This document shows, piece by piece, positions 1 to 64,000 of a stretch of 64,000 bases of DNA (positions are counted from its first letter, which is position 1; every line of letters starts with the position of its first letter). The notes beneath the pieces were generated by a model. It was not told where the DNA came from. It saw nothing but the letters and a program-made list of their open reading frames with translations, and made no database searches. The translations under genes and the position numbers were made by a program. Source of the stretch: Patescibacteria group bacterium (GTDB lineage: Bacteria; Patescibacteriota; Patescibacteriia; Patescibacteriales; UBA12075); NCBI GenBank assembly GCA_034722035.1, contig JAYENK010000029.1:5739-69738 (forward strand), written 5' to 3'.

Positions 1-1225
1 TTTTTCCCGTGATTGGTGCACGGATACTTAAGTCTCCAGCCTGAATCTGGCTTAGATTTAGCTGGCTCCTAGAGCTATCCAAGGAAATCTGAGCGGAGAT
101 TTTTTGTTGACTTGAGCCTTGTTTGGTGTTTTCCAGCGCTACGAGTGAGTTTTCATAGCTTATCCTTGCTGTGCTTAAGCGATTTTCTGCAGAAAGAATT
201 GCGTTATTTAGGCTACTTTCGTCCTGAGTGTTTATTAGGCTAATATTTTGCAAGGTCTGCATTGTTGCTTTGGCGGTTGATACTGAAATAACCATTGAGC
301 TACGTAGACCAATAAAATTAGATTTTTGCGCATTAAGCCAGGTTTCAGTCAGGTCAAGCCCGGTTACAGTGTTATTTAGAAGATTGATCATGTCACTAAC
401 GGCAATTTCGGTTTTTTCCATAGCACTAACTAGCGCGCTTAGATCATTATCGATAGTATTATTATTTGGAGTAATGTTTTTTATATTATCATAAGCTGTC
501 TTTGCATTTTTATATGAAAGCTTAGCACTGGGCAAAGCGCTTAGATTTTTAGCGCCGATTGAGGGATCAAGTAGGATTGAACCTGGACTTAAAGCAGATT
601 CATCTACTTTGATAATTGTATTTATTTGGTCAAGGGCGCTAAAGACAGAATTAAGATAGCCAAAGTATGAAACCACCGCGTTTGTTTTAGCATCTTCATT
701 TGATTTATCGCGTAAGGCTAGATAGTTGTTCAAATTGTCGCGTGCGCTATTTACTCCGATTTCGGCCGCTTCCACCGAGTCAAGCGCGGCTTGCACGCCT
801 AGCTCCGCTTGGCGAACAGTTTCGTTTGCCAGCCGTTCGCTTGCAATTTGATTGTTTTGCATGTTGGCAAAATTTGTTTCCGCGCTAATCAGATTGGTCA
901 GGGTTAGGCTGTCGGAAAGTGAAGCCAGGGCTTGGTTTTGGAAAACTTTGTCATTAACCGAGAAAAAAATATTCCGCACTGTACCCTTGCTAAGAGCAAC
1001 TACATCTATTCTGGTTTTAGCCTTGACTGTGCCCACAGTCTCAAGTACGGCTTTATCGTGCCCGTTTAATTCCAGCTTTACGGTTTTAACTTTTTGCGCT
1101 ACTTCTTCTTTCTTCTCAGCTTCTATATTATTACCAAGCATTGCTTTGGCGCTTAGTATTAACCCGCCTATAAGTAAAATTCCAATAATTATTATATGCG
1201 GTTTTTTAAGTAAATTTTTTATCAT
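1..1225 (-). CDS. Efflux periplasmic adaptor / membrane-fusion protein (HlyD family). Partial: the C-terminal part runs off the window start.
   Basis: Minus-strand ATG at 1225 (plus 'cat' 1223-1225). Translation MIKNLLKKPHIIIIGILLIGG... gives an N-terminal anchor, a long coiled-coil, and a beta-barrel-type end motif ...LSIRAPITGK. The open frame reaches position 1. The + strand ORFs here are shadows. Confidence 0.6.
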   Translation of the reverse strand, partial: MIKNLLKKPHIIIIGILLIGGLILSAKAMLGNNIEAEKKEEVAQKVKTVKLELNGHDKAVLETVGTVKAKTRIDVVALSKGTVRNIFFSVNDKVFQNQALASLSDSLTLTNLISAETNFANMQNNQIASERLANETVRQAELGVQAALDSVEAAEIGVNSARDNLNNYLALRDKSNEDAKTNAVVSYFGYLNSVFSALDQINTIIKVDESALSPGSILLDPSIGAKNLSALPSAKLSYKNAKTAYDNIKNITPNNNTIDNDLSALVSAMEKTEIAVSDMINLLNNTVTGLDLTETWLNAQKSNFIGLRSSMVISVSTAKATMQTLQNISLINTQDESSLNNAILSAENRLSTARISYENSLVALENTKQGSSQQKISAQISLDSSRSQLNLSQIQAGDLSIRAPITGK

Positions 1226-1332
1226 GTTATTTTTTTATAATTATTTTAACCATTCAATTTAAGCAGAAACAGCCCAAAATGTCAATTAAACTAAATTAGA
1301 CTGATACTAAAAAATGTTGTATAATAATAAAT

Positions 1333-2472
1333 ATGAAAACGGTTTATAAATTATCAGATAGAATATTAATTATTATTGTTGGTTTTGCCACGATATTTGT
1401 TTTGTCATCGATTTTTGTATTGCGCGACTCCATAATAAGTGTTTTGATTTTAGGAGCGATTCTTTATATTTTATCTTTTTTTGCATCTTATTTTATTAGT
1501 CGTAATTTTTCCAAAAGGATAATGGCTTTAACTTTTAAAGTTCAGGAAATGGCGGCTGGAAATCTATCAATGCGCCTTAAGCATAATAGTAAAGATGAAA
1601 TTGGTTATTTGAGCAATTCGATTAATGAGTTGATGGGGCGTTTGCAAACTGGCGTCGCTCAAGATGTTTCTAAACATAGGCAACTCAACAAAGCTAAGAC
1701 TGATTTTGTGGCAATTGCTTCACACCAATTGCGCACACCATTATCAATAATTAAATGGTATGTTGATTATTTGATCTGCGAAGACGCGGGTGAAATTAAT
1801 CCAGAGCAAAAAAAATATCTCAAAGAAGTATATAGGAGCAATGAGCGCTTGATTGAGTTGGTTAACGCTCTTTTGGATGTTTCACGAATTGATGTCGGCA
1901 CTTTTTCAATCGACCCGGAATCGACCGATATAATTGAGCGCGCTGAGGCAGCGATTAAAGTTTTGAGTAGAGAGATTGAAAACAAAAAAATTAATTTGAT
2001 TAAAAAGTACGATAAATTTCCTTTATTAAATTTGGATCCGCGCCTTACAAAAATGGTGTTTCAAAATATTTTATCTAATGCGGTTAAATACACGCCGGAA
2101 GCGGGAATTGTAAAAATAGTTATTAAAAAAATCGAGCGTGATATTTTCATTAAAATTTCTGATTCCGGTTGCGGCATTCCCAGAGAAGAACAGCCAAAAA
2201 TGTTTTCCAAAATGTTTCGCGGACTCAACGCCAAGAAGATTGAATCAATCGGCACCGGCCTGGGGCTCTATATAGTAAAAGCGATTGTAGAGAAATCCGG
2301 AGGGAAAATTTGGTTTCACTCACCATCATTGGAACTTCTCTTGGCTCCGGGAAAAAATGATTCTGACATTCCTCTTGACAAAAGAAATCAAGGAACTACA
2401 ATTAATATAACAATACCGCTCAAGGGAATGAAAAGGAGGGCGGGCACGAAGAAGCTCACAAGTATTTCTTAG
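1333..2472 (+). CDS. Sensor histidine kinase (2 TM + HAMP + HisKA + HATPase_c)
   Basis: H-box IASHQLRTPLSIIKW, N/G boxes (SNAVKYTP, GTGLGLYIVK). The N-terminus has two hydrophobic helices with almost no extracellular loop. Confidence 0.85.
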   Translation: MKTVYKLSDRILIIIVGFATIFVLSSIFVLRDSIISVLILGAILYILSFFASYFISRNFSKRIMALTFKVQEMAAGNLSMRLKHNSKDEIGYLSNSINELMGRLQTGVAQDVSKHRQLNKAKTDFVAIASHQLRTPLSIIKWYVDYLICEDAGEINPEQKKYLKEVYRSNERLIELVNALLDVSRIDVGTFSIDPESTDIIERAEAAIKVLSREIENKKINLIKKYDKFPLLNLDPRLTKMVFQNILSNAVKYTPEAGIVKIVIKKIERDIFIKISDSGCGIPREEQPKMFSKMFRGLNAKKIESIGTGLGLYIVKAIVEKSGGKIWFHSPSLELLLAPGKNDSDIPLDKRNQGTTINITIPLKGMKRRAGTKKLTSIS

Positions 2473-2506
2473 TATTAATTAATGTTTAACATAATTTACT
2501 AATTAT

Positions 2507-2878
2507 ATGTCTAAACCAAAAATTTTAATAGTCGAAGACGAGCTTTCTTTGGTAGAAGCTTTAAATCGCAAATTTAGTCAGGCCGGGTTTGAAATTTTGG
2601 AGGCAAATGACGGTGAAATTGGTCTTAAGACGGCCTTGAAAGAAAAGCCAGACGTGGTAATGCTTGATATTTTAATGCCGAAAATGGATGGAATTGAGGC
2701 TATGAAGCAGATTAGGCAAGATAAAAAATGGGGTAAGCGCGTACCGATTATTATGTTGACTAACGTCAATGATTCAACTACTGTTAGTGAAGCGGCAAAT
2801 TATCAGGTTTTTGATTTTTTGATAAAAACCGATTGGCGCCTAGACGATATTGTGGATCTGGTCAAATCAAAATTATAA
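2507..2878 (+). CDS. Single-domain response regulator (receiver only, CheY-like)
   Basis: KILIVEDE...VVMLDILMPKMDG...IIMLT receiver motifs, 123 aa, no output domain. Lies 35 bp downstream of the kinase. Confidence 0.85.
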   Translation: MSKPKILIVEDELSLVEALNRKFSQAGFEILEANDGEIGLKTALKEKPDVVMLDILMPKMDGIEAMKQIRQDKKWGKRVPIIMLTNVNDSTTVSEAANYQVFDFLIKTDWRLDDIVDLVKSKL

Positions 2879-2988
2879 ATATTTATGTTGTTTGATCCAC
2901 AAAGAGCCGGTTTTAGTTTTGCCAAAATTATTTTCATACAAATCGTAATGCTGGGAACGATTATATTTTTTATAATTAATTTATAATA

Positions 2989-3052
2989 AAAAATACTCGT
3001 TATTTTGTAGAAATGCGATTAATTGCGTTTCTACAAAATAACGAGTATTTTT
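2989..3052. terminator. Bidirectional rho-independent terminator (perfect 25-bp inverted repeat, 14-nt loop)
   Basis: aaaaatactcgttattttgtagaaa / tttctacaaaataacgagtattttt arms with an A-run before and a T-run after. Lies between the convergent receiver gene and rpmB. Confidence 0.6.
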
Positions 3053-3061
3053 TTGTTTATT

Positions 3062-3232
3062 TTAATCTTTTGCCTTTGTTTTTAAACACTTAGTGCAAAT
3101 TGATAATTTTTTGCCGTCAATTTTTTTTGATTGCAAATTTATATTCTGCCTTTTGATAGTTTTAATATTAGAATGAGAACGGCTAGCACCCTTGGTAGAG
3201 CTTCGTCCGCAAAGATTACATTGTTTACTCAT
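3062..3232 (-). CDS. rpmB: 50S ribosomal protein L28 (zinc-ribbon C+ form)
   Basis: Minus translation MSKQCNLCGRSSTKGASRSHSNIKTIKRQNINLQSKKIDGKKLSICTKCLKTKAKD (56 aa, below the ORF-track cutoff). This is the classic L28 N-terminus with CxxC...CxxC. Confidence 0.75.
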   Translation of the reverse strand: MSKQCNLCGRSSTKGASRSHSNIKTIKRQNINLQSKKIDGKKLSICTKCLKTKAKD

Positions 3233-3347
3233 TTTGTTTGTATATTATTTTTTTATTCTTTAATACAGAATTCACTCTAACATGTTTTACAAAAATAATC
3301 AATACTGTTATAGTTTAGGTTATAAATAATTAAATTTATTAATTAAT

Positions 3348-3956
3348 ATGGATTTTAATATAATATTATTTCAGATAGTGACTCTAATTTTTTCTGCGAT
3401 TATTCATGAGTATATGCATGGCTGGATGGCAGACCGACTTGGTGACACTACCGCAAAAGATGCCGGACGCCTAACTCTCAATCCGATTTCACATATCGAT
3501 CCTTTGGGCTCGATTCTACTGCCGGCTCTACTTGTTTTTTCCGGAGCCGGTTTTGTCTTTGGTTGGGCTAAGCCGGTGCCATACAACCCATATAATTTAA
3601 GTGACAAAAAGTACGGTAGCGCTAAGGTAGCGGCTGCCGGGCCATTGGCTAATCTATTTACTGCAATATTTTTTGGTCTTATTTTGCGTTTTTTCCCTTT
3701 TGTCAATGTCGAGCTAAGCACCCTCTTCATTATAATTGTCCAGATTAATATTTTATTAATGGTATTTAATTTGGTACCGATTCCTCCGCTCGACGGTTCT
3801 AAAGTTGTGATGCCATTTCTTCCTTATAACCTACAAGAATCTTACGCTAAACTTGAGCGTTATGGCATGATTTTGGTTTTTGTTTTTATTATGTTCGGCT
3901 TTAATTTAATTATTCCAATAATGAATTTTTTACTTAAGCTGATTATTGGGTTTTGA
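3348..3956 (+). CDS. Peptidase M50 family (site-2 protease-like) membrane metalloprotease
   Basis: HEYMHGWMADRLGD (HExxH) in the first TM helix, multiple TM segments, LDGS motif. Confidence 0.7.
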   Translation: MDFNIILFQIVTLIFSAIIHEYMHGWMADRLGDTTAKDAGRLTLNPISHIDPLGSILLPALLVFSGAGFVFGWAKPVPYNPYNLSDKKYGSAKVAAAGPLANLFTAIFFGLILRFFPFVNVELSTLFIIIVQINILLMVFNLVPIPPLDGSKVVMPFLPYNLQESYAKLERYGMILVFVFIMFGFNLIIPIMNFLLKLIIGF

Positions 3957-4024
3957 TCACTTGACATATTTATAAGTTTTTGATAAATTAAAAGAGCAAA
4001 TAAATACAAAAACATCCTCTGTTT

Positions 4025-4095
4025 AAGGGGGTGATTTTAGTTATCGGCTTCGCCGACCCGCCACTACGAATGCGGGACATGCGAATGTCTGTGAA
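4025..4095 (+). promoter_or_regulatory. GC-rich structured leader element upstream of rpsL (not a tRNA)
   Basis: gggggtgattttagttatcggcttcgccgacccgccactacgaatgcgggacatgcgaatgtc contains the stems cccgc/gcggg and gacat/atgtc. It is a GC island in an AT-rich genome and has no T-loop or acceptor features. Confidence 0.25.
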
Positions 4096-4179
4096 GCTTT
4101 GATTGAATATTATTAGATAAATAAATAATTTATTCGGATGTGCCCTATTTGTAGAGGGGCTTTCCCGAAGGGAAATAAC

Positions 4180-4599
4180 ATGCCTACAGTAAATCAATTG
4201 GTCCGAAAAGGACGAAAACAAATAAAAACCAAAAGTAAATTTCCCGCTTTGCAAACTACTCTGGATACCCTGCATCGAAAACGAACTGAACTTAAACGCG
4301 GAGCGCCTTTTAAACGCGGAGTTTGTCTTAAAGTGACAACTACTACACCGAAAAAACCGAATTCAGCTCTTAGAAAAATTGCTCGTGTACGCTTGTCTAA
4401 CGGTATGGAAGTGACCGCCTATATTCCGGGAATGGGACATAATTTACAAGAGCATTCAATTGTGCTTTTGAAGGGTGGGAGAACAAAAGATCTTCCCGGT
4501 GTTCGCTATAAAATAGTGCGCGGTGTTTATGATACGCAAGGCGTAGAAGGACGTAAACAATCGCGTTCAAGCTATGGTGTTAAAAAAGAGAAAAAATAA
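4180..4599 (+). CDS. rpsL: 30S ribosomal protein S12
   Basis: [13 protein letters not shown]...[10 protein letters not shown]...GHNLQEHS...LPGVRY. A GAAGGG ribosome-binding site precedes it. The track's 4138 start is an upstream in-frame extension. Confidence 0.95.
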
Positions 4600-4720
4600 A
4601 GTTTATAAATTCACGAATTAGAACACAAATTCACAAATAATATAAAGAGAAGATTAAATAATTGAGTGCTTTGTGAAGAACTATCTATCTCAGATAGAGT
4701 AATAAAGCGCTAAAAAAGTT

Positions 4721-5188
4721 ATGCGAGGAAAACAAGCTCCAAAAAGAAAAATTGACGGTGATCTTAGGTACAATGACACCGATATAGCCAAATTTATTAA
4801 TTATTTAATGAAAGATGGCAAAAAAGCCACAGCGCAAAAAGTAGTTTATGGTGCTTTTGATATTGTAAAAGAAAAGACCAAACAGGACCCACGCCACGTT
4901 TTCAATAAAGCGCTTAAGCGCATTATGCCACTCTTGGAAGTGCGTGGTCGTAGGATTGGCGGAGCTAATTATCAGATTCCTTATCAAGTGCGAGGAGATC
5001 GACGCTATGTACTTGGTTGTCGTTGGCTAATTGAGGCGGCTAATGATCGCAAAGGAGCACCGATGACAAAAAAATTAGCAGATGAAATTTTGGCCGCAAC
5101 CGAAGGTGAAGGAAATGCTGTTAAAAAACGAGAAACCGTTCAAAAACAAGCTGAGGCCAACAAAGCTTTTGCTCATTTTGCACGATAA
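4721..5188 (+). CDS. rpsG: 30S ribosomal protein S7
   Basis: MRGKQAPKRKIDGDLRYND...MPLLEVRGRRIGGANYQIP. Confidence 0.95.
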   Translation: MRGKQAPKRKIDGDLRYNDTDIAKFINYLMKDGKKATAQKVVYGAFDIVKEKTKQDPRHVFNKALKRIMPLLEVRGRRIGGANYQIPYQVRGDRRYVLGCRWLIEAANDRKGAPMTKKLADEILAATEGEGNAVKKRETVQKQAEANKAFAHFAR

Positions 5189-5196
5189 TTTAAAAC

Positions 5197-5388
5197 ATGA
5201 AGTCCGCTCTTTGTTCGAATCAATCCGGTTCAGCTTTAATTGCTATAATGATAGTGATTATTGTTATAGCGGTCCTTGTTTATGGGAGCGTATTTTTTTT
5301 CAAGAATGATGCGAATGTACATTCACCCAGCGGAGCAATCAAAGCTTTGGATCAAGCGAAAAAAGACATTGAAAGAATTAATCAATAA
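5197..5388 (+). CDS. Small (63 aa) single-TM protein with a pilin-like N-terminus, inserted between rpsG and fusA
   Basis: MKSALCSNQSG|SALIAIMIVIIVIAVLVYG resembles a prepilin leader plus hydrophobic helix but has Ala instead of Glu at +5. Starts 9 bp after the rpsG stop. Confidence 0.4.
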   Translation: MKSALCSNQSGSALIAIMIVIIVIAVLVYGSVFFFKNDANVHSPSGAIKALDQAKKDIERINQ

Positions 5389-5436
5389 GTATGTTTAACA
5401 TTTAATACTAGATATTTTATACTAAATATTAAAAAT

Positions 5437-7530
5437 ATGGCACGAGAATATTTATTGGATAAAATTAGAAATATTGGCATCATGGCACATATTGATGCCG
5501 GTAAAACCACTTTTACCGAGCGGGTGCTTTTTTATACTGGTAAAAAACATAAAATCGGTGAAACTCATGACGGTGCTGCTGATATGGACTGGATGGAGCA
5601 AGAAAAAGAGCGGGGGATTACTATTACTTCGGCCGCGACTACTTGTTTTTGGAAGGATAACCGTGTCAATATCATTGATACTCCCGGACATGTTGACTTT
5701 ACCGTAGAAGTAGAGCGAAGTTTGCGTGTTTTGGACGGCGCTATTGCTGTTTTTGACGGTTCAGCCGGAGTTGAGCCACAAAGTGAGACAGTTTGGCGAC
5801 AGGCTGATAAATATAGGGTGCCGCGCCTTTGTTTTGTGAATAAAATGGACAAGATGGGCGCCGATTTCAAGATGTCAATGGATTCAATCCATGAGCGTCT
5901 TAGCACTAAGGCAGTTGCTTTTCAGCTTCCAATCGGAGCAGAGGATGATATGCGCGGCGTAGTTGATCTCTTAACCGAGAAAGCCTACGAATTTAAGGGT
6001 AGTTTTGGTGAGAAGATTAATGAAATTGATGTTCCTGCCGACATGAAAACTGATATCAAAGAGTTTCGTTCAAAAATGATTGAACGAATTGTTGAATCAG
6101 ACGAAAATACAATGGAAAAATATCTTGGTGGTGAGGACATTAGTATTGAAGAGTTAAAAATGGCTACTAGAAAGGGCGTTATTGCCAATGAATTATTCCC
6201 GGTTTTTGTTGGAACAGCCTTACAAAATATTGGCGTGCAACTTGTTTTGGATGCGGTAGTAGATTATTTGCCGTCTCCGTTAGATGTGCCGGCACTTGAA
6301 GGTTCTGCTGTTGATGATGAAGAGAAAAAGATTGAAATTAAGACTGACGATGACGGATCTTTTACGGCTTTGGCCTTTAAAGTGGCGACTGATCCTTTTG
6401 TGGGAAAACTTTGTTTTATTAGGGTCTACCGAGGAACACTGCAGTCCGGTTCATATATTGTTAATGCTTCAACCGGCAAAAAAGAAAGAATTGGACGAAT
6501 TATGCGCATGCACGCGAATCATAGGGAAGAAGTAAAAGAAATTTATGCCGGCGATATTGCGGCTGTAATCGGATTAAAAGCCACTATTACCGGGAATACT
6601 TTGTGTGCTGAAGGAGAGGAACTTTTGCTGGAGACAATTATATTTCCCGAGCCGGTTATCAAAATTGCGGTTGAGCCAAAGACCAAAGCTGATCAAGAAA
6701 AAATGGGCATTGCCTTACAGCGTTTAGCTGAAGAAGATCCAACTTTTCGTATTGAAACGGATGAAGAAACCAATCAAACACTTATTTCCGGTATGGGCGA
6801 ATTACATTTAGATATTATTATTGACAGAATGAAGCGTGAATTTAAAGTTGAGGCTAATGTTGGACAACCTCAAGTGAGTTATCGTGAAACCATTAGAGAA
6901 AAAACCGAATATGAAAGTAAATATATTAAACAATCTGGTGGACGGGGCCAATATGGCCACTGCTGGCTTCGAGTAGAACCGCAGGAAAAAGAACTTGAAT
7001 CTGAGTTTGTAGACGAAATTAAAGGCGGAGTAATTCCAAAGGAATATATTCCGGCGATACAAAAGGGCGTGATTGAAGCGAGCGAGCAAGGCGTTTTAGC
7101 CGGTTTCCCCTTAGTTGGCATCAAGACAACCGTTTTTGACGGCTCTTATCATGACGTTGATTCGTCTGAAGCAGCTTTTAAGATGGCGGCTATTCTTGGG
7201 TTCAAAGAGGCTTGTCGTCGAGCTAAGGTGATTTTACTTGAGCCGATTATGAAAGTGGAAGTAGTGACTCCGGAGGAGTATATGGGTAATATCGTTGGAG
7301 ATTTACACTCAAAGCGCGGGCAAATCGGACAAATGATTGACAGAGGTAAGGCAAAAGTGATTGACGCGATGGTACCGCTTAGAGAAATGTTTGGCTATGC
7401 CACTCAGCTTCGTTCTATGAGCCAGGGTCGAGCTAATTATAGCATGGGATTTGATCATTATTCAGAAACACCAAAAAGCGTATCCGAAGAAATAATCGGA
7501 GACAAGGCCAAGGAAAAGGTATCGAATTAG
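5437..7530 (+). CDS. fusA: Elongation factor G
   Basis: [15 protein letters not shown]...DTPGHVDF...NKMDK; 697 aa, full EF-G domain set. Confidence 0.97.
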
Positions 7531-7611
7531 CAATATTATTTATACAGAGATATTAGATTGACGAATATGATTTTATCCTATATAATACAAAAGTAATAAT
7601 TTGATATAAAT

Positions 7612-8088
7612 ATGGAAAATCAGTTGCAAAAAGCTTTAAGTTTAAGCAAAAAAACCGGAGATATATTGCTCGTATTTAATGCGAGTGGGGATACCGATCC
7701 CTTTGTATTGATGGACTTGGATGCGTATGAAAAAATTATTATTGGTAAAAGCGAGGTACGCGGGCTTTCTGAGGACGAATTATTAGACAAGATAAACCGT
7801 GATATTGCGATTTGGCGCAGTGAAAATAATAGTGTTGAAACGAACAGCAAACGTAATATTAGTGATTTTGAAACAAAATCATTTGTGCCGGTGGGTGATG
7901 TAATCGATGAACGCTGGGGCGATGATTTTGATGATAGTGCAGACGATGAATTTGGGGATATGTTTGATGACAATGATTTGGATGATAAAGAAAAGGACAA
8001 TAAAAACCCCTGGAAGATTCCCAGCGAACGCAAGCAAGCAGCCGAAGAGATTGTTGACGAAGATTTGCAATATTTAGAAAAAATTTAG
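7612..8088 (+). CDS. Hypothetical acidic protein (158 aa) inserted between fusA and tuf
   Basis: The N-terminal about 45 aa are weakly Phd/YefM-like (KTGDILLVFNASGDTDPFVLMDLDAYEKII). The C-terminus is a strongly acidic D/E-rich tail. Confidence 0.45.
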   Translation: MENQLQKALSLSKKTGDILLVFNASGDTDPFVLMDLDAYEKIIIGKSEVRGLSEDELLDKINRDIAIWRSENNSVETNSKRNISDFETKSFVPVGDVIDERWGDDFDDSADDEFGDMFDDNDLDDKEKDNKNPWKIPSERKQAAEEIVDEDLQYLEKI

Positions 8089-8255
8089 ATATAAAACTTA
8101 AAACAAAAATAATTTAATTAATAAATTTAATTCTGTACGGCTGGTTCCCCATTATTCGTCTTGTCGTTTGTGAACGACGAGATTTCACGAGTGACGGGGT
8201 AAAAACTCCGAGGTTATTTAAAAATAATAATTTTTTGGGGGCCGTGCCAATTTAC

Positions 8256-9443
8256 ATGGCAGAAAAATTTGAACGCACAAAGCCCCATGTAAACGTTGGT
8301 ACTATTGGCCACGTTGATCATGGGAAGACAACATTAACCGCTGCTATCTTAAAAGTGTTAGCGGCAAAAGGACTAAGCGCTTCCAATAAGGAGCTTGATC
8401 AAATTGATGCGGCACCGGAAGAAAAGGAGCGTGGTATTACCATTGCGACCGCTCATGTTGAGTATGAAACCGAAAAACGGCATTATGCCCACGTTGATTG
8501 TCCAGGGCACGCCGATTATGTTAAAAATATGATTACAGGAGCCGCTCAAATGGATGGATCCATTTTAGTGGTAGCTGCAACTGACGGTCCAATGCCTCAA
8601 ACCAGAGAACATATTCTTTTGGCCAATCAGGTTGGTGTAAAAAATATAGTTGTATTTTTAAATAAATGCGATATGGTTGAGGATAAAGAATTAATTGATT
8701 TGGTTGAAGAAGAAGTTCGTGATCTTCTTAAGAAATATGATTTTGACGGAGACAATATTAAAATTATTCGCGGGAGTGCCTTAAAAGCTTTGGAAGGTCC
8801 AGAAGGGGACGATGCTAATTCGGTAATGGAACTTATGACAGCGCTTGATGAAACTATTCCCGAACCAAAACGCGATGTTGACCAAACTTTCTTGCTTCCG
8901 ATTGAAGATGTATTTTCAATTGAAGGACGAGGAACTGTGGTTACCGGCCGTATCGAGCGTGGTAAGATAAAAGTTGGTGAAGAAATTGAAATTGTTGGTT
9001 TAAAAGACACTGCCAAAACTACCGTTACTGGCGTTGAAATGTTTAACAAACAATTAGATGAAGGTTTGGCTGGAGACAATGCTGGTATTCTACTTCGTGG
9101 TACCAAAAAAGATGAGGTTGAACGTGGCCAGGTTTTAGCTAAACCAGGTTCAATTACTCCTCATACTGAATTTGAAACAGAGGTTTATATTTTGTCAAAA
9201 GATGAGGGGGGGCGCCACAAACCATTTTTCAAAGGCTATAAACCACAGTTTTATATCCGTACTACCGACGTAACCGGTGAAATTGAATTGCCGGAAGGAA
9301 CTGAAATGGTAATGCCGGGCGACACGGTTAATTTAAAAGTTAAATTAATTAGTCCGATTGCCTTGGAAGAAAAAATGAAATTTGCTATCCGTGAAGGCGG
9401 ACGCACGGTTGGCGCCGGTGTAGTTGTTAAAATTATCAAATAG
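8256..9443 (+). CDS. tuf: Elongation factor Tu
   Basis: [27 protein letters not shown]...DCPGHADY...NKCD. The track's ORF start 8235 is a TTG; the ATG at 8256 matches the canonical EF-Tu N-terminus. Confidence 0.97.
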
Positions 9444-9456
9444 GCTGATATTTAAT

Positions 9457-9478
9457 CCTGTCATTTGCGAATGACAGG
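9457..9478 (+). promoter_or_regulatory. Perfect hairpin / palindrome in the rpsJ leader
   Basis: cctgtcatt-tgcg-aatgacagg, a 9-bp stem. Contains the TGCGAATG motif seen in other leaders. Confidence 0.35.
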
Positions 9479-9509
9479 ACAATAATATTTGTTTAATTAA
9501 TTTATTATA

Positions 9510-9848
9510 ATGACAGACGACAAAAAAACCGAGGCACCGAGTTTTAATCAAAAAATCAGGATCAAAATTAAAGCTTTTGATCACAAGATTATTGATCAAT
9601 CAACCCGTACTATTATTGATACGGCGAATAGAAGTGGAGCTAGCGTATTTGGACCGATTCCACTTCCGACTGAAAAAAAGAAGTATACGGTTAATCGTTC
9701 TACTTTTGTACACAAAAACGCGCGTGATCAATATGAAATGAGAACGCATAAAAGATTGATTGACATTATTGATCCTTCAGCTAAAACAATCGAAGATTTG
9801 ACTAGTTTAAATTTACCGGCTGGAGTTGATGTTGAGATTAAAATGTAG
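9510..9848 (+). CDS. rpsJ: 30S ribosomal protein S10
   Basis: [41 protein letters not shown]...[10 protein letters not shown]. Confidence 0.95.
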
Positions 9849-10134
9849 TTTTTACACTTCGTGTAAGCCCATCTACGCCTGCCCGCATTGGGAGGGAACA
9901 GGGCACATGTGAATAGACAAGGGACTTGCTTTTTTTATAGAAATAGTATATAGTGATTTTAGCATATTTTTATGTTAATTATTATATAATAAAATTTGTT
10001 TTAATAACTCTTGATATAAGAAAGTATTAAAATAGAAATTATTATAAAAGAAAGGAATTCACGATAAAAATTTAAATCATCCAAAAGAAATAGGCTGGTT
10101 TTTTGTTCGTGCAAGACCAGTATTTTTTATTTTT

Positions 10135-10827
10135 ATGAAGTTTATTATAGGGAAAAAAATTGAAATGACCCAGGTATGGCAAGAGGGCAAGGTGGTAGCT
10201 GTTACTAAAGTTTTGGTTAATCCTTGCACTGTGGTTCAGGTTAAAAATGTTGATAAGGATGCTTACATGGCAGTACAGCTTGGTTATGGTACGCGGCAGG
10301 AAAAGAATATTAAAAAACCACAAAAAGGTCATTTTAAAAATTTAAATAATTTTGAATTTTTAAGAGAATTCAGAGTTGGTATTGGTGATTTAAGCCGTGG
10401 AGACATGTTTAATGTTTCTAGTTTTGCGCTTGGTGACACCGTTCAGGCAAGTGGAGTAAGCAAAGGTAAAGGTTTTCAGGGAGTTGTGAAACGACATGGT
10501 TTTAAAGGAACAAAAAAAACTCATGGAAACAAAGATCAGCTAAGAATGCCCGGTTCAATTGGTGCAACCGGTCCGGCTCATGTTTTTAAAGGCACCAGGA
10601 TGGGTGGTCGCATGGGTGGAGACAATGTAACAATAAAAAATTTAGAAATAATTAAAATAGACGAAAAGGAAAATGTTTTATATATTAAAGGAGCAGTTCC
10701 TGGAGCAAGAAATTCTTATATTTTTATCATGGGTGAAGGAAATATGAAAGTGGTAAGCAAAAAAGATGAAAAAGTAGAAAATAAAGCAGATGAAAAGAAA
10801 GATATTAATAACCGGGAAGTCCTTTGA
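10135..10827 (+). CDS. rplC: 50S ribosomal protein L3 (Lys-rich C-terminal tail)
   Basis: GKKIEMTQVWQ...GVSKGKGFQGVVKRHGF... Confidence 0.95.
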   Translation: MKFIIGKKIEMTQVWQEGKVVAVTKVLVNPCTVVQVKNVDKDAYMAVQLGYGTRQEKNIKKPQKGHFKNLNNFEFLREFRVGIGDLSRGDMFNVSSFALGDTVQASGVSKGKGFQGVVKRHGFKGTKKTHGNKDQLRMPGSIGATGPAHVFKGTRMGGRMGGDNVTIKNLEIIKIDEKENVLYIKGAVPGARNSYIFIMGEGNMKVVSKKDEKVENKADEKKDINNREVL

Positions 10828-10863
10828 TAAGCTCAGGATTCTTTGAAAAAAAAGTAAAATAAT

Positions 10864-11514
10864 ATGTCAATTAGTGTAAAAACATATAATATAAAGGGTG
10901 AAGAGTCAGGAAAGATTAAACTTGATGAAAAAGTATTTGCTGTAAAAACAAATGAAGCTTTGGTACACCAAGTAATGGTCGCGCAAACCGCAAATGAAAG
11001 ACAAATGATTGCTCATACCAAGGATCGCAGTGAAGTACGCGGTGGTGGACGCAAACCTTGGCGTCAAAAGGGGACTGGCCGGGCTCGAGCCGGATCAAGT
11101 CGTTCTCCAATTTGGATTGGAGGCGGCGTAACTTTTGGTCCGCGCAATGAACGTAATTTTAAAAAACAAATAAATAAAAAAATGAAGCAAAAAGCTTTGC
11201 TCATGGTGTTGTCCGATAAAGTTGAAAGCAAACAAATTTTTGTTTTAGATGAATTGAGTTACGAAAAACCGAACACAAAACAAGCGGCTGAGATGTTTGA
11301 AAAAATCGTTAAAAAGGATAATAAAGAAAACAAAATAAGTATTCTAGTTGTTAATGGCAAGGTTGATAAAAAAGCTTGGTATTCAATTCGTAATTTAGTT
11401 GGTGCAAAATATATCAATATCGATAATATTAATATATTAGATTTATTAAAAAAGAAAAATTTGTTTTTGACTAAAGAAGCGGTAAAAATTTTGGAAGAAA
11501 AATATAGCAAATAA
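10864..11514 (+). CDS. rplD: 50S ribosomal protein L4
   Basis: RSEVRGGGRKPWRQKGTGRARAGSSRSPIWIGGGVTFGP. Confidence 0.95.
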   Translation: MSISVKTYNIKGEESGKIKLDEKVFAVKTNEALVHQVMVAQTANERQMIAHTKDRSEVRGGGRKPWRQKGTGRARAGSSRSPIWIGGGVTFGPRNERNFKKQINKKMKQKALLMVLSDKVESKQIFVLDELSYEKPNTKQAAEMFEKIVKKDNKENKISILVVNGKVDKKAWYSIRNLVGAKYINIDNINILDLLKKKNLFLTKEAVKILEEKYSK

Positions 11515-11520
11515 AGCAAT

Positions 11521-11976
11521 ATGGGAATATTTAATAAAGTAAAAAAAGAAAAAGACAATAAAAGTACCGGCAAAAAATCTAGTATGAAGGATTTGTATGA
11601 AGATAAAGACAAGCAAAAAAGTGAAAAAAGCAAAGAGAGTTCGGTAAAAGCTGTTGCTACAGCTAAAACCGACAAAACTGATGCAAAACTTGGAAATGCT
11701 TATCAGATTTTAGTTCGACCTTTAATTACAGAAAAGGCAGCCAATCTTGGCTCTGAAGATAAATATGTATTTGCTGTAAATAAAAATGCAAATAAAATAG
11801 AAATTGCTAAAGCGATTAATGAAGTATACGGTATTAAGCCGATTGCGGTAAATATTGTTCGAGTAGGTGGGAAAAAGGTGCGTCATGGACGAGTTCAGGG
11901 TCGGCGCAAAGATTGGAAAAAAGCAATAGTGACTTTACCTAAAGGTAAAACTATAAATATTTACGAAGGCGTTTAA
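11521..11976 (+). CDS. rplW: 50S ribosomal protein L23 with an approximately 55-aa Lys/Glu-rich N-terminal extension
   Basis: The L23 core is YQILVRPLITEKA...KKAIVTL. Starts 7 bp after the rplD stop, so the extension is probably genuine. Confidence 0.9.
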   Translation: MGIFNKVKKEKDNKSTGKKSSMKDLYEDKDKQKSEKSKESSVKAVATAKTDKTDAKLGNAYQILVRPLITEKAANLGSEDKYVFAVNKNANKIEIAKAINEVYGIKPIAVNIVRVGGKKVRHGRVQGRRKDWKKAIVTLPKGKTINIYEGV

Positions 11977-11991
11977 ATAATTATCAAACAC

Positions 11992-12840
11992 ATGGGAATT
12001 AAGAAAAGAAAACCAATAACTTCAGGTCTCAGATCAGCTAGTTTTGATGATTTTTCTGATATCACCAAAAATAGTCCGGAAAAACGTTTGACCAAAACCA
12101 AGAAACGAATTAGCGGTCGTAATGCGCAAGGAAGAATTACTATTCGTCATCGTGGTGGCGGAGCCAAGCGTCGATTACGTATTATTGATTTTAAAAGAGA
12201 TAAATTTGATATATCAGCAACAGTAAAAGAAATAGAGTATGATCCAAATCGAGGCGCAAGAATAGCTTTGCTTTATTACGCAGACGGAGTAAAACGATAT
12301 ATTATTGCTCCGAGTGGACTTAAGCAGGGATGCCAGGTTATTAGCAGTCAAAACAAGATTGAAATAAAACGTGGCAATGCTATGCCTGTTCAATACATAC
12401 CGGCTGGCATCGCTATTCATAATGTTGAATTAGAACCGGGGTATGGCGCTAAAATTGCTCGCGGTGCCGGGAATAGCGTATTAATTATGGGTGTTGAAGG
12501 AAAATTTGCACAGTTAAAAATGCCGTCCGGTGAAATTCGTTTAGTCAAAAAAGATTGTATGTGTACAGTTGGGGTAAGCAGTAATTCGAATAAACGACAT
12601 ATAAAGCTTGGCAATGCCGGACGTAAAAGACATTTGGGCTTTCGTCCAACTGTTCGCGGAACAGTTATGAATCCGGTAGATCATCCGCATGGTGGCGGTG
12701 AGGGTAACCAGTCAATTGGTATGAAGCATCCAAAAACACCTTGGGGTAAGCCGGCGCTTGGAGTTAAAACCAGAAAAAAGAAAAAATCTAGCAATAAATT
12801 AATTATAAAAAGACGTGGTAATAAAAGGCGTCGTCGATAA
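11992..12840 (+). CDS. rplB: 50S ribosomal protein L2
   Basis: [19 protein letters not shown]...[13 protein letters not shown]. Confidence 0.97.
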
Positions 12841-12843
12841 AAT

Positions 12844-13125
12844 ATGCCAAGAAGTTTAAAAAAAGGACCATATGTCAATGAAAGGCTTTTGAATAAGATT
12901 AAGAACCTTAAGCCTGGTGACAAAACTGTTTTAAAAACTTGGGATCGTGCTTGTACGATTACTCCGGAAATGGTTGGTTTTATCATTGGCGTGCATGATG
13001 GCAGGAAACACGCTGAAGTACGGATTGTAGAAAATATGGTTGGCCATAAATTGGGTGAATTTGCTTTGACTAGAAAATTTGTCAGTCATGGCGGTAAAAT
13101 GGCAAAAACCCAGTCCAAAGGATAA
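12844..13125 (+). CDS. rpsS: 30S ribosomal protein S19
   Basis: [11 protein letters not shown]...IGVHDGRKH. Confidence 0.95.
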
Positions 13126-13143
13126 ATAATTAAACTATTCGCA

Positions 13144-13719
13144 ATGGAAATAAAAGCTAAGACAAGATATGTAAAAATGTCTCCGCGCAAGGTGCGGGCG
13201 GTTATTGATGTTTTGCGTGGGCTTAAAATTGAAGAAGCAATGAATCAGCTTCAGTTTATTAACAAGTGGGCGGCGGTTCCGGTTCGAAAGCTTTTAGCTT
13301 CCGTCGTGGCTAATGCTGAACATAATTTTGAATTGAAAGAAGATAATTTATATATTAAAGAAATTAAAGTAGACGATGGACCAACTTTAAAACGTTGGAT
13401 GCCACGCGCACGCGGACGAGCCACCACCATTCGTAAACGATCTAGCCATATTGAATTGACGCTAGGTGAACTTGTGGATAGTGGTAAAACCGGTCCTAGA
13501 AAGCAAGAATTAGAAGCGCCAATTAAGCTGGGTAAAGAGCCAAAAGAAAATAAAGGCGTAAAAGTAGATAGCAAAAAAGAAGATGATAAAGAAAAGGGCA
13601 GTGAAGATAAAAAAGAAATTATTAATCCACGCGGACACGGTAAAGGAAAGAATACAAAAATTGAAGGTAAGAGTGAAAAAGGTTTTGCTAATAAAATTTT
13701 TAGACGCAAGTCTGGTTAG
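13144..13719 (+). CDS. rplV: 50S ribosomal protein L22 with an approximately 80-aa Lys-rich C-terminal extension
   Basis: L22 core MSPRKVRAVIDVLRG...RARGRATTIRKRSSHIEL, then a K/E/G-rich tail. Confidence 0.9.
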   Translation: MEIKAKTRYVKMSPRKVRAVIDVLRGLKIEEAMNQLQFINKWAAVPVRKLLASVVANAEHNFELKEDNLYIKEIKVDDGPTLKRWMPRARGRATTIRKRSSHIELTLGELVDSGKTGPRKQELEAPIKLGKEPKENKGVKVDSKKEDDKEKGSEDKKEIINPRGHGKGKNTKIEGKSEKGFANKIFRRKSG

Positions 13720-13732
13720 GTAATTATATACT

Positions 13733-14431
13733 ATGGGAAAAAAGATTAATCCAAAAATATTTCGAATTAGCGTAACTAAGAAATGGCCGTCCAAATGGTT
13801 TGCGACTGGCAGAAATTACGCAAAAAAAGTAGAGCAAGATGTTTGTACTCGCCGTTTTATATTAAAAGAATTAATGGAAGCTGGCGTTGATCGAGTAGAT
13901 ATTGAGCGCAATACCGACAAGATTAACGTTAATATTTATACGGCTAAGCCTGGTTTAATTATCGGTCGTGGTGGTACCGGAGTAGACGATTTAAAAAAGA
14001 AAATTCATAGCAAGTTTTTAAAAAATTATAAACCAAGTAATATTAATTTAGATATTCATGAATTTGATCGACCGAATTTGAGCGCACAGATTATTGTACA
14101 ATCAATGACAGTTGATATTGAAAAAAGAATGCCGTTTCGACGTGTAATGAAGCAAGCGATTTCTCGTGTGGAAAGAGCCGGCGCGCTTGGAGTTAAGGTG
14201 AAAGTATCAGGACGTTTGAATGGAGCAGAAATTGCTCGCTCAGAAATGCTGGCCAGCGGTAAGATTCCTTTACATACTTTGCGGGCTGATATTGATTATG
14301 CTCGCGGCTCGGTTCGTACTACTTATGGTGCGGTTGGGATTAAGATATGGATTTATAAAGGAGACAGATTTGAAGAATCCAGTGAAAAAAAGGGAGAGGT
14401 CCTAGGTAAAAAAACAGGACCAAGAAAATAA
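13733..14431 (+). CDS. rpsC: 30S ribosomal protein S3
   Basis: KH domain and the S3 C-terminal domain (GRLNGAEIARSE...). Confidence 0.95.
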   Translation: MGKKINPKIFRISVTKKWPSKWFATGRNYAKKVEQDVCTRRFILKELMEAGVDRVDIERNTDKINVNIYTAKPGLIIGRGGTGVDDLKKKIHSKFLKNYKPSNINLDIHEFDRPNLSAQIIVQSMTVDIEKRMPFRRVMKQAISRVERAGALGVKVKVSGRLNGAEIARSEMLASGKIPLHTLRADIDYARGSVRTTYGAVGIKIWIYKGDRFEESSEKKGEVLGKKTGPRK

Positions 14432-14455
14432 TTATTTAATTTTGAAGCAGATAAT

Positions 14456-14860
14456 ATGTTGATGCCGAAAAAATCTAAATATCGAAAGTCGCACAAAGGA
14501 CGAAGAGGCGGCAAGACCAATCGTAAGATAAAAATTGCCTTTGGCTCTTATGCGCTTAAAAGCAAGGAAGCACATTGGGTCACTTCACGTCAGATTGAAG
14601 CAGCGCGTCGAGTAATGACTCGTTACACTAAACGCGGCGGCAAGATTTGGATTCGTGTATTTCCGGATAAGCCAGTAACACAAAAGGGAGGTGAAATGCC
14701 GATGGGCAAAGGTAAAGGAGCGGTTGATCATTATGTGGTTGTAGTAAAGCCTGGTATGATAATATTTGAAATGGACGGTGTTGATGAAAAAATGGCTAAA
14801 GAGGCAATGGAATTGGCTGCTTACAAGCTACCGGTAAAGTGTAAATTTATAGTAAAATAA
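14456..14860 (+). CDS. rplP: 50S ribosomal protein L16
   Basis: [19 protein letters not shown]. Confidence 0.95.
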
Positions 14861-14869
14861 ATTAATATA

Positions 14870-15085
14870 ATGAATTATAAAGAATTAAAAAAGAAAAAAA
14901 CGAAAGATTTGCATAAAATATTAGCAGAAGCACGTAATAAGCTTAGAGAATTTCGTTTTAAAGACGCGAATAAACAGCTTAAGGATGTGCGGGTTATTCG
15001 CAAGACCAGAAATACTATTTCTCGCGTTTTAACATTATTAAATATAAAGTCAAAAGATTATGACCGAAAAAAAAGCAATAATTAA
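14870..15085 (+). CDS. rpmC: 50S ribosomal protein L29
   Basis: Position in the operon, about 70 aa helical K-rich protein. Overlaps the rpsQ start by 26 nt. Confidence 0.8.
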   Translation: MNYKELKKKKTKDLHKILAEARNKLREFRFKDANKQLKDVRVIRKTRNTISRVLTLLNIKSKDYDRKKSNN

Positions 15086-15308
15086 AAAAAAATTTACCGG
15101 ATTGGTTGTTAGTGATAAAATGAATAAAACAATTGTAGCGCAGGTTGACAGAGTAAAACAACATTCAAAATATATGAAGCGCTATACAGTTAGTAAACGC
15201 TATAAAGTTCATGATGAGAAAGAACAGTATAAGGAAGGAGAGCAAGTTAATTTTATTGAATGTCGTCCAATGTCAAAAGACAAAAAATGGCGTGTAATGT
15301 ATAAATAG
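15060..15308 (+). CDS. rpsQ: 30S ribosomal protein S17
   Basis: GLVVSDKMNKTIVAQVDR...HDEKEQYKEGEQV. Confidence 0.9.
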   Translation: MTEKKAIIKKKFTGLVVSDKMNKTIVAQVDRVKQHSKYMKRYTVSKRYKVHDEKEQYKEGEQVNFIECRPMSKDKKWRVMYK

Positions 15309-15680
15309 ATGATACAAGTAGAGTCAAAATTAAAAGTAGCCGACAATTCAGGTGCCAAAAAAGTAAAGTGCATTAAGGTTCTTGGTGGATATAAAAAAAG
15401 ATATTGCCGAGTTGGTGAAGTTTTTACCGCTTCAGTCAGAGAAGCTACTCCGCATACAGCCATTAAAAAGGGCGATGTTATTCATTGTGTTTTGGTGCGC
15501 AACAAAAAGGAGATTCGTCGTTTTGATGGAACTTATTTGCGTTTTGATGATAATGCTTGTGTTGTTTTGGATAAAGAAAAGAAGGAACCGCGGGCAAGTC
15601 GTATTTTTGGACCAATCGCCCGTGAAGTAAGACGAAAAGGATATTTTAAAATAGCCAGTTTGGCACCAGAAGTTTTATAA
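15309..15680 (+). CDS. rplN: 50S ribosomal protein L14
   Basis: [19 protein letters not shown]. Confidence 0.95.
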
Positions 15681-15696
15681 TTTTTTAATAGAGTTT

Positions 15697-16023
15697 ATGA
15701 ATATTAAGAAAGGGGACAAAGTAAAGTTACTTGCAGGAAAAGATAAGGGTAAAACCGGGAAGGTTTTGCAGGTGTTTGTGGACCGCAAAAAAGCCAGCAT
15801 TGAAGGGCTTAATTTACTTATTAAGCATATGCGTCCAAAAAAACAGGGCGAGAAAGGACAGCGAATTGAATTTCCGGCGCCAATGTCAATTTCTAATTTA
15901 ATTTTAGTATGTCCAAAATGTAATAAGCCTAGTCGAGTTGGTGTTAAAGCAATTAAATCAGAGAAAACAGGTAAAACTAAAAAATATCGAGTTTGTAAAA
16001 AATGTAATAAAGTAGTAGATTAA
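15697..16023 (+). CDS. rplX: 50S ribosomal protein L24 (KOW) with a C-terminal CxxC...CxxC zinc ribbon
   Basis: IKKGDKVKLLAGKDKGKTGKV... then CPKCNK...CKKCNK, a Zn-ribbon variant as in Thermus L24. Confidence 0.9.
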   Translation: MNIKKGDKVKLLAGKDKGKTGKVLQVFVDRKKASIEGLNLLIKHMRPKKQGEKGQRIEFPAPMSISNLILVCPKCNKPSRVGVKAIKSEKTGKTKKYRVCKKCNKVVD

Positions 16024-16033
16024 ATATACTAAA

Positions 16034-16576
16034 ATGAGATTACAAGAACAGTATAAAAAACAAATAGTGCCGGAACTTAAGAAGAAGTTTGCTTATAAAA
16101 ATATTTTTGAAGTGCCGTGCATTGAAAAGATAGTAGTTAATGTTGGTTTTGGTCGGCACAATAAAGATAAGCAATACATTAAAATGGTTGAAGAAGGTTT
16201 AACCCGCATTACCGGACAGAAGCCAATGCTCAATAAAGCTAAAAAATCAATTTCCGCGTTTAAAATAAGGGAAGGAAATATCATCGGCGCTTCAGTCACT
16301 TTACGCGGCAAGCGAATGTATGATTTTTTGGAAAAACTAATCAATGTTTCTTTTCCGCGAGTTCAAGATTTTCGTGGAATTAATAGCAAGGGGATTGATA
16401 GAACCGGAAATTTAACAGTCGGCTTTAAAGAGCATACATCTTTTCCGGAAATTAAGCTTGGCGAAGTTGATAATGTTTTTGGTCTAGAGCTTTCTTTGGC
16501 AACTAGCGCAAAAAATAAAGAAGAAGGTTTAGCCTTGTTTACTTTATTAGGATTTCCATTTAAGAAAAAACAATAA
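16034..16576 (+). CDS. rplE: 50S ribosomal protein L5
   Basis: Canonical L5 signature and operon position. Confidence 0.95.
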   Translation: MRLQEQYKKQIVPELKKKFAYKNIFEVPCIEKIVVNVGFGRHNKDKQYIKMVEEGLTRITGQKPMLNKAKKSISAFKIREGNIIGASVTLRGKRMYDFLEKLINVSFPRVQDFRGINSKGIDRTGNLTVGFKEHTSFPEIKLGEVDNVFGLELSLATSAKNKEEGLALFTLLGFPFKKKQ

Positions 16577-16580
16577 TACT

Positions 16581-16766
16581 ATGGCAAGAAAAGCACTAAT
16601 CGCTAAAACTAAAAAAACACCTAAATTTAGTACACGCAAAATACATCGTTGTTGGCGTTGTGGTCGTAATTGTGGCTATATGCGCGATTTTAATCTTTGT
16701 CGTATTTGTTTTCGTGAGCTTTCAGAGAATGGCGATATTCCCGGAGTAAGACGTTCGTCTTGGTAA
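16581..16766 (+). CDS. rpsN: 30S ribosomal protein S14 type Z (zinc-binding, 61 aa)
   Basis: CWRCGRNCGYMRDFNLCRICFRE. Confidence 0.9.
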   Translation: MARKALIAKTKKTPKFSTRKIHRCWRCGRNCGYMRDFNLCRICFRELSENGDIPGVRRSSW

Positions 16767-16806
16767 TAAATAATATAATAAAATAATTCAAATAATTAAA
16801 ATCACT

Positions 16807-17220
16807 ATGACAGATCCAATTGCTGATATGTTAACTCGGATAAGAAATGCCACAGCCGCCAAAAAAAGCGAGCTTGTTTTGCCAATGAGTAAAATTAAGC
16901 ATGAAATTGCTAAAATTTTACAAAAAGAGGGTTGGATTCTTGATGCGCGAACCGTCAAAAAACAAATAGCAAAGAATCAAAGCAATAGTTTTGATGAATT
17001 GAAAATAGTTTTAAAATATAAAAAAAGCGGTAAGCCTTTTATTGCTTCAATCAAAAGAATCAGTAAGCCGGGGCTTAGAATCTATGTCAAAAAAAATGAT
17101 TTGCCGAGAGTTTTGAATAATTTCGGAATGGCAATAATTTCTACCCCCAAAGGGCTTATGACGAATAAAGAGGCGCGAAAGGCTAATTTGGGTGGAGAGG
17201 TTCTGTGTGAAATTTATTAA
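16807..17220 (+). CDS. rpsH: 30S ribosomal protein S8
   Basis: MTDPIADMLTRIRNA. Confidence 0.95.
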   Translation: MTDPIADMLTRIRNATAAKKSELVLPMSKIKHEIAKILQKEGWILDARTVKKQIAKNQSNSFDELKIVLKYKKSGKPFIASIKRISKPGLRIYVKKNDLPRVLNNFGMAIISTPKGLMTNKEARKANLGGEVLCEIY

Positions 17221-17235
17221 AAATATTTTAAAAAT

Positions 17236-17781
17236 ATGTCACGTTTAGGAAAATTACCAATTGAACTTGTTGACGGAACTGAAGCTCGTATTCAGGATGG
17301 TTTTGTAATTGTAAAAGGGAGAAAAGGGGAGTTAAAGCAAAAATTACATGATTTGGCTATGGTTAAAATTGAAGATAAGCAAATTATCGTTAGCATAAAA
17401 AATCCAAAAATAAAAAAAGAAAGAGCATTTTGGGGATTGTATCGCAGTTTGATTAATAATATGGTTATAGGAGTAAATGATGGCTTTGAAAAAAAGCTGG
17501 AAGTGGTTGGAGTTGGTTACCGTGTAGCGCTTTCTGGAAAAAATCTAAAATTAAATGTTGGTTTTTCTCATCAGGTTGATTTTTCTTTGCCAGATGGGAT
17601 AGAGGGAGCAGTTGAGGGGAATATAGTTACTATTAGCGGATTTGATAAGCAATTGGTCGGTGAAACTGCCGCCAAAATCAGAAAAATTAAAAAACCGGAG
17701 CCATATAAAGGCAAAGGGATTAAATATACAGACGAAATTGTTCGCCGCAAAGAAGGTAAGACAGCGGCCAAAGGAGAATAA
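17236..17781 (+). CDS. rplF: 50S ribosomal protein L6
   Basis: MSRLGKLPIEL, two L6 repeats. Confidence 0.95.
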   Translation: MSRLGKLPIELVDGTEARIQDGFVIVKGRKGELKQKLHDLAMVKIEDKQIIVSIKNPKIKKERAFWGLYRSLINNMVIGVNDGFEKKLEVVGVGYRVALSGKNLKLNVGFSHQVDFSLPDGIEGAVEGNIVTISGFDKQLVGETAAKIRKIKKPEPYKGKGIKYTDEIVRRKEGKTAAKGE

Positions 17782-17792
17782 TATAAATTTAT

Positions 17793-18149
17793 ATGGATAA
17801 AAATAAGAAAAAATTAAATAGTCGCATTCGTCGGCATAATCGAGTTCGAGCAAAAATATCCGGGACTGGCGTTCGTCCACGTCTTAGTGTTTTCAAATCA
17901 AATAGCAGTATTTATTTACAATTAATTGATGATAGAAATGGTAAAACTTTAGTTAGCGCGAACGTAAAGGAAGTAAGAAAGAAAGATTTAAATAAAACCG
18001 AGCAAGCAGCAGAATTAGGCAAGCTTATTGCGGAAAAAGCCAAGAAAGAAAAGATCGATGTAGTTGTTTTTGACAAAGGGCCTTATAAATATCATGGCCG
18101 TGTAAAGGCAGTGGCCGACGCAGCTAGAGAAAGCGGCCTTAAATTTTAA
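17793..18149 (+). CDS. rplR: 50S ribosomal protein L18
   Basis: [20 protein letters not shown]. Confidence 0.9.
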
Positions 18150-18159
18150 ATTTATAAAC

Positions 18160-18819
18160 ATGGAAGAAGCTAAAAATAAAATTCAAGATAAGCCAAAGAG
18201 CGCACAGGGTAGCGCAGTTAACAAAACCGTTTATTCCAAAAGACGATCTGACAAAAAAAGAGCTCGTCCTAAAAGGTATGAGAAACCAAAGGATGAGTTT
18301 GATCAAAAAATTGTTGATATTGCGCGTGTTACCAGGGTGATGGCCGGTGGAAAACGAATGCGTTTTCGTGCTTGCGTTGCGATTGGCAATAAAAAAGGCA
18401 AGATAGCGGTTGGCATAGACAAGGGATCTGATGTTAGCATTGCGGTCAATAAGGCGGTAAATAAGGCAAAGAAAAAAATTGTAGATATTTCAATTGTAAA
18501 CGATACAATTCCGCATGAAGTTTATTATAAATATGGCGCAGCGAAAATTTTATTTCGTCCTGCCGGCGGCGGTCGAGGAATTATTTCTGGTGGAGCCACT
18601 CGCGCTATTTTAGAGTTGAGCGGTATCAAGAATATTACTACCAAAAATCTTGGAACAAATAATCCGGTTAATATTGCAAAATGCACGGTTGAAGCGCTTG
18701 ATAGCTTGAAAAAAGTTGAGGTAAAAAAGGATAATAAGAATTTAGAGAAAATAAAAAAAGAAAAAACTTCAGAGAACAAAATAGAAGAAAAAAATACAGA
18801 AAAAGCAAAGAATAAATAA
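18160..18819 (+). CDS. rpsE: 30S ribosomal protein S5 with Lys-rich N- and C-terminal extensions
   Basis: VTRVMAGGKRMRFRACVAIGNKKG...GRGIISGGATRAILELSGI. Confidence 0.9.
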   Translation: MEEAKNKIQDKPKSAQGSAVNKTVYSKRRSDKKRARPKRYEKPKDEFDQKIVDIARVTRVMAGGKRMRFRACVAIGNKKGKIAVGIDKGSDVSIAVNKAVNKAKKKIVDISIVNDTIPHEVYYKYGAAKILFRPAGGGRGIISGGATRAILELSGIKNITTKNLGTNNPVNIAKCTVEALDSLKKVEVKKDNKNLEKIKKEKTSENKIEEKNTEKAKNK

Positions 18820-18823
18820 AATT

Positions 18824-19249
18824 ATGTCATTATCAACTCATACAATCAAAGGTGCTAAGGGTTCGAGCAAAAAACGTAAACGGATCGGACGGGGTAATGC
18901 TTCCGGTACCGGGACTTATTCCGGTAAAGGACTTAAGGGGCAAAATTGCCGCTCTGGTGTTTCTAATTTAAAACGGCTTGGCATGAAGCAAGTGCTACTC
19001 CGTACTCCGAAAAAACGTGGTTTTAATTCGGTTAAGTCGAAAAAACAAGTTGTCAACTTAAGTGATTTAAATAAACATTTCAAAGAAGGTGAAATTGTGT
19101 CTAAGGAGTCATTGCTTAAAAAGGCTTTAGTTGATAATATTAAAGTAAATGTTAAAATTTTAGCTAAAGGTGAGTTAACAGTAAAGAATTTAAAGTTTAA
19201 AGACGTTTTAATGAGTGAAGCTGCTAAAAAACAGCTTAAAGTTAAATAG
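18824..19249 (+). CDS. rplO: 50S ribosomal protein L15, directly after S5 (no rpmD/L30 in between)
   Basis: GRGNASGTGTYSGKGLKGQN. Only 4 bp separate the rpsE stop from the rplO start. Confidence 0.9.
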   Translation: MSLSTHTIKGAKGSSKKRKRIGRGNASGTGTYSGKGLKGQNCRSGVSNLKRLGMKQVLLRTPKKRGFNSVKSKKQVVNLSDLNKHFKEGEIVSKESLLKKALVDNIKVNVKILAKGELTVKNLKFKDVLMSEAAKKQLKVK

Positions 19250-19263
19250 CAAGTAGATTTATT

Positions 19264-20538
19264 ATGATTATAGATAAATTAATTCAAATCTGGCGCGCAA
19301 AAGATCTTCGAAATAGCCTTCTATTTGTTTTGGCTATGTTGGTTATTTTTCGTATTGCCGCCCATATTCCGGTTCCAGGCGTTGACACAGTCGCTTTGGA
19401 AGATTTTTTTGGCAACAATCAAATTCTGGGGCTACTTAATATGTTTTCCGGTGGCAGTATGCAGAATTTTTCAATTGTAATGATGGGAATTGCTCCTTAT
19501 ATTACAGCTTCTATTATTTTTCAGCTTCTTGGAATGATTATTCCAAAACTGGAAAAAATGCAAAAAGAAGAAGCCGGACGGCAAAAAATAAATATGTGGA
19601 CACGTTGGTTGACTGTGCCAATGGCAATGATGCAGGCTTTTGGCATGATTACCTTGCTTAGCCGTTCCGGTACAAATATTTTAGCTGATGTAGGCGGGTT
19701 TGACGTTGTCAGTATGTTAATAATTATTACTGCTGGTACAATATTCTTGATGTGGATTGGCGAACTTATTACCGAGAAGAAGGTGGGAAACGGCATCTCC
19801 CTTTTGATTTTTGCCGGTATTGTGGCCGGTTTACCTCAGGCCGCACAGCAAATATTTGTCACTTTCGACCAATCTCAATTATTTATGATGATTGGTTTTA
19901 TTGCGATTGCGATAATAACCATTGTGGGCGTGGTTGTAATCACCGAAGCACAGCGTAATGTTCCGGTGCAATATGCCAAACAAATTCGAGGCAACCGTAT
20001 GTATGGTGGCACTAGTAGTCATTTGCCCCTCAGAGTAAATATGGCCGGAGTTATTCCGATTATTTTCGCTATTTCAGTAGTGCTTTTTCCAAGTATGATT
20101 GCACAATTTTTTATACAAGCAAAAACCGCCTGGATTGCTTTTGCAGCTGAATGGGTGATTGCAATGTTTAATAATCAGCTTTTTTACGGTGTATCTTATT
20201 TTATTTTGGTTTTTGCTTTTACTTTCTTTTATACAGAAGTGATTTTTCATCCGACTCAGATTGCCGAAAATTTGCAAAAACAGGGCGGATTTATTCCCGG
20301 AATTAGGCCGGGAAAAAATACTAGTGAATATTTAGCTAACACTACACATAAAATTATATTAGTCGGTGCTTTATTTTTGGGGATTATCGCAATTTTGCCG
20401 TTAATTTTAAAAGCAATTACCAACATGCAAGCTTTAGCCTTAGGAGGAACCAGCTTGCTAATCGTAGTAGCGGTTGTTATTGAAACTGTTAAACAGATTG
20501 AATCACAGCTCACCATGAGAGAATACGACGGTGCTTAA
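19264..20538 (+). CDS. secY: Preprotein translocase SecY
   Basis: 10-TM protein with GMIAPYITASII and LLIFAGIVAG motifs. Confidence 0.95.
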   Translation: MIIDKLIQIWRAKDLRNSLLFVLAMLVIFRIAAHIPVPGVDTVALEDFFGNNQILGLLNMFSGGSMQNFSIVMMGIAPYITASIIFQLLGMIIPKLEKMQKEEAGRQKINMWTRWLTVPMAMMQAFGMITLLSRSGTNILADVGGFDVVSMLIIITAGTIFLMWIGELITEKKVGNGISLLIFAGIVAGLPQAAQQIFVTFDQSQLFMMIGFIAIAIITIVGVVVITEAQRNVPVQYAKQIRGNRMYGGTSSHLPLRVNMAGVIPIIFAISVVLFPSMIAQFFIQAKTAWIAFAAEWVIAMFNNQLFYGVSYFILVFAFTFFYTEVIFHPTQIAENLQKQGGFIPGIRPGKNTSEYLANTTHKIILVGALFLGIIAILPLILKAITNMQALALGGTSLLIVVAVVIETVKQIESQLTMREYDGA

Positions 20539-20566
20539 TTTTTTTATTTTTTATTACAGTATATAT

Positions 20567-20598
20567 AAAAAAAATCAGACATATTCTGGTTTTTTTTT
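20567..20598. terminator. Putative terminator after secY (A-run, short stem, T9)
   Basis: aaaaaaaatcagacatattctggttttttttt. Followed by an extended -10 tgtgttataat. Confidence 0.35.
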
Positions 20599-20627
20599 AT
20601 GTTTAATTGTGTTATAATATATAATAT

Positions 20628-22370
20628 ATGGAGCCTTTAATCAAGACGCAAAATTTAAATTTTACTTATAATGCCGGTAAAGATAATGAATATCAGGCGC
20701 TTATTAATATTAATCTTGAAATTTATCCTGAAGAATTAATTGTAGTTTTTGGTCCTTCCGGTTGTGGAAAGTCGACCTTGCTTAATCTTATTGCCGGCCT
20801 GGAAAGGCCGGAGGCAAATACGATGTATATTTTAGGTAAAGATATGCATAGTATGACCAAAAATGATTTTGCCATGTATCATCGCACACAGATAGGAATG
20901 ATTTATCAGCAATATAATTTAATTACCAGTTTGACGGTACTCGAAAACGTGGCTTTGCCTCAGGTGTTTATTAACGTAAATAAAGGCAAGCGCAATACAT
21001 GGTCGCGGTCGCTCTTGGAGCGTTTTGGTATATTGAAACAAGCTAAAAAAATACCGTCTGAATTGTCCGGTGGACAACAACAGCGGATTGGCATTGCCCG
21101 TTCGATCGTAAATAACCCTGATATAATTTTGGCAGATGAGCCGGTTGGTAATCTTGATTCAGTGTCAGCTAAAAATGTGTTGACGATTTTAGAAAAATTA
21201 AACGAAAAAGAAAAGAAAACTGTTATTTTAGTGACACATAATCCGGAATTTTTGGTGTACGGTGATCGCTTGTTTTATATGAAAGATGGAGTTATTACCC
21301 GAGAAGTGATAAACAAGGATCGTAAGAAAAGAGAAAGAGCCAAAGTTCTTCCCAAATCAACCGCCTCCGAAATAAATGATTTAATGCGCGCATATCACGG
21401 ACTTACTCCGGAGCAAATTAATATTTTAATTATGCCGTATAAGGCTAAAGCATTTGCGCATCATTTTGTTTCAAGCAGGAGTATGGAAGAGACAAAGATA
21501 CTTGAAGACGTGATCCAGCGTCGTTTGCTTGGCACGATTTCGCAGGAAGATTTTTTTGAAATATTAAAAAAGAGCATAACTGAGGGCGGAGTCGGTTTTG
21601 ACGTGCGTACGGCCGAGAAAATTTTACGCCGGGTTAATCGAATTATTCGTACTGCTTATTATATTTATCAAAACGAAAGGGTGCAAGAAGACGATAACGG
21701 AAAAAATATTAAAATTAGCGATATCGAAAAGGCAAAAAAAGTTACTTGGTATCTTTTGAATTCTTGCTATTTTAAACATTATAAGAATTTGGAAGGAGCG
21801 CAGATGAATCGTTTGCAGGAAAGCGTCAAAGAAAGATTGGTCGGAATTTTGCAAAAGGATAATTTTTTTGAAAAAATAGATAAGCCGTTTAAGGACGGTG
21901 GAGTCGGTTTGAACGTCAAAACAGCTAAGGCAATGGCAGAGGAGTTGGAGCTCATTCTTATTCTTGGTTTTGGTGTTGTTCAGAAGACTAGCATAGAAGA
22001 AAAAAATAAAAAAATAGAAAAAAATAAAGCCGAAACAAATGATATAAACAAACATAATGAGTTTGACAATAAAAATTTAATTTCACAGGAAGCCTTGTCT
22101 GCTGTGACAGAAAATATTACAGCCCAGGTGGCGACAGATGACGGTAATTCGGCAAAATCAGAGCAATCAGAGGCAATGACATTGAGCGGAGAAGAGGTGG
22201 TTAAATTAGCTGAGTCGGGATTTGCTTTTGATGACAAAGACAAGAAAAAAGCTAAGCCAAGTACGGCTGATTTGCTTGAAAAAGAGTTAAAAAATACCGA
22301 AGAACTAACCAGGCAATCAAAAGAGAATTTAAAAGATATTCCAAAAATAAAAAATGAAAATAATGAATAA
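20628..22370 (+). CDS. ABC transporter ATP-binding protein (MacB/LolD/FtsE class) with an approximately 350-aa C-terminal extension that includes an internal tandem duplication
   Basis: Walker A GPSGCGKST, signature LSGGQQQRIGIARS, Walker B ILADEP. The C-terminus has two roughly 55-aa repeats (VIQRRLLGTISQEDFFEILKKSITEGGVGFDVRTAEKI and VKERLVGILQKDNFFEKIDKPFKDGGVGLNVKTAKAM), then an acidic low-complexity tail. Confidence 0.85.
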   Translation: MEPLIKTQNLNFTYNAGKDNEYQALININLEIYPEELIVVFGPSGCGKSTLLNLIAGLERPEANTMYILGKDMHSMTKNDFAMYHRTQIGMIYQQYNLITSLTVLENVALPQVFINVNKGKRNTWSRSLLERFGILKQAKKIPSELSGGQQQRIGIARSIVNNPDIILADEPVGNLDSVSAKNVLTILEKLNEKEKKTVILVTHNPEFLVYGDRLFYMKDGVITREVINKDRKKRERAKVLPKSTASEINDLMRAYHGLTPEQINILIMPYKAKAFAHHFVSSRSMEETKILEDVIQRRLLGTISQEDFFEILKKSITEGGVGFDVRTAEKILRRVNRIIRTAYYIYQNERVQEDDNGKNIKISDIEKAKKVTWYLLNSCYFKHYKNLEGAQMNRLQESVKERLVGILQKDNFFEKIDKPFKDGGVGLNVKTAKAMAEELELILILGFGVVQKTSIEEKNKKIEKNKAETNDINKHNEFDNKNLISQEALSAVTENITAQVATDDGNSAKSEQSEAMTLSGEEVVKLAESGFAFDDKDKKKAKPSTADLLEKELKNTEELTRQSKENLKDIPKIKNENNE

Positions 22371-22373
22371 ATT

Positions 22374-23582
22374 ATGTTAGCTTCGGATATATTACGTTTG
22401 GCCACTAGAATGTTTCGAACCAACCGGTCTCGGACCGTTTTGACTATTCTTGGGATAAGCGTTGGTATTGGTACGATTTTGTTTTTGGTATCGCTTGGTT
22501 ATGGTATTCAGCAATTAATTTTGGATAGGATTACTACTTCTGACGCGCTCCTTAGTTTGGATGTTAGCACTGGAGATTTTGAAGCGCTTAAGCTTGATAA
22601 TGATTCGATTGAAGATATTTTTACAATTGAGAATGTAGACAAAGTTAGTCCGCTCGTCACTACGCAGGCGCAAATTACTATTAATGATATTTCATCAGAG
22701 CTTACGGCTAATTTCGCTGATCGTGAGTTTTTTCGTTTGGATGGAACGGTTTTAAAAAAAGGTGATTTTTATAGTGACAGCGAAGAGGATAAGAACAAGA
22801 TAATTTTATCATCTGCTTCTTTGCGTTTGTTTGATATTTCGGAAGAAGAGTTATTTACCAAGAAGTTAAAGTTTGTTTTTTTTACAGAGAGTAGTGAAGA
22901 AGGTAAGAATACAATTGTTCGTGATTTCATTGAGTCAGAGCTCGAGTTTGAGGTGGTGGGAATTGTAGAAGAAGAGAATTCCAACTATGTTTATTTACCT
23001 CGTAATTTAGGCGAAGAGCTTAATTTTAATAGATATTCAAAGCTTAAAGTAAAAGTTAAAAAAGAAGAACAGCTTAACGTGGTTCGAGATTCAATTATTG
23101 AAAAGGGCTATATCGTGAGCGCTTTGTCCGATATTATTGAGCAGGCCAATCAAGTATTCAAGGTGGTGCAAATAGTATTGGCTTCATTCGGTGTGGTTGC
23201 CTTGATTGTTTCTGCGATTGGAATGTTTAATACCATGACGATTGCATTGCTTGAGCGGACTCAGGAAATTGGCATTATGAAGGCGCTTGGAGCAACCAGT
23301 GTTGATGTTTGGAATTTGTTTTTGTCCGAATCGGTCATTATTGGTTTTCTGGGCGGGGTCGGAGGGATTTCGCTTGGATTACTGGGGGGAGAGGTTTTTA
23401 ATTATATGATTAATATTATGGCCGGAGCTTTTGGTGGAGAAAGTATCGATCTTTTCGCAACACCAATTTGGTTTATATTAACAATCATAATTTTTTCTAC
23501 CGTTGTCGGTCTGGCAACAGGATTTTATCCGGCCAGACGTGCCGCTAAAATTAGTGCAATGGAAGCGGTTCGCTACAAGTAG
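22374..23582 (+). CDS. ABC transporter permease, FtsX/MacB-type (TM1, approximately 210-aa extracytoplasmic domain, 3 C-terminal TM)
   Basis: C-terminal FtsX-domain pattern ...TIALLERTQEIGIMKALGAT...GFYPARRAAKISAMEAVRY. Starts 3 bp after the ATPase stop. Confidence 0.8.
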   Translation: MLASDILRLATRMFRTNRSRTVLTILGISVGIGTILFLVSLGYGIQQLILDRITTSDALLSLDVSTGDFEALKLDNDSIEDIFTIENVDKVSPLVTTQAQITINDISSELTANFADREFFRLDGTVLKKGDFYSDSEEDKNKIILSSASLRLFDISEEELFTKKLKFVFFTESSEEGKNTIVRDFIESELEFEVVGIVEEENSNYVYLPRNLGEELNFNRYSKLKVKVKKEEQLNVVRDSIIEKGYIVSALSDIIEQANQVFKVVQIVLASFGVVALIVSAIGMFNTMTIALLERTQEIGIMKALGATSVDVWNLFLSESVIIGFLGGVGGISLGLLGGEVFNYMINIMAGAFGGESIDLFATPIWFILTIIIFSTVVGLATGFYPARRAAKISAMEAVRYK

Positions 23583-23583
23583 T

Positions 23584-23617
23584 CAATTAAAAATTAAGAA
23601 TTAAAAATTAAGAATTA
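23584..23617. repeat. Tandem dimer of the dispersed AT-rich element (AAAAATTAAGAATTA x2) immediately after a stop codon
   Basis: caattaaaaattaagaattaaaaattaagaatta. Near-identical copies at 25321, 33803, 46330, 51989 and 56672. Confidence 0.5.
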
Positions 23618-23690
23618 CGGCTTCGCCCTTTGTCATCCCGGGCGTAGCGTAGCGAAGACCCGGGATCCAGGGAAGAGCAGTAGGAATTAT
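23618..23690. other. GC-rich hairpin element following the AT-repeat (possible terminator or small structured RNA)
   Basis: cggcttcgccctttgtcATCCCGGGcgtagcgtagcgaagaCCCGGGATcc has the nested stems cttcgc/gcgaag and atcccggg/cccgggat. It shares GGCTTCGCC with the rpsL leader element. Confidence 0.3.
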
Positions 23691-23739
23691 GAAAATAGTA
23701 TTGAGTATTTAAAATCAATTAATTTAAGTTTATAAAAAT

Positions 23740-24135
23740 ATGTTAGACAAAAAAGAAGTAAATCAAATTGAATTTAATGGAACAGAATCAGTTAAAAGTT
23801 TTGTTAAAAAGTATAAAAAAGAGTTTAGAAAAGTTTTTTCAAAAGAATTTAAAACACTTGATGGTGAACAAGTTGATTTTTTCGAACTTTTGGACAGAGT
23901 GATTGATGAAGCTAGAAATAGTGGGATTGATGGTAATAAAATTTATAGAATTTTCAAAAAAGATTTTAAGTTGGATTATAAAGATATGGATAAAGTTTTG
24001 TCAGTACTTCAAGAAAAATTAATGCCAGAAGGTGAAGAGAAAAAAAATGCCGATGAAAAACTAGCTAAGCGGCAAGAACACATCAGACAAATTATGGCAA
24101 TGATTCAGGCTGAGCAAGCTAAGTCTAATAATTAG
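23740..24135 (+). CDS. Hypothetical protein (131 aa, K/E-rich)
   Basis: Clean ORF with no recognisable motifs. Confidence 0.4.
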   Translation: MLDKKEVNQIEFNGTESVKSFVKKYKKEFRKVFSKEFKTLDGEQVDFFELLDRVIDEARNSGIDGNKIYRIFKKDFKLDYKDMDKVLSVLQEKLMPEGEEKKNADEKLAKRQEHIRQIMAMIQAEQAKSNN

Positions 24136-24143
24136 AGTTTTAT

Positions 24144-25334
24144 ATGGGGAACAGTATAAAAAATTTAGTCTTTGGCGGTGGTTCTAAGCCAAAAAAAAGC
24201 GCAGCCTCAAAGCTTGTTTTTGGTGATAAAGCTAAGCCCCCAAAAAGCAAGTTTTCTTCTTTGGTTTTTGGTAGTAAGAAAAAAACAGAAAGAACAGGAG
24301 CATCGGCTTTAGTTTTCGGAGACAGCAAAAAGCCACAGCGAACCGGCTGGGCTGCTTTGGCTTTTGGCACAGGTAAAAGCACTAAATATGAGCCGGATGA
24401 TTATGTGAGTGCACAATCGATGCGACCAAAACGACGTTTAAGCAGAGGGGATTATATTGAAGGTAAAAGTCTTCATAAAAGAGTAAGAGATTATAACAGA
24501 AAACATGCTGTTTCTGCTAAAGTTAGAGTTGAGGGAGAAAAGAATTTTAAAAATATAAAAATAAAAGATGGGAAATTGGGTGATATAATGAAGAGCGTGG
24601 TGAAAGAAGAAAGGTTTGTTGGCCGAACAGAAAGCAGTGCGGCCAATAAAATAGCAAATAAAAGAATAAAATATCGAGATAAAGAAGGTAATTTGACCGA
24701 GATTAAATTGGACCGAGCCACTAGAAGAAAACTAGCTAAAATGGCAACAGTTAGAGACTTTGAAAAGCCAAGCGAAGAAATACCGCAAGAAGTTAAAGCA
24801 GCTCGAATTGCCGCTTCTCGCGCTACTGCCGGTATTGCCAGTGAAAGGAGTGGAGACAGGAGTGACCCGCGCGCGAGACTTAGTAAAAATAAAGGTAGGG
24901 CGAGCGATATTGGCGCCAAAACCGTTGAAGAGGTTTCAAAAAAAACCGGGTTTGCACAATTAAGTAAAAGTGACAAAACAAGCGCTGGTTCGGATAAACA
25001 ACATGGTACAGCTTCAATTGAGCAAAGCAAAGAAGCAAGTGGAGTTACGTCTGGTATGGGAGCGAATAAAGAAGTTGGCACAAACGATAGTAAAGTAGAC
25101 GCAGAGCCAAAAAGTAAAAGCAGTGGACAACCGGTCGTGATTAGCGGTGGAGCGGGGATGAGCGAGGCAAGTCATCACGATGATGCTAAAGCGCAAGAAG
25201 AAAGAGTTAACAGTAGTGATGATGAATTTTTTTATTCAGCTAGAAAGGATATGGCATCAAATCGAAATAAAGTTGATTTTGCAAAATTAGTCGAAGAAAG
25301 AAAGGCTATGGACAAAGAATCAATTAAAAATTGA
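24144..25334 (+). CDS. Hypothetical basic low-complexity protein with five N-terminal tandem approximately 14-aa LVFG repeats
   Basis: NLVFGGGSKPKKSA / KLVFGDKAKPPKSK / SLVFGSKKKTERTG / ALVFGDSKKPQRTG / ALAFGTGKSTKYEP. The rest is K/R/S-rich and probably disordered. Confidence 0.45.
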   Translation: MGNSIKNLVFGGGSKPKKSAASKLVFGDKAKPPKSKFSSLVFGSKKKTERTGASALVFGDSKKPQRTGWAALAFGTGKSTKYEPDDYVSAQSMRPKRRLSRGDYIEGKSLHKRVRDYNRKHAVSAKVRVEGEKNFKNIKIKDGKLGDIMKSVVKEERFVGRTESSAANKIANKRIKYRDKEGNLTEIKLDRATRRKLAKMATVRDFEKPSEEIPQEVKAARIAASRATAGIASERSGDRSDPRARLSKNKGRASDIGAKTVEEVSKKTGFAQLSKSDKTSAGSDKQHGTASIEQSKEASGVTSGMGANKEVGTNDSKVDAEPKSKSSGQPVVISGGAGMSEASHHDDAKAQEERVNSSDDEFFYSARKDMASNRNKVDFAKLVEERKAMDKESIKN

Positions 25335-25380
25335 GAATTAAAAATTAATCTAGAGTATTTGGGAAAGAGTTAAATTTTTT

Positions 25381-26367
25381 ATGTTTATAGATATATTATT
25401 GTTTATATTGGGTTTTGTTTTTTTGGTGAAAGGAGCTGGTGTTTTGGTTGATGGGGCATCAGCGATCGCTAAGCATTTTGGTTTGTCGTCTTTTTTTATT
25501 GGGCTCACAATTGTTGCTTTTGGCACATCTCTACCTGAGTTAATTGTTTCGTTGATGGCGAGTTTACAGGGAAGTACCGGAATAGCGTTTGGTAATATTA
25601 TTGGTTCGAATATTTCTAATACTATTTTAATTCTTGGTGTTACGGCCATGGTGGCCCCGCTACTTGTAAAAAAGGCAACTATTAACAAAGAGCTTCCATT
25701 TTCTTTATTGGCAATTTTGGCGCTTGGCTTTTTAGTTAATGATATTTTTATTGATGGTAATGGTCCAGACGCTTTAACCCGAATTGATGGATTGATACTG
25801 CTTTTATTTTTTGCTATTTTTATTTTTTATACTTTTGGTATTAGTAAACCAAAGGAGAGCTTGGTCGAAAAAACAGTTGGCGATATTGGCAATGTTGACG
25901 ATGATGCAAACATGAAGAACACTAATGCAATCGGCATGATTATTGCCGGTTTGGCCGGTCTTTATCTTGGTGGTCGCTGGATTGTTAGTGGTGGTATTTC
26001 TTTTGCCGAGTTTTTTGGAGTTTCTGAGGCTTTAATCGGTTTGACTTTGGTCGCGATTGGCACTTCTTTGCCTGAATTAGTAACATCGGTTGTAGCGGCG
26101 CGTAAAGGCAAAACCGATATTGCGGTTGGTAATATTGTCGGATCAAATGTTTTTAATTTATTATGGGTACTTGGTTTATCTGCGTTATTTAGTCCGATAG
26201 CCTTTGATTTTTATTTGAATGTTGATTTGATTATTTTATTTATTGCCACAATTATATTAATTATTTTGACATATCTTGAAAAAAAGAATATATTATCTAA
26301 GAAAGAAGGAACTGTTTTAGTTTTGTTTTACTTTTTTTATATGGCATTTTTATTTTATCGGGGTTGA
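25381..26367 (+). CDS. Ca2+/cation antiporter (CaCA / YrbG family)
   Basis: Two alpha-repeats, GTSLPELIVSLMAS and GTSLPELVTSVVAA; about 10 TM. Confidence 0.8.
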   Translation: MFIDILLFILGFVFLVKGAGVLVDGASAIAKHFGLSSFFIGLTIVAFGTSLPELIVSLMASLQGSTGIAFGNIIGSNISNTILILGVTAMVAPLLVKKATINKELPFSLLAILALGFLVNDIFIDGNGPDALTRIDGLILLLFFAIFIFYTFGISKPKESLVEKTVGDIGNVDDDANMKNTNAIGMIIAGLAGLYLGGRWIVSGGISFAEFFGVSEALIGLTLVAIGTSLPELVTSVVAARKGKTDIAVGNIVGSNVFNLLWVLGLSALFSPIAFDFYLNVDLIILFIATIILIILTYLEKKNILSKKEGTVLVLFYFFYMAFLFYRG

Positions 26368-26407
26368 TTTGTTATTTTTAAAAATATTTGTTAATATCAA
26401 TGTAAAT

Positions 26408-27226
26408 ATGATTAGAATAAAAACTAAAGAAGAATTAATAATTATTAGAAATGGTGGTAGAAAATTAGCCACTATTTTAAATGAGGTAATTAAAATGGTT
26501 GCGATTGGAGTAAATACGGTCGATTTAGAAGCGCATGCTCTTCTTCGCATGAAAGAAGAGGGGGGTAAGCCGGCTTTTAAGGGTTACTTAATGCCGGATG
26601 GACGCGCTTTTCCCTCAGCCCTGATAACTTGTCTTAATAATGAGGTGGTGCACGCACCGGCTGTACCAGGAAGAATATTAAAAGACGGAGATATAATCAA
26701 AATCGATGTTGGTTTTATTTATCCAGTTCCTAATGAAGCAAATACGCGTAATAATTATCATGAGTCTGGTGGATATTTTACGGATATGAGCAAGACCGTG
26801 ATTGTCGGCCAAGTAGATGAAAAAGTTCAAAAATTAGTTGATACAACCAAAGAAAGTCTTTATGCGGGGGTTGATCGGGTCAAGCCGGGCAATACTTTAA
26901 ATGATATTGGCACTGCGATCCAGAAACATGTGGAAATGCGAGGTTTTTCGGTGGTGCGGGAATTAGTCGGACATGGCGTTGGACACGAATTGCATGAAGC
27001 GCCGCAAGTACCGCATTATGCGATTAAAGGCATGGAGTTTCGTAATGTAAAATTAAAATCAGGTATGGTAATTGCGATTGAACCAATGGTAAATATTGGA
27101 GATTGGCCGGTTAAAACAGGGGCAAACGGTTTTACCATTGAAACCAAAGACGGGAGCTTAAGCGCGCATTTTGAGCATAGTGTTGCGGTTACGGATGATG
27201 GATTTTTGATTTTGACCGAAGTTTAA
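26408..27226 (+). CDS. map: Methionine aminopeptidase type I
   Basis: MIRIKTKEELIIIRNGGRKLA...; the metal ligands D..D..H..E..E are present. Start chosen at the ATG at 26408 rather than the track's 26369. Confidence 0.9.
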   Translation: MIRIKTKEELIIIRNGGRKLATILNEVIKMVAIGVNTVDLEAHALLRMKEEGGKPAFKGYLMPDGRAFPSALITCLNNEVVHAPAVPGRILKDGDIIKIDVGFIYPVPNEANTRNNYHESGGYFTDMSKTVIVGQVDEKVQKLVDTTKESLYAGVDRVKPGNTLNDIGTAIQKHVEMRGFSVVRELVGHGVGHELHEAPQVPHYAIKGMEFRNVKLKSGMVIAIEPMVNIGDWPVKTGANGFTIETKDGSLSAHFEHSVAVTDDGFLILTEV

Positions 27227-27262
27227 AGATAAAGTAATTTAATAGAAATTAATAATAAAATT

Positions 27263-28210
27263 ATGACAACAAAACAAATATATAAGTTAGCGGTGGAGAT
27301 GGGGATGAAAGCTGATCTTCGCGGGCTGGCGAGTACAAAGAAGTATTTGGCAAAAACCAAAGAGGTTTATGAAAAATTAGATGATGAGGCTAAGGGGGAA
27401 TTTGATCAGGAAAAATTTGTAAATCCTTATTCAGATACCAGGATATTGCTTGATAATAATAAAAAAGAGATTAAAAAAGTTTTGGCTGGAATTGATATGG
27501 AGGGGCCGGAGCTTATGTTGGCCAAAGATATGGGGGATGTTGATCTTGTGATTTCGCATCATCCCGCAGGAAAAGCTTTGGCTGATTTGCATTCGGTGAT
27601 GGATTTGCAGGCGCAAGTTTTGGCGGGATACGGTGTGCCGATTAATATTGCCGAATCAGTAATGCGTCCCCGCATCTCTGAAGTTGGTCGCGGTGTTTCA
27701 CCGGCGAACCATAATCGGGCGGTTGACATTGCCCGTGTTCTTAAAATGGATTATATGTGTACGCATACAGTAGCAGATAATTTGGGCGCAAATTTTTTAA
27801 GCACATTAATTAAAAGAAAAAAACCGGAATTTGTCGGAGATTTAATCAAGATTATAAAAACTATTCCAGAGTACAAAGAATCTATTAAAATAAACGCCGG
27901 ACCGAAAATATTCGTTGGTAAAAGCGAAAATTCTTGTGGTAAAATCGTTATTACCGAGTTTACCGGCGGTACTAGCGGTGCTAAGGAAATTTATGAAAAA
28001 ATGGCTCAAGTCGGTATTGGTACAATCGTTGGTATGCACATGGGAGAGGAGCATCGAAAAGAAGCAGAAAAATACCATTTAAATGTCGTTATTGCCGGGC
28101 ACATGGCTAGCGATTCTCTGGGAATGAATTTGTTTTTGGACGAACTTCTACAAAAAAAAGTTAAAGTTGAGGTAATTTCGGGTTTAATTCGAGTGAAAAG
28201 AAAAAAATGA
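27263..28210 (+). CDS. Nif3-family dinuclear metal center protein (YqfO/DUF34)
   Basis: DLVISHHP motif and C-terminal Nif3 features. Confidence 0.7.
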   Translation: MTTKQIYKLAVEMGMKADLRGLASTKKYLAKTKEVYEKLDDEAKGEFDQEKFVNPYSDTRILLDNNKKEIKKVLAGIDMEGPELMLAKDMGDVDLVISHHPAGKALADLHSVMDLQAQVLAGYGVPINIAESVMRPRISEVGRGVSPANHNRAVDIARVLKMDYMCTHTVADNLGANFLSTLIKRKKPEFVGDLIKIIKTIPEYKESIKINAGPKIFVGKSENSCGKIVITEFTGGTSGAKEIYEKMAQVGIGTIVGMHMGEEHRKEAEKYHLNVVIAGHMASDSLGMNLFLDELLQKKVKVEVISGLIRVKRKK

Positions 28211-28274
28211 CAAATAAAGTAAAAAGTAGTATAATATCAATATAAATTGAAATATTATAATTTAAAATAAAACT

Positions 28275-29099
28275 ATGCATAAAGCAAAAATATTAATAAT
28301 AGAAGATGAAGAGGTTTTGGTTCAAGTAATATCAGCGAAGCTGAATAAGGTCGGATACAGCGTTGAAATTGCGGTAAATGGGGAAGAAGGGTTAAAAAAA
28401 ATTAACGATTATCAGCCGGATTTGATTTTATTGGACATTGTAATGCCAAAAGTAAATGGCTATGAAGTACTTGAGCAAATGCAAAAAGAAGGTATTAAAA
28501 TTCCGGTGATAATTATTTCTAATTCTGGGCAAGCGGTTGAAATTGAAAAAGCAGAGACCTTGGGTGCGGTCGATTTTTTGGTCAAAGCCAATTTTAGTCC
28601 GGAAGAAGTTTTGACTAAAGTAAAAAATTATTTAACACAAGCTTTAAATGCAGGCCAGCTAGAAAGTAAAACGGAAAAAAAAAGCGAAATTAAGCCGGAA
28701 ATAAATAAGGAAGTGCAACAATTGGGTGTAAAAATATTTTTAGTAGAGGATGATTCATTTTTGAGTGATATTTGCGGCAAAAAATTAATTAATGAAGGAT
28801 ATTCGGTTTACACGGCAGTCGATGGCAAAGAAGCAGTCAACGGCATTGCGCAAGCCAAACCAGACTTGGTTTTGTTGGATATTATTTTGCCGTCAATGGA
28901 CGGTTTTCAGGTGCTTTCGGCTATTCGGTTGAATCAAGACGAAAAAGTTTCTAATGTACCTATAATAATGCTTTCTAATCTGGGACAAGAAGAAGATGTA
29001 AAAAAAGCTATGGATGCAGGCGCCAACGACTATCTAATAAAAGCGCATTTTACAACCGAAGATATTATCAATAAAATAAAAGAGATATTAGCCAAATAG
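28275..29099 (+). CDS. Response regulator with two tandem receiver domains and no output domain
   Basis: The first receiver has ILIIEDE...LLDIVMPKVNG. The second has IFLVEDD...LLDIILPSMDG. Confidence 0.85.
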   Translation: MHKAKILIIEDEEVLVQVISAKLNKVGYSVEIAVNGEEGLKKINDYQPDLILLDIVMPKVNGYEVLEQMQKEGIKIPVIIISNSGQAVEIEKAETLGAVDFLVKANFSPEEVLTKVKNYLTQALNAGQLESKTEKKSEIKPEINKEVQQLGVKIFLVEDDSFLSDICGKKLINEGYSVYTAVDGKEAVNGIAQAKPDLVLLDIILPSMDGFQVLSAIRLNQDEKVSNVPIIMLSNLGQEEDVKKAMDAGANDYLIKAHFTTEDIINKIKEILAK

Positions 29100-29123
29100 T
29101 ATTTTGGATAATATTGAAAAAAT

Positions 29124-29154
29124 AACAGGTATAAGTTGGTATACTTGTTTTTTT
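29124..29154 (+). terminator. Rho-independent terminator after the first dual-receiver gene
   Basis: aacaggtata-agttg-gtatacttgtt + T7, followed by an extended -10 tggtataat for the histidine kinase. Confidence 0.45.
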
Positions 29155-29176
29155 ATTTTGTGGTATAATATATTTA

Positions 29177-31084
29177 ATGGATAATGTTTATCGTAGACGA
29201 TTAGAATTAAACGAATGGATTATAACTACCCGCTGGTTTTATATGGTGGCGGTTTTTTTGATTGGAATATTAGGCAACTCTTTGGTTTCTATTTTTCAAG
29301 TAAAATTTTCTTTTTTCTCAATTATTTTTTTATTATTGATTTTCCTTCTTGTCAATGCTTATTTTTATAAGTTGATCGAGGGGATGAAGCGGCACAAGTC
29401 AGAGAAAAGATTGAAGCTTATTAGTGTTGGACAAATTGTGATTGAGTTGATAGCTTTTACTATTGTTATGCGCTTGATTGGCGAGGAATCGTTAGCTAGC
29501 GTATTTTTCTTTTTGCCGATTATTTCTTCGGCGATTATTTTTGGCATCAGAGGAGCGGTTATTACCGCAATAATTTCGGGAGTAATAGTAAATTTTTCCA
29601 TGATTTATGGCAATTTAGATTCGGTTTTAGAGTATATCATTAGACGCAACGAGACAAATAATTTTGATTTACTTGCTTTGCAACGGACAACGATTTCGAT
29701 GATAAGCGTGATTGTCACTTCAAATTTTTATTTGGTGCTTGCGCTTGTGTCCGGTTGGAGCTTTAAATTGATTTTTAAGCGAGAGCAAAAATTGATGGCA
29801 AGCGTTGAACAGTTGACAACAGAAAAGAAAAAAGATAAAGAAGAAGTTAGTCGTCTTGATAAGAATGCTCAGCTTTTGGCGGCACAAGATAAAAAATTAA
29901 AATCGATAAATATCGAGTTAAATAAACGCCTTAATCAATTAAAAAGTTCGGAAAAATCGATCATCCGCGCTTTTTCCGATTTGCAAACAGCTAGGAAGCG
30001 AATCGAAGAAGAAAGAAACAAAACCAGCGCTATTATTTCTAATTTTATTGATCCGATTATAGTTATTAACAATGAAGATAAAATTAATCTGTTTAATCCG
30101 GCGGCAAAAGAGGTGTTCGGTTTTGACGATAAAGATTTGGGCATGGAGATAGCTGCGAGCAATAATTATTCGATGGATAATTTTAAGAAAATTATCGATT
30201 TTGATTTTGAAGTGAGGTCCGGTAAAGAGCTTAAAACACAGAACAAAGAAGAGGAGGAGCTTATAATTAATGTAGCCAAACAAGAGTTGACATACAAGGT
30301 AATAACAGCGAAAGTTTTGGACGGCAACAAAAACAAATTGGGCGTAATGAAAATTTTTTATAATTTGACGCGAGAGAAAATGATTGATAAAATGAAGTCA
30401 GAATTTATCTCTATTGCCGCTCACCAGCTCCGTACACCACTATCAGCAATTAAATGGGTAATTAAAATGGTTTTGGATGGAGATGTCGGAAAATTAAATG
30501 ACGAGCAAAAAGAATTTTTAACCAAAGGTTATGATAGCAATGAAAGGATTATCGGCTTGGTTAATGATATGCTTAATGTTTCTCGGATTGAAGAAGGGCG
30601 TTTTGGCTATTCATTTAATAAAGAAAGTTTTACTGATCTCACAGATAAAATTTTGAAGTACGTTGGGAATGCGATGGAAGCAAGAAGTATTAAGTTTGAA
30701 TCAAAGATACCAAAGACATTGCCACAAGTGTATATGGATAAAATTAAAATGGACTTGGCTCTTACTAATTTGATAGAGAATGCGATTAAGTATACACCGG
30801 AACATGGTAAAATTATCTTGCAAGTTGAGGTGGGAGACAAGTTTATTAAGGTTCGAATTAAAGATAACGGCGTAGGCATTCCGAAAAAAGATCAAGAGAA
30901 ATTATTTTCCAAATTTTTTCGAGCAGAAAACGTTATTCGTATGCAGACCGAGGGTTCCGGTCTGGGGCTTTTTATGGTTAGAAATATAATTAAGCGTCAT
31001 GGTGGAGAGATTACTTTTGAGAGCGAAGAGGGTAAGGGGGCAGAGTTTGTATTTACTTTACCGATTAATGAAGATATAAAATAA
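29177..31084 (+). CDS. Sensor histidine kinase (multi-TM N-terminal sensor, coiled coil, PAS, HisKA, HATPase_c)
   Basis: H-box IAAHQLRTPLSAIKW; N/G boxes NAIKYTPEHGKI, GSGLGLFMV; about 6 TM in the first 200 aa. Confidence 0.85.
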   Translation: MDNVYRRRLELNEWIITTRWFYMVAVFLIGILGNSLVSIFQVKFSFFSIIFLLLIFLLVNAYFYKLIEGMKRHKSEKRLKLISVGQIVIELIAFTIVMRLIGEESLASVFFFLPIISSAIIFGIRGAVITAIISGVIVNFSMIYGNLDSVLEYIIRRNETNNFDLLALQRTTISMISVIVTSNFYLVLALVSGWSFKLIFKREQKLMASVEQLTTEKKKDKEEVSRLDKNAQLLAAQDKKLKSINIELNKRLNQLKSSEKSIIRAFSDLQTARKRIEEERNKTSAIISNFIDPIIVINNEDKINLFNPAAKEVFGFDDKDLGMEIAASNNYSMDNFKKIIDFDFEVRSGKELKTQNKEEEELIINVAKQELTYKVITAKVLDGNKNKLGVMKIFYNLTREKMIDKMKSEFISIAAHQLRTPLSAIKWVIKMVLDGDVGKLNDEQKEFLTKGYDSNERIIGLVNDMLNVSRIEEGRFGYSFNKESFTDLTDKILKYVGNAMEARSIKFESKIPKTLPQVYMDKIKMDLALTNLIENAIKYTPEHGKIILQVEVGDKFIKVRIKDNGVGIPKKDQEKLFSKFFRAENVIRMQTEGSGLGLFMVRNIIKRHGGEITFESEEGKGAEFVFTLPINEDIK

Positions 31085-31093
31085 TTTAAAAAT

Positions 31094-31915
31094 ATGACAG
31101 AAGAAAAAAGTATAAAAATATTGATTATCGAAGATGAGCAATCCTTGGTTGATTTGCTTATGACTAAGTTGAAAAAAGAAGGGTATACGCTTGAGTGTGC
31201 TTATGATGGTGAGGACGGTTTTAAGAAAATAAAAGCATGGAAACCGGAGCTAATTCTCTTGGATATTGTAATGCCAAAAATGGACGGTTATGAAGTGTTG
31301 GAAAAAATGAACGAAGCTGGTATTAAAGTTCCGGTAATTATTATTTCTAATTCCGGTCAGCCGGTTGAAATTGAAAAAACCAAGAAGCTGGGCGCGGTCG
31401 ATCATTTGATTAAAACCGAATTTAGCCCTTTAGATGTTATTGAGAAAGTACAGGCTTGTTTATCGGGAGAGGGGTATGACGAGCTGCTTAATAGTAGGAA
31501 AACTTTGAAAGTTAAAGAGAATGAAGATGCAAAGAAGCTTGGAATTAATGTCTTATTGGTAGAGGATGATGCTTTTCTCAGAGAAATTAGTTCCAAAAAA
31601 TTAACCAAAGAAGGTTATAGTGTTTATGAGGCAATTGACGGCGAAGAGGCAATAGAAGGCGTTAAAACCGTTAAACCTGACATTGTTTTATTGGATATAA
31701 TTTTGCCGGCGGTTGATGGATTTCAAGTTCTTAGTTATATTCGAAAGAATGAGGACAAAAAAATTGCCAAAGTGCCGGTAATAATGCTTTCTAATTTAGG
31801 ACAAGAAGATGATATTAAAAAAGCTAAAGAAATGGGCGTAAATGATTATCTGGTAAAAGCGCATTTTACAACCAAAGAGATAATTGGAAAGATTAATGAA
31901 TTATTGAAAAAATAA
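31094..31915 (+). CDS. Second dual-receiver response regulator (paralog of 28275..29099)
   Basis: Same architecture and many identical stretches (LLDIVMPKMDGYEVLEKM..., KVPVIMLSNLGQEDDIKKA..., AHFTT). Confidence 0.85.
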   Translation: MTEEKSIKILIIEDEQSLVDLLMTKLKKEGYTLECAYDGEDGFKKIKAWKPELILLDIVMPKMDGYEVLEKMNEAGIKVPVIIISNSGQPVEIEKTKKLGAVDHLIKTEFSPLDVIEKVQACLSGEGYDELLNSRKTLKVKENEDAKKLGINVLLVEDDAFLREISSKKLTKEGYSVYEAIDGEEAIEGVKTVKPDIVLLDIILPAVDGFQVLSYIRKNEDKKIAKVPVIMLSNLGQEDDIKKAKEMGVNDYLVKAHFTTKEIIGKINELLKK

Positions 31916-31941
31916 TATTAATTATTTTTTTATTTATATCT

Positions 31942-31978
31942 GTAGAGATGCGCCGCGGTGCGTCTCTACTTTATTATT
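31942..31978 (+). terminator. Putative terminator hairpin after the second dual-receiver gene
   Basis: gtagagatgcgc-cgcg-gtgcgtctctac + tttattatt. It overlaps the track's GTG start (31958), which argues for the ATG at 31979 for the next gene. Confidence 0.4.
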
Positions 31979-33208
31979 ATGATTAATGATAAAAAAATTG
32001 AAATATTATCTCCAGCCGGGAACATGGAAAAAATGAAAACCGCTTTATCCTTTGGCGCGGACGCGGTTTATGCCGGAATTCCGGATTTTTCTTTGCGGGC
32101 CAGAATTAATGATTTTGATATAAATAGAATTAAAGAGGCAACAGAATATTGTCATAAATTTAACAAAAAAATATATATTACAATAAATATTTTTGCGCAC
32201 AATAAGCATATTGATAAATTGTCAGAATATATTAAAGATTTAAAAAAAATTAAAGTAGACGCACTAATTGTCTCTGATCCAGGAATTTTGATTTTAGTGA
32301 AAGAAGTATGGCCGGATGCGAAAATTCATCTTTCAACTCAGGCAAATTGTACAAACGCATCTGCAGTAAAATTTTGGCTGGCTCAAGGCGTTAAAAGAAT
32401 TATTTTAGGGAGAGAAGTGACTCTGGAGGAAATTAAGGAAATTCACAAAGCAGTGCCTAAAATAGAACTTGAATATTTTGTGCATGGCGCAATGTGTATG
32501 GCTTATTCCGGGCGTTGTTTTTTGTCCAAAGGATTTGTTGACCGCTCGGCTAATCTAGGAGACTGCGTTCAACCCTGTCGCTGGCGATATAAAATAAAAG
32601 CCGAAAATTATAAAGAAGAATTCGAAATTGTGGAAGAAGAACATGGGTCTTATATTTTGAATTCTAAGGATTTGTGTCTACTTGAACATTTACAGGATTT
32701 AGCCAAAGCAGGGATAAGTAGTTTTAAGATTGAAGGACGAGCTAAGAGTGTTTATTATCAGGCAATTGTCGCTGGAATATATTCCAGTGCGAGTAAAAAA
32801 AATATTAGTTTTTATAAAAAAGAGCTTGAAACAAAATTAGTGCATCGGGGATACGCCAAGGGATTTTTATTGGGCGAAAAAGCTGAACAAAACATAGAAA
32901 GTTCGCATAATAAATGCTCTTGGGAGTTTTGCGGACAAGTATATTCAATTAAAAATGAAAAATTAAAAATTAAGGATTATGATAATAAAAATCTTGTTTT
33001 AATTAAAGTTCATAATTCTTTGAAGGTGGGGGACAGGGTAGAGATGGTTCGGCCGAAATATGATATAATAAAAATGAAAGTTGATAAAATTTGGGATGCC
33101 GAAATGAAAGAAGAATTACAAGAAGCGCATGGGGGACAAAATAAAAAAGTGTTTTTGGAAGTTGAAGAAAAAGTACCGGAATACAGTGTAATAAGAAGAA
33201 AAATTTAA
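31979..33208 (+). CDS. Peptidase U32 family protein (collagenase-like; RNA-modification-associated family)
   Basis: IEILSPAGNMEKMKTALSFGADAVYAG... is the U32 N-terminal TIM-barrel signature. Confidence 0.8.
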   Translation: MINDKKIEILSPAGNMEKMKTALSFGADAVYAGIPDFSLRARINDFDINRIKEATEYCHKFNKKIYITINIFAHNKHIDKLSEYIKDLKKIKVDALIVSDPGILILVKEVWPDAKIHLSTQANCTNASAVKFWLAQGVKRIILGREVTLEEIKEIHKAVPKIELEYFVHGAMCMAYSGRCFLSKGFVDRSANLGDCVQPCRWRYKIKAENYKEEFEIVEEEHGSYILNSKDLCLLEHLQDLAKAGISSFKIEGRAKSVYYQAIVAGIYSSASKKNISFYKKELETKLVHRGYAKGFLLGEKAEQNIESSHNKCSWEFCGQVYSIKNEKLKIKDYDNKNLVLIKVHNSLKVGDRVEMVRPKYDIIKMKVDKIWDAEMKEELQEAHGGQNKKVFLEVEEKVPEYSVIRRKI

Positions 33209-33219
33209 TTTGTTTTTTT

Positions 33220-33801
33220 ATGCTTTCATATTTAAAAGGAACAATCCAAAATAAAGGTAAAGGCTACGTGATCGTTTTAACCGGTGATATCGGCTATAAA
33301 ATTTATGTGAATGACAGTATTTATGCGGAATTAGGCATTAATCAAGCCATTGAGTTTTATATTTTCCATAACGTAAAAGAAGATGCTTCTGATCTTTATG
33401 GTTTTTATCATATGGACCAGTTGGAAATGTTTGAGCTTCTGCTTTCGATTAGCGGCGTTGGTCCCAAGTCGGCTATGGCAACACTCGGAATTGCCAGTAT
33501 AGAGGACATCAAAGAATCAATAAGCCGAGGTGATTCATCTTTATTGATTAAAGTTTCCGGTATTGGCAAAAAGACGGCGGAGCGGATTGTTTTGGAGCTT
33601 AGGGATAAGATTATTCAGATAGCAGATGACAGACAACAGGCAACAGACAACAAAAGCATTCAAGCCTCGTCTGATGAAATTGACGCATTAATGGCACTTG
33701 GTTATTCGTTGCAACAGGCGAGAGAGGCGCTTAAGAAAATTGATGTTTCGATTAAGGATAGCGGGCAGAGGATTAAGGAGGCGCTTAAGGGGTTGGGGTA
33801 G
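33220..33801 (+). CDS. ruvA: Holliday junction branch-migration protein RuvA
   Basis: LSYLKGTI...; HhH motifs LLSISGVGPKSAMATL and KVSGIGKKTAERI; C-terminal domain III. Confidence 0.85.
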   Translation: MLSYLKGTIQNKGKGYVIVLTGDIGYKIYVNDSIYAELGINQAIEFYIFHNVKEDASDLYGFYHMDQLEMFELLLSISGVGPKSAMATLGIASIEDIKESISRGDSSLLIKVSGIGKKTAERIVLELRDKIIQIADDRQQATDNKSIQASSDEIDALMALGYSLQQAREALKKIDVSIKDSGQRIKEALKGLG

Positions 33802-33802
33802 C

Positions 33803-33835
33803 CAATTAAAAATTAGGAATTAAAAATTAAGAATG
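33803..33835. repeat. Tandem AT-rich element dimer overlapping the start codon of the FemAB gene
   Basis: caattaaaaattaggaattaaaaattaagaATG. Confidence 0.45.
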
Positions 33836-34792
33836 CGGGTAGTCGAAGTTAGTAGGGCAGAATTAAATAGTTTTACAGCATCACAGAAACGTTCTCAGTT
33901 TTTGCAGTCTTGGGAATGGGGGGAGTTTCAGGAGAGAACGGGGAAAAAAGTGATTCGATTGGGGTTTGAAGATGATGATAAATTGTTTTTTGCGTTTACT
34001 TTAATTAAAAACAATTTACCCTTAGGGATGAATTATTTTTATTCCCCAAGAGTTGGTGTCGAAAGTTTAAACAAGGAACAAGTAGAGCTTGTCTTTAAGG
34101 AAATAAAAAAGATTGCAAAAAAAGAAAAAATATTATTTTTTAGACTAGATTTAAATAAAAATTTAAAATTTAAAATTTTAAATTTTAAATTTAAAAAGAC
34201 TATTCATGTTCAACCTGAAAAAACTTTAATTTTAAATATATCTAGATCAGGGGAGGAGCTACTCCAAAGCATGCATAAAAAAACCAGATATAATATCAGA
34301 CTAGCTGAAAAGAAGGGCGTGACAGTGAGGCAGGCGAGCGAAGCAGATTTTAATGTTTGGTGGAATATTATGAAGGAAACCAAAGAAAGAGATAATTTTC
34401 GTTTGTATTCTAAGGAGCATTATAAGAAAATGCTAAAAATTAATATTATCAAATTATATATCGCTGAATTTCAGGAGAAAATAATTGCTGGAAACATAAT
34501 CGCATCTTTTGGTGACATGGCAACTTATGTTCATGGCGCGTCGTCTAATAAATATCGTAATGTGATGGCACCGTATTTATTGCAATGGGAAGCAATTAAA
34601 ATAGCAAAAGAGCAGGGTTGTAAATGCTATGATTTTTATGGAATTGATGAAGATAAATGGCCGGGAGTAACACGCTTTAAACAGGGGTTTTCCGGAGAAG
34701 AAATAATTTATCCCGGAACTTTTGATTTGATTTATTATGATTTTTATTATAATTTATATCAATTATTAAGAAAAATTAGAAGAATGGTGTAA
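33833..34792 (+). CDS. FemAB-family peptidoglycan aminoacyl-tRNA transferase (FemX-like)
   Basis: FLQSWEWGEF, YYSPRVG, KTRYNIRLAEKKGV, YGAS... are motifs of the PF02388 family. Confidence 0.7.
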   Translation: MRVVEVSRAELNSFTASQKRSQFLQSWEWGEFQERTGKKVIRLGFEDDDKLFFAFTLIKNNLPLGMNYFYSPRVGVESLNKEQVELVFKEIKKIAKKEKILFFRLDLNKNLKFKILNFKFKKTIHVQPEKTLILNISRSGEELLQSMHKKTRYNIRLAEKKGVTVRQASEADFNVWWNIMKETKERDNFRLYSKEHYKKMLKINIIKLYIAEFQEKIIAGNIIASFGDMATYVHGASSNKYRNVMAPYLLQWEAIKIAKEQGCKCYDFYGIDEDKWPGVTRFKQGFSGEEIIYPGTFDLIYYDFYYNLYQLLRKIRRMV

Positions 34793-34848
34793 TTTTTTCA
34801 ATCAATTCTCTTAATTATAAGCAATATTAGTCTATTTTGAGTTTGCTA

Positions 34849-34877
34849 TTGACAAAAATTAGGTTTTAGTATATAAT
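34849..34877 (+). promoter_or_regulatory. Consensus sigma70-type promoter TTGACA-17-TATAAT
   Basis: ttgaca aaaattaggttttagta tataat, about 135 nt upstream of the 35014 ATG. Confidence 0.5.
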
Positions 34878-35013
34878 ATAAAATCTAGAAAAGCTCTTTT
34901 ATATTTTAAATTTATTTTATTTTTGTAACGACAAAGCCATGGTGGTCTTTGTCAGTTAATATATATAATCTGCGCCGCTTATATGGTGGCCGCAACAAAA
35001 AGGAGGACTTGTA

Positions 35014-35679
35014 ATGAGGAAAGCAACCCTTAATCAGGTAGTAAAGATTTTGTCTATTTTTGACGATACTCCCGTTGAACAAATACAGGAGATCTTGGGA
35101 TCTGGTTTTTTGGAGGACATTCGTGATGCAGATATCAAAGAGGTTAATCGAAGTTTGTTTCGTAAAATGCTTGGTCTTAAGCCCTTGCATGTAACTAAGG
35201 ACAAGTTGTTTCTCCGACTCATTTCCGATGAGTCGTTGGCTGTTAAAGCCACAGACAAAAAGAGAATCATTGCGGAAGCGAATGATGTGTTTAAATGGGT
35301 TGATCCTGATTTTAAAAACTGGGGAGCGGACGAGGTTGGGTCGGAAACAGATAAAATTCCTACGTATATGTATGAAATGGAGAAAAATGGCAAGTTCCAA
35401 GAATTGTTTGGTTCGATCGGTGATATCAAAAAAATCTGTTTTACTCAGGAACAGATTATAAGTTTTGTAGAGAAGAGGAATAGGTTTTGGACTGACAGAT
35501 ATGCAATATTTTTTTTGTTTAGGTCTAAAAACACGAATTTTGAAAATACTCCTTTGGGAGAATTTTTCGTCGCCTGCGTGAGCATGGTCTCCGTCGGCCT
35601 CTACGTCTACGTACGCCAGCTCCAGGACTCTTACGTCTGGGATTCTGGGCGCCGGCACCGGGTGGTCGTTCCGCAATAG
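35014..35679 (+). CDS. Hypothetical protein (221 aa) with a strong AAAGGAGGA ribosome-binding site and a GC-rich 3' end
   Basis: Shine-Dalgarno AAAGGAGGA lies 7 nt upstream. Plausible amino-acid composition. The overlapping 264-aa minus ORF is judged a shadow. Confidence 0.5.
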   Translation: MRKATLNQVVKILSIFDDTPVEQIQEILGSGFLEDIRDADIKEVNRSLFRKMLGLKPLHVTKDKLFLRLISDESLAVKATDKKRIIAEANDVFKWVDPDFKNWGADEVGSETDKIPTYMYEMEKNGKFQELFGSIGDIKKICFTQEQIISFVEKRNRFWTDRYAIFFLFRSKNTNFENTPLGEFFVACVSMVSVGLYVYVRQLQDSYVWDSGRRHRVVVPQ

Positions 35680-35687
35680 TGGATGTT

Positions 35688-35729
35688 CCCTCGAATTCTT
35701 TAACACTTGGAATTCGGGGGATTTTTTTT
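35688..35729 (+). terminator. Rho-independent terminator
   Basis: ccctcgaattc-tttaacactt-ggaattcggggg + T8. Confidence 0.55.
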
Positions 35730-36015
35730 GTAATAATGTAGTCTTTCAAAAAATTCTTGGTTACGGCTTTGGGTTGAGATTGCTCGAAAATATTTTGAGA
35801 ACCAAAACTAAAAAGCGAATGTTTAATAAAGTTTCTAAAAAATATGAATTATTGCAAAAGGATTTGTTGCCAGAAGAATAGTATTATCAAAGTATTGAAT
35901 CTTATTTAGGAATGTTAAAACATTGCAACGGACATAATATTGCAGAAATATTAAAAAAATATTAAGATGTGTTATAATGTAAATAATGATAATTTTAATA
36001 TTATAAATTATAGCT

Positions 36016-37407
36016 ATGGAAATAATTTTAAATATAATTAAAAAAATAATTCCAAATAGATTATTCAAGGCGCTGCAACCTTGTTACCATTTTATTTTTT
36101 CTTATTTGGCGGCTTTATTTTATTCTTTCCCGTCGGAAAAATTGATTGTGATCGGCGTTACCGGTACGACCGGCAAGACCACTAGCGTTTATTTGATTGC
36201 CAAAATGTTTGAGTCGGCCGGAATAAAGACCGGATTCACTTCAACTGCCATTTTTAATGACGGTAAAAAAGAGTGGAATAATGATAAGAAAATGACAATG
36301 CTGGGGCGTTTTTTTACACAAAAATTATTGCGTAATATGTTACGCAATAAATGCCGGGTCGCGATTGTGGAGACTACTTCTGAAGGGATCAGACAATTTA
36401 GGCATCGATTTATTAATTATGACATTGCAGTCTTTACCGGCTTGTACGAAGAGCATATTGATTCACATGGCAGTTTTAAAAATTACAAAAAGGCCAAGGG
36501 TCAATTATTTGAGCACTTAAAAAAAAGCAAGACAAAATATATTGATAATAATCGGCGAGTAGTGGCGCCAAAAAGCGGTTTTAAAAAAATTGATTTAAAC
36601 CGCGTAAAAAAAACAATAATTGCTAATGGCGATGACGAATACGCGGATTATTTTTTACAATTTGTTGCTGATAGAAAGATTGTTTACAGCAATGATGAAA
36701 ATAAAAATTTTAAAGATAATTTTAAAGTAATAAATTATTCCGGCCTTAAATCTGATGCAAGCGGGGTGAGCTTTAAAGTTTTAAATATGAAATTAAAATT
36801 AAAAATGCTTGGTGCGTTTAACGCCATAAATGCTATGAACGCGATTAGTGTCGGTTTTGCCTTAGATTTAAATAAGCAAGCAATAAAGAAAGGGGTGGAA
36901 AGCGTTACAGGTGTAGCCGGTCGTTTGGAGAAAATCAATGAAGGACAAAATTTTATCGCTATTGTTGATTATGCTTTTGAGCCCAAAGCCCTCAAGAAAT
37001 TATATGATGTTTTGGATAAAATTCCGCATAAAAATATTGTTCATGTTCTGGGTTCGGCCGGAGGCGGACGTGATTTGGCGCGTCGACCAAAATTGGGAGA
37101 AATTGCTGGCAAGAAAGCCAAGTATGCTATTGTCACTAACGAAGACCCTTATGACGATGATCCGGAGATTATTATTGACCAGGTGGCATTGGGAGCGGAG
37201 AATGTTGGAAAAAAAATAAATTTTGATTTGTTTAAAATTCTTGACAGGAAACAAGCAATTAAAAAAGCACTTAGCTTAGTAGAGGATAATGATATATTAA
37301 TTATTACCGGCAAAGGCAATGAACAGGCTATTTGTGTGGCTAATAGCAAGAAAATTCCTTGGGATGACAGAGAAGTATTAAAAAAAATAATTAGGAATAA
37401 AAAATAG
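36016..37407 (+). CDS. Mur ligase family protein (MurE/MurF-like peptidoglycan peptide ligase)
   Basis: P-loop VIGVTGTTGKTT, middle-domain NYDIAVFTGLYEEHIDSHGSFKNYKKAKGQLF, C-terminal ITGKGNEQ. Confidence 0.7.
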   Translation: MEIILNIIKKIIPNRLFKALQPCYHFIFSYLAALFYSFPSEKLIVIGVTGTTGKTTSVYLIAKMFESAGIKTGFTSTAIFNDGKKEWNNDKKMTMLGRFFTQKLLRNMLRNKCRVAIVETTSEGIRQFRHRFINYDIAVFTGLYEEHIDSHGSFKNYKKAKGQLFEHLKKSKTKYIDNNRRVVAPKSGFKKIDLNRVKKTIIANGDDEYADYFLQFVADRKIVYSNDENKNFKDNFKVINYSGLKSDASGVSFKVLNMKLKLKMLGAFNAINAMNAISVGFALDLNKQAIKKGVESVTGVAGRLEKINEGQNFIAIVDYAFEPKALKKLYDVLDKIPHKNIVHVLGSAGGGRDLARRPKLGEIAGKKAKYAIVTNEDPYDDDPEIIIDQVALGAENVGKKINFDLFKILDRKQAIKKALSLVEDNDILIITGKGNEQAICVANSKKIPWDDREVLKKIIRNKK

Positions 37408-37717
37408 CTTTTTTCGCTAATTGTGGATAAATTAGTTTTATTGTATTTTTTTTAAATACTAGCAAAAAATAGCTAATAATAAAAGTTTATTATTGGTATT
37501 GACAAGATTAGCTTTAATTGGTAATATATTAAAGCTTGTTTAGGTATTTGACAAAATATCGTTTTTTTGTTAAATAATCCCCCGTGTGCTTTTATTATTA
37601 AAAGCAAGATCAGTGAAAAATTGCTTGCTTAATTAAATAAAAATCAATATAAAACTCAAAGCCAATAACTGGCCTTGAGCTTTTTTGCTTTCAATAAAAA
37701 ATATAATTTAAATATTT

Positions 37718-40700
37718 ATGATAAAGATTGCAGCACGAAAATTTTTTAATAATAATAGATCGGCGATGCCCATGCCTGATTTAACTGAAATTCAAAAAAA
37801 TTCTTACGATTGGTTTTTACGTGAAGGTCTTAAGGATCTTTTTGATGAAATTTCTCCCATTACTGATTTTATTGGTCGGAATTTGGAGCTTAATTTTTTA
37901 GAGTATTTTTTAGATGAACCTAAATTTAATGAAAGTGAAAGTCGGGCAAAAAATGTCACTTACGAAGTGCCTTTGCGTGTTAAAATTCAGTTGGCGAATA
38001 AACGCACCGGGCAAAAAAATGAGCAAGAAGTATTTTTGGGCGATTTCCCTTTAATGACAGATAATGGCACTTTTATTGTTAATGGTATTGAGCGTGTGGT
38101 TGTATCGCAGTTAATTCGTAGCTCCGGTGTTATTTTTACTTCGGAAATGAATAAAAATATAAAGACTTATGGCGCAAAAATAATTCCAAATCGTGGTGCT
38201 TGGCTCGAAATTGAGACTGACGCGAATAAGGTGCTATGGGTAAGGATTGATCGGAAAAGAAAGGTGGCGGTTACTTCATTGCTTCGGGCTTTTGGCATTA
38301 GCAGTGATGAAGAAATTATTGATTTGTTTAAAGAAGCGGATATGGTTAACAATGAATCAGCCGGTTATATTGAGGCTACAATTAATAAGGATTTGGCTAA
38401 AAATGAGGCTGAAGGATTAAAAGAAGTGTACAAAAGAATTCGTCCTGGGGATTTAGCCACGACTGATAACGCCAGGCAGTTGATTCATTCGATGTTTTTT
38501 CGTTTTGATCGTTATGATTTTGATCGGGTCGGACGCTATAAATTAAATCGTCGTTTTAATCTCGATATTCCCAACAACAAAGAAACCAGAATACTTCGGC
38601 GAGAAGATTTGATCGAAATAATTAGAGAAGTAATTCGTTTGAATATTAGCAAGGAGCAAGAGGACGACATCGATCATTTGGGGAATAGGCGCGTACGTGC
38701 AATTGGCGAACTTATTCAAAATAAATTTCGCGTAGGACTAGCTCGGATGGAACGTATTATTAAAGACAGGATGAGTACAGCTGACATTAATATAATTACT
38801 CCGAATAAATTAATTAACGCCAGACCGGTTATTTCGATTGTAAAGGAATTTTTTATGTCATCACAGTTGTCTCAATTTATGGACCAAACCAACCCTTTAG
38901 CTGAACTCGAGCACAAACGTCGTTTGTCTGCCATGGGTCCGGGAGGGTTAACCAGAGAACGGGCCGGTTTTGATGTGCGTGATGTGCACACTACTCATTA
39001 TGGACGTATTTGTCCGATTGCAACTCCGGAAGGGCCGAATATCGGTCTTGTGGGGCATTTGGCCTCTTTTGCCAAATTAAATAATTATGGTTTTTTGGAG
39101 GCGCCCTATTATCGCGTTTTGCACGATGTTCAAAACGAAGAAGATATTTTACTTGATAAGATTGTCCGAGAGGATATTTGTGAAATTAAAGACTCCGGTA
39201 AAGAAGGAAAAATTATTGTTAAGGCTGGTGAGCGAATAACAGAAAAAACAGCAAAAAAAATAAAAAAATCAGTTTCGGCTGATAAGCTAATTCCGATTAA
39301 GCCAATAATGACCGATGAAATTGTATATTTGGACGCATTCAATGAAGAAAAATATATTACCGCAGCCGCAACCACTCCGATTGATGAGGACGGCTATTTT
39401 TTAATTGATAAATGTGAGGTAAGAAAATATGGCAACCCGGGGACAGCCGAAGTTAGTACAATTGATTTTATCAGTGTCGCGGCAAATCAGATTATTTCAA
39501 TCGCAACTTCGTTAATTCCTTTTATGGAGCACGATGACGGACAAAGAGCTCTGATGGGAACAAACATGCAACGACAGGCCGTGCCGTTGATATCGGCTGA
39601 AGCTCCAATAGTCGGAACTGGTGTTGAAGCTAGAGCCGCACTTGATTCCGGGCATGTAGTTATTGCATCGGAAGACGGAGAAATCGCAAAAGTGGATTCG
39701 GCAAATATTGAATTTAAGACAAAAAAGGGTAAAACAATTAATTACTCTCTTACTAAATTTTTAAGATCTAATGCCTCGACTTGTATCAATCAGCGTCCCT
39801 TGGTTAATGTTGGGCAGAAAATAAAGAAAGGAGACGTTTTGACCGACGGTCCTTCAATTGATAAAGGTGAATTGGCGCTTGGTAAAAATGTCTTAGTTGC
39901 CTTTATGTCGTGGGAAGGCTTTAATTATGAAGACGCGGTGATTGTTTCGGAAAGATTAGTCAGAGAGGATGTTTATTCATCAATTCATATTGAAAATTAC
40001 AAAATTGATGTGCGTGATACAAAATTGGGCGCAGAACTTATTACCGGTGATATTCCAAATATTGGTGAAGAAAAATTAAAAGATTTGGATGAAAAAGGAA
40101 TTATTCGTATTGGCGCCGAAGTTTCATCCGGAGATATTTTGGTTGGTAAAATTACACCTAAAGGTGAAACCGAATTATCGGCTGAAGAAAAGTTGCTTAG
40201 AGCAATTTTTGGTGAAAAAGCCAAGGATGTGCGCGACTCATCTTTGTATTTAGAGCATGGTGAACATGGTAAGGTGGTTGATGTGAAGATATTTTCTCGT
40301 GAAGACGGGGATAAGTTATCAGCCGGAGTACTACAATCAATTCAAGTGACAGTAGCCAATTTACGTAAGATTCAAGCCGGAGATAAAATGGCCGGACGTC
40401 ATGGAAATAAGGGGGTTATTTCTAAAATTGTACCGACCGAAGATATGCCGTATATGGAGGACGGAACGCCGATTGATATTATTTTGTCCCCCTTAGGCGT
40501 TATTTCCCGTATGAATCTTGGACAAACCCTGGAAACCCACCTTGGTTTTGCCGCTAAAAAACTAGGCTATACCGTAGCAACTCCGCCCCTTAACGGGTTA
40601 AGCGAAAAACAGATTAAAGGAGAATTGGAAAAAGCCGGTTTACCGACTGATGGCAAAATAACTCTTTATGATGGCAAAACCGGGACCGCTTTTGACAACA

Positions 40701-41092
40701 AGATAACAGTGGGGCATAAATATATGCTTAAGCTTAATCATATGGTGGAGGATAAGATTCATCAACGTTCAATTGGGCCATACTCTTTGATTACACAGCA
40801 ACCGCTTGGCGGTAAAGCTCAATTCGGTGGACAGCGTTTTGGTGAAATGGAAGTTTGGGCTTTAGAGGCTTATGGCGCGGCTCACACTTTGCAGGAAATA
40901 TTAACAATCAAATCGGATGATGTTCCGGGACGTTCTAAAGCTTATGAATCAATTATTAAAGGTGAAACAATTAAAAAGCAGAATTTACCGGAAGCTTTTA
41001 ATGTTTTGGTTCGTGAACTTAAGGGGCTTTGTTTAGATGTGGATCTTCTTGGTGGAAAAAAAGATAGCGACAAAAAAGAAGATAAAAAATAA
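37718..41092 (+). CDS. rpoB: DNA-directed RNA polymerase subunit beta
   Basis: 1124 aa with the canonical RpoB blocks (GPGGLTRERAGFDVRDVH, NMQRQAVPL, etc.). Confidence 0.97.
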   Translation: MIKIAARKFFNNNRSAMPMPDLTEIQKNSYDWFLREGLKDLFDEISPITDFIGRNLELNFLEYFLDEPKFNESESRAKNVTYEVPLRVKIQLANKRTGQKNEQEVFLGDFPLMTDNGTFIVNGIERVVVSQLIRSSGVIFTSEMNKNIKTYGAKIIPNRGAWLEIETDANKVLWVRIDRKRKVAVTSLLRAFGISSDEEIIDLFKEADMVNNESAGYIEATINKDLAKNEAEGLKEVYKRIRPGDLATTDNARQLIHSMFFRFDRYDFDRVGRYKLNRRFNLDIPNNKETRILRREDLIEIIREVIRLNISKEQEDDIDHLGNRRVRAIGELIQNKFRVGLARMERIIKDRMSTADINIITPNKLINARPVISIVKEFFMSSQLSQFMDQTNPLAELEHKRRLSAMGPGGLTRERAGFDVRDVHTTHYGRICPIATPEGPNIGLVGHLASFAKLNNYGFLEAPYYRVLHDVQNEEDILLDKIVREDICEIKDSGKEGKIIVKAGERITEKTAKKIKKSVSADKLIPIKPIMTDEIVYLDAFNEEKYITAAATTPIDEDGYFLIDKCEVRKYGNPGTAEVSTIDFISVAANQIISIATSLIPFMEHDDGQRALMGTNMQRQAVPLISAEAPIVGTGVEARAALDSGHVVIASEDGEIAKVDSANIEFKTKKGKTINYSLTKFLRSNASTCINQRPLVNVGQKIKKGDVLTDGPSIDKGELALGKNVLVAFMSWEGFNYEDAVIVSERLVREDVYSSIHIENYKIDVRDTKLGAELITGDIPNIGEEKLKDLDEKGIIRIGAEVSSGDILVGKITPKGETELSAEEKLLRAIFGEKAKDVRDSSLYLEHGEHGKVVDVKIFSREDGDKLSAGVLQSIQVTVANLRKIQAGDKMAGRHGNKGVISKIVPTEDMPYMEDGTPIDIILSPLGVISRMNLGQTLETHLGFAAKKLGYTVATPPLNGLSEKQIKGELEKAGLPTDGKITLYDGKTGTAFDNKITVGHKYMLKLNHMVEDKIHQRSIGPYSLITQQPLGGKAQFGGQRFGEMEVWALEAYGAAHTLQEILTIKSDDVPGRSKAYESIIKGETIKKQNLPEAFNVLVRELKGLCLDVDLLGGKKDSDKKEDKK

Positions 41093-41119
41093 AATTAATT
41101 AATATATAAATTAAATATT

Positions 41120-44100
41120 ATGTTAAATCCGATAAAAACTACTGATTTTGACGCCATTAAACTCAAATTAGCGTCTCCCGATGTTATTTTGAATTGGTCT
41201 AACGGCGAAGTTATTCGACCGGAAACAATTAATTATCGTACGCAAAAACCGGAAAAAGACGGCTTGTTTTGTGAAAAGATTTTTGGCCCATCCAAGGATT
41301 GGGAATGTTATTGTGGAAAATACAAAAAAATTCGTTATAAAGGGATTGTTTGCGATAAATGCGGCGTGGAAGTGACACGCAGCATTGTTCGGCGCGAGCG
41401 TATGGGGCATATATCTCTAAAAACTCCTTGTACTCACATTTGGTTTTTACGCGGTTTATCATCAAAAATAGGTTTGCTTCTGGACCTATCGATGCAAGCT
41501 ATGGAAAAAGTGGTATATTTTGCCAATTTTATTATTATTGATGTTAACGAAGATTTAAAAAGCGCTACAATTGATCAGATTAAAAATGAGTTTGAGCAAA
41601 AAAAGAAATCGATTGGAAATGATTTTAATAAGCAAATTACCGGGATTAAAAACCGAAAAGGAAAATTAATGGAAGAAGGAAAGGATCGTGCGGAGGCTGA
41701 CGAAGAAATCGGTAATGGAATTGATGCTTTGGCCTCGCTTAAAGAAGAAAAATTGAAAAATCTTCAAAAGGCTTTTGAGCAAGCGCAAAAAGAACTAAGA
41801 GATTTAAAGCCGCTTTTGATTATTTCAGAAAGTGTTTATCGGAATTTGAGTCTTAAATATGGACATATTTTTGAAGCCGGTATTGGGGCTGAGGCAATTC
41901 GGAAACTACTTGAAAGAATTGATTTGAAAAAAACAATTACCAGTTTTGAGAATGAACTTAAAGACGCAATTGAATCGAAAAAAGACAAACTGACTCGTCG
42001 TTTAAAGCTTTATAAAAGCTTAGAAGCAAATAATTTAAAACCGGAATGGATGATTTTGACTGAAGTGCCGATTATTCCCCCGGATTTGCGTCCGATGGTT
42101 GCTTTGGATGGGGGTAGATTTGCCACTTCAGATTTAAATGATTTGTATCGAAGGGTTATTAATCGTAATAATCGTTTAAAACAATTGATCGATCTTAACG
42201 CGCCGGAGGTTATTTGCCGCAACGAAAAACGTATGTTGCAAGAAGCGGTTGATGCTTTGATCGATAATTCAGCTCGGCACGGTAAAACCGTAATTGCCAG
42301 CACAGGACAAAAACGTATGCTCAAGTCTTTGGCTGATTCGCTTAAAGGGAAGCAGGGGCGTTTTCGTCAAAATTTGCTTGGTAAAAGAATCGATTATTCC
42401 GGACGAAGTGTGATTGTGGTAAATCCAAAGCTCAACCTTGATCAGTGCGGACTTCCAAAAATTATGGCTTTGGAATTGTTTAAACCGTATATTATAAATA
42501 AGTTAATTGAAAAAGAAATAGTGCATAATGTCCGTTCTGCTTCTCGTTTTATTGATTCCGGTGAAGAGAAGATTTGGGATATTTTAGAAGATATTATAAA
42601 GGAGTCTTATGTAATGCTTAATCGCGCTCCGACTTTGCATCGACTCGGTATTCAGGCTTTTAAACCGATATTAATTGAAGGTAAGGCTTTGCAGATTCAT
42701 CCGCTTGTGTGTACCGCATTTAATGCTGATTTTGATGGAGATCAAATGGCGGTTCATGTTCCTTTGACAAAGGAGGCTATTAAAGAGGCGAGTGAATTAA
42801 TGCTTTCGTCCAAAAATTTGCTTAAACCTGCTACCGGAGATCCGGTTGTAGCACCAAATCAGGATATTGTTTGGGGCACTTTTTATATTACCAGCATATG
42901 GGATGAAGACAAAGATAAAAAAGAAATAAAAAGTTTTTCTGACGAAACCGAGGCAAAGTTAGCCTATGAGCTTAAAAAAATTGATTTACATGAATTAATC
43001 CAAGTTCGTTTGGATGAGAAGGATATAATAAAAACTTCAGTTGGACGAATTATTTTTAATGAGATTTTGCCGGAAAAATTGCGTTTTGTGAATGAGGTTG
43101 TTGGCAAGGGGGGGCTAAAAAACCTGGTAAAAGATTGTTTCAGGCACTATGGTCCGGACAAAACTGTTCATTTTTTGGATGATCTAAAACTTAAAGCTTT
43201 TAGTTTTATTACAAAAAGCGGACTTTCTTGGGGGATGAACGATTTATCAAATTTTTCTGAGAAGGATGAGTTGATTGCCAAAGCTCAAGAAACAGTTGAG
43301 GGTATTCAATCTCAATACGAGGAAGGTCTTTTGACTGATTCGGAGCGTTATGCCAAAGTTATTGAGGTTTGGAGCGGAGTGAAAGAGAAAGTGACTGATA
43401 TTTGCAAAGACGGGCTTGATCGAAGCGGACCGATTTATTCTATGATTGAATCCGGCGCGCGTGGTTCTTGGGCGCAGTTAACGCAAATACTCGGGATGAA
43501 GGGACTCGTAACTTCTCCGTCCGGTGATATTATTGAACTTCCGGTAAAGGGAAATTTTAAAAATGGTTTTGGCGCTCTTGAATATTTTATTTCGACTCAT
43601 GGTGTGCGCAAAGGTTTATCTGATACCGCCCTTCGTACTGCAAGCGCCGGATATTTGACTCGCCGCTTGGTTGATGTATCGCAAGATGTAATTGTGGCAG
43701 ACAATGATTGCGGTGACTCGGACGGTTTTACTATCAGCGAGGAAGAAAGCAAAGTTATGGGAACTACACTTGCAGAGAGAATCGTCGGACGCTACGCCGC
43801 TAAAGATATTATAAACACAAAAGGTAAAGTTTTGATAAAAGCGGGAGACTTAATTGATGATGAGGTATTTGATAAAATTGAAAAAGAAGAAATTAAAGAA
43901 GCAACAATTAGATCGGTTTTATCTTGTAAGCTGCATCGCGGTGTTTGTGTAAAATGTTATGGCTGGGATCTGGGACATCATCGTGATGTTTCTTTGGGGA
44001 CCGCTGTTGGCACAATTGCCGCTCAATCGATTGGTGAGCCGGGAACACAGCTTACTATGAGAACATTTCATACCGGTGGTGTTGCCGGTAGCAATGATAT

Positions 44101-45079
44101 TACTCAAGGGCTGCCGCGAGTTGAAGAGATTTTTGAAGCTCGCTCGCCTAAGCGCAAGGCTATTATTGCCAATAAATCCGGTACTCTAAAAATAGAAGAA
44201 GCCGAGCGGACTATTGAGGATGAAAAAGGCAAAATTACCGTGTCAAATCCACAAGAGAAAATTTTGAAAATAAAATATTTAGGTGAAGCGGCCAAGTCTT
44301 ATTATTTAGCTGAAATTATTAAAGAGTTTAACGCGGAAAACAAGAAAAATAAAATAAGCAAAAAAGATTTAAAGATTTTGGTTAAAGACGGAGACACGAT
44401 TAAATTGCACGCATCGATTGTGGCGATTGGAAGCAAGAAAATTAAGTCTGATATATCCGGGGTGGTGGATTTGAGTGATAAGCGAATTAAGATAAAAGGA
44501 GAAGAAAAAAAGGTAAAAGAATATATCGTCGCCAAGGGGATGTCAATATTGTTTAATAATGGAGATAAAATTAAAAAAGGCGATCAATTGACTGATGGTA
44601 GTGTTGATTTACAGCAATTATTTAAGCTACGCGATAGATTGCAGGCGCAAAAATATATTATTAAAGAAATTCAAAGTGTATATTCTTCGCAAGGGCAGCC
44701 GCTAAACGATAAACATATCGAAATTATCGCAAAACAGATGTTTTCTCGTTTTCTTATTACGGTTTCCGGCGATACTGAGCTTTTGCCGGGCGAAATAGTG
44801 GAAAGCGCTATGTTTAACCGAGCCAATAAAAAGGCGATAGAAGCAGGTAAAGAACCGGCTAAGGCTGATTGTTTACTCCTTGGCATTACCAAGGCATCCC
44901 TTACGACTGATAGTTTTTTATCATCGGCTTCTTTTCAGGAAACGGCTCGGGTATTAATTGACGCGGCTGTTGGCGGTAAGATTGATTATTTGGAAGGACT
45001 TAAGGAGAATGTTATTATCGGTCGTTTAATCCCTGCCGGAACAGGATTTAAGGGGAAGCAAGAGAGAGCGGAATATTAA
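41120..45079 (+). CDS. rpoC: DNA-directed RNA polymerase subunit beta'
   Basis: 1319 aa; Zn finger CYCGKYKKIRYKGIVCDKCGVEV, catalytic NADFDGDQMAVH. Confidence 0.97.
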   Translation: MLNPIKTTDFDAIKLKLASPDVILNWSNGEVIRPETINYRTQKPEKDGLFCEKIFGPSKDWECYCGKYKKIRYKGIVCDKCGVEVTRSIVRRERMGHISLKTPCTHIWFLRGLSSKIGLLLDLSMQAMEKVVYFANFIIIDVNEDLKSATIDQIKNEFEQKKKSIGNDFNKQITGIKNRKGKLMEEGKDRAEADEEIGNGIDALASLKEEKLKNLQKAFEQAQKELRDLKPLLIISESVYRNLSLKYGHIFEAGIGAEAIRKLLERIDLKKTITSFENELKDAIESKKDKLTRRLKLYKSLEANNLKPEWMILTEVPIIPPDLRPMVALDGGRFATSDLNDLYRRVINRNNRLKQLIDLNAPEVICRNEKRMLQEAVDALIDNSARHGKTVIASTGQKRMLKSLADSLKGKQGRFRQNLLGKRIDYSGRSVIVVNPKLNLDQCGLPKIMALELFKPYIINKLIEKEIVHNVRSASRFIDSGEEKIWDILEDIIKESYVMLNRAPTLHRLGIQAFKPILIEGKALQIHPLVCTAFNADFDGDQMAVHVPLTKEAIKEASELMLSSKNLLKPATGDPVVAPNQDIVWGTFYITSIWDEDKDKKEIKSFSDETEAKLAYELKKIDLHELIQVRLDEKDIIKTSVGRIIFNEILPEKLRFVNEVVGKGGLKNLVKDCFRHYGPDKTVHFLDDLKLKAFSFITKSGLSWGMNDLSNFSEKDELIAKAQETVEGIQSQYEEGLLTDSERYAKVIEVWSGVKEKVTDICKDGLDRSGPIYSMIESGARGSWAQLTQILGMKGLVTSPSGDIIELPVKGNFKNGFGALEYFISTHGVRKGLSDTALRTASAGYLTRRLVDVSQDVIVADNDCGDSDGFTISEEESKVMGTTLAERIVGRYAAKDIINTKGKVLIKAGDLIDDEVFDKIEKEEIKEATIRSVLSCKLHRGVCVKCYGWDLGHHRDVSLGTAVGTIAAQSIGEPGTQLTMRTFHTGGVAGSNDITQGLPRVEEIFEARSPKRKAIIANKSGTLKIEEAERTIEDEKGKITVSNPQEKILKIKYLGEAAKSYYLAEIIKEFNAENKKNKISKKDLKILVKDGDTIKLHASIVAIGSKKIKSDISGVVDLSDKRIKIKGEEKKVKEYIVAKGMSILFNNGDKIKKGDQLTDGSVDLQQLFKLRDRLQAQKYIIKEIQSVYSSQGQPLNDKHIEIIAKQMFSRFLITVSGDTELLPGEIVESAMFNRANKKAIEAGKEPAKADCLLLGITKASLTTDSFLSSASFQETARVLIDAAVGGKIDYLEGLKENVIIGRLIPAGTGFKGKQERAEY

Positions 45080-45100
45080 TTTATAAGCCGTTTATATAAT

Positions 45101-45132
45101 AAAAAAACCGACGCGTTTGCGTGGGTTTTTTT
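45101..45132. terminator. Bidirectional terminator between convergent rpoC and porB
   Basis: aaaaaaaccgacgcgtttgcgtgggttttttt. Confidence 0.45.
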
Positions 45133-45142
45133 ATTAAAATAT

Positions 45143-46087
45143 TTATAATCCGTATTTTCTTATATTTTCATCAGCTAATTTTTGAATTAGTTTAAGCTGT
45201 TCTTTGCCTTGCGGAGTTTTGAAGAGATGGGCGAAACGACCTTGCAGCTCCAAGTATTTTTTTATACCTATTTTTGGCTTGGGCGTTTTTAAAACATTCG
45301 TTAGTTCGCCATTTTCAAATTCCAAGACCGGATATAGGCCGGTTTGGGCAGCCAATCTACCAAGCGTCAGGGTTTGGTCCGGTTTGACGCGCCAACCCGG
45401 AATGCATGGTGTCATTATTTGAATATAGGCAGGGCCTGGAGTGGCGGCCGCTTTTACTGCTTTTTGTTTGATATCTTCCAAGTACCCAATAGTAGTTTGA
45501 GCGACATAATTAAGACCGTGTGCCAAGGCAATTTTAATCATATCTTTTTTGCGTTGATGTGAGCCGATTGCGTCAATTTCTTTGCCGCTACCGGACGGGG
45601 TAGTGGTTGTGCTTGAGCCCCATGGAGTAGCACCGGAAGCTTGCATGCCGGTATTGGAATAAGCTTCGTTGTCATAGCAAACATAAAGAATGTCTTCCTC
45701 TCGTTCCCACATACCGCTAATTAAGCCAAAACCGATGTCAAAAGTACTCCCGTCCCCGCCTTGCGCGAGAACTTTGACTTTTTTATTTAGCTTTTGCTGT
45801 TTGAGCGCGGCTTCGACGCCGGAGGCAACGCCGGCTGCGTTTTCAAAAAGAGAATGAATCCAAGGCACGCGCCAGGATGATTCGGGATAAGGAGAGGTGG
45901 TCACTTCCAGGCAGCCGGTATTATTGGCAATGATTGTTTCCGGTCCGAGCGCGTCAATTACAACACGGGCGGCCAAATTTTGGCCACAGCCGGCACAGGC
46001 GCGATGCCCCGGAGCAAGCAAGTGTTTTTTTGATTTAGGTCTTGTGGCTGTTTTGGTTTTTTTAATAGTTTTCGTTTTTGTAGGCAT
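45143..46087 (-). CDS. porB: Pyruvate/2-oxoacid:ferredoxin oxidoreductase beta subunit (TPP-binding)
   Basis: N-terminal Cys cluster HRACAGCGQ, TPP motif GGDGSTFDIGF. Confidence 0.85.
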   Translation of the reverse strand: MPTKTKTIKKTKTATRPKSKKHLLAPGHRACAGCGQNLAARVVIDALGPETIIANNTGCLEVTTSPYPESSWRVPWIHSLFENAAGVASGVEAALKQQKLNKKVKVLAQGGDGSTFDIGFGLISGMWEREEDILYVCYDNEAYSNTGMQASGATPWGSSTTTTPSGSGKEIDAIGSHQRKKDMIKIALAHGLNYVAQTTIGYLEDIKQKAVKAAATPGPAYIQIMTPCIPGWRVKPDQTLTLGRLAAQTGLYPVLEFENGELTNVLKTPKPKIGIKKYLELQGRFAHLFKTPQGKEQLKLIQKLADENIRKYGL

Positions 46088-46110
46088 AGGTATTATTAGT
46101 TTATTATCTT

Positions 46111-46320
46111 TTAGTTAACCGGTAAAACCTGTTTCATATCTTTTAAATTTTGTATTTTATCAAATTGTCCGGTAAATTTGCTTGCGTCAAGAATTTCAAT
46201 CAATATTGGTTTGCCTGCCCGAGAAACATGGATTAAAATATTGCCCACTTCGCGTACATGGCTGATTTTACCTTTAGCCAGTTCAATGCTGACTATATTG
46301 GCTTCTGCATCAAATATCAT
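46111..46320 (-). CDS. DUF2283-family small protein (putative antitoxin-like partner)
   Basis: MIFDAEANIVSIELAKGKISHVREVGNILIHVSRAGKPILIEILDAS is the DUF2283 pattern. Confidence 0.6.
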   Translation of the reverse strand: MIFDAEANIVSIELAKGKISHVREVGNILIHVSRAGKPILIEILDASKFTGQFDKIQNLKDMKQVLPVN

Positions 46321-46329
46321 TCTTTCTTC

Positions 46330-46362
46330 AATTAAGAATTAAAAATTAAAAATTAAGAATTA
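46330..46362. repeat. AT-rich dispersed element dimer in the 49-bp gap between the DUF4258 and DUF2283 genes
   Basis: caattaagaattaaaaattaaaaattaagaatta. Confidence 0.45.
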
Positions 46363-46369
46363 TTTTTTA

Positions 46370-46585
46370 TTATTTTACAGGGAAAAAGGTTATTACTTTA
46401 ATTATTTTATTTTCACTACTATAAATTACATTAATGTTATTTTTGATAGCTGAAAAATATTTACCCTTTTTTTTAGTATCATCCGGATTCGCAATCGTAT
46501 CTTCAATTTGTTCCCGCGTAAAAAACACCTGATGTCTATTCAGTATTTCAAATTTTTGATCTGCGTATTTACTAAAATATATCAT
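46370..46585 (-). CDS. DUF4258-family protein (putative toxin-like partner of DUF2283)
   Basis: MIYFSKYADQKFEILNRHQV...IKVITFFP. ATG at 46585 with an AAGGA ribosome-binding site; the track's GTG at 46600 is probably an upstream extension. Confidence 0.6.
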   Translation of the reverse strand: MIYFSKYADQKFEILNRHQVFFTREQIEDTIANPDDTKKKGKYFSAIKNNINVIYSSENKIIKVITFFPVK

Positions 46586-46594
46586 TTTTTTCCT

Positions 46595-46618
46595 TAGCAC
46601 ATTCTATGGAATGTGCTA
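46595..46618. promoter_or_regulatory. Perfect 10-bp inverted repeat (TAGCACATTC-tatg-GAATGTGCTA) at the 5' end of the DUF4258 gene, a candidate autoregulatory operator
   Basis: Seen directly. It overlaps the ribosome-binding site and start region on the minus strand. Confidence 0.35.
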
Positions 46619-46706
46619 GTATTATTAATTTGAAAACAGAAAAATATTAGTAATATTAAAATTAAGATAAAAGCATAAAATTATCAGGAAAGACCAATGA
46701 TAGTTA

Positions 46707-47402
46707 TTAGTTAGAATTATTTTCATTGCATTGTCCGTCCATTGTACATGCATCTTCTCCTTCGCCCGAAACAAGCTGGCAATGATATGTGTATCCACTT
46801 GGTAGAGCACCTTGTTTACGACATTCTTTGTGAGATATTGCTGACTCCTTTTTTTTCTTTTTGCAAGCACAAAGTAACCCTATATGATCGTTTGCGCTAC
46901 CTGGGCAGTAACTTTCATCTTTTTCATCCCATGTTATTAAATCTACTCTATTTTTCCAGTAGCACTCTGAATGATTGCTCATATCAACAACACTCGGTGT
47001 CTCCAGCTTAATCGCTGTCATCGTCAATAAATTCGGATTAACCATATATAACAAAGTATAAGACGAAAGGGCTAGAATCAAGCCGGTCAATGATGAAAAA
47101 ATCCATTGTTTAGCGTTGTCCATTTTGCTGGCGTTGCCGGCGGCCGTAATATATAATACTCCACCATACATCATTACCACCGTTGCCAAAATTCCAACGA
47201 TACCAAGGGCGTAAGTATAAATTGCATTTATTAGATTTCCGATTGAGTTGGGACCAATTTTTTTGTGACTAAATCCAATTTGATCAATAACTTGGGCGTC
47301 AAAATCTATTGCTGCCTGTACCGAGCTAATTTGTGCAAATAAAATAATGAATAAAAATAGAAAAAATAAAGGAATGATGTGTTTTGTTGTTTTTTTTGTC
47401 AT
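46707..47402 (-). CDS. TrbC/VirB2-like pilin family protein with a Cys-rich C-terminal domain (secreted)
   Basis: Signal peptide, then two hydrophobic helices (...YALGIVGILATVVMMYGGVLYITAAGNASKMDNAKQWIFSSLTGLILALSSYTLLYMVNP) typical of the TrbC/VirB2 fold. The C-terminus has 9 Cys. Confidence 0.45.
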   Translation of the reverse strand: MTKKTTKHIIPLFFLFLFIILFAQISSVQAAIDFDAQVIDQIGFSHKKIGPNSIGNLINAIYTYALGIVGILATVVMMYGGVLYITAAGNASKMDNAKQWIFSSLTGLILALSSYTLLYMVNPNLLTMTAIKLETPSVVDMSNHSECYWKNRVDLITWDEKDESYCPGSANDHIGLLCACKKKKKESAISHKECRKQGALPSGYTYHCQLVSGEGEDACTMDGQCNENNSN

Positions 47403-47418
47403 AAGTTATTTGATGACT

Positions 47419-47691
47419 CTATAAACAGTTATATATATCGTGTTTTCCGATTGATATAAAAGTAATCTCTCCATTGATTTGACGCTCGAATATAATTCGA
47501 TAATTTTTGTTAATTGAAATTGACCAGGCATTTTTTAACCGTCCATGTAGTTCGTGCATTCTTAATGATGAGTGAAGAGGATTGATTTTAAAGATTTTTT
47601 CTGTAGTAATTGCTTTTTTTATTATTTTTTTTGGCAATTTTTTTAATTGCTTTGCAAATTTTTTTGAATATTTTATTTTTACTACGATCAT
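47419..47691 (-). CDS. relE: RelE/ParE-family toxin (type II toxin-antitoxin system)
   Basis: KIKYSKKFAKQLKKLPKKIIKKA...YRIIFERQINGEITFISIGKH. Has a 4-bp ATGA overlap with the upstream antitoxin. Confidence 0.75.
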   Translation of the reverse strand: MIVVKIKYSKKFAKQLKKLPKKIIKKAITTEKIFKINPLHSSLRMHELHGRLKNAWSISINKNYRIIFERQINGEITFISIGKHDIYNCL

Positions 47692-47921
47692 AATAGATCA
47701 GCTATTGAATTAGCCTTAATTAAAGTTCCTTTTTTATATTCTTGCCTAGCTTTTTTAATCATTTTAGCTAGACTGTCTTCAGAAATAATATTATCATCTC
47801 CGTCCATTTCAAGTAGATACTTAATATAACTGCTAATTGATTTGTATCCGCGTTTTTTTACCCTGTTTTTTATTTCTTTGATTGTTTTTCCTGGCATAGA
47901 AAGACTTAAAATTTCACGCAT
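47688..47921 (-). CDS. Antitoxin partner of RelE (77 aa)
   Basis: Small protein directly upstream, translationally coupled to the toxin. A palindromic operator lies upstream. Confidence 0.55.
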   Translation of the reverse strand: MREILSLSMPGKTIKEIKNRVKKRGYKSISSYIKYLLEMDGDDNIISEDSLAKMIKKARQEYKKGTLIKANSIADLL

Positions 47922-47943
47922 AAATTTATTTTATTTATTATTG

Positions 47944-47963
47944 TGTAATACAAGTGTATTACA
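47944..47963. promoter_or_regulatory. Perfect 9-bp inverted repeat TGTAATACA-ag-TGTATTACA upstream of the antitoxin, a candidate toxin-antitoxin operator
   Basis: Seen directly in the promoter region of the minus-strand antitoxin-relE pair. Confidence 0.4.
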
Positions 47964-47982
47964 AATTAATATTTTTGTCAAT

Positions 47983-49164
47983 TTATCCCACAAACCGACA
48001 TTTGTCACTACTTCGCCCAACTTCAATGACGATTGATTTGATCATTTTTTTGGTAATATCGCGTCCGCCCAGGCCGACAATGAAACCTTGAATTTTGGTT
48101 TTGGTTTTGTTTTTGGCAGCTGCTTTAACATCCAAGGTAAGGGGGCCATCGCTTGCTCCCAAAGAAATCGCTTTCTCTACAACCGCTACTTGTTTAACGC
48201 CGGTGATTGATTTGAGCAGTTCATTGGCGGGGAACGGACGATAACATTTTATTTTGACAACACCAACGCCACCATAAACTTTATTTTTATTCATTTCGTC
48301 TACCGCGTCTTTAATTGTTCCAATCAAAGAGCCCATTGCAATCAAAACTGTCTTGGGTCGGATAGCGCCGTAGTATTCCAAAAGACCATTATTGATATGG
48401 GCGTTTTTTTCAGTTTTTTTAATTACACCCGGTACTTTCTTTTTTAGATTTTCATATTCATCAAAAATACTTTTGGCCGAATTTAACATTGCATTATGCA
48501 GTTCTTCGCGTATTTCCAGATAATAAGCCGGTGGAGCAAAAGTACCTAAACTATGTGGATTTTTTGTATCCAGATATCCGCCGGATGTCGGTTTATAATT
48601 AGGGAGAAATTTTTTAACGTCCGCTCGATTAGGGATTGATACATTTTCATAAGTATGAGTTAAAACAAAGCCATCAATGCAAACCATGGCTGGTAATTTG
48701 TCTTTTTCCGCTACTTTGTAGGCTAGTAAATGCTGCTCCAGTGCTTCTTGGTGGTTCTCGGCATAAAATTGAATCCAGCCGGCGTCGCGCACTGTCATTG
48801 AGTCTTGATGGTCATTCCAGATTGTGATTGGGGCAGATATACCACGATTAGCCAGTGTTATTACAACCGGTAAGCGCATACCGGCAATATTAAAAATAAC
48901 TTCAGTCATCAGAAGCAATCCCTGTGAGCTGGTGGCAGTATAGGTACGGACGCCAGTCGCGCTTGCACCGGTGACAATTGAAGCGGCTGCAAATTCACTC
49001 TCGGCGCGAACATATTCATAAGTAGCTTTGCCATCAGCCTTGAGTTTAGCTAAATCTTCAACAATATGCGTTTGTGGCGTAATCGGATAAGCGGAAACAA
49101 CCGCCGGTTTAATATTATTGATAGTTTGAGCAATCGCTTGAGAGCCTTCTAATATTTGTTTCAT
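47983..49164 (-). CDS. porA: Pyruvate/2-oxoacid:ferredoxin oxidoreductase alpha subunit
   Basis: MKQILEGSQAIAQ...AYPITPQT... Confidence 0.9.
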   Translation of the reverse strand: MKQILEGSQAIAQTINNIKPAVVSAYPITPQTHIVEDLAKLKADGKATYEYVRAESEFAAASIVTGASATGVRTYTATSSQGLLLMTEVIFNIAGMRLPVVITLANRGISAPITIWNDHQDSMTVRDAGWIQFYAENHQEALEQHLLAYKVAEKDKLPAMVCIDGFVLTHTYENVSIPNRADVKKFLPNYKPTSGGYLDTKNPHSLGTFAPPAYYLEIREELHNAMLNSAKSIFDEYENLKKKVPGVIKKTEKNAHINNGLLEYYGAIRPKTVLIAMGSLIGTIKDAVDEMNKNKVYGGVGVVKIKCYRPFPANELLKSITGVKQVAVVEKAISLGASDGPLTLDVKAAAKNKTKTKIQGFIVGLGGRDITKKMIKSIVIEVGRSSDKCRFVG

Positions 49165-49171
49165 AGATTTT

Positions 49172-49444
49172 TTATTTAGTTTCTAATTTCATCTTAATAC
49201 ACTTAACCGGGCATTTGGCGGCGCAGAGGCCACAACCTTTACAATAATCATAATCGGTTTTGGGTTGGTTTTTTTTGCCTTTTTTTATCATGGCAATGCA
49301 AGTCTCGGGGCAAACTTTGGCGCAAGCGCCGCAACCGATACATTTGTCATAATCGGTGCGGGGGATAAAGGTGCGCCAGCCCCCGGTTTTATTATTAGTT
49401 GTTGAACCTGGTTTTACTGCTAAATCCATAGTATTATAATGCAA
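49172..49444 (-). CDS. porD: POR delta subunit (2x[4Fe-4S] ferredoxin)
   Basis: CIGCGACAKVCP and CKGCGLCAAKCP. Confidence 0.85.
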   Translation of the reverse strand: MHYNTMDLAVKPGSTTNNKTGGWRTFIPRTDYDKCIGCGACAKVCPETCIAMIKKGKKNQPKTDYDYCKGCGLCAAKCPVKCIKMKLETK

Positions 49445-49500
49445 ATTTACGAATGATATGCGAATCTACAAATTCGAATTATGCGAAAAATCATTGCGTA
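49445..49500. promoter_or_regulatory. Repeated CGAAT-motif cluster containing the 17-mer AATTCGAATTATGCGAA (porG-porD intergenic)
   Basis: tacgaatgatatgcgaatctacaaattcgaattatgcgaaaaatcattgcgta. The 17-mer is identical to 50968..50984. Confidence 0.35.
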
Positions 49501-49520
49501 GAAATGTGATTTTTAATTTT

Positions 49521-50066
49521 TTAATTCATGTTGTATGCTCTAGTTATTGCGTTTATGTTTTTTTCGACTAAGCTCTGACTTTTGGTGCCAAATTTTTGTT
49601 TGATTGCTTTTTCAAGAGATTTTAGAGTGATTAAGCCGGTGGCTTTGGCGAAAGCACCGAGGATTACGGTGTTGACAATGTTTCGGCCAATTTCTTCCAT
49701 CGCAATTTCGGTTGCATTTAAGACAAACAAATTTTCTTTTGGAATAGGTAGATCAATTTCTTCCTTTTTTTTGGTTGAATTGAGGATTAATAAAGTCTCT
49801 TTGTCGGATCCTTTGGTGGCGTCAACTGTGCCGATCAAGGAAGAGTCTTGAATAATTAAAATATCCGGCTCGTAGATGTGTTCACGCGTGCGGATAGGTG
49901 AGTCGTCGATCCTGGCAAAAGCTTCAATCGGCGCGCCGGTACGCTCCACGCCAAAAGAAGGAAAGGCTTGTGAATAATGCCCCTCATTGAAAGCGGCAAT
50001 TGCAGTAAGTTCGGCGGCAGTGACAACGCCCTGTCCGCCCCGACCGTGAAATCTAATTTGATGCAT
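49521..50066 (-). CDS. porG: POR gamma subunit
   Basis: MHQIRFHGRGGQGVVTAAELTAIAAF. Confidence 0.85.
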   Translation of the reverse strand: MHQIRFHGRGGQGVVTAAELTAIAAFNEGHYSQAFPSFGVERTGAPIEAFARIDDSPIRTREHIYEPDILIIQDSSLIGTVDATKGSDKETLLILNSTKKKEEIDLPIPKENLFVLNATEIAMEEIGRNIVNTVILGAFAKATGLITLKSLEKAIKQKFGTKSQSLVEKNINAITRAYNMN

Positions 50067-50750
50067 TTATTTGTTGTTATTTTTATTATTTTGAATTAGT
50101 AATCCATTAATTATTTCGGAAAATATGTTAGGTGGAATATTCCCGGCGATTTTGATGTCATTGATATACCAAGTGGGAGTGCCAGTTATACCCAGGTTTT
50201 GCCCGGCTTTAAGATCAGCCGTAACTGAACCTAGATATTTTTTTCCTTCCAAGCAGTTATTAAATTTTTTTCCATCAAGACCAATTTGGCGCGCCAATTC
50301 ATTTAATTCATTGGCAGTGCTAATGCCTTGGTTGAGAAAAAGGGAATCATGCATCGCCCAAAATTTGTCTTGCTCGCCAGCGCATTCGGCCGAAAGCGCC
50401 AAAAGAGTAGAGTACTCGGTTATTATAGGATAATGGCGATAAATTATTCTTATTTTATCTTGATATTTTAGGCTAATCTCTCTTATTGTTGAAAAAGCGT
50501 TTTTACAATAAGGGCAGGTAAAATCACTAAATTCAACAATAGTAATAAGCGGGGAAGAGCTTCCAATCGAATGGCTAAGCGGGTTATTATTGATTAGTTT
50601 CAATTTTTCCGTACTAACAGTATATTTAGAAGAGCTCGTGCTATCAATTGGGTTTTTGTATATTTTGAAACTTTTTACTCCAATAATTACTATAACAATA
50701 ATAAATAATAATAGAGTCAATAAAAATATAATGAAAAAAAATTTTTTCAT
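50067..50750 (-). CDS. DsbA-like thioredoxin-fold thiol:disulfide oxidoreductase, N-terminal membrane anchor
   Basis: CPYC active site in FSDFTCPYCKNAF. Its stop abuts the porG start. Confidence 0.75.
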   Translation of the reverse strand: MKKFFFIIFLLTLLLFIIVIVIIGVKSFKIYKNPIDSTSSSKYTVSTEKLKLINNNPLSHSIGSSSPLITIVEFSDFTCPYCKNAFSTIREISLKYQDKIRIIYRHYPIITEYSTLLALSAECAGEQDKFWAMHDSLFLNQGISTANELNELARQIGLDGKKFNNCLEGKKYLGSVTADLKAGQNLGITGTPTWYINDIKIAGNIPPNIFSEIINGLLIQNNKNNNK

Positions 50751-50940
50751 CTTTGATTTGTTTTATATTAAATAATCTTTTATAATATTAATTATAACAT
50801 ATTTTAAGTATTATATCCAAAAATGATAAACAATAATAAAAAAGAAGAAGAAATAAGAAAAAAGTACGAAAAACGGGACAAGAAGAAGGCAAAAAAGATG
50901 AAGGTTAGTGGAAAAAGTGTATTTAAAGTGCAAAAAATTA

Positions 50941-50990
50941 GAAATAAATGATAATGCGAATTTATGCAAATATAGCGAATTCGAATTATG
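50941..50990. promoter_or_regulatory. Second CGAAT-motif cluster with the identical 17-mer, in the divergent promoter region between dsbA-por and leuS
   Basis: atgcgaatttatgcaaatatagcgaattcgaattatgcgaatatttt. Confidence 0.35.
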
Positions 50991-51192
50991 CGAATATTTT
51001 ATGAAAAAAAATATTTTAATTATATTTTTATTTTTTTAGTAGCTTCGCCTGTTTTTGCTGAAGAGAGAATTAAAGATTACACGATTGATATTAATTTTAA
51101 TTATAATAGGTATATTTTTTAAAACAAAAAAATGCGTATTGATTATTTTTGCGTTTCTGCTAAGATAAGGAAAGATATAAAAAATAAAAACA

Positions 51193-53598
51193 ATGGAAAA
51201 ATATAATTATAATAAAACAGAAAAAAAGTGGAGTCAAAAATGGGTAGAAGACAAGACTTTTACACCTGACTTAAAAAACGCGAAAGATCCTTACTACGCG
51301 CTTTTTATGTTTCCTTATCCGAGCGCTGAAGGGCTGCATATTGGGAATTTTTATGCTTTTGTTTGTACAGACGTAATGGCAAAATACAAAAAACTACAAG
51401 GTAAGGACGTGTTTGAGCCTTTTGGCTTTGATGCTTTTGGCATGCACTTGGAAAATTATGCCCTAAAAATAGGGGAGAGGCCACAAGCAGTAGAGGCGCG
51501 TACTACCAAAAATTTTCGTAAGCAAGCACAGTCGGCCGGACTTTCTTGTGATTATACTCGTGAAGTTGACACAACCAAGCCGGAGTATTACAAATGGACC
51601 CAGTGGCTTTTTACTAAACTTTTTGAAAAAGATTTGGCTTATCAGAAAGAAGCTTTGCTCAATTGGTGTCCATCTTGCCAGACGGTTTTGGCGGACGAAC
51701 AGATAGAAGACGGGATTTGTGAAAGGTGCAATGCTCAGCCGGAGAAAAAAACAATGAAACAATGGTTTTTTCGTATTACGGCTTACGCGGATAAAATGCT
51801 TGAAGGACTTGAGGACATGGATTGGTCGGAAATTACAAAAGCAGCGCAGAAGAATTGGATTGGTAAAAGTGAAGGAGCGGAAGTTGAATTTAGAATCAAG
51901 AATTTAGAATCAAGAATTAAAGTGTTCACTACTCGTCCGGATACTTTGTTTGGCGTGACTTATATGGTGTTGGCGACGGAGCATTCTTTAATTAAAAATT
52001 TAAAATTAAGAATTAAAAATTATCAAGAAGTTCAAGCATATATTAAAAAAACTGAAGCTAAGTCAGAGTTAGAACGAACAGAAAACAAAGAGAAGACCGG
52101 AGTAAAATTAGAGGGGGTGTATGCGGTTAATCCGGTAAACAATGAAAAAATATCGATTTGGATTGCGGATTATGTAATGATGGGTTATGGGACGGGCGCG
52201 ATTATGGCAGTGCCGGCGCATGATGAGCGTGATTATGAGTTTGCGAAAAAGTTTGATTTGCCCATTGTCGAAGTGTTGAGTGGGGGAAATATTGAAAAAG
52301 AGGCATATATTGGGGACGGCAATCATATTAACTCCGGTTTTTTGAATGGTTTAAATAAAGAGAACGCAATTAAAAAAATTACTGATTGGCTTGAAGAAAA
52401 AAAATTTGGTAAAAAAGAAGTAAATTATCGTTTGCGTGATTGGTGTATTTCTCGGCAACGCTATTGGGGACCGCCGGTACCGGTTGTGTATTGTGAGAAA
52501 TGTGGAATTTTATCAGTGCCAGAAAAGGATTTGCCGGTAATGTTGCCCGAAACTCAAGAATGGGAGCCATCCGGCGATGGACGAGGACCGCTTGCCAAGG
52601 TGGACGAATTTATGAATACAAAATGTCCTAAATGCGGTGAGCCAGCTGTACGCGAAGCTGACGTAATGGACAATTTTCTTGATTCGGCTTGGTATTTTTT
52701 TCGTTATATTTCGCCAAGTAATTCTGAGGCGATATTTGATGCTAAGCTAGGTAAGAAGTGGCTGCCGGTTGATTTGTATGTTGGCGGCAATGAACATGCA
52801 GTTCTTCATTTGATGTATACCCGTTTTATTACAATGTTTTTGCACGATTTGGATTTGATTGATTTTAATAATCCTTTTAAAAAGTTTCGGGCGAATGGTA
52901 TGATTTTAAAAGACGGCAAGAAAATGAGCAAGTCTAAGGGAAACGTGATTAGTCCGGAGGAGTATGGTAAAAAAGTCGGTTATGACGCGCTTAAAACTTA
53001 TTTACTCTTTCTTGGCCCTTTGAGTGAAGACAGGTCTTTTACCGATACCGGCGTTCAAGGCACAAAAAGATGGGTGGAGAAAGTTTATAAATTAAAGGAA
53101 AAAGTATTGGATAAATATGATGACAGCGAAGAAGCGGCCAGAAAGTTGCACCAGACAATTAAAGTGGTTGGGGAAAATTTTGAAGAGCAAAAATATAACA
53201 CAGCCGTGGCCAGGTTAATGGAGCTTACCAATGTATTTGTTCAAGCTAAAAATATATCAAAAGAAAACTGGAAAAAATATTTAGCGATTATAGCTCCCTT
53301 TACTCCGGCTTTGGCCGAGGAGCTTTGGCGCGAATTTGGAAATAAGACTTCAATTTTTAGCGGTAGGAATTGGCCGGATTATGATAAAAAATCAATCAAA
53401 GAAGAAACAGTTGGAATAGTCGTGCAAATTAATGGCAAAGTGCGGGATAAGCTGAAATTAAATGCAGATATTAGCGAGGCGGACGCAATAAAAAAAGCCA
53501 AAGAATCAGAAAAAGTGAAAAAATGGCTTTTTGATAAAGAGATTATAAAAGAAATTTATGTAAAAGGGAAGTTGGTTAGTTTGGCGGTTAAAGATTAG
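51193..53598 (+). CDS. leuS: Leucyl-tRNA synthetase
   Basis: 801 aa; HIGN (HIGH) and KMSKS present; carries an in-frame tandem 14-bp repeat and a copy of the AT-rich element in the editing-domain region. Confidence 0.95.
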   Translation: MEKYNYNKTEKKWSQKWVEDKTFTPDLKNAKDPYYALFMFPYPSAEGLHIGNFYAFVCTDVMAKYKKLQGKDVFEPFGFDAFGMHLENYALKIGERPQAVEARTTKNFRKQAQSAGLSCDYTREVDTTKPEYYKWTQWLFTKLFEKDLAYQKEALLNWCPSCQTVLADEQIEDGICERCNAQPEKKTMKQWFFRITAYADKMLEGLEDMDWSEITKAAQKNWIGKSEGAEVEFRIKNLESRIKVFTTRPDTLFGVTYMVLATEHSLIKNLKLRIKNYQEVQAYIKKTEAKSELERTENKEKTGVKLEGVYAVNPVNNEKISIWIADYVMMGYGTGAIMAVPAHDERDYEFAKKFDLPIVEVLSGGNIEKEAYIGDGNHINSGFLNGLNKENAIKKITDWLEEKKFGKKEVNYRLRDWCISRQRYWGPPVPVVYCEKCGILSVPEKDLPVMLPETQEWEPSGDGRGPLAKVDEFMNTKCPKCGEPAVREADVMDNFLDSAWYFFRYISPSNSEAIFDAKLGKKWLPVDLYVGGNEHAVLHLMYTRFITMFLHDLDLIDFNNPFKKFRANGMILKDGKKMSKSKGNVISPEEYGKKVGYDALKTYLLFLGPLSEDRSFTDTGVQGTKRWVEKVYKLKEKVLDKYDDSEEAARKLHQTIKVVGENFEEQKYNTAVARLMELTNVFVQAKNISKENWKKYLAIIAPFTPALAEELWREFGNKTSIFSGRNWPDYDKKSIKEETVGIVVQINGKVRDKLKLNADISEADAIKKAKESEKVKKWLFDKEIIKEIYVKGKLVSLAVKD

Positions 53599-54565
53599 TT
53601 AAATACCATTCTCCGTTTAATTCTTTTTCAATATAAAATTCAACCGGCACCGAGTAGCCACCCATTGAAAAATAGACATTATTTTTATAAGTAAGTTTGT
53701 CGTCAATTTCTGTTGCTAGAGTGGATCCGGAAAGGATATTACCGAGAACAAGCCTGCTATCGTCATTGAAAGACTCAAAAATATTTCTAATAGCTATTTC
53801 CATGTCTGGTCTGAAATATTTTATTGCTTCGTCCGGGTCATTATTTCTGATGGTGCTGGCTGCATTTTTTATAACATTATATTTTCCCGTAGAAAGAACG
53901 GGAGTATCCGATACGTCCGGTTTGGGGAAAATGTTAGGTTCATTTGGGATAATATGAGTTGAAATCTTATTAATATTAATATTATTTATGCCCAGGCCAA
54001 ATTTACGCATAATTTTGAAAGCAACCGAGGGGCGGGACAAGTAGTATCGTTTTAAATTATCCGGACTCACATACCAGGCCTCACCATTTTGCTCAATTTG
54101 CAGGAATATTTTTCCTGTATTTTTTTTGACAAAGTTTTCATCAATTAATATTTTGTCCGCACCAATTGGATTATAATTATTAATTATTTCATCATAATCA
54201 CTGTGTCCATCATTATCACTGTCCGGATTATCTTTGTCTGTAAGCAGTGTCTCTTCCAGCCGGTTTCCAAGTCCGTCATTGTCATTATCTTTATCGATGT
54301 CTGCTATAACGCCAATAGGGATTTTACTTAGATTATCATTGGTGATGCCGATGCCAAGTTTACGCATAGTACTAAAAGCGTCACTAGGCTTGTTTAGATA
54401 ATATTTTTTATAATTTTCCGGGTTAACGTACCAAGCTTCACCGTTATTTTCGATTTGAAGCAAAATTTTTCCCGCTAGTTTTTGTCCTAGATTGATATCT
54501 GCTTTGACTGGCAAGATAATTAAAAATAGAGCTAAAGCTAAGAATAATCCTTTTTTTATATGCAT
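53588..54565 (-). CDS. Secreted protein with a duplicated approximately 45-aa module and two EF-hand/dockerin-like calcium-binding loops
   Basis: Signal peptide. Repeats AGKILLQIENNGEAWYVNPENYKKYYLNKPSDAFSTMRKLGIGIT and TGKIFLQIEQNGEAWYVSPDNLKRYYLSRPSVAFKIMRKFGLGIN. Loops DNDNDGLGNRLE and DSDNDGHSDYDE. Confidence 0.55.
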   Translation of the reverse strand: MHIKKGLFLALALFLIILPVKADINLGQKLAGKILLQIENNGEAWYVNPENYKKYYLNKPSDAFSTMRKLGIGITNDNLSKIPIGVIADIDKDNDNDGLGNRLEETLLTDKDNPDSDNDGHSDYDEIINNYNPIGADKILIDENFVKKNTGKIFLQIEQNGEAWYVSPDNLKRYYLSRPSVAFKIMRKFGLGINNININKISTHIIPNEPNIFPKPDVSDTPVLSTGKYNVIKNAASTIRNNDPDEAIKYFRPDMEIAIRNIFESFNDDSRLVLGNILSGSTLATEIDDKLTYKNNVYFSMGGYSVPVEFYIEKELNGEWYLTNL

Positions 54566-54605
54566 AAATTTGTTATAATGAATATACTTATATTATAGCA
54601 AAAAT

Positions 54606-55142
54606 ATGGTAATTAAGAAAAAATATAAATTATCGACAATAATTATTTTGTTGTTATTATTTTTCTTTTGGGGCGGGAGCGCAATTAATAAAAAATTGGA
54701 ATGGAAAATAGTTGAGGATTTAATTGCCGGCAGCGCATTCCCGGTTGAGATGGGAAATATTAATTCTACGGTGGCTCAATGTGTTCCGTCATGCTATGAT
54801 CCAATAGCTTCTTGTTGTGCTCCTCCATGTTCAGAAGTGGTGCCTTCTAGAGGCGATTATGAAGCAACTTGCCCCCTGTATTCGTTTGTAAGCGGACAGT
54901 CAACCGGCGGGACAGGAGGAAATACGGCGATATTTTCCAATATTGCGATGGGACAAGCCGGCCTAACATCGGGTGGACAGTTTATTTACGGTGGAACTAC
55001 TAATAATATGTCTTTGGGCGAGCAAAACGCAGTCTTAGCTTCAGTGGATGGTTGCTATAATTGTTACGCAAAAAATAAAAGTAATTGGAAGCAAAAATTT
55101 GCCGTGGTTGCCGACATGTTTATGGCGATGTTCAAGGATTAA
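54606..55142 (+). CDS. Membrane-anchored Cys-rich secreted hypothetical protein
   Basis: N-terminal TM, 9 Cys, G/T-rich stretch. Confidence 0.45.
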   Translation: MVIKKKYKLSTIIILLLLFFFWGGSAINKKLEWKIVEDLIAGSAFPVEMGNINSTVAQCVPSCYDPIASCCAPPCSEVVPSRGDYEATCPLYSFVSGQSTGGTGGNTAIFSNIAMGQAGLTSGGQFIYGGTTNNMSLGEQNAVLASVDGCYNCYAKNKSNWKQKFAVVADMFMAMFKD

Positions 55143-55190
55143 AGCTTGATTGATTTTTTAGTTTATTTTGCTATAATTAAATAAAATAAT

Positions 55191-55463
55191 ATGATAAAAA
55201 ATACAAGAAAAATTAAAAAACAAGAATTTTCTGTTTTGATTGAAAAAGATGAAAGCGGTTTTTATTTTGCTAAAGTGCCAACAATTAAAGGCTGTCATAC
55301 TCAAGCTAAATCATTGTCAGAATTGTATAAACGCTTAGATGAAGCAGTATTACTTTGTTTGGAAGTGCAAGAAAAAGATAAAGAATATTTAATTAGCAAG
55401 AATGAGTTTGTTGGTTTTCAAAAAATAGAAGTGAAAATACCTCCAAAATTAAAATATGCCTAA
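55191..55463 (+). CDS. hicB: HicB-family antitoxin
   Basis: FSVLIEKDESGFYFAKVPTIKGCHTQAKSLSELYKRLDEAVLLCLE. Confidence 0.7.
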   Translation: MIKNTRKIKKQEFSVLIEKDESGFYFAKVPTIKGCHTQAKSLSELYKRLDEAVLLCLEVQEKDKEYLISKNEFVGFQKIEVKIPPKLKYA

Positions 55464-55692
55464 ACTAACACTGATAAGCGGGGAAAAAATGCTTAAATTA
55501 CTTGCTTTGTGCGATTTTGAGATTGTTAGAATTAAAGGAAGTCATCATTTTTTAAAAAATAAAACCAAAAGAAGTATGACGGTAGTGCCAGTTCATGGAA
55601 ATGAAGAATTAGGTGTTGGTTTGTTAATTAGCATATTGTCAGATGTGGATTTGTCCAGAAAAGAATATGAAAAATTACGGCGAAAAATTTAA
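55456..55692 (+). CDS. hicA: HicA-family toxin (mRNA interferase)
   Basis: KLLALCDFEIVRIKGSHHFLKNKTKRSMTVVPVHGNEELGVGLLISIL. Has an 8-bp overlap with hicB. Confidence 0.75.
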   Translation: MPKLTLISGEKMLKLLALCDFEIVRIKGSHHFLKNKTKRSMTVVPVHGNEELGVGLLISILSDVDLSRKEYEKLRRKI

Positions 55693-55698
55693 TAAAAA

Positions 55699-55725
55699 AT
55701 CATCCTCATGTAGGATGATTTTTTA
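55699..55725 (+). terminator. Rho-independent terminator after hicA
   Basis: atcatcctc-atg-taggatgat + T6. Confidence 0.5.
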
Positions 55726-55801
55726 CGTGGACCCAAAAAGAGGCCACCGACTGGTACGGAGTTCCATGATTAACTAAATATATAATAACTGCCTATATTA
55801 A

Positions 55802-56626
55802 ATGTCAAGTTTGATCCAAAAAACAATTAATATTTCCAAAAAATATAATATCAGCCCAAAACGTAGCAAGGGGCAGAATTTTTTGATTAATGAAAGTGTT
55901 TATAATCAAATAGTTGAAGTGGCTGATTTGCAATACGAAGATATTGTTCTAGAAGTTGGGCCAGGGCTCGGATTTTTAACAGAAAAATTAGCAGAAAAAG
56001 TTAACAGAGTAGTTGCGGTAGAGCTGGATGATGGATTGACTGAGGTATTGCGGGCGAGATTAAAGGAGAAAGAGATTGGTAATGTTGAGGTAATTAATGA
56101 AGATGTACTTAAAATTTTCAATTTTCAATTTTCAATTTTCAATTTTAAAATTATCGCGAATTTGCCGTATAATATTACTTCGATTTTTCTTAGAAAAGTT
56201 TTGGAGTTGGAAAATAAGCCTAAAAGCTTAACTTTGATGTTGCAAAAAGAAGTTGCGAAGCGGATTACGGCAGAGCCGGGAAAGATGAGTAAATTGACGG
56301 TTTCGGTTCAGTTTTACGCGGACGCAGAGATTCTTTTTAATGTACCTAAGACAGATTTTTGGCCTGAGCCCAAGGTGGACAGTGCAGTAATTGAGTTAAA
56401 AATAAAAAGTAAAAAGTATAAAGTAGATGATAAGAGGTTTTTTCAACTGGTGCGGATTGGCTTTAGCGCAAGGCGGAAGAAACTTAAGAATAATTTGGCG
56501 AGCGGTTATCAGATAAAGGCGGAAGAAGCGGGAGAAAGACTAAAATTAGCTAATTTAAATCCAGATTGTCGCGCTCAAGATTTAGGCGTACAAGATTGGA
56601 TAAAATTACTTGGTTATTTTAGTTGA
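55802..56626 (+). CDS. rsmA: 16S rRNA (adenine1518/1519-N6)-dimethyltransferase
   Basis: KGQNFLINESV..., SAM motif VLEVGPGLGFLT, NLPYNITS. Contains an (AATTTTC)x4 microsatellite in-frame (FNFQFSIFNF). Confidence 0.9.
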   Translation: MSSLIQKTINISKKYNISPKRSKGQNFLINESVYNQIVEVADLQYEDIVLEVGPGLGFLTEKLAEKVNRVVAVELDDGLTEVLRARLKEKEIGNVEVINEDVLKIFNFQFSIFNFKIIANLPYNITSIFLRKVLELENKPKSLTLMLQKEVAKRITAEPGKMSKLTVSVQFYADAEILFNVPKTDFWPEPKVDSAVIELKIKSKKYKVDDKRFFQLVRIGFSARRKKLKNNLASGYQIKAEEAGERLKLANLNPDCRAQDLGVQDWIKLLGYFS

Positions 56627-56704
56627 TTTATGTTATAATTAACATAAGCTGTTGATTACTTTACCAGATAAATAATTTTTAATTCTTAATTAAATCTCTC
56701 CCCC

Positions 56705-57397
56705 ATGCCTGAAAATTACTCAGAACAAACCAATACACCAGAAGATTCTATTTCCGGTCATTTTGTTAAGCTAAAAACAAGTCAGAAGGTTGCTTTTGTA
56801 GTCCTGGCTTTTTTTGCTGTTTTTGTATTTGGCGCTTGGGTGGTTCAGCTGAAAAATAGCATAGTTTCGCCTTTGGCACGTCCCGCTGCGGTAGCGACTG
56901 ATAACTCAAATAACGCAAGTATTTGCACCGGCCCGAATTGTACTGACGGTACAATAGAAGAATTAAAAGCAAAAGACACAGACAAAGACGGATTAAATGA
57001 TTATGAGGAACTGGAAATATATAAAACTTCACCTTATTTAGAGGACAGTGACAGTGATGGTTTCAGTGATTACGAGGAAGTGCAGTCGGATAATGACCCC
57101 AATTGTCCGGATGGGGCAAATTGTGGTTCGGTTCCGGTGCCAAACAGTTCTAAAGAATTAATTGAGACTGATTTAAGTTTGCCGGAGCAGAATTTAGGCG
57201 TAGATCCATCGATTTTTGCCAAAGATAGCGTTGTACTCGAAAATATTTTACTCGGACAAAGCGATGTTGAATCTTTGCGCGCGCTTTTGCTTCAGTCCGG
57301 TATGGACGAAAATTTGCTTGGACAAATTAATGATAAGGATTTAATGAAATATTATGAAGATACGCTTAGTTCAATGAATGAGGCGAGCGTAAAGTAA
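56705..57397 (+). CDS. Membrane-anchored extracellular protein with paired canonical EF-hand / TSP3-like calcium-binding loops
   Basis: TM anchor; DTDKDGLNDYEE ...(11 aa)... DSDSDGFSDYEE, followed by DNDPNCPDGANCG. Confidence 0.5.
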   Translation: MPENYSEQTNTPEDSISGHFVKLKTSQKVAFVVLAFFAVFVFGAWVVQLKNSIVSPLARPAAVATDNSNNASICTGPNCTDGTIEELKAKDTDKDGLNDYEELEIYKTSPYLEDSDSDGFSDYEEVQSDNDPNCPDGANCGSVPVPNSSKELIETDLSLPEQNLGVDPSIFAKDSVVLENILLGQSDVESLRALLLQSGMDENLLGQINDKDLMKYYEDTLSSMNEASVK

Positions 57398-57424
57398 ATA
57401 AACAAATTCATAAAATTATATATA

Positions 57425-60400
57425 CATGAAAAATTTTGTTAAGTTTAAAAAAAATATAACAGTTTTATTTACTTTAATGTTTTTGTTTGCAACTTGCTTG
57501 GTATTTGGTCCTAATGTTGTTTTCGCGGATTCTTTTTTTGATTCTTTCTTGGGTCCGCCGGCAATTGAGACAAAAGATACTAGGTTAAAAAGATTGATTA
57601 GTGGAATTGACAAAAGTAATAAAGCCAAGGAAAAAGAAGATAAAGTTAAGCAAAATCTTGGGTCTAAATTGTATTACAGCACTCTAAGTAAGGCCTTAGG
57701 TATGATTGCTTATGATACTGCTACTTGGATTGGTTCCGGTGGTGAGGGTCAAAAGCCATTGTTTATTAAGGAAGGCTGGAGAGAATATTTGGTGAATGTA
57801 AGCGATAATGCGGCTGGTAAATTTATAGAAACATTAGGGAAAGAAAACGGCTATCTTGAGTTTGATCTTTGTGAGCCAAGTTTTGCCGGTAAATTCTCAA
57901 TCAATTTGGGTCTTCATAGCAAGTACAGTGGTCGAGATAAGCCTGCCTGTACTTTTTCTGAAATGAGAGATAACTGGGAAGCTGAATTAAATCGTCCTGA
58001 TTTTTTAAGTCGGTTTAAAACCGTGTTTAAGCCAGAATCTAATGATGTTGGCATTGCTTTATCGGCTCACACTAAGATTATTGAAGAGCAGGCAATTAGC
58101 TTAAGGTTTAAATCGCTTGAGCGTGAGGAAGGTGATTCTTGGCTTGATGTGCGAGATATTGCCGGAGACCTAAAAAGTCCTCCTGGTTGGGCTAAACGAG
58201 AAGCCAATGATTTAAAAGGACCACTGATAGATAATTTTGGACAGATATCTGGTGATATTTTAGTTGACGCAGCTAACATATTTCTTAATCAATTAGCAAT
58301 TACTGCGATTAACAACTTGATGCGCTCGTTGGGGCGTGATTTAGATACTTATACTTCGCCTTATTCTTGGGATAATCCAGACGCCGGACCAATCCGGGGC
58401 GGAATAGTGGCCGCCAAAGAACGTTTCCGTAAAATTATTGAGCCGATATTCGATGTACGTGGAGATTATAATATTTTGAGCGAATTGTCAGTTTGTCCGG
58501 ATCCGAATAAAGCTGGTCCGACTAATTGTGTTTTGGACGATCAATTTCAAAGCGCGATTGAGGCTAAGTTAACTGTAGCGGAAGCGATGGAGGAGGGATA
58601 TCTAAAAAAAGACGGCGTGTTTGGGTTTTTGTCCGGGAACGATTTAGAGCCAAATTATATTGAGGGCTACCCTTATCGTAGTATGAAAATACTGCGCAAA
58701 TTTCGAATAATTCCGGTTGGTTGGGAATTAGCCGCGCAATATATCGCCGAGCACCCCGAGGACGTTGGCGGGGTTAAGACTTTGGAAGATTTAGTTGTTT
58801 GTTATGACGGCAATGACCCACATATCGGACAAGATGATTATCAAGAAGTTTGGTGTAAGGGTTTGGTTGATCCAAATTGGGTTTTAAAGGCGCCGCTTAA
58901 TTATTGTGGGCGTGAAGGTCCTGGTCCGGAGATAGTGAGCGAGGAAGTGCTCGGCAGTGGTGAAGATAGCTATTTATCTATTAAACGCAATGAAAATTAT
59001 TGCGCCGATGAGCAGGCTTGTATCCAGGAGAATCAGGATGGCTCTTGTGAATACTATGGTTATTGCACGGAAGAACGGCGCAAATGGGATTTTGACGGGG
59101 AAAGTTGTAATCCTTTATATAATACTTGTCAAACTTATCGTTCTAGCGGCGGACAAACCGTTTCTTATTTGAATAATACGTTAGACTATGGTTCTTGCGG
59201 CGCGGATAATGCCGGTTGTTTGGCTTATTGTGAGGAATACGATAATGTGAATAATTTTAAGTGTAATGGCGTGAATGACGCTATTTTGCGGGCTGACGCC
59301 GGCATTGAAGCTTGCGATTATTCGAGCGAAGGATGTCATGAATTTATCCGTTTTAAACCAGGACTTGGTTCTAATTTACTTATTAATTCAAGTTTTGAAG
59401 ATTATGATGGAATTGCCAATAATGATGACGGAGGAAATATTGATAATGTGGCTGAGATTGGTCTAGGGGATTGGGAAATAATAAGTGAAGCCTATATTGG
59501 GAATTCTGCTTTACATTTAATGGGTGTTCTTGATTTAAGTGATGTTTTTGGACCAGATAGTTGGATGGTTGGCGGGCAAGGTTATACTTTTTCTTTTTAT
59601 GCAAAAGATTGTAGTGCCAATGCTGATGATACCGCTGGTTTGGGCGTGAATGGAGACGATGAAACAATCACAATTGCCTCTCATCCGGATTGGCGTTTTT
59701 ACACTTTGTCCAAGGTTTTTTCGGATGATGTTAATACTCCGACTCTAAATATTAAGTTTAATATAAATGACACTTGTGATATTGACGGGTTAAAATTAGA
59801 AATGGGAGCTGAGGCAACTGTTTGGAGTGACTACAGGGATAATGGTTTGGTTTATCAAAAATTAGCGCCGGATCATTTGACTTGTGATGGAGATAGTGAT
59901 CCATCAGAATGTAGTCGTTTTGTGCGAGAATGCACAATTGGTGAGTTTGGCTGCGATCTTTATACAGCGCAGTCCGATGGGATGACTATTCCGGCTCGAG
60001 TGGCGAATGATGATTATTGTCCGGGAGCGTGTGTTGGTTATGACGAATATGTTCAGCGTTCAAGTAGTTTTGATTCGGAAACACTTAAAAAAATTATTCC
60101 AAATACAGCCAGAAATTGCAACGCGCAGGCGGTTGGCTGTGATGAATTTACTAATTTAGATAGAATCGGTGAGGGTGCAGAAGCGCGTGAGTATTATAGC
60201 GAGCTTAAACAGTGTGTGATTGAAACCGAGGAAACACCTAATCCGGATTGTAGCGCTTTTTATACTTGGGAAGGAAGTTCGGAAACCGGTTATCAACTCA
60301 GGGTATTTAGACTCAAGGCGGATGGAAGTGGAGAGCCGATTTTGACTAATAACGGGCTATACAATGATTTGGATTGTGCATCAACGACGTATGATTTGGA

Positions 60401-63400
60401 AATAAATCCAATGTGCCGTGAGTTCTATGATCCAAGCGGAGAACGTTTCTATGAGTTTTTACCCTATGTGATTACTTGCAGTAATAATTGCCATCCTTAT
60501 CGGCGTAGTGTTAAAAATATTTTACCCAGTATAGTCGAGGCTTTTGCTCTTTGCCAGTCTGATTGTGGCGGTAATCCATTGTGTTTAGTAGAATGTAGTA
60601 ATACAGATGACTGTAATATTGACAGCGGAAGCAGAATATGCGAGTTTGACGATGGAAAAGCGGTATATTGTAAAGATGGCGGTCTATGGCGGTACGACCA
60701 TCAATCTTGTCTTTATCAGGCGATTCCGGATGAGGGGGTAAAATGCAACGCAAGCGCGGCTGGTTGCCGTGAATATACCGGCCCTAGCGGGTATAATATC
60801 CGGCGATTGTTTGCAGATAATTTTGAGTCAGGTCATACCGATGATTGGACCGGTCTAAATACGATTGAACCCAGTAGCGAATCACTTTTGGTTGGTGGCC
60901 ATTCTCTTTATGTTAACAATCCCGGTGCGAGCACTTCTAAAGACGTACACACAATAGTACGGACAGGCAAAACTTATATTTTGCGTTTTATTGCACGTAG
61001 TCCGCTTGATCAAATAATAACAGCTTATTTTGCTTCCACCACTGCTTCGGGGGCTGATATTGCAACAACCAGTTTTAACGGTCAGGCTGAGATAGACTCT
61101 GAGTGGCAAATTTTTGAGCTTAATTCCAATATAATTGAGCGTGATATTTGGGGAGAGGAAGTGTTAATAATAGCGGGAACAGACGAATTTTATATTGATG
61201 ATATTCAATTAATTGAAGTAACGGACCGATATTATTTAATTACCGATCCTTGGAATACGCCGGATGTTTGTTATAAGGACATATTTGGCAATGGTCAAGG
61301 AGAGGATTTTAATCTTGGCTGTGAGATTTACATCGACAGGGACGATAATATTAATTATATTCATAGTTTTTCCAATTTATGCCAGGATGACGCGGTTGGC
61401 TGTGAGCTTATGATTGATACAAATAATTATGATGATAGCGCCAGTTCAACTTGGTTTGGTAGTGAGCAAGCAGATTGTGATGTTGCGATAAATGATGATT
61501 GTCGCGAAGTAGAGGAAGATGAATATAAATATGTAGTGTATAATTCGGATAAATTATGCAATTCTACAGAAAAAGGTTGCCAGCTTTTAGGCAGCCCATA
61601 TAATTATGAAGATACAACCCTATATTCGTCCGTATATTTGAAAAATGATCCTAATGAGTATGGTCGGATTTTATGTGAATATCAGGATGAAAATTGCGCG
61701 GCCTGGACTATGAATAATTCGTCTGATTATTTTAAAGATCCGGGGGATATGGTTTGTGAGTGGCGAACCGAAGCAAGTGGAAATATAAGTAATTCAGCCT
61801 GGTATAAAAAGAAAATTAAGCGTTGTGACGAGAATGATAATGGAAGTATTGAATTGCTTGAAACCAGTGTTTGTCAGAATGATAATGACTGTAGTGCTGG
61901 CTTTTGTATTCTTGATGAAAATAATCATCCTTGTGAGTTTGATAAGCTTAAAACAATTGGCTATGGCGGATATGGCAATGTAATTTCTCAGCCAACTATG
62001 GATGGCGATAATAATTGGGTCGGGCTTTGTCCGGCTGATGAATCCGGTTGCAGTGAATACATCGATCCAATCTCTCGTTTTAATCCAAACACTATATTTA
62101 ACGCGTCTTTTGCCGATCTTGATGGCGATGGCAATCCCGCTGATGGTTGGAGTGGTAGTTCGCAAAGAGTAGATGTTGAGCCTTATACCCTGTATCGATT
62201 TGGCGGAAAAGGTACCGGTGATTCGATTTTGGATTGTGACAATCCTATTTATTGGCTTTCGACAGACAATATGCTTAACGATACGACAAATCCGCGTACG
62301 TTTAATATTGGCGCTATCTATCAAAGTCGTTTAGTCTATACAGACTCTAATACTGTTTGTACAACATCGGTAGAAAATGCGACTGAAGTAGATGGTAGAG
62401 AAATTGAATTGCGTGAAGTTGTTGTTGATTATCAGCTTCAGCAAGAACTTGATCAAGGAAGTTGTACCGGTTTAGTGGAATATGATAATGGATGCGTTTT
62501 ATTTAATAAAAGAACTTTTGATAAAGATGGGTGCAATGAGCTTGATTCTGATGCGGATCATTCGATTGGCTCAACTACGTCCGCACCACCGGTGGCAGGA
62601 GTGGTTGACGCGGACAATGATTCAAATGTTGTTCTAAAAGTTACACCTAATCGGATCTGTGATAAATGGTTGGCCTGCAAATCATATGTAAAAGAAGATG
62701 AGGAAACTATTTGTTATGACCTTGGGCTTTGTGATAGTTTGAATCGGAGCGGTAACTGTGATTCCTTTGTTATAGAAAAGAAGAAAAATCAAAGTTACGC
62801 ACTTTTTGATGGTGGGTATTTTGCCAATAAAAGCGGGTATTCGCTTAGTGGCTTAATGGACAGTCAATTTGAAACCGATTACTATCCTGTGGGAGAAATG
62901 GAGCAAGTTGGTAATGTTGCTCAAGTGGCGAATGGGGGTTTTGAAGTTTACGGTGATAATAATTATCCGATAAGCTGGATGCCTGTTAATTCCAGTTGGG
63001 ACGAAAATGATTTTCGCGTAATTAGCAATCCTTTTGGCTCTGAAAGAGAGAGTATTGAACGCGCCCTCAAAGGCAGAAGTTTCTTAAAACTCGGTTTTAG
63101 CCATATGGCCGTTTCCGAATTCATTAACGTGGAGCAGAATACGGAATATACCCTTTCCGCTTTTATTAATACCATAAATTTGTATGAAGGCGAGGCCAGG
63201 ATCAGCGTTCAAAAATATGATTGTTCCGGTTCTAGGCAGGGTGGTAGCTTTGATGTTCACGGCGCATCTTTGTCGTCAGGAGAAAAATGGACATTTGTTT
63301 CGGGACGATTTAATATTTTAGGAACGGCAAATCGGATCAAGTTAACCTTGTATGTCGATTCACCCGGGGACGTAGAAGGAAATTTTTATTTTGATGATAT

Positions 63401-64000
63401 AAAATTGCGTCCGGCTCTAAATGTACGAGATATTATTGCTAGTGGAAACACTCAATATGTTTCTCAGACTTGCCGCTTATATCCAAAAGATGATGCTTTG
63501 TCTTGTGAATATTTTGAGGAATCGGGCATTAAAAATAAAGGCATATACGGTTATTGTCTGGAATATGATCGCGCGCCCGGTTCTAAGGACACTTGCATTT
63601 TGTGGTATCCGGTGGACAGGGTTAAAGGTGATGGGATTGAAGGGGGGGCTGGTTATAACGGGAAAATGCCGGTTTATTATTGTACAGACGCAATTCCTAT
63701 TTTTGGTTTTCAAGGAGAATGGAAAGATTGGCTTGTTCCGAAGGGTGGGAGTTGTGGTGACATTATTATAAATAACGATCGTTTTAACGCGTATATGAAT
63801 ACGGATGAACCAGATGGATTGACTGGTGGTGGATGCGACGGTGATTACGGCGGTCTTCGCAATCGTCCTCCAGGTTGGGGTGGGGGCACGTTTAATGATT
63901 GTCCAGGAAATTGTGCTGATACCAGGCAAAGCGACTATCTTTTGCCTAGTCCAATAACTACAGATGCAAACGACAGATCATGGTATTATTTATCTTTTTA
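57425..64000 (+). CDS. Giant (more than 2,170 aa, 3' partial) Cys-rich extracellular protein with several CBM4/9-like jelly-roll modules. The signal peptide is separated from the body by a 1-nt frame change in a T6 tract, so the gene is a possible pseudogene or phase-variable gene.
   Basis: ATG 57425 encodes MKNFVKFKKNITVLFTLMF, then T6 at 57479-57484. The original frame stops at 57512-57514. The adjacent frame (open from 57477 to the window end with no stop) continues ...FATCLVFGPNVVFA|DSFF.... Downstream there are repeated xGC(x)E(F/Y) Cys motifs and modules such as NSSFEDYDG...GNSALHL..., DNFESGHTDDW...GGHSLYV..., ANGGFEVYGDNNYPISWMP... Confidence 0.55.

What the first reader, a model, noticed from the sequence alone, without database searches (positions are those of the whole stretch)
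23584..56696. Dispersed AT-rich approximately 15-19-bp element (AATTAAAAATTAAGAATTA) in tandem dimers at gene junctions and inside coding regions
Near-identical copies occur at six sites. Copies at 23584-23617 and 25321-25350 abut stop codons (after the ABC permease and after the LVFG protein). The copy at 33803-33835 overlaps the femX start codon. The copy at 46330-46362 lies between the DUF4258 and DUF2283 genes. The copy at 51989-52024 is in-frame inside leuS, encoding LIKNLKLRIKN. The copy at 56672-56696 is reverse-oriented and lies just upstream of the 56705 gene. They almost always come as dimers of an AAAAATTAAGAATTA unit. This many copies of a specific 15-19-mer in 64 kb is far above chance even for an AT-rich genome. 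Possible roles are a genome-specific REP/MITE-like element, a protein-binding site (nucleoid protein or transcription-termination factor), or a recombination hotspot. An element that can sit in intergenic DNA and be tolerated in-frame in an aminoacyl-tRNA synthetase is unusual.
Basis: seen in the sequence. Interest (0 to 1): 0.55.

Follow-up and report, generated by a model that had tools for sequence, protein, structure and literature searches.

The report
Tandem 7-base repeat arrays (AATTAAR)
The "15-19-bp element" is a roughly 33-base block of about 4.7 head-to-tail copies of the 7-base unit AATTAAR, a member of the known but unexplained class of bacterial tandem heptanucleotide repeats, sitting at gene junctions and in variable protein loops of a Patescibacteria (CPR) genome.

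Summary
The unit is the heptamer AATTAAR, repeated about 4.7 times (about 33 bp). There are seven sites, not six.

- Five sites fill short spacers between genes.
- Two lie in frame in variable loops of leuS and a U32 peptidase, with the in-frame TAA changed to TTA or GAA.
- The leuS copy is not an insertion. Orthologues have the same length there.
- The closest relative carries a different perfect heptamer array (AATCTCA) at exactly that position.
- The same "same loop, different heptamer" pattern holds for a second leuS loop, rsmA, femX and U32.

Period 7 is the only tandem period in excess, both here and in related loci. AATTAAR arrays are not specific to this genome. They occur at gene boundaries in at least 120 genomes of many phyla, including genomes of 55-69% GC.

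The best reading is a family of tandem heptanucleotide repeats. They are made and homogenised by out-of-register copying. They are kept only where sequence is free to vary. In this genome, which lacks Shine-Dalgarno sequences, they double as unstructured A/U-rich spacers with stop codons in every frame.

Shared flanks and a shared reading frame among copies leave room for an active copying mechanism. Verdict: a new member of a known, unexplained kind, of moderate interest.

The parts
23585..23617 (+). AATTAAR array, 4.7 units (site 1). It starts 2 nt after the TAG stop of the FtsX/MacB permease gene (22374-23582) and is followed directly by a GC-rich hairpin.
25322..25348 (+). AATTAAR array, 3.9 units (site 2). 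The TGA at 25332-25334 inside unit 2 is the stop of the 396-aa ORF. The next start codon is 33 nt downstream.
32947..32979 (+). It lies in frame in the U32 peptidase gene, residues 330-341 (SIKNEKLKIKDY), in the variable linker after WEFCGQV. The in-frame TAA is changed to GAA.
33804..33836 (+). AATTAAR array (site 4). It fills the whole ruvA-femX spacer and holds the femX ATG (33833) in its last unit.
46330..46362 (+). AATTAAR array (site 5), antisense to the two minus-strand genes it separates. It lies 9 nt upstream of the DUF2283 start. The orthologous spacer in L125 is 18 nt long and has no array.
51990..52022 (+). AATTAAR array (site 6), in frame in the leuS editing domain, residues 266-277 (LIKNLKLRIKNY). 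The in-frame TAA is changed to TTA. It is not an insertion.
56673..56691 (-). Short AATTAAR array, 2.7 units (site 7), in reverse orientation. It lies in the leader of the 56705 gene, 13 nt before the ATG.
51886..51918 (+). Second leuS heptamer array (AATTTAG/AATCAAG, 14-nt unit x2.4), residues 232-242. L125 has (GATTGCC)x3 in the same five-unit slot. L123 and L124 have GC-rich palindromic insertions there.
56109..56146 (+). (AATTTTC)x4.9 perfect array in rsmA, residues 104-115. L125 has (AATTGGA)x4 in the same loop.
34153..34196 (+). (AAAATTT)x5.6 array in femX, residues 107-122. L131, L138 and L140 carry AATTTCA, CTACAAG and AATTTGG arrays in the same loop.
56397..56425 (+). (TAAAAAG)x4.3 array in rsmA, residues 199-208, in a variable segment.
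33629..33652 (+). (ACAGACA)x3.4 array in the ruvA linker between domains II and III, residues 137-145.

Best explanation
The copies are a family of tandem heptanucleotide repeats, microsatellite-like arrays of period 7 with about 4.7 units of AATTAAR.

**Inferred mechanism**
- Arrays are created and kept homogeneous by out-of-register copying at a 7-nt (or 14-nt) offset during replication or repair, by slipped-strand mispairing or template switching followed by correction.
- They survive only where sequence is free to vary. These places are the short, AT-rich spacers between co-directional genes and the variable surface loops or linkers of proteins.
- Inside genes the one TAA that falls in frame is removed by a point mutation, and loop length is preserved.

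**Role in spacers (inferred).** The arrays are harmless and probably useful. This genome has no Shine-Dalgarno sequences. An AATTAAR array gives a weakly structured A/U-rich leader in front of the next start codon and puts TAA in all three frames on both strands.

**What is shown:** the periodicity, the excess of period 7, the locations, the absence of a length change in orthologues, lineage-specific units at orthologous sites, and the lack of Shine-Dalgarno sequences.

**What is inferred:** the copying mechanism and any benefit.
For: **Periodicity and location in the window**
- TRF finds period 7 at all sites.
- Exact tandem runs exist only for periods 7 and 14. There are none for periods 4-6 and 8-13, and almost none in 30 shuffles.
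- Five of seven arrays lie in the 8% of the window that is intergenic.

**Period 7 in other loci**
- 19 arrays against at most 6 for any other period in 625 kb of U32 loci.
- 204 arrays against at most 14 in 848 kb of loci from many phyla, with a median of 4.7 copies.

**Arrays in genes replace sequence rather than adding it**
- LeuRS aligns to the T. thermophilus enzyme with a 1-residue gap, and to its closest relatives with none.
- Orthologous positions carry other heptamers: AATCTCA in L122 and GATTGCC in L125 for leuS; AATTGGA for rsmA; AATTTCA, CTACAAG and AATTTGG for femX; NNCGART with a 21-nt superperiod for U32.
- In leuS region 1, both lineages have exactly five units. The edge units are fixed by conserved codons, and the inner units copy the edges.

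**Spacer properties**
- Only 2 of 55 genes have a Shine-Dalgarno-like motif.
- Arrays fold weakly: -0.5 to -4.7 kcal/mol, against -7.0 +/- 4.0 for random windows.
- Each frame of the array contains TAA.

**Other genomes and literature**
- 112 of 120 arrays are intergenic, sit tight against starts and stops, and show no orientation bias, 26 to 27.
- The literature describes the same class: PMC4679880, PMC4692102 and PMC2700814.
Against: - Four of six copies share a 5' TC flank (P = 2.5e-5). Sites 1, 2 and 4 share a 14-nt A/G pattern, and five of five copies share one frame. This looks like copying of one discrete roughly 35-nt element between sites rather than independent local slippage.
- Perfect arrays inside essential genes (37 nt in L122 leuS, 34 nt in rsmA) cannot be reached by viable single 7-nt steps, so something other than simple slippage must act.
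- The same AATTAAR unit in 55-69% GC genomes of other phyla is not explained by local composition.
- No strain-level copy-number data could be obtained. The only other assembly comes from the same sample.
- Intergenic arrays are not conserved at orthologous junctions, which argues against an essential function but does not prove a neutral origin.
Confidence: 0.55

Rival explanations
1. A selected intercistronic RNA element. The array acts on the polycistronic mRNA as a translational insulator and loading pad: it stops ribosomes in any frame and offers an unstructured A/U-rich standby site (for example for protein S1) for initiation without Shine-Dalgarno pairing. Alternatively it acts as an RNase processing site.
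For: - All five intergenic copies lie between co-directional genes, and four of them lie within 33 nt of the next start codon.
- The genome has no Shine-Dalgarno sequences.
- TAA falls in every frame, and the arrays fold weakly.
- In other genomes the arrays abut start codons, and about 18 flanking ORFs end on an array TAA.
- They sit between ribosomal-protein genes in a Chloroflexia MAG.
- MacGregor proposed the same role for TAACTGA repeats (PMC4679880).
Against: - The arrays are not conserved at the same junctions in relatives.
- Both orientations occur equally often.
- 21 of 81 arrays flanked by ORFs on both sides lie between convergent genes, where no start codon follows.
- The same arrays occur inside genes.
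- Many heptamer units in the same genomes contain no stop codon.
Confidence: 0.2
2. A discrete mobile or copy-pasted element. A roughly 35-nt unit (TC + 4.7 heptamers) is spread between sites by an unknown enzyme or by ectopic gene conversion, with the array itself as its target or product.
For: - The copies share a TC flank, an AATTA end, a 14-nt superperiod and one reading frame.
- Unit families are partly genome-specific: AATTAAR at 7 sites here, AATTACA at 2 sites plus a degenerate copy at the ruvA-femX junction in L140, and NNCGART at 2 sites in L147.
- Small GC-rich palindromic elements occupy the same hot spots or adjoin or interrupt arrays.
Against: - There are no terminal inverted repeats and no target-site duplication.
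- No transposase or other gene family is enriched next to arrays in 125 flanking ORFs.
- Copies in genes replace sequence without changing its length.
- In leuS region 1 the inner units are copies of the local edge units.
Confidence: 0.12
3. A cooperative binding site on DNA for a protein that reads contiguous 7-bp heptads, as the omega repressor of plasmid pSM19035 does (own knowledge). The protein would be a nucleoid protein or a global regulator.
For: - The heptads are contiguous, occur in direct and inverted orientation without strand bias, and are concentrated in intergenic DNA.
- One unit dominates in each genome (PMC4679880).
Against: - Dozens of different units coexist in the same neighbourhoods.
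- In this window the arrays lie inside operons rather than at promoters, and promoter-like matches are at background level.
- No partner protein was identified.
Confidence: 0.08
4. Phase-variable contingency repeats, or a chance product of AT-rich composition.
For: Tandem short repeats are the classical substrate of phase variation. The genome is AT-rich.
Against: - None of 100 shuffles reaches the observed counts.
- The host genes are essential housekeeping genes (leuS, rsmA, ruvA), where a 7-nt slip would be lethal.
- The intergenic positions give no on/off logic.
- The same array occurs in high-GC genomes.
Confidence: 0.03

Closest known systems
TAACTGA heptamer direct repeats of marine Beggiatoaceae, Cyanobacteria and Bacteroidetes (MacGregor 2015, PMC4679880)
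   Same: Two to six tandem 7-nt units, mostly intergenic and directly upstream of start codons or overlapping stop codons. Stop codons fall in all three frames. Few Shine-Dalgarno sequences nearby. Present in ribosomal-protein operons. Occasionally in genes at the periphery of proteins. Mixed with other heptamers. Scattered phylogenetic distribution.
   Different: The unit is AATTAAR, which carries TAA on both strands, so orientation does not matter. The host is a CPR bacterium. Here the arrays also lie in internal variable loops of essential enzymes, and orthologous loops carry other heptamers.
Four- and five-heptanucleotide elements of Geobacter metallireducens (GGACCGG x4 at 49 sites; MTYCTGA x5 at 15 sites; PMC2700814)
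   Same: [quoted passage not shown]
   Different: They are GC-rich and were interpreted as regulatory RNA or regulator-binding sites. No comparison of orthologous sites was reported.
GGGAATC / GGGGATT heptamer repeats of Xanthomonas and Nostoc (Rehm 2015, PMC4692102) and Mrazek's long simple sequence repeats
   Same: About 26-nt heptamer arrays, about 90% intergenic, within 0-50 bp of ORF ends, on both strands. Period 7 is specifically over-represented. The polymerase-slippage hypothesis was proposed for them.
   Different: Those units are G-rich and form quadruplexes. AATTAAR cannot.
Rickettsia palindromic elements (in-frame selfish DNA in genes; own knowledge)
   Same: Repeated DNA tolerated in frame in conserved protein genes, at surface-exposed sites.
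   Different: RPEs are 100-150-bp palindromic insertions that add residues. These arrays are 33 bp, not palindromic, and replace rather than add sequence. The GC-rich palindromic insertions in leuS of L123 and L124 resemble RPEs more closely.
Heptad operator arrays of the omega repressor of pSM19035 (own knowledge)
   Same: Contiguous 7-bp units in direct or inverted orientation.
   Different: Those are specific operator or centromere sites on plasmids with a known ribbon-helix-helix binding protein. No binder or promoter association was found here.

Membership tests
Tandem heptanucleotide repeats (long simple sequence repeats of period 7) | Head-to-tail copies of a 7-nt unit, three or more copies | tested here: met
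   TRF gives period 7 with 2.7-4.7 copies at all seven sites; sequences read directly.
Tandem heptanucleotide repeats (long simple sequence repeats of period 7) | Period 7 over-represented relative to other periods and to shuffled sequence | tested here: met
   Window: only periods 7 and 14 give runs, and almost none appear in shuffles. Related loci: 19 against at most 6. Loci from many phyla: 204 against at most 14.
Tandem heptanucleotide repeats (long simple sequence repeats of period 7) | Mostly intergenic and close to ORF ends | tested here: met
   Five of seven in 8% of the window, P = 7e-5. 112 of 120 in other genomes.
Tandem heptanucleotide repeats (long simple sequence repeats of period 7) | Copy number varies between strains in steps of 7 nt (slippage) | not testable with these tools
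   The only other assembly of this organism comes from the same sample. The nearest relative has 75% amino-acid identity in LeuRS.
REP / BIME elements | Imperfect palindrome forming a stable hairpin | tested here: not met
   The array is a direct repeat. RNA MFE is -0.5 to -4.7 kcal/mol for 39-53 nt, weaker than random windows.
REP / BIME elements | Associated RAYT (REP-associated tyrosine transposase) | not tested
   No transposase-like Pfam family appeared among 125 ORFs flanking arrays in other genomes. The rest of this genome was not available.
MITE | Terminal inverted repeats and target-site duplication | tested here: not met
   The flanks of all copies were read directly. There are no inverted termini and no duplicated flank.
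Rickettsia-type in-frame palindromic insertions | The element adds residues relative to orthologues | tested here: not met
   leuS has the same length as P0002 and P0025 and is 1 residue longer than most others. There is a 1-residue gap against the T. thermophilus enzyme.
Heptad operator arrays (omega-repressor type) | Contiguous 7-bp heptads located at promoters or centromere sites | tested here: inconclusive
   Contiguity is met. In the window, promoter-like matches are at background level and none stands out at an array.
Heptad operator arrays (omega-repressor type) | A cognate DNA-binding protein | not testable with these tools
   No candidate could be linked to the arrays. No Pfam family is enriched next to them.
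Phase-variable contingency loci | The repeat is placed so that unit gain or loss switches a gene on or off | tested here: not met
   The arrays lie in essential housekeeping genes or in spacers where a 7-nt change alters only the spacing.

The most novel reading that the evidence does not exclude
Bacteria of several phyla may possess an active, perhaps enzyme- or template-driven process that overwrites tolerant DNA with four to five tandem heptamers, of which AATTAAR is one widely shared unit. The targets would be spacers between genes and variable loops of even essential proteins, and segment length would be kept. This would explain four observations:
- orthologous loops carry different perfect arrays in different lineages;
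- copies within a genome share flanks and reading frame;
- the unit recurs in high-GC genomes;
- small GC-rich palindromic elements occupy the same hot spots.

It would be a new source of variation in protein loops and spacers, distinct from diversity-generating retroelements and from ordinary slippage.
Probability: 0.15. Interest if true: 0.8.

Novelty: new member of a known kind. Interest (0 to 1): 0.5.

Why it matters
Tandem heptanucleotide repeats have been noted as the commonest class of long simple repeats in bacteria since 2007. As of the 2015 papers I read, no mechanism or function had been established.

- This window extends the class to the Candidate Phyla Radiation.
- It offers a clean comparative handle. 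The same loops of leuS, rsmA, femX and U32, and the same gene junctions, carry different heptamer arrays in different lineages with no change in length.
- That pattern constrains how such arrays arise. It also means part of the "variable loop" sequence of conserved proteins in these organisms is repeat-derived.
- There are practical consequences. These arrays break short-read assemblies. They create apparent low-complexity peptides such as IKNLKLRIKN in annotations. They can supply stop codons and start contexts in genomes without Shine-Dalgarno sequences.

Tried and rejected
1. **Chance or composition.** Rejected by the shuffles.
2. **Known RNA families or tRNA-linked elements.** Rfam at gathering threshold and ARAGORN found nothing in the window.
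3. **leuS insertion.** Rejected by the alignments.
4. **Link to 'four-helix-bundle / 23S rRNA IVS protein' genes (PF05635).** This was my own recollection. Among 125 ORFs flanking arrays in other genomes no family is enriched and PF05635 does not appear. It turned up once near leuS in L124. Tandem heptamers upstream of the Coxiella IVS ORF are documented, but this is not a general link.
5. **Promoter or terminator role.** Consensus scans are at background level and nothing stands out at the arrays.
6. **REP or MITE.** No palindrome, terminal inverted repeats or target duplication.
7. **Specificity control.** I scanned viral contigs with AATTAAR x4 and with a composition-matched heptamer (ATATAAR x4). 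I cannot say that AATTAAR is commoner across bacteria than other AT-rich heptamers.
8. **Strain-level variation.** Exact-protein look-ups returned only contigs from one sample.
9. **TAG preference of the stops before sites 1 and 4.** TAG is 13 of 55 stops, so two of two is not significant.
10. **Elhai's 2008 paper on small dispersed repeats nested in cyanobacterial heptamer arrays.** It could not be retrieved, so that parallel rests on my memory only.


Full report
**1. The observation**

The 15-mer AAAAATTAAGAATTA with up to 2 mismatches has 23 matches in the window against 3.5 expected. The 19-mer with up to 3 mismatches has 21 against 0.77. No shuffle reaches either count.

Reading the sites shows that the matches overlap in steps of 7. 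Each site is one block of tandem AATTAAR heptamers, usually 33 nt, or 4.7 units. TRF reports period 7 at every site, and period 14 at sites 1 and 4.

There are seven sites:
- 23585-23617
- 25322-25348
- 32947-32979 (new)
- 33804-33836
- 46330-46362
- 51990-52022
- 56673-56691 (reverse orientation, short)

**2. Context**

The window comes from a Patescibacteria (CPR) MAG related to Falkowbacteria and Moranbacteria. Its LeuRS is identical to an NCBI 'Patescibacteria group bacterium' protein on an 85-kb contig, and the next relative has 75% identity.

Pfam identifies the neighbouring genes: the FtsX/MacB permease, Na/Ca exchanger, U32 peptidase, RuvA, FemAB, DUF2283, LeuRS and RsmA.

- Five arrays are intergenic and two are inside genes. 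The window is 92% coding, so this is a strong intergenic excess (P = 7e-5).
- Site 1 begins 2 nt after a TAG stop.
- Site 2 supplies the TGA stop of its ORF.
- Site 4 begins 2 nt after the ruvA TAG and contains the femX ATG.
- Sites 5 and 7 are antisense to the genes and lie 9 and 13 nt upstream of start codons.

Because 7 is not a multiple of 3, successive TAA triplets fall in successive frames. The reverse strand (TTAATT) behaves the same way, so an array carries stops in all six frames.

The two copies inside genes have exactly the in-frame TAA changed, to GAA in U32 and to TTA in leuS.

All five copies that follow or lie within a + strand ORF are in one frame: (S/P/L)-IKN-x-(E/K)LKIKN. This has P of about 0.012. 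Four of six full copies share a 5' TC (P = 2.5e-5).

**3. Not an insertion: the same sites carry other heptamers in relatives**

LeuRS aligns with the T. thermophilus enzyme across the array with a single-residue gap. It aligns with its closest relatives with no gap.

At the nucleotide level the picture is as follows.

| Gene and position | This window | Relatives |
|---|---|---|
| leuS region 2 | AATTAAR array | L122 (75% identity): perfect (AATCTCA)x5.3, same position and phase |
| leuS region 1 | AATTTAG/AATCAAG array (51886-51918) | L125 (syntenic Falkowbacteria genome): (GATTGCC)x3 |
| rsmA variable loop | (AATTTTC)x4.9 | L125: (AATTGGA)x4 |
| femX loop | AAAATTT | L131 AATTTCA; L138 CTACAAG; L140 AATTTGG with a GC-rich insert |
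| U32 linker after WEFCGQV | AATTAAR | L147: about 170 nt of NNCGART heptamers with a 21-nt superperiod |
| ruvA-femX junction | AATTAAR (site 4) | L140: degenerate array of its own AATTACA-type unit |
| spacer at site 5 | 49 nt with array | L125: 18 nt without array |

In leuS region 1 both genomes have exactly five units. These lie between conserved codons that fix the edge units, and the inner units copy those edges. L123 and L124 carry in-frame GC-rich palindromic insertions at that spot.

The lasting features are therefore the permissive sites. The arrays that occupy them are lineage-specific and do not change segment length.

**4. Period 7 is special**

- In the window, exact tandem runs of 12 or more exist only for periods 7 and 14. 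Periods 4-6 and 8-13 give none, and shuffles give almost none.
- In 625 kb around U32 homologues there are 19 period-7 arrays against 0-6 for any other period.
- In 848 kb of loci from many phyla there are 204 against at most 14. These comprise 62 different units with a median of 4.7 copies.

**5. Not genome-specific**

The hits include Bacteroidales, Hymenobacter, Flavobacterium, Nostoc, Planctomycetota, Chloroflexia, Ignavibacteria, CPR lineages and a methanogen. They include isolate genomes and loci of 55-69% GC.

- 112 of 120 arrays are intergenic.
- They hug start and stop codons.
- About 18 flanking ORFs end on an array TAA.
- Orientation relative to the genes is 26 to 27.
- Many form inverted pairs around a GC-rich loop. 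In a Chloroflexia MAG this occurs in successive spacers of the ribosomal-protein operon.
- Many sit beside arrays of other heptamers.
- No Pfam family is enriched among 125 flanking ORFs.

I could not run a composition-matched control on that collection. The control on viral contigs saturated. The claim is therefore that AATTAAR arrays are widespread, not that they are the commonest heptamer.

**6. Literature**

- Mrazek (2007, as cited in PMC4679880 and PMC4692102) found heptanucleotide repeats to be the most abundant long simple repeats in bacteria and suggested polymerase slippage.
- MacGregor described 169 sets of TAACTGA repeats in a Beggiatoa genome. They lie just upstream of starts or overlapping stops, carry stops in all frames, occur in ribosomal-protein operons, and are also found in Cyanobacteria and Bacteroidetes.
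- Geobacter metallireducens has 49 four-heptamer elements within and between genes.
- Xanthomonas and Nostoc have roughly 26-nt GGGNATC arrays that are about 90% intergenic and lie near ORF ends.
- Searches for CPR-specific or AATTAAG-specific reports found nothing.

**7. Mechanism**

*Shown*
- The elements are period-7 tandem arrays.
- They are confined to spacers and variable loops.
- They preserve length.
- The units are lineage-specific.
- This genome lacks Shine-Dalgarno sequences (2 of 55 genes). Its start codons are preceded by AT-rich sequence that often resembles the array.
- The arrays fold weakly as RNA.
- Promoter and terminator scans show nothing at the arrays.

*Inferred*
- Arrays arise and are homogenised by out-of-register copying.
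- Selection filters where they persist.
- In spacers they are compatible with, and perhaps favoured as, all-frame stop barriers and A/U-rich leaders.

*Not explained by simple slippage*
- Perfect arrays in essential genes, which cannot be reached through viable 7-nt steps.
- The shared TC flank, 14-nt pattern and frame of sites 1, 2 and 4.
- The recurrence of AATTAAR in high-GC genomes.

These points keep a copy-paste or templated mechanism alive.

**8. Verdict**

The finding is real and clearly non-random. It is a new member, in the CPR, of the known but unexplained class of tandem heptanucleotide repeats. The most interesting by-product is the pattern of 'same loop or junction, different heptamer, same length' across lineages.

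Noticed in passing
window 23618-23685: A GC-rich hairpin (RNA MFE -27.6 kcal/mol) directly abuts the site-1 array. It contains GTCATCCCGGGCGTAGCGTAGCGAAGACCCGGGATCC and is unique in the window. It resembles in style the GC-rich palindromic insertions found in frame in leuS of relatives and the GC-rich inserts that interrupt arrays in other genomes.
   Followed up: partly
L123 10694-10765; L124 about 1709-1790; L140 about 7296-7330: GC-rich palindromic elements (GTCAT...ATGAC type) are inserted in frame in leuS and femX of relatives, at exactly the loops where this genome has heptamer arrays. They give peptides such as VIARSKATRQSRN...SARDDM. This is reminiscent of Rickettsia palindromic elements.
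   Followed up: partly
window, all 55 gene starts: The genome essentially lacks Shine-Dalgarno sequences (2 of 55 genes have a GGAG/AGGA-type motif). Start codons are preceded by very AT-rich sequence.
   Followed up: yes
window 57426-64000: One open reading frame of at least 2195 codons runs off the end of the window, so the ORF tool does not list it. It is orthologous in position to a giant gene of over 2900 residues in L125.
   Followed up: partly
L207 (Logan contig SRR26901930_93952), end at 3615: The short-read contig carrying ruvA ends 33 nt after the gene, at or just past the end of the site-4 array. This is consistent with such arrays breaking assemblies, as MacGregor also noted.
   Followed up: no
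window 56627-56650 and L125 14994-15015: A conserved extended -10-like motif (TTATGTTATAATT) lies just downstream of rsmA in both genomes. It suggests a promoter for the next gene, with the site-7 array in its leader.
   Followed up: no
L057 690-5760 (Chloroflexia MAG, 58% GC): Several successive spacers of the ribosomal-protein operon (before rpsC, rplN, rpsN and rplF) hold an inverted pair of (AATTAAG)4-5 arrays around a similar 16-19-nt GC-rich loop. Together they form a palindromic element of about 85 nt that occurs in either orientation.
   Followed up: partly
L147 about 4070-4245: The U32 peptidase gene of a relative contains about 24 in-frame heptamers (NNCGART) with a 21-nt superperiod, encoding GEFRMSN/GEFRVSS repeats. 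A second array of the same unit type lies about 450 nt upstream in the same gene.
   Followed up: partly
window and relatives: Many units share an AATT core (AATT+NNN: AAA, AAG, TTC, GGA, TTG, TCA, ACA, TGG, ATG, ACG), and arrays tend to start with AATT and end with AATTA. In the loci from many phyla, 145 of 204 arrays have AATT in their unit, but that sample was selected for AATTAAR.
   Followed up: partly
L124 4905-5285: A PF05635 (23S rRNA intervening-sequence protein) gene lies two genes downstream of leuS in one relative. No general link to the arrays was found.
   Followed up: yes

What the first reader, a model, noticed from the sequence alone, without database searches (positions are those of the whole stretch)
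45143..50750. Pyruvate:ferredoxin oxidoreductase operon split between porA and porB by a co-oriented toxin-antitoxin + pilin insertion
The dsbA-like, porG, porD and porA genes are contiguous, but porB lies 1.9 kb further on. The gap holds a RelB/RelE-type pair (ATGA-coupled, palindromic operator TGTAATACA-ag-TGTATTACA), a TrbC/VirB2-like pilin with a Cys-rich tail, and a DUF4258/DUF2283 pair (palindrome TAGCACATTC-tatg-GAATGTGCTA). All of these are on the same strand as the por genes. A 4-subunit POR is normally encoded gamma-delta-alpha-beta without interruption. The insertion looks like an addiction or mobile cassette that landed inside an essential central-metabolism operon, and porB must now be expressed by read-through or its own promoter. 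Toxin-antitoxin modules embedded inside an essential operon are unusual and could couple cassette retention to POR expression.
Basis: partly seen in the sequence, partly recalled or inferred. Interest (0 to 1): 0.6.

Follow-up and report, generated by a model that had tools for sequence, protein, structure and literature searches.

The report
Conserved split POR operon in Patescibacteria
The pyruvate:ferredoxin oxidoreductase genes really are interrupted by a pilin gene and two toxin-antitoxin-like pairs, but this is the old, inherited gene order of a whole group of ultra-small (Falkowbacteria-type) bacteria, and only the RelE-type pair is a roaming cassette.

Summary
On the minus strand the order is dsbA-like, porG, porD, porA, [77-aa antitoxin + 90-aa RelE/StbE toxin], VirB2-like pilin, [71-aa RelE-fold protein + DUF2283], porB. 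Both palindromes exist.

In 24 of 25 non-redundant related loci, porA and porB lie 1.2-3.9 kb apart with 1-2 pilin genes between them. This window's 1.9 kb is typical. In 58 non-CPR loci the two genes are adjacent.

The 71-aa/DUF2283 pair sits directly before porB in 75 of 78 informative loci. It diverges at the same rate as PorB (34% vs 33%), and its distances track PorA/PorB distances (Mantel r 0.54-0.70, p<=5e-4). It is therefore vertically inherited, not mobile.

Only the RelE pair is mobile. It is absent from the three closest relatives and present in 8 of 39 non-redundant loci. It also occurs in unrelated contexts, always with TTGACA plus two TGTA[A/T]TACA half-sites.

The pilin tails carry an even number of cysteines in 50 of 52 cases, which fits the conserved neighbouring DsbA.

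Verdict: a real, undescribed but modestly interesting lineage-specific gene order.

The parts
50791..50819 (-). Candidate sigma-70-type promoter upstream of dsbA (TGGATA-17-TATAAT with TG)
   Evidence: Consensus scan, 10 of 12 matches. Inference only.
50067..50750 (-). Membrane-anchored DsbA-like thiol:disulfide oxidoreductase
   Evidence: Thioredoxin_4 3e-28 and DSBA 7.5e-21. It is conserved at the head of the block in relatives. In L127 it is directly adjacent to the pilins.
49521..50066 (-). porG (POR gamma subunit)
   Evidence: PF01558, 1.3e-39.
49172..49444 (-). porD (POR delta subunit, 2x[4Fe-4S] ferredoxin-like)
   Evidence: Fer4 family hits. The translation shows two CxxCxxCxxxCP motifs.
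47983..49164 (-). porA (POR alpha subunit)
   Evidence: POR_N 1e-70 and PFOR_II 2e-24. NCBIfam PorA_Arch 8e-130.
47944..47981 (-). Promoter/operator of the RelE-type cassette. -35 TTGACA at 47981-47976, -10 TACACT at 47958-47953, two TGTA[A/T]TACA half-sites at 47963-47944.
   Evidence: TTGACA plus the two half-sites are present upstream of all 13 full-length homologous antitoxin genes examined (12 distinct upstream sequences), although the antitoxins are only 42-56% identical to the window's.
47688..47921 (-). 77-aa antitoxin, probably ribbon-helix-helix
   Evidence: ATGA overlap with the toxin gene. Only weak similarity of residues 5-40 to the NikR RHH domain (E 0.02-0.08). Its homologues always precede the RelE homologue.
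47419..47691 (-). 90-aa RelE/StbE-family mRNA-interferase-type toxin
   Evidence: TIGR02385, 41.8 bits against a cut-off of 27.9. YafQ/HigB/ParE Pfam hits. 370 homologues in Patescibacteria.
46707..47402 (-). VirB2/TrbC-like pilin with a 106-aa tail containing 8 Cys
   Evidence: PF18895 4.3e-11. Sub-threshold match to the Mbov_0395 pilin-like conjugal transfer protein. Orthologous pilins lie in the same gap in relatives. Cys counts in tails are even in 50 of 52 cases.
46595..46618 (.). Perfect 10-bp-arm palindrome/hairpin ending 10 nt before the start codon of the 71-aa gene. It overlaps a weak promoter-like site (TTAATA-16-TAGAAT, 46628-46601).
   Evidence: RNA hairpin about -13.5 kcal/mol, z -3.1. 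It is not conserved in any relative, so its role as an operator is unproven.
46370..46585 (-). 71-aa RelE/YoeB-fold (BECR) protein, 'DUF4258-like'
   Evidence: No significant Pfam hit. AF2 pLDDT 94. Foldseek best hits are YoeB/RelE/YafQ/ParE, TM 0.55-0.70. 661 homologues, with the top 120 at 52-79% identity. Position is fixed in front of DUF2283-porB.
46111..46320 (-). 69-aa DUF2283 (YuzE-like) protein
   Evidence: PF10049 3.3e-8. The model is a beta-meander plus a low-confidence C-terminal helix, with no PDB match. It lies downstream of the 71-aa gene in 84 of 85 informative loci.
45143..46087 (-). porB (POR beta subunit, TPP-binding)
   Evidence: TPP_enzyme_C 8e-20. NCBIfam PorB 1.3e-100. 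Single copy in the window.
45097..45136 (.). Bidirectional intrinsic terminator between porB and the convergent rpoC
   Evidence: 18-nt arms, 94% complementary. RNA -18.5 kcal/mol, z -4.3, followed by a U-run. It is the only terminator-like structure for the minus strand in the cluster.

Best explanation
This is the normal, vertically inherited gene order of a Falkowbacteria-type clade of Patescibacteria (CPR). The order is dsbA, porG, porD, porA, one to three VirB2-like pilin genes with disulfide-rich tails, a small RelE-fold protein, a DUF2283 protein, then porB, ending at a terminator shared with the convergent rpoC.

porA and porB were separated once, early in the clade. The pilin genes and the small protein pair have been kept in the gap ever since and have diverged in step with the POR subunits. 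In this lineage they behave as resident core genes, not as a mobile insert.

The gap is also a landing zone for small selfish genes. In this genome a RelE/StbE toxin plus a probable RHH antitoxin, carrying its own sigma-70-like promoter and a conserved operator, sits between porA and the pilin gene. Relatives carry the same cassette just upstream of the 71-aa gene, or instead carry GIY-YIG, lytic transglycosylase, nucleotidyltransferase or 23S-IVS-protein genes.

Inferred, not shown:
- No minus-strand terminator is seen before the one after porB. porB is therefore probably made by read-through from the dsbA promoter plus internal promoters: the RelBE promoter, and possibly one before the 71-aa gene.
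- The neighbouring DsbA probably oxidises the cysteine-rich pilin tails.
For: **Gene order.**
- PorA-seeded search of one genome per species. The ten best matches are Falkowbacteria/Parcubacteria-type MAGs at 55-72% identity, and nine are long enough to be informative. All nine have a pilin beside the por genes. In five of the six that reach porB the pilin lies between porA and porB. Three of those six also have the small pair.
- 90 loci with the 71-aa gene. DUF2283 follows in 84 of 85 informative loci, porB next in 75 of 78, a pilin lies upstream in 53 of 58, and porA upstream in 29 of 31.
- The porA-porB gap is 1.2-3.9 kb in 24 of 25 non-redundant CPR loci (median 2.3 kb; 1.9 kb in the window). 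In 58 non-CPR loci the median is about 72 nt.

**Vertical inheritance.**
- 39 loci with less than 95% PorB identity show mean divergence of 33% for PorB, 34% for the 71-aa protein and 40% for DUF2283. Mantel r against PorB is 0.54 and 0.69, p<=5e-4.
- In the 21 of those loci that also have porA, Mantel r against PorA is 0.62 and 0.70, and PorA-PorB is 0.80.

**RelE cassette is mobile.**
- It is absent from the three nearest relatives and present in 8 of 39 non-redundant loci.
- It also occurs in three unrelated contexts.
- TTGACA plus two TGTA[A/T]TACA half-sites are conserved in every copy.

**DsbA-pilin link.**
- 50 of 52 pilin tails have an even Cys count, range 4-26.
- L127 has dsbA directly followed by two pilins and the small pair, with no por genes.

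**Transcription.**
- The only minus-strand terminator lies after porB.
Against: - The metagenome loci were found with the 71-aa protein as bait. They cannot say how often the pair is absent. In the unbiased PorA-seeded set only 3 of 6 complete loci have it.
- One locus, L005, has porA and porB adjacent with the pilin after porB. No species tree was built, so ancestral polarity rests on parsimony.
- Read-through transcription, the internal promoters and DsbA acting on the pilins are all inferences without expression or biochemical data.
- The palindrome before the 71-aa gene is unexplained and occurs only in this genome.
Confidence: 0.8

Rival explanations
1. One reading: a composite mobile or addiction cassette (RelBE + pilin + DUF pair) recently inserted into a formerly contiguous porGDAB operon of this genome.
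For: - The gap has lower G+C (25-31%) than the por genes (38-51%).
- Non-CPR relatives have contiguous porAB.
- The RelE pair is indeed mobile.
Against: - The same interleaving is found in 24 of 25 non-redundant related loci, down to about 55% PorA identity.
- The small pair co-diverges with POR.
- No flanking direct or inverted repeats bound the 1.9-kb gap.
- Low G+C is also seen in other intergenic and small-gene stretches, for example 50.4-51.2 kb.
Confidence: 0.04
2. The 71-aa RelE-fold protein and DUF2283 are a domesticated, toxin-antitoxin-derived module with a host function. It could control porB/POR expression, or act on the pilin/DsbA surface module. On this reading it is neither an addiction system nor a neutral passenger.
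For: - Fixed position immediately 5' of porB in 75 of 78 loci.
- Divergence as low as that of PorB, with congruent distances.
- 14 invariant and 17 nearly invariant residues out of 71 across 55 sequences.
- The pair is kept with dsbA and the pilins even where the por genes are gone (L127).
- DUF2283 domains occur in a transcriptional activator, FseA (PMC4755241).
Against: - Absent from L005, L007 and L010, which still have por genes, so it is not required for POR.
- No conserved operator upstream.
- No experiment exists.
- Tight conserved synteny is common in reduced CPR genomes without functional coupling.
Confidence: 0.2
3. The primary conserved unit is a cell-surface module (DsbA + disulfide-rich VirB2-like pilins + the small pair). 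The por genes are the interlopers, split because they entered or were rearranged in two pieces around that module.
For: - L127 keeps dsbA-pilin-pilin-pair-rpoC with no por genes.
- L142 and L164 lack porB after the pair.
- Even Cys counts link the pilins to DsbA.
- The nearest PorA relatives outside the CPR are Omnitrophota and archaea at about 50% identity, which is compatible with acquisition.
Against: - Loss of POR by two deletions in a few genomes explains L127 equally well.
- The overwhelming majority of loci have all four por genes.
- No locus shows the module in a lineage that demonstrably never had POR.
Confidence: 0.15
4. Assembly or binning artefact, or porB is a stand-alone paralogue of another 2-oxoacid oxidoreductase.
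For: The window comes from a metagenome-assembled genome.
Against: - The same order appears in dozens of independent assemblies from different studies.
- There is one porB in the window.
- Best NCBIfam match is PorB, 1e-100.
- PorA-PorB distances correlate with r=0.80.
Confidence: 0.02

Closest known systems
Four-subunit pyruvate:ferredoxin oxidoreductase operon (porGDAB; archaeal/Thermotoga type)
   Same: All four subunits are present with the expected domains. These are the gamma POR domain, the delta 2x[4Fe-4S] motifs, alpha POR_N plus PFOR_II, and the beta TPP-binding domain with its N-terminal Cys motif. They are co-oriented, with best family matches to PorA/PorB.
   Different: porB is separated from porA by 1.9 kb holding five unrelated genes, and a dsbA-like gene heads the block. 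This split is the rule in the clade, not a one-off.
RelBE/StbDE-type type II toxin-antitoxin modules (RHH antitoxin + RelE toxin, autoregulated)
   Same: - The antitoxin comes first and the genes overlap by ATGA.
- The toxin passes the TIGR02385 cut-off.
- A palindromic operator overlaps the -10 of a near-consensus promoter and is conserved among homologous cassettes.
- The cassette is found in many unrelated contexts.
   Different: - The antitoxin matches no curated family. There is only weak similarity to the NikR RHH domain.
- No gap separates the cassette from the host genes. It starts 1 nt after the porA stop codon and ends 16 nt before the pilin start. It is therefore probably co-transcribed with its neighbours.
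DUF4258 (Ntox49 / BECR-fold) predicted toxins and DUF2283 (YuzE / FseA-domain) proteins
   Same: Small size and a beta-alpha-alpha-beta4 RelE/colicin-like fold. A few members are named DUF4258 by NCBI. The partner is a bona fide DUF2283. DUF4258 is listed among RelE/ParE-superfamily TA toxins with unknown activity (PMC11980606).
   Different: - It fails the Pfam DUF4258 threshold.
- The gene order is toxin-like first, whereas PMC11980606 lists DUF4258 modules as antitoxin-first.
- It is vertically inherited at one chromosomal position with core-gene-like conservation, rather than patchy and mobile.
VirB2-like pilin genes and pilin arrays of Patescibacteria (bioRxiv 10.1101/2025.01.22.634366)
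   Same: PF18895 domain. One to three tandem, highly divergent copies with variable C-terminal tails.
   Different: Here the array is not near virB4 or other T4SS genes in the ORFs checked. It is locked between porA and porB next to a DsbA gene. The even-numbered Cys-rich tails were not a feature discussed in the passages of that paper I read.

Membership tests
Four-subunit POR (porGDAB) | Genes for gamma, delta, alpha and beta subunits with their characteristic domains | tested here: met
   PF01558, Fer4 x2, PF01855+PF17147 and PF02775. NCBIfam best hits are PorA_Arch 8e-130 and PorB 1e-100, both below the equivalog cut-offs.
Four-subunit POR (porGDAB) | Contiguous gamma-delta-alpha-beta operon | tested here: not met
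   1,895 bp and five genes lie between porA and porB. The same is true in 24 of 25 related non-redundant loci.
Four-subunit POR (porGDAB) | Pyruvate-specific oxidoreductase activity | not testable with these tools
   The sequence cannot separate POR from VOR or another 2-oxoacid specificity. The VOR and oxalate oxidoreductase models also score well.
Type II TA, RelBE/StbDE type (47921-47419) | Toxin belongs to the RelE/StbE family | tested here: met
   TIGR02385, 41.8 bits against a cut-off of 27.9. PF15738 33.4 bits against 30; PF05015 31.8 against 27.
Type II TA, RelBE/StbDE type (47921-47419) | Small antitoxin gene immediately upstream, translationally coupled | tested here: met
   ATGA overlap at 47691-47688. 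The pair is conserved as a unit in 13 other loci.
Type II TA, RelBE/StbDE type (47921-47419) | Antitoxin has a DNA-binding (RHH) domain | tested here: inconclusive
   Only weak matches of residues 5-40 to the NikR RHH domain: E 0.024 in NCBIfam and E 0.08 for the profile against PDB.
Type II TA, RelBE/StbDE type (47921-47419) | Palindromic operator in its own promoter | tested here: met
   TTGACA plus TGTA[A/T]TACA-NN-TGTA[A/T]TACA upstream of all 14 full-length cassette copies examined, window included (13 distinct upstream sequences). Binding itself was not tested.
Type II TA, RelBE/StbDE type (47921-47419) | Toxicity and neutralisation | not testable with these tools
   Needs expression experiments.
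Pfam DUF4258 | Match to PF14076 at or above the gathering score | tested here: not met
   No hit for the window protein. Best among four orthologues is E 0.027.
RelE/ParE (BECR-fold) toxin superfamily | beta-alpha-alpha-beta4 fold superposable on RelE/YoeB/YafQ | tested here: met
   AF2 pLDDT 94. Top 40 Foldseek PDB hits are almost all RelE/YoeB/YafQ/ParE/HigB toxins, probability about 1.0, TM 0.55-0.70, E 5e-3 and above.
Type II TA (71-aa protein + DUF2283) | Patchy, horizontally mobile distribution | tested here: not met
   Fixed position, with divergence and distance matrices matching PorA/PorB.
Type II TA (71-aa protein + DUF2283) | Conserved autoregulatory operator | tested here: not met
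   Upstream regions are unrelated among 39 loci. The palindrome occurs only in this genome.
Type II TA (71-aa protein + DUF2283) | Toxin activity neutralised by the partner | not testable with these tools
   No complex prediction or experiment is available.
VirB2/TrbC-like T4SS pilin (PF18895) | Signal/TM-TM pilin domain matching the family model | tested here: met
   PF18895, 43.2 bits against a cut-off of 26.6, residues 52-119.
VirB2/TrbC-like T4SS pilin (PF18895) | Encoded with other T4SS genes (VirB4, VirB6 and others) | tested here: not met
   Neighbours are por, rpoC and leuS. The ten largest other ORFs of the window are EF-G, EF-Tu, SecY, ABC/FtsX, kinases, a Mur ligase, a U32 peptidase and one without a Pfam hit. 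The rest of the genome was not seen.
DsbA | Thioredoxin fold with a CxxC active site and a membrane anchor or signal | tested here: met
   PF13462/PF01323. The translation shows a CPYC motif and an N-terminal hydrophobic segment. The substrate is unknown.

The most novel reading that the evidence does not exclude
The RelE-fold/DUF2283 pair is a toxin-antitoxin module that became fixed and domesticated at the base of a whole CPR order. It now does two things.

1. It serves a host function tied to the DsbA/pilin surface module or to porB expression.
2. Its highly conserved first ~80 nt act as a dedicated landing pad. Other TA cassettes (RelBE, nucleotidyltransferase-type) integrate there serially by Campbell-type or homology-assisted recombination, each leaving a truncated duplicate of the gene's 5' end. 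This would be an integron-like cassette site without an integrase.
Probability: 0.15. Interest if true: 0.6.

Novelty: new variant of a known kind. Interest (0 to 1): 0.35.

Why it matters
- **Annotation.** It corrects a natural misreading. A metabolic operon that looks 'interrupted by mobile DNA' in one genome can be the stable ancestral state of a lineage. For people annotating CPR genomes, porB should not be scored as missing or orphan when it lies 1-4 kb from porA.
- **Toxin-antitoxin biology.** It provides a clean natural example of a toxin-antitoxin-like pair evolving like a core gene. That bears on the debate over whether chromosomal TA modules acquire host functions.
- **Pilin biogenesis.** It links a DsbA to disulfide-rich VirB2-like pilins in bacteria whose pilin arrays are reported as essential for epibiotic growth.

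None of this changes a major concept. The value is descriptive and hypothesis-generating.

Tried and rejected
- **Repeats bounding the gap.** I searched for target-site duplications or terminal inverted repeats around the 1.9-kb gap. Only low-complexity AT-rich matches turned up.
- **Pfam assignment.** The 71-aa protein does not reach significance for DUF4258.
- **Profile searches against PDB.** Profiles of the 71-aa protein, DUF2283 and the 77-aa antitoxin found nothing significant.
- **Palindrome at 46595-46618.** I tested whether it is a conserved operator. It is absent from all 38 other non-redundant loci, so I do not call it an operator. It is also not a terminator, because no U-run follows it.
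- **Exact-sequence look-up of the window pilin.** It is not on record.
- **tRNA and Rfam scans of the window.** Nothing found, so there is no tRNA-type integration site.
- **Paralogues.** None of the ten genes has a paralogue elsewhere in the window.
- **Literature.** No paper pairs Falkowbacteria with POR. No paper describes a DUF4258-DUF2283 pair.
- **G+C dip in the gap.** I considered it as evidence of foreign origin and rejected it, because other small-gene and intergenic stretches of this genome are equally AT-rich.

Full report
**What is in the window.** On the minus strand between the convergent rpoC (41120-45079, +) and leuS (51193-53598, +) lie ten co-oriented genes:
- dsbA-like, 50750-50067.
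- porG, 50066-49521.
- porD, 49444-49172.
- porA, 49164-47983.
- A 77-aa ORF, 47921-47688. It overlaps by ATGA with the next ORF.
- A 90-aa RelE/StbE-family toxin, 47691-47419 (TIGR02385 above its cut-off).
- A PF18895 VirB2-like pilin, 47402-46707, with 8 Cys in its tail.
- A 71-aa ORF, 46585-46370.
- A DUF2283 protein, 46320-46111.
- porB, 46087-45143.

The two palindromes are exact, at 47944-47963 and 46595-46618. They are two of only about 13 perfect palindromes with arms of 9 nt or more in the 64-kb window.

The one correction concerns the 71-aa protein. It does not reach significance against Pfam DUF4258. A high-confidence AlphaFold model (pLDDT 94) nevertheless superposes on RelE/YoeB/YafQ/ParE toxins.

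**Comparison seeded with PorA.** A scan of one genome per species placed the window among Candidatus Falkowbacteria / Parcubacteria-type MAGs at 55-72% PorA identity. All more distant relatives were non-CPR bacteria and archaea.

I mapped the ten window proteins onto the loci and read the ORFs.
- Three species have exactly dsbA-porG-porD-porA-pilin-71aa-DUF2283-porB.
- Two have porA-pilin-porB.
- Three have porA-pilin and then the contig ends.
- One has porA-porB-pilin.

None of them has the RelE pair. In 58 non-CPR loci, porA and porB are adjacent.

**Comparison seeded with the 71-aa protein.**
- The protein has 661 homologues. The best 120 are all about 71 aa, 52-79% identical, and from Patescibacteria.
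- Every long contig I looked up showed the same block, including the convergent rpoC.
- A metagenome scan added 80 loci.
- Among 90 loci with a full-length 71-aa gene, the linkage counts in informative loci were:
  - DUF2283 follows in 84 of 85.
  - porB follows that in 75 of 78.
  - A pilin lies upstream in 53 of 58.
  - porA lies upstream in 29 of 31.
- These loci were baited with the 71-aa protein. They show linkage, not prevalence. The PorA-seeded set gives the unbiased picture.
- After removing near-duplicates, porA and porB are 1.2-3.9 kb apart in 24 of 25 loci (median 2.3 kb), with one or two pilin genes between them. The window's 1.9 kb is ordinary.

**The small pair is inherited, not mobile.**
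- In 39 loci with less than 95% PorB identity, mean divergence is 33% for PorB, 34% for the 71-aa protein and 40% for DUF2283.
- The distance matrices are congruent. Mantel r is 0.54 and 0.69 against PorB.
- In the 21 of those loci that also have porA, r is 0.62 and 0.70 against PorA, and 0.80 for PorA against PorB. All have p<=5e-4.
- Across 55 sequences, 14 of 71 positions are invariant and 17 more are nearly so.

This is the behaviour of a resident core gene, not of a roaming addiction module.

**The RelE pair is the mobile part.**
- It is missing from the three nearest relatives by PorB and present in 8 of 39 non-redundant loci.
- In those loci it usually sits directly upstream of the 71-aa gene, rather than next to porA as in the window.
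- Its toxin family has 370 close homologues in Patescibacteria.
- Of four contexts I looked up, three are unrelated to por: next to a PcfJ-like gene, next to a copper ATPase, and elsewhere. One is again the por gap.
- Every full-length copy is preceded by TTGACA and two TGTA[A/T]TACA half-sites about one helical turn apart. This holds although the antitoxins are only 42-56% identical to the window's.
- In the window the -35 is 47981-47976 and the -10 is 47958-47953, inside the palindrome.

That conservation is good evidence for an autoregulatory operator. The RHH nature of the antitoxin is only weakly indicated.

**The second palindrome.** The 10-bp-arm palindrome 10 nt upstream of the 71-aa gene folds well. 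No U-run follows it, and it is absent from all 38 other non-redundant loci. In many relatives the 71-aa gene abuts or overlaps the preceding gene. I therefore do not accept it as a conserved operator. Its role remains open: a lineage-specific operator, an RNA stabiliser or a processing site.

**How the block is probably expressed (inference).** The only intrinsic terminator on the minus strand is the bidirectional hairpin after porB, at 45097-45136. Spacers are short: 16 nt from RelE to the pilin and 23 nt from DUF2283 to porB. The simplest model is read-through from a promoter-like site upstream of dsbA (50819-50791). The RelBE promoter, and possibly a weak site at 46628-46601, would add to it. 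This needs transcript data.

**DsbA and the pilins.** Of 52 complete pilin ORFs from the gap in which the NPxL motif could be found, 50 have an even number of cysteines in the tail after that motif (range 4-26, median about 10). Even counts are what fully disulfide-bonded extracytoplasmic domains show. Locus L127 has dsbA, two pilins, the small pair and rpoC in the usual order but no por gene at all. This suggests DsbA, the pilins and the pair form a unit that is kept independently of POR. Whether POR was lost there or the surface module is the older resident cannot be decided here.

**Literature.**
- VirB2-like pilins and tandem pilin arrays are known to be widespread in CPR (bioRxiv 10.1101/2025.01.22.634366).
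- DUF4258 is listed as a RelE/ParE-superfamily or colicin-like BECR toxin family of unknown activity (PMC11980606 and bioRxiv 10.64898/2026.08.28.747851).
- DUF2283 occurs in the ICE activator FseA (PMC4755241).
- I found no paper on por gene order in Falkowbacteria and none on a DUF4258-DUF2283 pair.

**Side observation in relatives.** In L152, L153, L138, L087 and L129, the TA cassettes in front of the 71-aa gene are each preceded by a truncated duplicate of that gene's first 11-27 codons. In L152 this is a 79-nt direct repeat at 96% identity, and all three differences are synonymous. L129 carries two such units in series: a decayed RelBE unit, and a wHTH-nucleotidyltransferase cassette. A circle carrying a cassette plus the gene's 5' segment, integrating by a single crossover, would give exactly this structure. 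That is a hypothesis only.

**Verdict.** The 'insertion into an essential operon' story is wrong for four-fifths of the gap and right only for the RelE cassette. What is really there is an undescribed but stable lineage-specific gene order. It includes a core-like TA-derived pair and a plausible DsbA-pilin functional link. Interest is modest.

Noticed in passing
window 55191-55725: A third TA-type pair lies within 10 kb of the por cluster. It consists of a HicB-like ORF at 55191-55463 (PF15919, E 1.2e-5, just below threshold) overlapping a HicA toxin at 55456-55692 (PF07927, 5e-15). A perfect 14-nt-arm hairpin follows immediately at 55693-55725.
   Followed up: partly
L152:335-1066; L138:821-1656; L129:4049-6078; L087:~540-580; L153:~330-400: TA cassettes sitting 5' of the 71-aa gene are each preceded by a truncated duplicate of that gene's first 11-27 codons. 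In L152 this is a 79-nt direct repeat at 96% identity, with all 3 differences synonymous. L129 has two serial units: a RelBE remnant, then a wHTH-nucleotidyltransferase + 133-aa pair. The structure looks like Campbell-type or homology-assisted serial integration at one conserved small gene.
   Followed up: partly
L127:106-3424: A related genome has dsbA, two Cys-rich pilins, the 71-aa gene and DUF2283 directly followed by the convergent rpoC, with no por gene at all. L142 and L164 also lack porB after the pair.
   Followed up: partly
L167, L169, L170 (about 4680-5273 in each): The same RelE-type cassette occurs in genomic contexts unrelated to por. It comprises a 75-aa antitoxin, a 90-aa toxin, and TTGACA plus two TGTA[A/T]TACA sites. 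In some copies the two half-sites are direct rather than inverted repeats.
   Followed up: yes
L006:10335-10586; L081:3119-3487 and 5415-5822; L083:4800-6020; L085:1243-1635: Other small genes occupy the same block in relatives. These are a 23S_rRNA_IVP four-helix protein between the 71-aa and DUF2283 genes, a GIY-YIG nuclease and an unknown 135-aa ORF, an SLT lytic transglycosylase domain protein, and a PDDEXK_3 protein between dsbA and porG. The block is a hot-spot for small accessory genes.
   Followed up: partly
window 57414-64000 (+): One reading frame stays open from 57414 to the end of the window, at least 6.6 kb or about 2,190 codons. This is probably a giant protein gene that runs off the window.
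   Followed up: no
window 46321-46369: The 49-nt spacer between the 71-aa gene and DUF2283 is a run of short AT-only direct repeats (aattcttaatttttaatttttaattcttaatt). Its significance is unknown.
   Followed up: no
window 1-45079: The surroundings are housekeeping chromosome: EF-G, EF-Tu, SecY, ABC/FtsX transporter, two histidine kinases, a Mur ligase, rpoB and rpoC. No tRNA genes and no Rfam matches were found in the whole 64 kb, and no VirB4-like protein among the large ORFs checked.
   Followed up: partly

Follow-up and report, generated by a model that had tools for sequence, protein, structure and literature searches.

Paired calcium-type loops in two exported proteins of a Patescibacteria genome, one of them encoded immediately upstream of a giant protein, raise the question of which class of calcium module these loops represent, and whether they unite the proteins in a common surface assembly. 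A sequence-only reading of the window (the whole 64,000-nucleotide stretch analysed here) had proposed dockerin or thrombospondin type 3 (TSP3) repeats, and raised the possibility of a calcium-dependent, cellulosome-like or adhesin assembly at the cell surface. The two open reading frames lie exactly where that reading had placed them (Table 1).

Occurrence and conservation of the calcium loops

Across the six-frame translation of the window (127,996 residues), the loose loop pattern D.[DN].[DN]G..[DNS]..[ED] is matched only four times. All four matches also satisfy the strict pattern D.D.DG..[DN]..E, two in each protein, in agreement with the earlier count of two canonical loops per protein. 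The start-to-start distance, estimated previously at about 23 aa, is 22 aa in protein 1 and 23 aa in protein 2. Conservation in homologues, proposed at the time as a check, bears the loops out: positions 1, 3, 5 and 12 are 100% conserved in all 115 protein 1 and all 120 protein 2 homologues compared, and position 9 is Asp or Asn apart from a single Ser among the 115. Positions 2, 4, 8 and 10 are variable. The paired spacing is likewise kept, at 22 aa in 108/120 proteins of family 1 and 23 aa in 114/120 of family 2, the others matching the loop pattern once.

Table 1. Coordinates of the features discussed, numbered from the first nucleotide of the window.
Feature	Coordinates	Strand	Basis or remark
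Protein 1, 325 aa, NCBI locus tag U9Q85_02955	53588..54565	minus	ORF
Signal peptide or anchor, residues 1-22, MHIKKGLFLALALFLIILPVKA	54500..54565	minus	read from sequence; model helix 6-16
Module M1, residues 24-86	54308..54496	minus	GEAWY motif; beta-beta-beta-alpha-beta-alpha layout
TSP3_bac pair, protein 1 residues 90-135	54161..54298	minus	loop conservation, homologue HMM matches
Protein 1 loop 1, from residue 93, DNDNDGLGNRLE	54254-54289	minus	
Protein 1 loop 2, from residue 115, DSDNDGHSDYDE	54188-54223	minus	
Module M2, residues 143-205	53951..54139	minus	second GEAWY module copy; duplication, HMM
NTF2-like C-terminal domain, residues 228-325	53591..53884	minus	Foldseek
Small Cys-rich membrane protein, 178 aa	54606..55142	plus	ORF; divergent from protein 1
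HicB/HicA toxin-antitoxin pair	55191..55692	plus	unrelated insert between Cys-rich gene and ksgA
KsgA/RsmA 16S rRNA dimethyltransferase	55802..56626	plus	housekeeping; RrnaAD E 1.8e-62
Protein 2, 230 aa, U9Q85_02980	56705..57397	plus	ORF
Membrane helix, protein 2 residues 25-54	56777..56866	plus	model helix 25-54
TSP3_bac pair, protein 2 residues 88-135	56966..57109	plus	HMM, conservation, Foldseek
Protein 2 loop 1, from residue 91, DTDKDGLNDYEE	56975-57010	plus	
Protein 2 loop 2, from residue 114, DSDSDGFSDYEE	57044-57079	plus	
Helical C-terminal domain, protein 2 residues 169-229	57209..57391	plus	model helices, pLDDT 87-94
Giant Cys-rich exported protein, >2191 aa	57426..64000	plus	ORF; continues past window end

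Assignment to bacterial thrombospondin type 3 repeats

Judged by sequence profiles, the four loops are two tandem pairs of bacterial thrombospondin type 3 repeats (TSP3_bac, Pfam PF18884, DxDxDG class). Protein 2 matches the TSP3_bac HMM with 29.1 bits (E 9e-7), above the gathering cut-off of 25 bits, and protein 1 with 12.5 bits, below it; the family is found in 111/115 protein 1 homologues (best E 2.4e-13) and 116/120 protein 2 homologues, or 227/235 together. The 12-residue DxDxDGxxDxxE loop recurs with the period of ~22 aa that marks this family (22 and 23 aa). Profile-profile alignment of the protein 1 family to that of protein 2 covers 46 columns only, those of the two loops, at a probability of 96.7% (E 3.4e-10), confirming that the two proteins are otherwise unrelated. 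They are not parts of one machine, and have this 46-residue element alone in common.

The Pfam searches suggested earlier returned TSP3_bac for the window proteins and none of the families then named (Dockerin_1, TSP_3, EF-hand), so that the TSP3 half of the original alternative stands and the dockerin half falls. Eukaryotic thrombospondin type 3 repeats carry a disulfide pattern within each repeat. This class was ruled out: neither loop protein matches TSP_3 (PF02412) at E<=10, and there are no cysteines inside the repeats, the protein 1 pair being Cys-free and the Cys pairs of protein 2 only flanking. A canonical EF-hand pair was also rejected, on HMM and helix-loop-helix grounds. The EF-hand families (EF-hand_1, 5, 6, 7) have no match in the window proteins and weak matches in only 1-2 homologues (E 0.012-0.26), and the AF2 model of protein 1 lacks an entering helix before loop 1; the 12-residue loop alone fits the EF-hand consensus.

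Predicted structural similarity to Bap and the probable role of calcium

Among solved structures, the predicted model of protein 2 most closely resembles the EF-hand 2/3 pair of Staphylococcus aureus Bap: the Bap B domain is the top Foldseek match (7c7r/7c7u; rmsd 0.7-0.8 Å over 44-47 columns, 36-39% identity), and comparison of the protein 2 family profile with the PDB also finds Bap (E 0.014), with Bap DTDGDGKNDGDEVVNYKTSP aligned to the family consensus. Membership of Bap/Esp, whose members have a region B fold extending past that pair, C-repeats and an LPXTG anchor, was rejected; the alignment comprises the EF-hand pair alone, and the sequences of the window loop proteins contain no LPXTG motif. 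The Bap motifs lie at 729-741 and 752-764, 23 aa apart, and their mutation abolishes calcium control of biofilm (PMC7785521). Ligand conservation, together with the match to the Bap pair, suggests that each loop pair most likely binds calcium, and the most likely location of the pairs is extracytoplasmic.

The very close predicted match to Bap EF-hand 2/3, with the same 23-aa spacing, could also indicate a calcium-sensing switch, whereby loop occupancy toggles between a folded and a disordered or self-associating state and surface behaviour tracks ambient calcium, as in Bap. However, the resemblance is limited to the 44-47-residue pair, the amyloid-prone remainder of region B is absent, and ligand invariance is equally compatible with constitutive structural sites; we consider such a switch unlikely. 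Alternatively, the acidic, calcium-loaded repeats may be adhesive in their own right, with a ligand on a host or matrix (a glycan or surface protein, for example), as proposed for the myxobacterial TSP3-repeat adhesion proteins CglD and MtsD. This would suit the predicted extracytoplasmic location and the host-attached lifestyle thought likely for these organisms (PMC10633639, for Saccharibacteria). The NCBIfam models of CglD and MtsD are matched locally in their TSP3 regions, but weakly (E 0.0075-0.047; 11-14 bits versus cut-offs of 400-800) and over the repeats only, and the full-length models have no match in the window loop proteins. In addition, TSP3-rich adhesins carry many repeats, whereas only two are present here, and no binding signature is conserved among the variable loop positions that face the surface, making direct ligand binding by the repeats quite unlikely.

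The repeats of protein 1 lie within a portable cassette

A Patescibacteria MAG encodes a 100% match to protein 1, which has at least 1500 homologous clusters. Its AF2 model (mean pLDDT 88.7; TSP3 pair 95-97) and sequence define the order signal peptide, module M1, TSP3 pair, module M2, disordered linker (residues 206-227) and NTF2-like domain. Foldseek matches of the C-terminal domain in the PDB are NTF2-like, ketosteroid-isomerase-like and PBP2a N-terminal structures (E about 0.02, probability 0.95-0.99); DUF4864 and DUF4878 match weakly in homologues, and all fold matches of the model stem from this domain, bar one unlocated IseA match. The internal duplication noticed previously is real (M1 and M2 are 57% identical), albeit with a unit of 63 rather than 45 aa. 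An HMM built from 50 modules scores M1 at 106.7 bits and M2 at 105.2 bits.

The TSP3 pair is a ~50-aa insert between two copies of M, an undescribed, Patescibacteria-specific module of ~63 aa that has no Pfam, NCBIfam or PDB-sequence match and is present in 3537 clusters at 50% identity. The M-TSP3-TSP3-M cassette occurs at no fewer than 590 loci in GTDB species genomes. By motif count, this architecture is found in 47/91 and 59/148 proteins, and direct M-M tandems without the TSP3 pair in 39/148, indicating that the function of M does not depend on calcium; C-terminal TSP3-TSP3-M forms also occur. In thousands of exported Patescibacteria proteins the cassette either follows the signal peptide directly or forms the very C-terminus, and its cargo domains are mutually unrelated (CAP, proteases, glycosidases, nuclease, DsbA-like, CARDB and fn3; the enzymes include GH10, proteases and NAGPA). 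A hydrophobic stretch at the N-terminus is present in 215 of 235 cassette proteins; a lipobox, LPXTG or additional membrane segments are seen in hardly any, and almost none has another recognisable anchor. Placement before or after so many unrelated exported domains suggests that the cassette probably serves to target proteins to the envelope or to anchor them there. Because no relative of M with a known function could be detected, the term anchor derives solely from the fusion pattern, with which a role as pro-domain, folding aid or ligand-binding module would also be compatible.

Genetic linkage of protein 2 to the giant protein

Protein 2, with at least 764 homologous clusters, consists of an N-terminal membrane helix, a Cys pair, the TSP3 pair, a second Cys pair, a linker and a helical C-terminal domain (mean pLDDT of the AF2 model 75.7; membrane helix, TSP3 pair and C-terminal domain 85-95). 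Within the family, K28 is invariant, W45 and P56 are at least 90% conserved, and the TSP3 pair is bracketed by cysteines 74/79 and invariant cysteines 134/140. R192, L195, G199 and L205 of the C-terminal domain are also invariant; Foldseek and family searches gave no significant fold or family match for this domain.

The giant open reading frame begins 28 nt after protein 2. It had been described as a multi-CBM protein, and CBM_4_9 does match in two stretches (E 1.9e-8), but because this is the sole Pfam match the plural is weakly documented; the giant protein has no PDB sequence match. Giant homologues of 2473-3097 aa lie downstream of protein 2 homologues in nearly all loci, including 15/17 metagenome loci with downstream sequence as well as GTDB and contig loci, with gene gaps of 12-28 nt in the closest cases. 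The two genes remain adjacent even where identity has dropped to 31-37% in protein 2 and 25-30% in the giant protein. In six loci of relatives a TrbL/VirB6-like gene follows 3' of the giant gene, an assignment that is weak (Pfam TrbL E 0.0022 on a truncated product). The near-constant position of the protein 2 gene directly upstream suggests that protein 2 is probably the partner of the giant protein. Genes such as leuS, dsbA, the POR genes and a pilin-like gene are likewise syntenic, so adjacency is weak functional evidence among close relatives.

The genes of this region do not form a single system, as the term surface-protein locus had implied: HicB/HicA and ksgA separate the loop genes, and in more distant genomes the order ksgA, protein 2, giant gene is retained although both protein 1 and the Cys-rich protein are missing. 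The HicB/HicA pair is missing from that slot in related loci, and ksgA is always upstream of protein 2 in the syntenic loci compared. The 178-aa protein does have the character ascribed to it, with an N-terminal hydrophobic segment and 8 cysteines, and belongs to no Pfam or NCBIfam family. Related loci encode a similar small, N-terminally hydrophobic, Cys-rich protein in the same position, often with the motifs GGQLI.GG, VLAS.GGC.GC and a C-terminal IIAGFKD.

Evaluation of a dockerin-type assembly

The spread of the cassette over many different enzymes, N- or C-terminally, matches the distribution of dockerins, and the tight linkage of protein 2 to a giant CBM-like protein would also be in keeping with loop pairs that dock, dependent on calcium, to cohesin-like domains of the giant or Cys-rich protein in a cellulosome-like surface assembly. 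However, Dockerin_1 (PF00404) has no match at E<=10 in protein 1 or protein 2 and is not one of the 25 families shown as most frequent in each set of homologues (out of 57 and 79 with matches at E<=1), and cohesin has no match in the giant (E<=1) or Cys-rich (E<=10) protein. A dockerin consists of two F-hand segments (loop plus ~12-residue helix) with a linker between, its loop starts being well over 22-23 aa apart. The loops here are 22-23 aa apart, and the AF2 models show post-loop helices of 6-7 residues. Type I dockerin was ruled out on the missing profile match, spacing and helix length. Moreover, the loop pair is dispensable in the 39/148 M-M proteins, and more distant genomes show no linkage between protein 1 and the giant gene. 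We regard the docking assembly as very unlikely, even though a protein with a dockerin domain is reported to be essential in one cultivated Saccharibacterium (PMC10633639). That report, and the fact that NCBI already names some Patescibacteria homologues "thrombospondin type 3 repeat-containing protein", also make "undescribed for CPR-type genomes" too strong a statement. What survives of the sequence-only reading is a set of calcium-loop modules on exported proteins, one of them tightly linked to a giant protein. A functionless, compositional origin of the loops in Asp-rich linkers (Asp content of the two proteins 8-10%) can be dismissed, since shuffling each protein 200,000 times produced two or more loops at a frequency of 5e-6 in protein 1 and 0 in protein 2, and ligand positions and spacing are kept over hundreds of sequences at 40-50% identity.

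Proposed roles

With moderate confidence, we favour the TSP3_bac pairs as calcium connectors, serving in protein 1 an envelope device and in protein 2 a tether or partner of the giant protein. Each pair would bind calcium outside the cell and so form a small, rigid, calcium-dependent connector, like the pair in Bap region B. The M-TSP3-TSP3-M cassette would keep or target its cargo at the cell envelope, the cargo of protein 1 being the NTF2-like domain. In protein 2, the TSP3 pair would sit just outside the membrane anchor, surrounded by conserved cysteines and followed by a flexible linker and the helical domain. The fixed position of its gene upstream of the giant gene (with the TrbL/VirB6-like gene next in relatives) suggests that protein 2 most likely tethers the giant protein to the membrane or partners it in assembly.

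Comparison with known systems

Bap EF-hand 2/3 shares with protein 2 the 23-aa loop spacing and a setting outside the cell, predicted in the case of protein 2, calcium dependence having been established by mutagenesis in Bap (PMC7785521). Bap differs as a 2276-aa LPXTG-anchored adhesin whose region B is amyloid at low calcium and low pH, and of that region only the EF-hand pair (44-47 aligned columns) has a counterpart here. Type I dockerins (PF00404) likewise place a duplicated EF-hand-type calcium loop on exported proteins as a portable module of varied enzymes, but the pairs described here have a shorter period, short helices, no HMM match and no cohesin detected in the giant or Cys-rich protein. 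With the type 3 repeats of thrombospondin and COMP (PF02412), the common ground is tandem, Asp-rich DxDxDG sites of calcium-loop type in extracellular proteins, a location predicted for proteins 1 and 2; the intra-repeat disulfide pattern is not seen in proteins 1 and 2. The M-TSP3-TSP3-M cassette alone invites a functional analogy with SLH, LysM, SH3b and CWB2, which serve envelope retention in Gram-positive bacteria: it has no sequence similarity to any of these and its anchoring role is putative, but it too is a short repeated module located N- or C-terminally on unrelated exported enzymes without another anchor. Finally, although only two repeats are present here, and their hosts (M-cassette with NTF2-like domain; membrane anchor with helical domain) fit no described family, the pairs share with TSP3_bac of myxobacterial CglD, MtsD and many other exported bacterial proteins the DxDxDGxxDxxE loop, followed by a short helix and a T/S-P turn, at a period of 22-23 aa.

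Paired TSP3-type calcium loops in two unrelated proteins

Protein 1, a 325-aa exported protein, and protein 2, a 230-aa membrane-anchored protein (U9Q85_02955 and U9Q85_02980 of the "Patescibacteria group bacterium" MAG, 100% identity), each carry two loops of the calcium-binding type. The entire six-frame translation of the window holds four matches to a loose EF-hand-type loop pattern, and the four loops listed in the sequence-only reading all fit the strict pattern D.D.DG..[DN]..E. The distance between loop starts is 22 aa in protein 1 and 23 aa in protein 2, against the spacing of about 23 aa first proposed, and two or more loops per protein arose at a frequency of at most 5e-6 when each protein was shuffled 200,000 times. 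That the two proteins are otherwise unrelated is likewise borne out, as alignment of the two family profiles recovers the 46-column loop pair only (probability 96.7%, E 3.4e-10), which rules out paralogy.

Clustered at 90% identity, the homologues of protein 1 fall into at least 1500 clusters and those of protein 2 into at least 764, with conservation spanning the full length of both families. Among the best 120 homologues of each, the two-loop arrangement is present in 108 (family 1) and 114 (family 2), and wherever both loops occur their spacing is 22 aa and 23 aa, respectively, without exception. Alignments of 115 and 120 sequences (~40–50% identity) reveal strictly constrained ligand residues: loop positions 1, 3, 5, and 12 never change, position 9 holds D or N apart from a single S in the 115 family 1 sequences, and at least 92% have G at position 6, while positions 2, 4, 8, and 10, which are not ligands, are free to vary. 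Invariant ligand positions combined with variable non-ligand positions are the signature of functional calcium sites.

The loops correspond to the Pfam family TSP3_bac (PF18884), which matches protein 2 at 29.1 bits (gathering score 25) and protein 1 at 12.5 bits, below that score; the same family is found in 111 of 115 protein 1 homologues (best E 2.4e-13) and 116 of 120 protein 2 homologues (best E 1.2e-12). Eukaryotic TSP_3 has no Pfam match in either protein (E<=10), EF-hand families appear in 1–2 homologues (E 0.012–0.26) among the matches listed, and NCBIfam yields weak local matches only, to TSP3 regions of myxobacterial CglD and MtsD. Several Patescibacteria homologues are named "thrombospondin type 3 repeat-containing protein" by NCBI, and the loops thus belong to a catalogued repeat family, annotated automatically in this group before now. 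Given this naming, and a dockerin-domain protein that is reported to be, with a pilin-bearing type IV secretion system (T4SS), an essential envelope component of a cultivated Saccharibacterium (PMC10633639), the earlier suggestion that such a system is undescribed for CPR genomes was too strong. Our literature searches turned up no publication dealing with either Patescibacteria TSP3 repeats or the M module of protein 1.

Matches to the two families with a named organism are all from Patescibacteria, except one record titled Planctomycetes. Among the GTDB species representatives that share this Patescibacteria gene order, many records bear the title 'uncultured Gammaproteobacteria bacterium' (binchicken MAGs; loci L014, L016, L017, L019, L022, and others) and one bears the title 'Woesearchaeota archaeon' (L063); these titles look unreliable and are a poor guide to taxonomy.

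A duplicated module forms a portable cassette around the loop pair

The internal duplication described earlier in protein 1 is real, albeit with a unit of 63 aa rather than 45 aa; the two copies of this module, M1 and M2, are 57% identical and flank the loop pair in an M-TSP3-TSP3-M cassette. An AlphaFold2 model built from the family alignment (mean pLDDT 88.7) predicts the layout listed in the table, with a C-terminal domain to which a Foldseek search against the PDB gives an NTF2-like fold (E ~0.02, probability 0.95–0.99; designed NTF2 proteins, ketosteroid-isomerase-like proteins, and the PBP2a N-terminal domain); the search resolved this domain alone. Foldseek also gives a short but tight match of the model to the B. 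subtilis DL-endopeptidase inhibitor IseA (8wt4, 8i2e, 2rsx) over 44 columns (rmsd 2.3–2.5 Å, 20% identity, probability 0.99).

Scanning GTDB species genomes with the protein 1 alignment recovered at least 590 cassette loci, in most of which the match is confined to residues ~20–205, i.e. M1, the loop pair, and M2. The ORFs that carry it are 150 to ~2500 aa long. Motif counts show M-T-T-M to be the commonest architecture (47/91; T, one TSP3_bac repeat), and the cassette is placed close to the N-terminus in 60 ORFs and at the C-terminus in 28, with C-terminal T-T-M forms on proteins of up to ~2500 aa; two cassette genes are adjacent at seven loci. The cargo is highly diverse, comprising CAP, CARDB, fn3, purple-acid-phosphatase N-terminal, NAGPA, and GH10 domains, peptidases C25, S8, and S11, trypsin-like and transglutaminase-like domains, and staphylococcal nuclease, DsbA/thioredoxin, beta-helix, and beta-propeller domains. 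A hydrophobic N-terminal export signal is present in 215 of 235 cassette proteins, among which a lipobox, an LPXTG motif, and an additional membrane segment were each found once.

A search with a profile built from both M copies in the window matched 3537 clusters at 50% identity (3214 with E<=1e-10). The best 148 of the 3537 representatives (P0241–P0388) include 59 M-T-T-M, 24 M-T-M, and 39 M-M proteins, so that about a quarter have two modules and no TSP3 pair (also loci L018, L052, and L072). The module-to-module distance is ~69 aa in M-M proteins and 119–122 aa with the pair, from which it follows that the calcium pair is an optional insert of ~50 aa that separates the two modules. Searches of Pfam, NCBIfam, and PDB sequences with M as single sequences, as 50 members, or as a profile returned sub-threshold noise only (NPBW, YnaM, Rpb5). 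A module that is short, duplicated, and placed at one end or the other of many unrelated, anchor-less exported proteins fits the pattern of envelope retention or targeting, and its distribution makes M a candidate module for such a role.

The protein 2 gene is paired with the giant gene

The AlphaFold2 model of protein 2, also from the family alignment, has a mean pLDDT of 75.7. Loci orthologous to the window have the gene order giant, protein 2, ksgA, Cys-rich protein, protein 1, leuS, and the fast-evolving Cys-rich protein (178 aa) occupies the same slot in 14/14 loci examined. Among distant relatives retrieved from a metagenome scan with the protein 2 alignment (protein 2, 31–37% identity; giant, 25–30%), ksgA, protein 2, and an ORF of 2600–3100 aa still lie side by side in 15 of the 17 loci whose sequence extends downstream, and the leuS–ksgA interval lacks protein 1 and the Cys-rich gene. 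At three loci ksgA is found together with the Cys-rich gene and protein 1, and both protein 2 and the giant gene are missing. These loci define two independent pairs, Cys-rich protein/protein 1 and protein 2/giant, the latter separated by 12–28 nt in the closest cases. The occurrence of both TSP3 proteins within 4 kb therefore reflects the gene order of one sub-lineage, and the single calcium-dependent surface locus proposed earlier does not hold; the intervening genes and the distant loci rule out one operon or system.

At six loci whose sequence reaches the end of the giant gene, a TrbL/VirB6-like polytopic membrane protein is encoded 3′ of it, directly or past a small ORF; this assignment has modest Pfam support, and the window stops short of the corresponding position. 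There are thus hints that protein 2 and the giant are parts of a T4SS-like surface apparatus. The sole Pfam match of the giant is CBM_4_9 (1.9e-8 in the window), weaker or absent in three complete homologues, and PDB sequences gave no match at E<=1.

Several features of the locus stand apart from this argument. The 3′ ends of leuS and protein 1 share 11 nt (53588–53598), and the divergent Cys-rich gene has its start codon only 40 nt from that of protein 1, leaving hardly any space for separate promoters; a promoter and terminator scan of 53300–57700 gave nothing informative. Relative to related loci, the HicB/HicA pair between the Cys-rich gene and ksgA is confined to this genome, and neighbouring slots elsewhere hold other mobile inserts, namely a Y1 transposase (L003, 9278–9997) and ORF6N genes (L003, L085); the conserved block seems to tolerate insertions at gene boundaries. 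The leucyl-tRNA synthetases of relatives (985–1022 aa) have additional domains inserted or fused, none of which is seen in the 801-aa window enzyme.

Features of the window, of the two protein models, and of related loci (L handles)
Feature	Location	Strand	Remarks
DUF2283 protein	46111–46320	-	among pyruvate:ferredoxin oxidoreductase genes
T4SS_pilin-family protein, 231 aa	46707–47402	-	PF18895, E 4.3e-11; among the same genes
YafQ/RelE-like toxin	47419–47691	-	among the same genes
Partner of toxin, 77 aa	47688–47921	-	overlaps toxin
DsbA-like gene	50067–50750		nearby
leuS	51193–53598	+
Protein 1	53588–54565	-	convergent with leuS, 11-nt overlap
Small Cys-rich membrane protein	54606–55142	+
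HicB + HicA	55191–55692	+	toxin-antitoxin pair
ksgA/rsmA	55802–56626	+
Protein 2	56705–57397	+
Giant ORF	from 57426	+	>2191 aa, off window end; 28 nt past protein 2
Protein 1, signal peptide	N-terminal		model
Protein 1, M1	residues 24–86		model; beta-beta-beta-alpha-beta-alpha
Protein 1, loop pair			model; pLDDT 95–97, 6-residue helix behind each loop
Protein 1, M2	residues 143–205		model; between loop pair and linker
Protein 1, linker	residues 206–227		model; disordered
Protein 1, C-terminal domain	past linker		model; alpha+beta
Protein 2, membrane helix	residues 25–54		model
Protein 2, loop-pair region			model; pLDDT 85–95
Protein 2, linker			model; disordered
Protein 2, C-terminal domain	residues 169–229		model; four to five helices, confident
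TrbL/VirB6-like protein	L086 18890–20666; L087 20212–; L096 ~19907–; L103 ~19890–; L106 ~19504–; L107 18619–
NUDIX in LeuRS	L001 12215–15172; L086 1–777
alpha/beta-hydrolase in LeuRS	L087 2175–5243

Comparison with S. aureus Bap and alternative readings

In the PDB, the B domain of S. aureus Bap (7c7r, 7c7u) gives the best Foldseek match to the protein 2 model, the predicted fold of which superposes on the Bap calcium pair over 44–47 columns (rmsd 0.7–0.8 Å, 36–39% identity, probability 1.00). Bap is also the best match of the protein 2 family profile among PDB sequences (E 0.014), the stretch aligned to the family consensus being DTDGDGKNDGDEVVNYKTSP; sequence searches with entire protein 1 or entire protein 2 gave spurious weak matches only. 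Against viral structures there was no Foldseek match at E<=0.001, and one uncultured-phage protein aligned over 55 columns with 44% identity. The EF-hand-like motifs of Bap (residues 729–741 and 752–764) lie 23 aa apart, Bap-mediated biofilm is no longer under calcium control once loop positions 1, 3, and 12 are mutated, and calcium binding stabilises region B against amyloid-like self-assembly (PMC7785521, review). The structure and profile matches, together with this mutagenesis, identify the Bap pair as the nearest experimentally characterised relative of the loops. A Bap-like calcium switch is nevertheless an unlikely function here, and it is rather improbable that the repeats are themselves directly adhesive.

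The sequence-only reading had offered dockerin or TSP3 repeats, and the profile searches upheld the latter: TSP3_bac matches and NCBI naming support TSP3, while Dockerin_1 has no match in proteins 1 and 2 (E<=10) and none among the matches listed for homologues, and Cohesin has none in the giant (E<=1) or the Cys-rich protein (E<=10). A true dockerin–cohesin system is accordingly very improbable. Shuffling and conservation rule out a compositional accident, which leaves chance a negligible explanation.

Proposed roles of the two loop pairs

We favour, with some reserve, a reading in which the pairs are extracytoplasmic, calcium-stabilised connectors, serving an envelope cassette in protein 1 and contact with the giant in protein 2. 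The signal peptide or membrane anchor, the conserved Cys pairs flanking the protein 2 repeats, and the nearby DsbA-like gene point to an extracytoplasmic location, where both pairs would bind calcium and become rigid. In protein 1 the connector would set the spacing of the two M copies, with the NTF2-like domain most likely retained at the envelope; in protein 2 it would hold out the linker and helical domain beside the membrane, and this domain would most likely touch the giant, since the gene pairing is fixed.

The loops themselves add little, TSP3-type calcium repeats being catalogued and auto-annotated. Of greater value are two by-products, the M cassette and the gene string that runs from ksgA through protein 2 and the giant to the TrbL-like gene. 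To our knowledge, almost nothing is known of surface organisation in Patescibacteria, and M is a portable, undescribed module in thousands of their exported proteins with no other recognisable anchor. This makes the module a concrete candidate for a signal of envelope retention, which would help to predict which enzymes remain cell-bound. Deep conservation of the gene order ksgA, membrane TSP3 protein, giant CBM-like protein, TrbL/VirB6-like protein nominates a small, tractable partner for the giant, and may connect it to the T4SS-like apparatus reported to be essential in the cultivated Saccharibacterium (PMC10633639).

A bolder reading, which we regard as tentative, is that the cassette is a Patescibacteria-specific, calcium-stiffened anchor for surface display and, separately, protein 2 a dedicated membrane tether for the giant CBM-like protein in a TrbL/VirB6-containing T4SS-like apparatus. 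With the cassette, these ultra-small bacteria would keep exported enzymes and binding proteins, many and varied, on their envelope. Its function would then parallel that of SLH domains or dockerins, and its receptor might be the cell wall, an S-layer, or pili.
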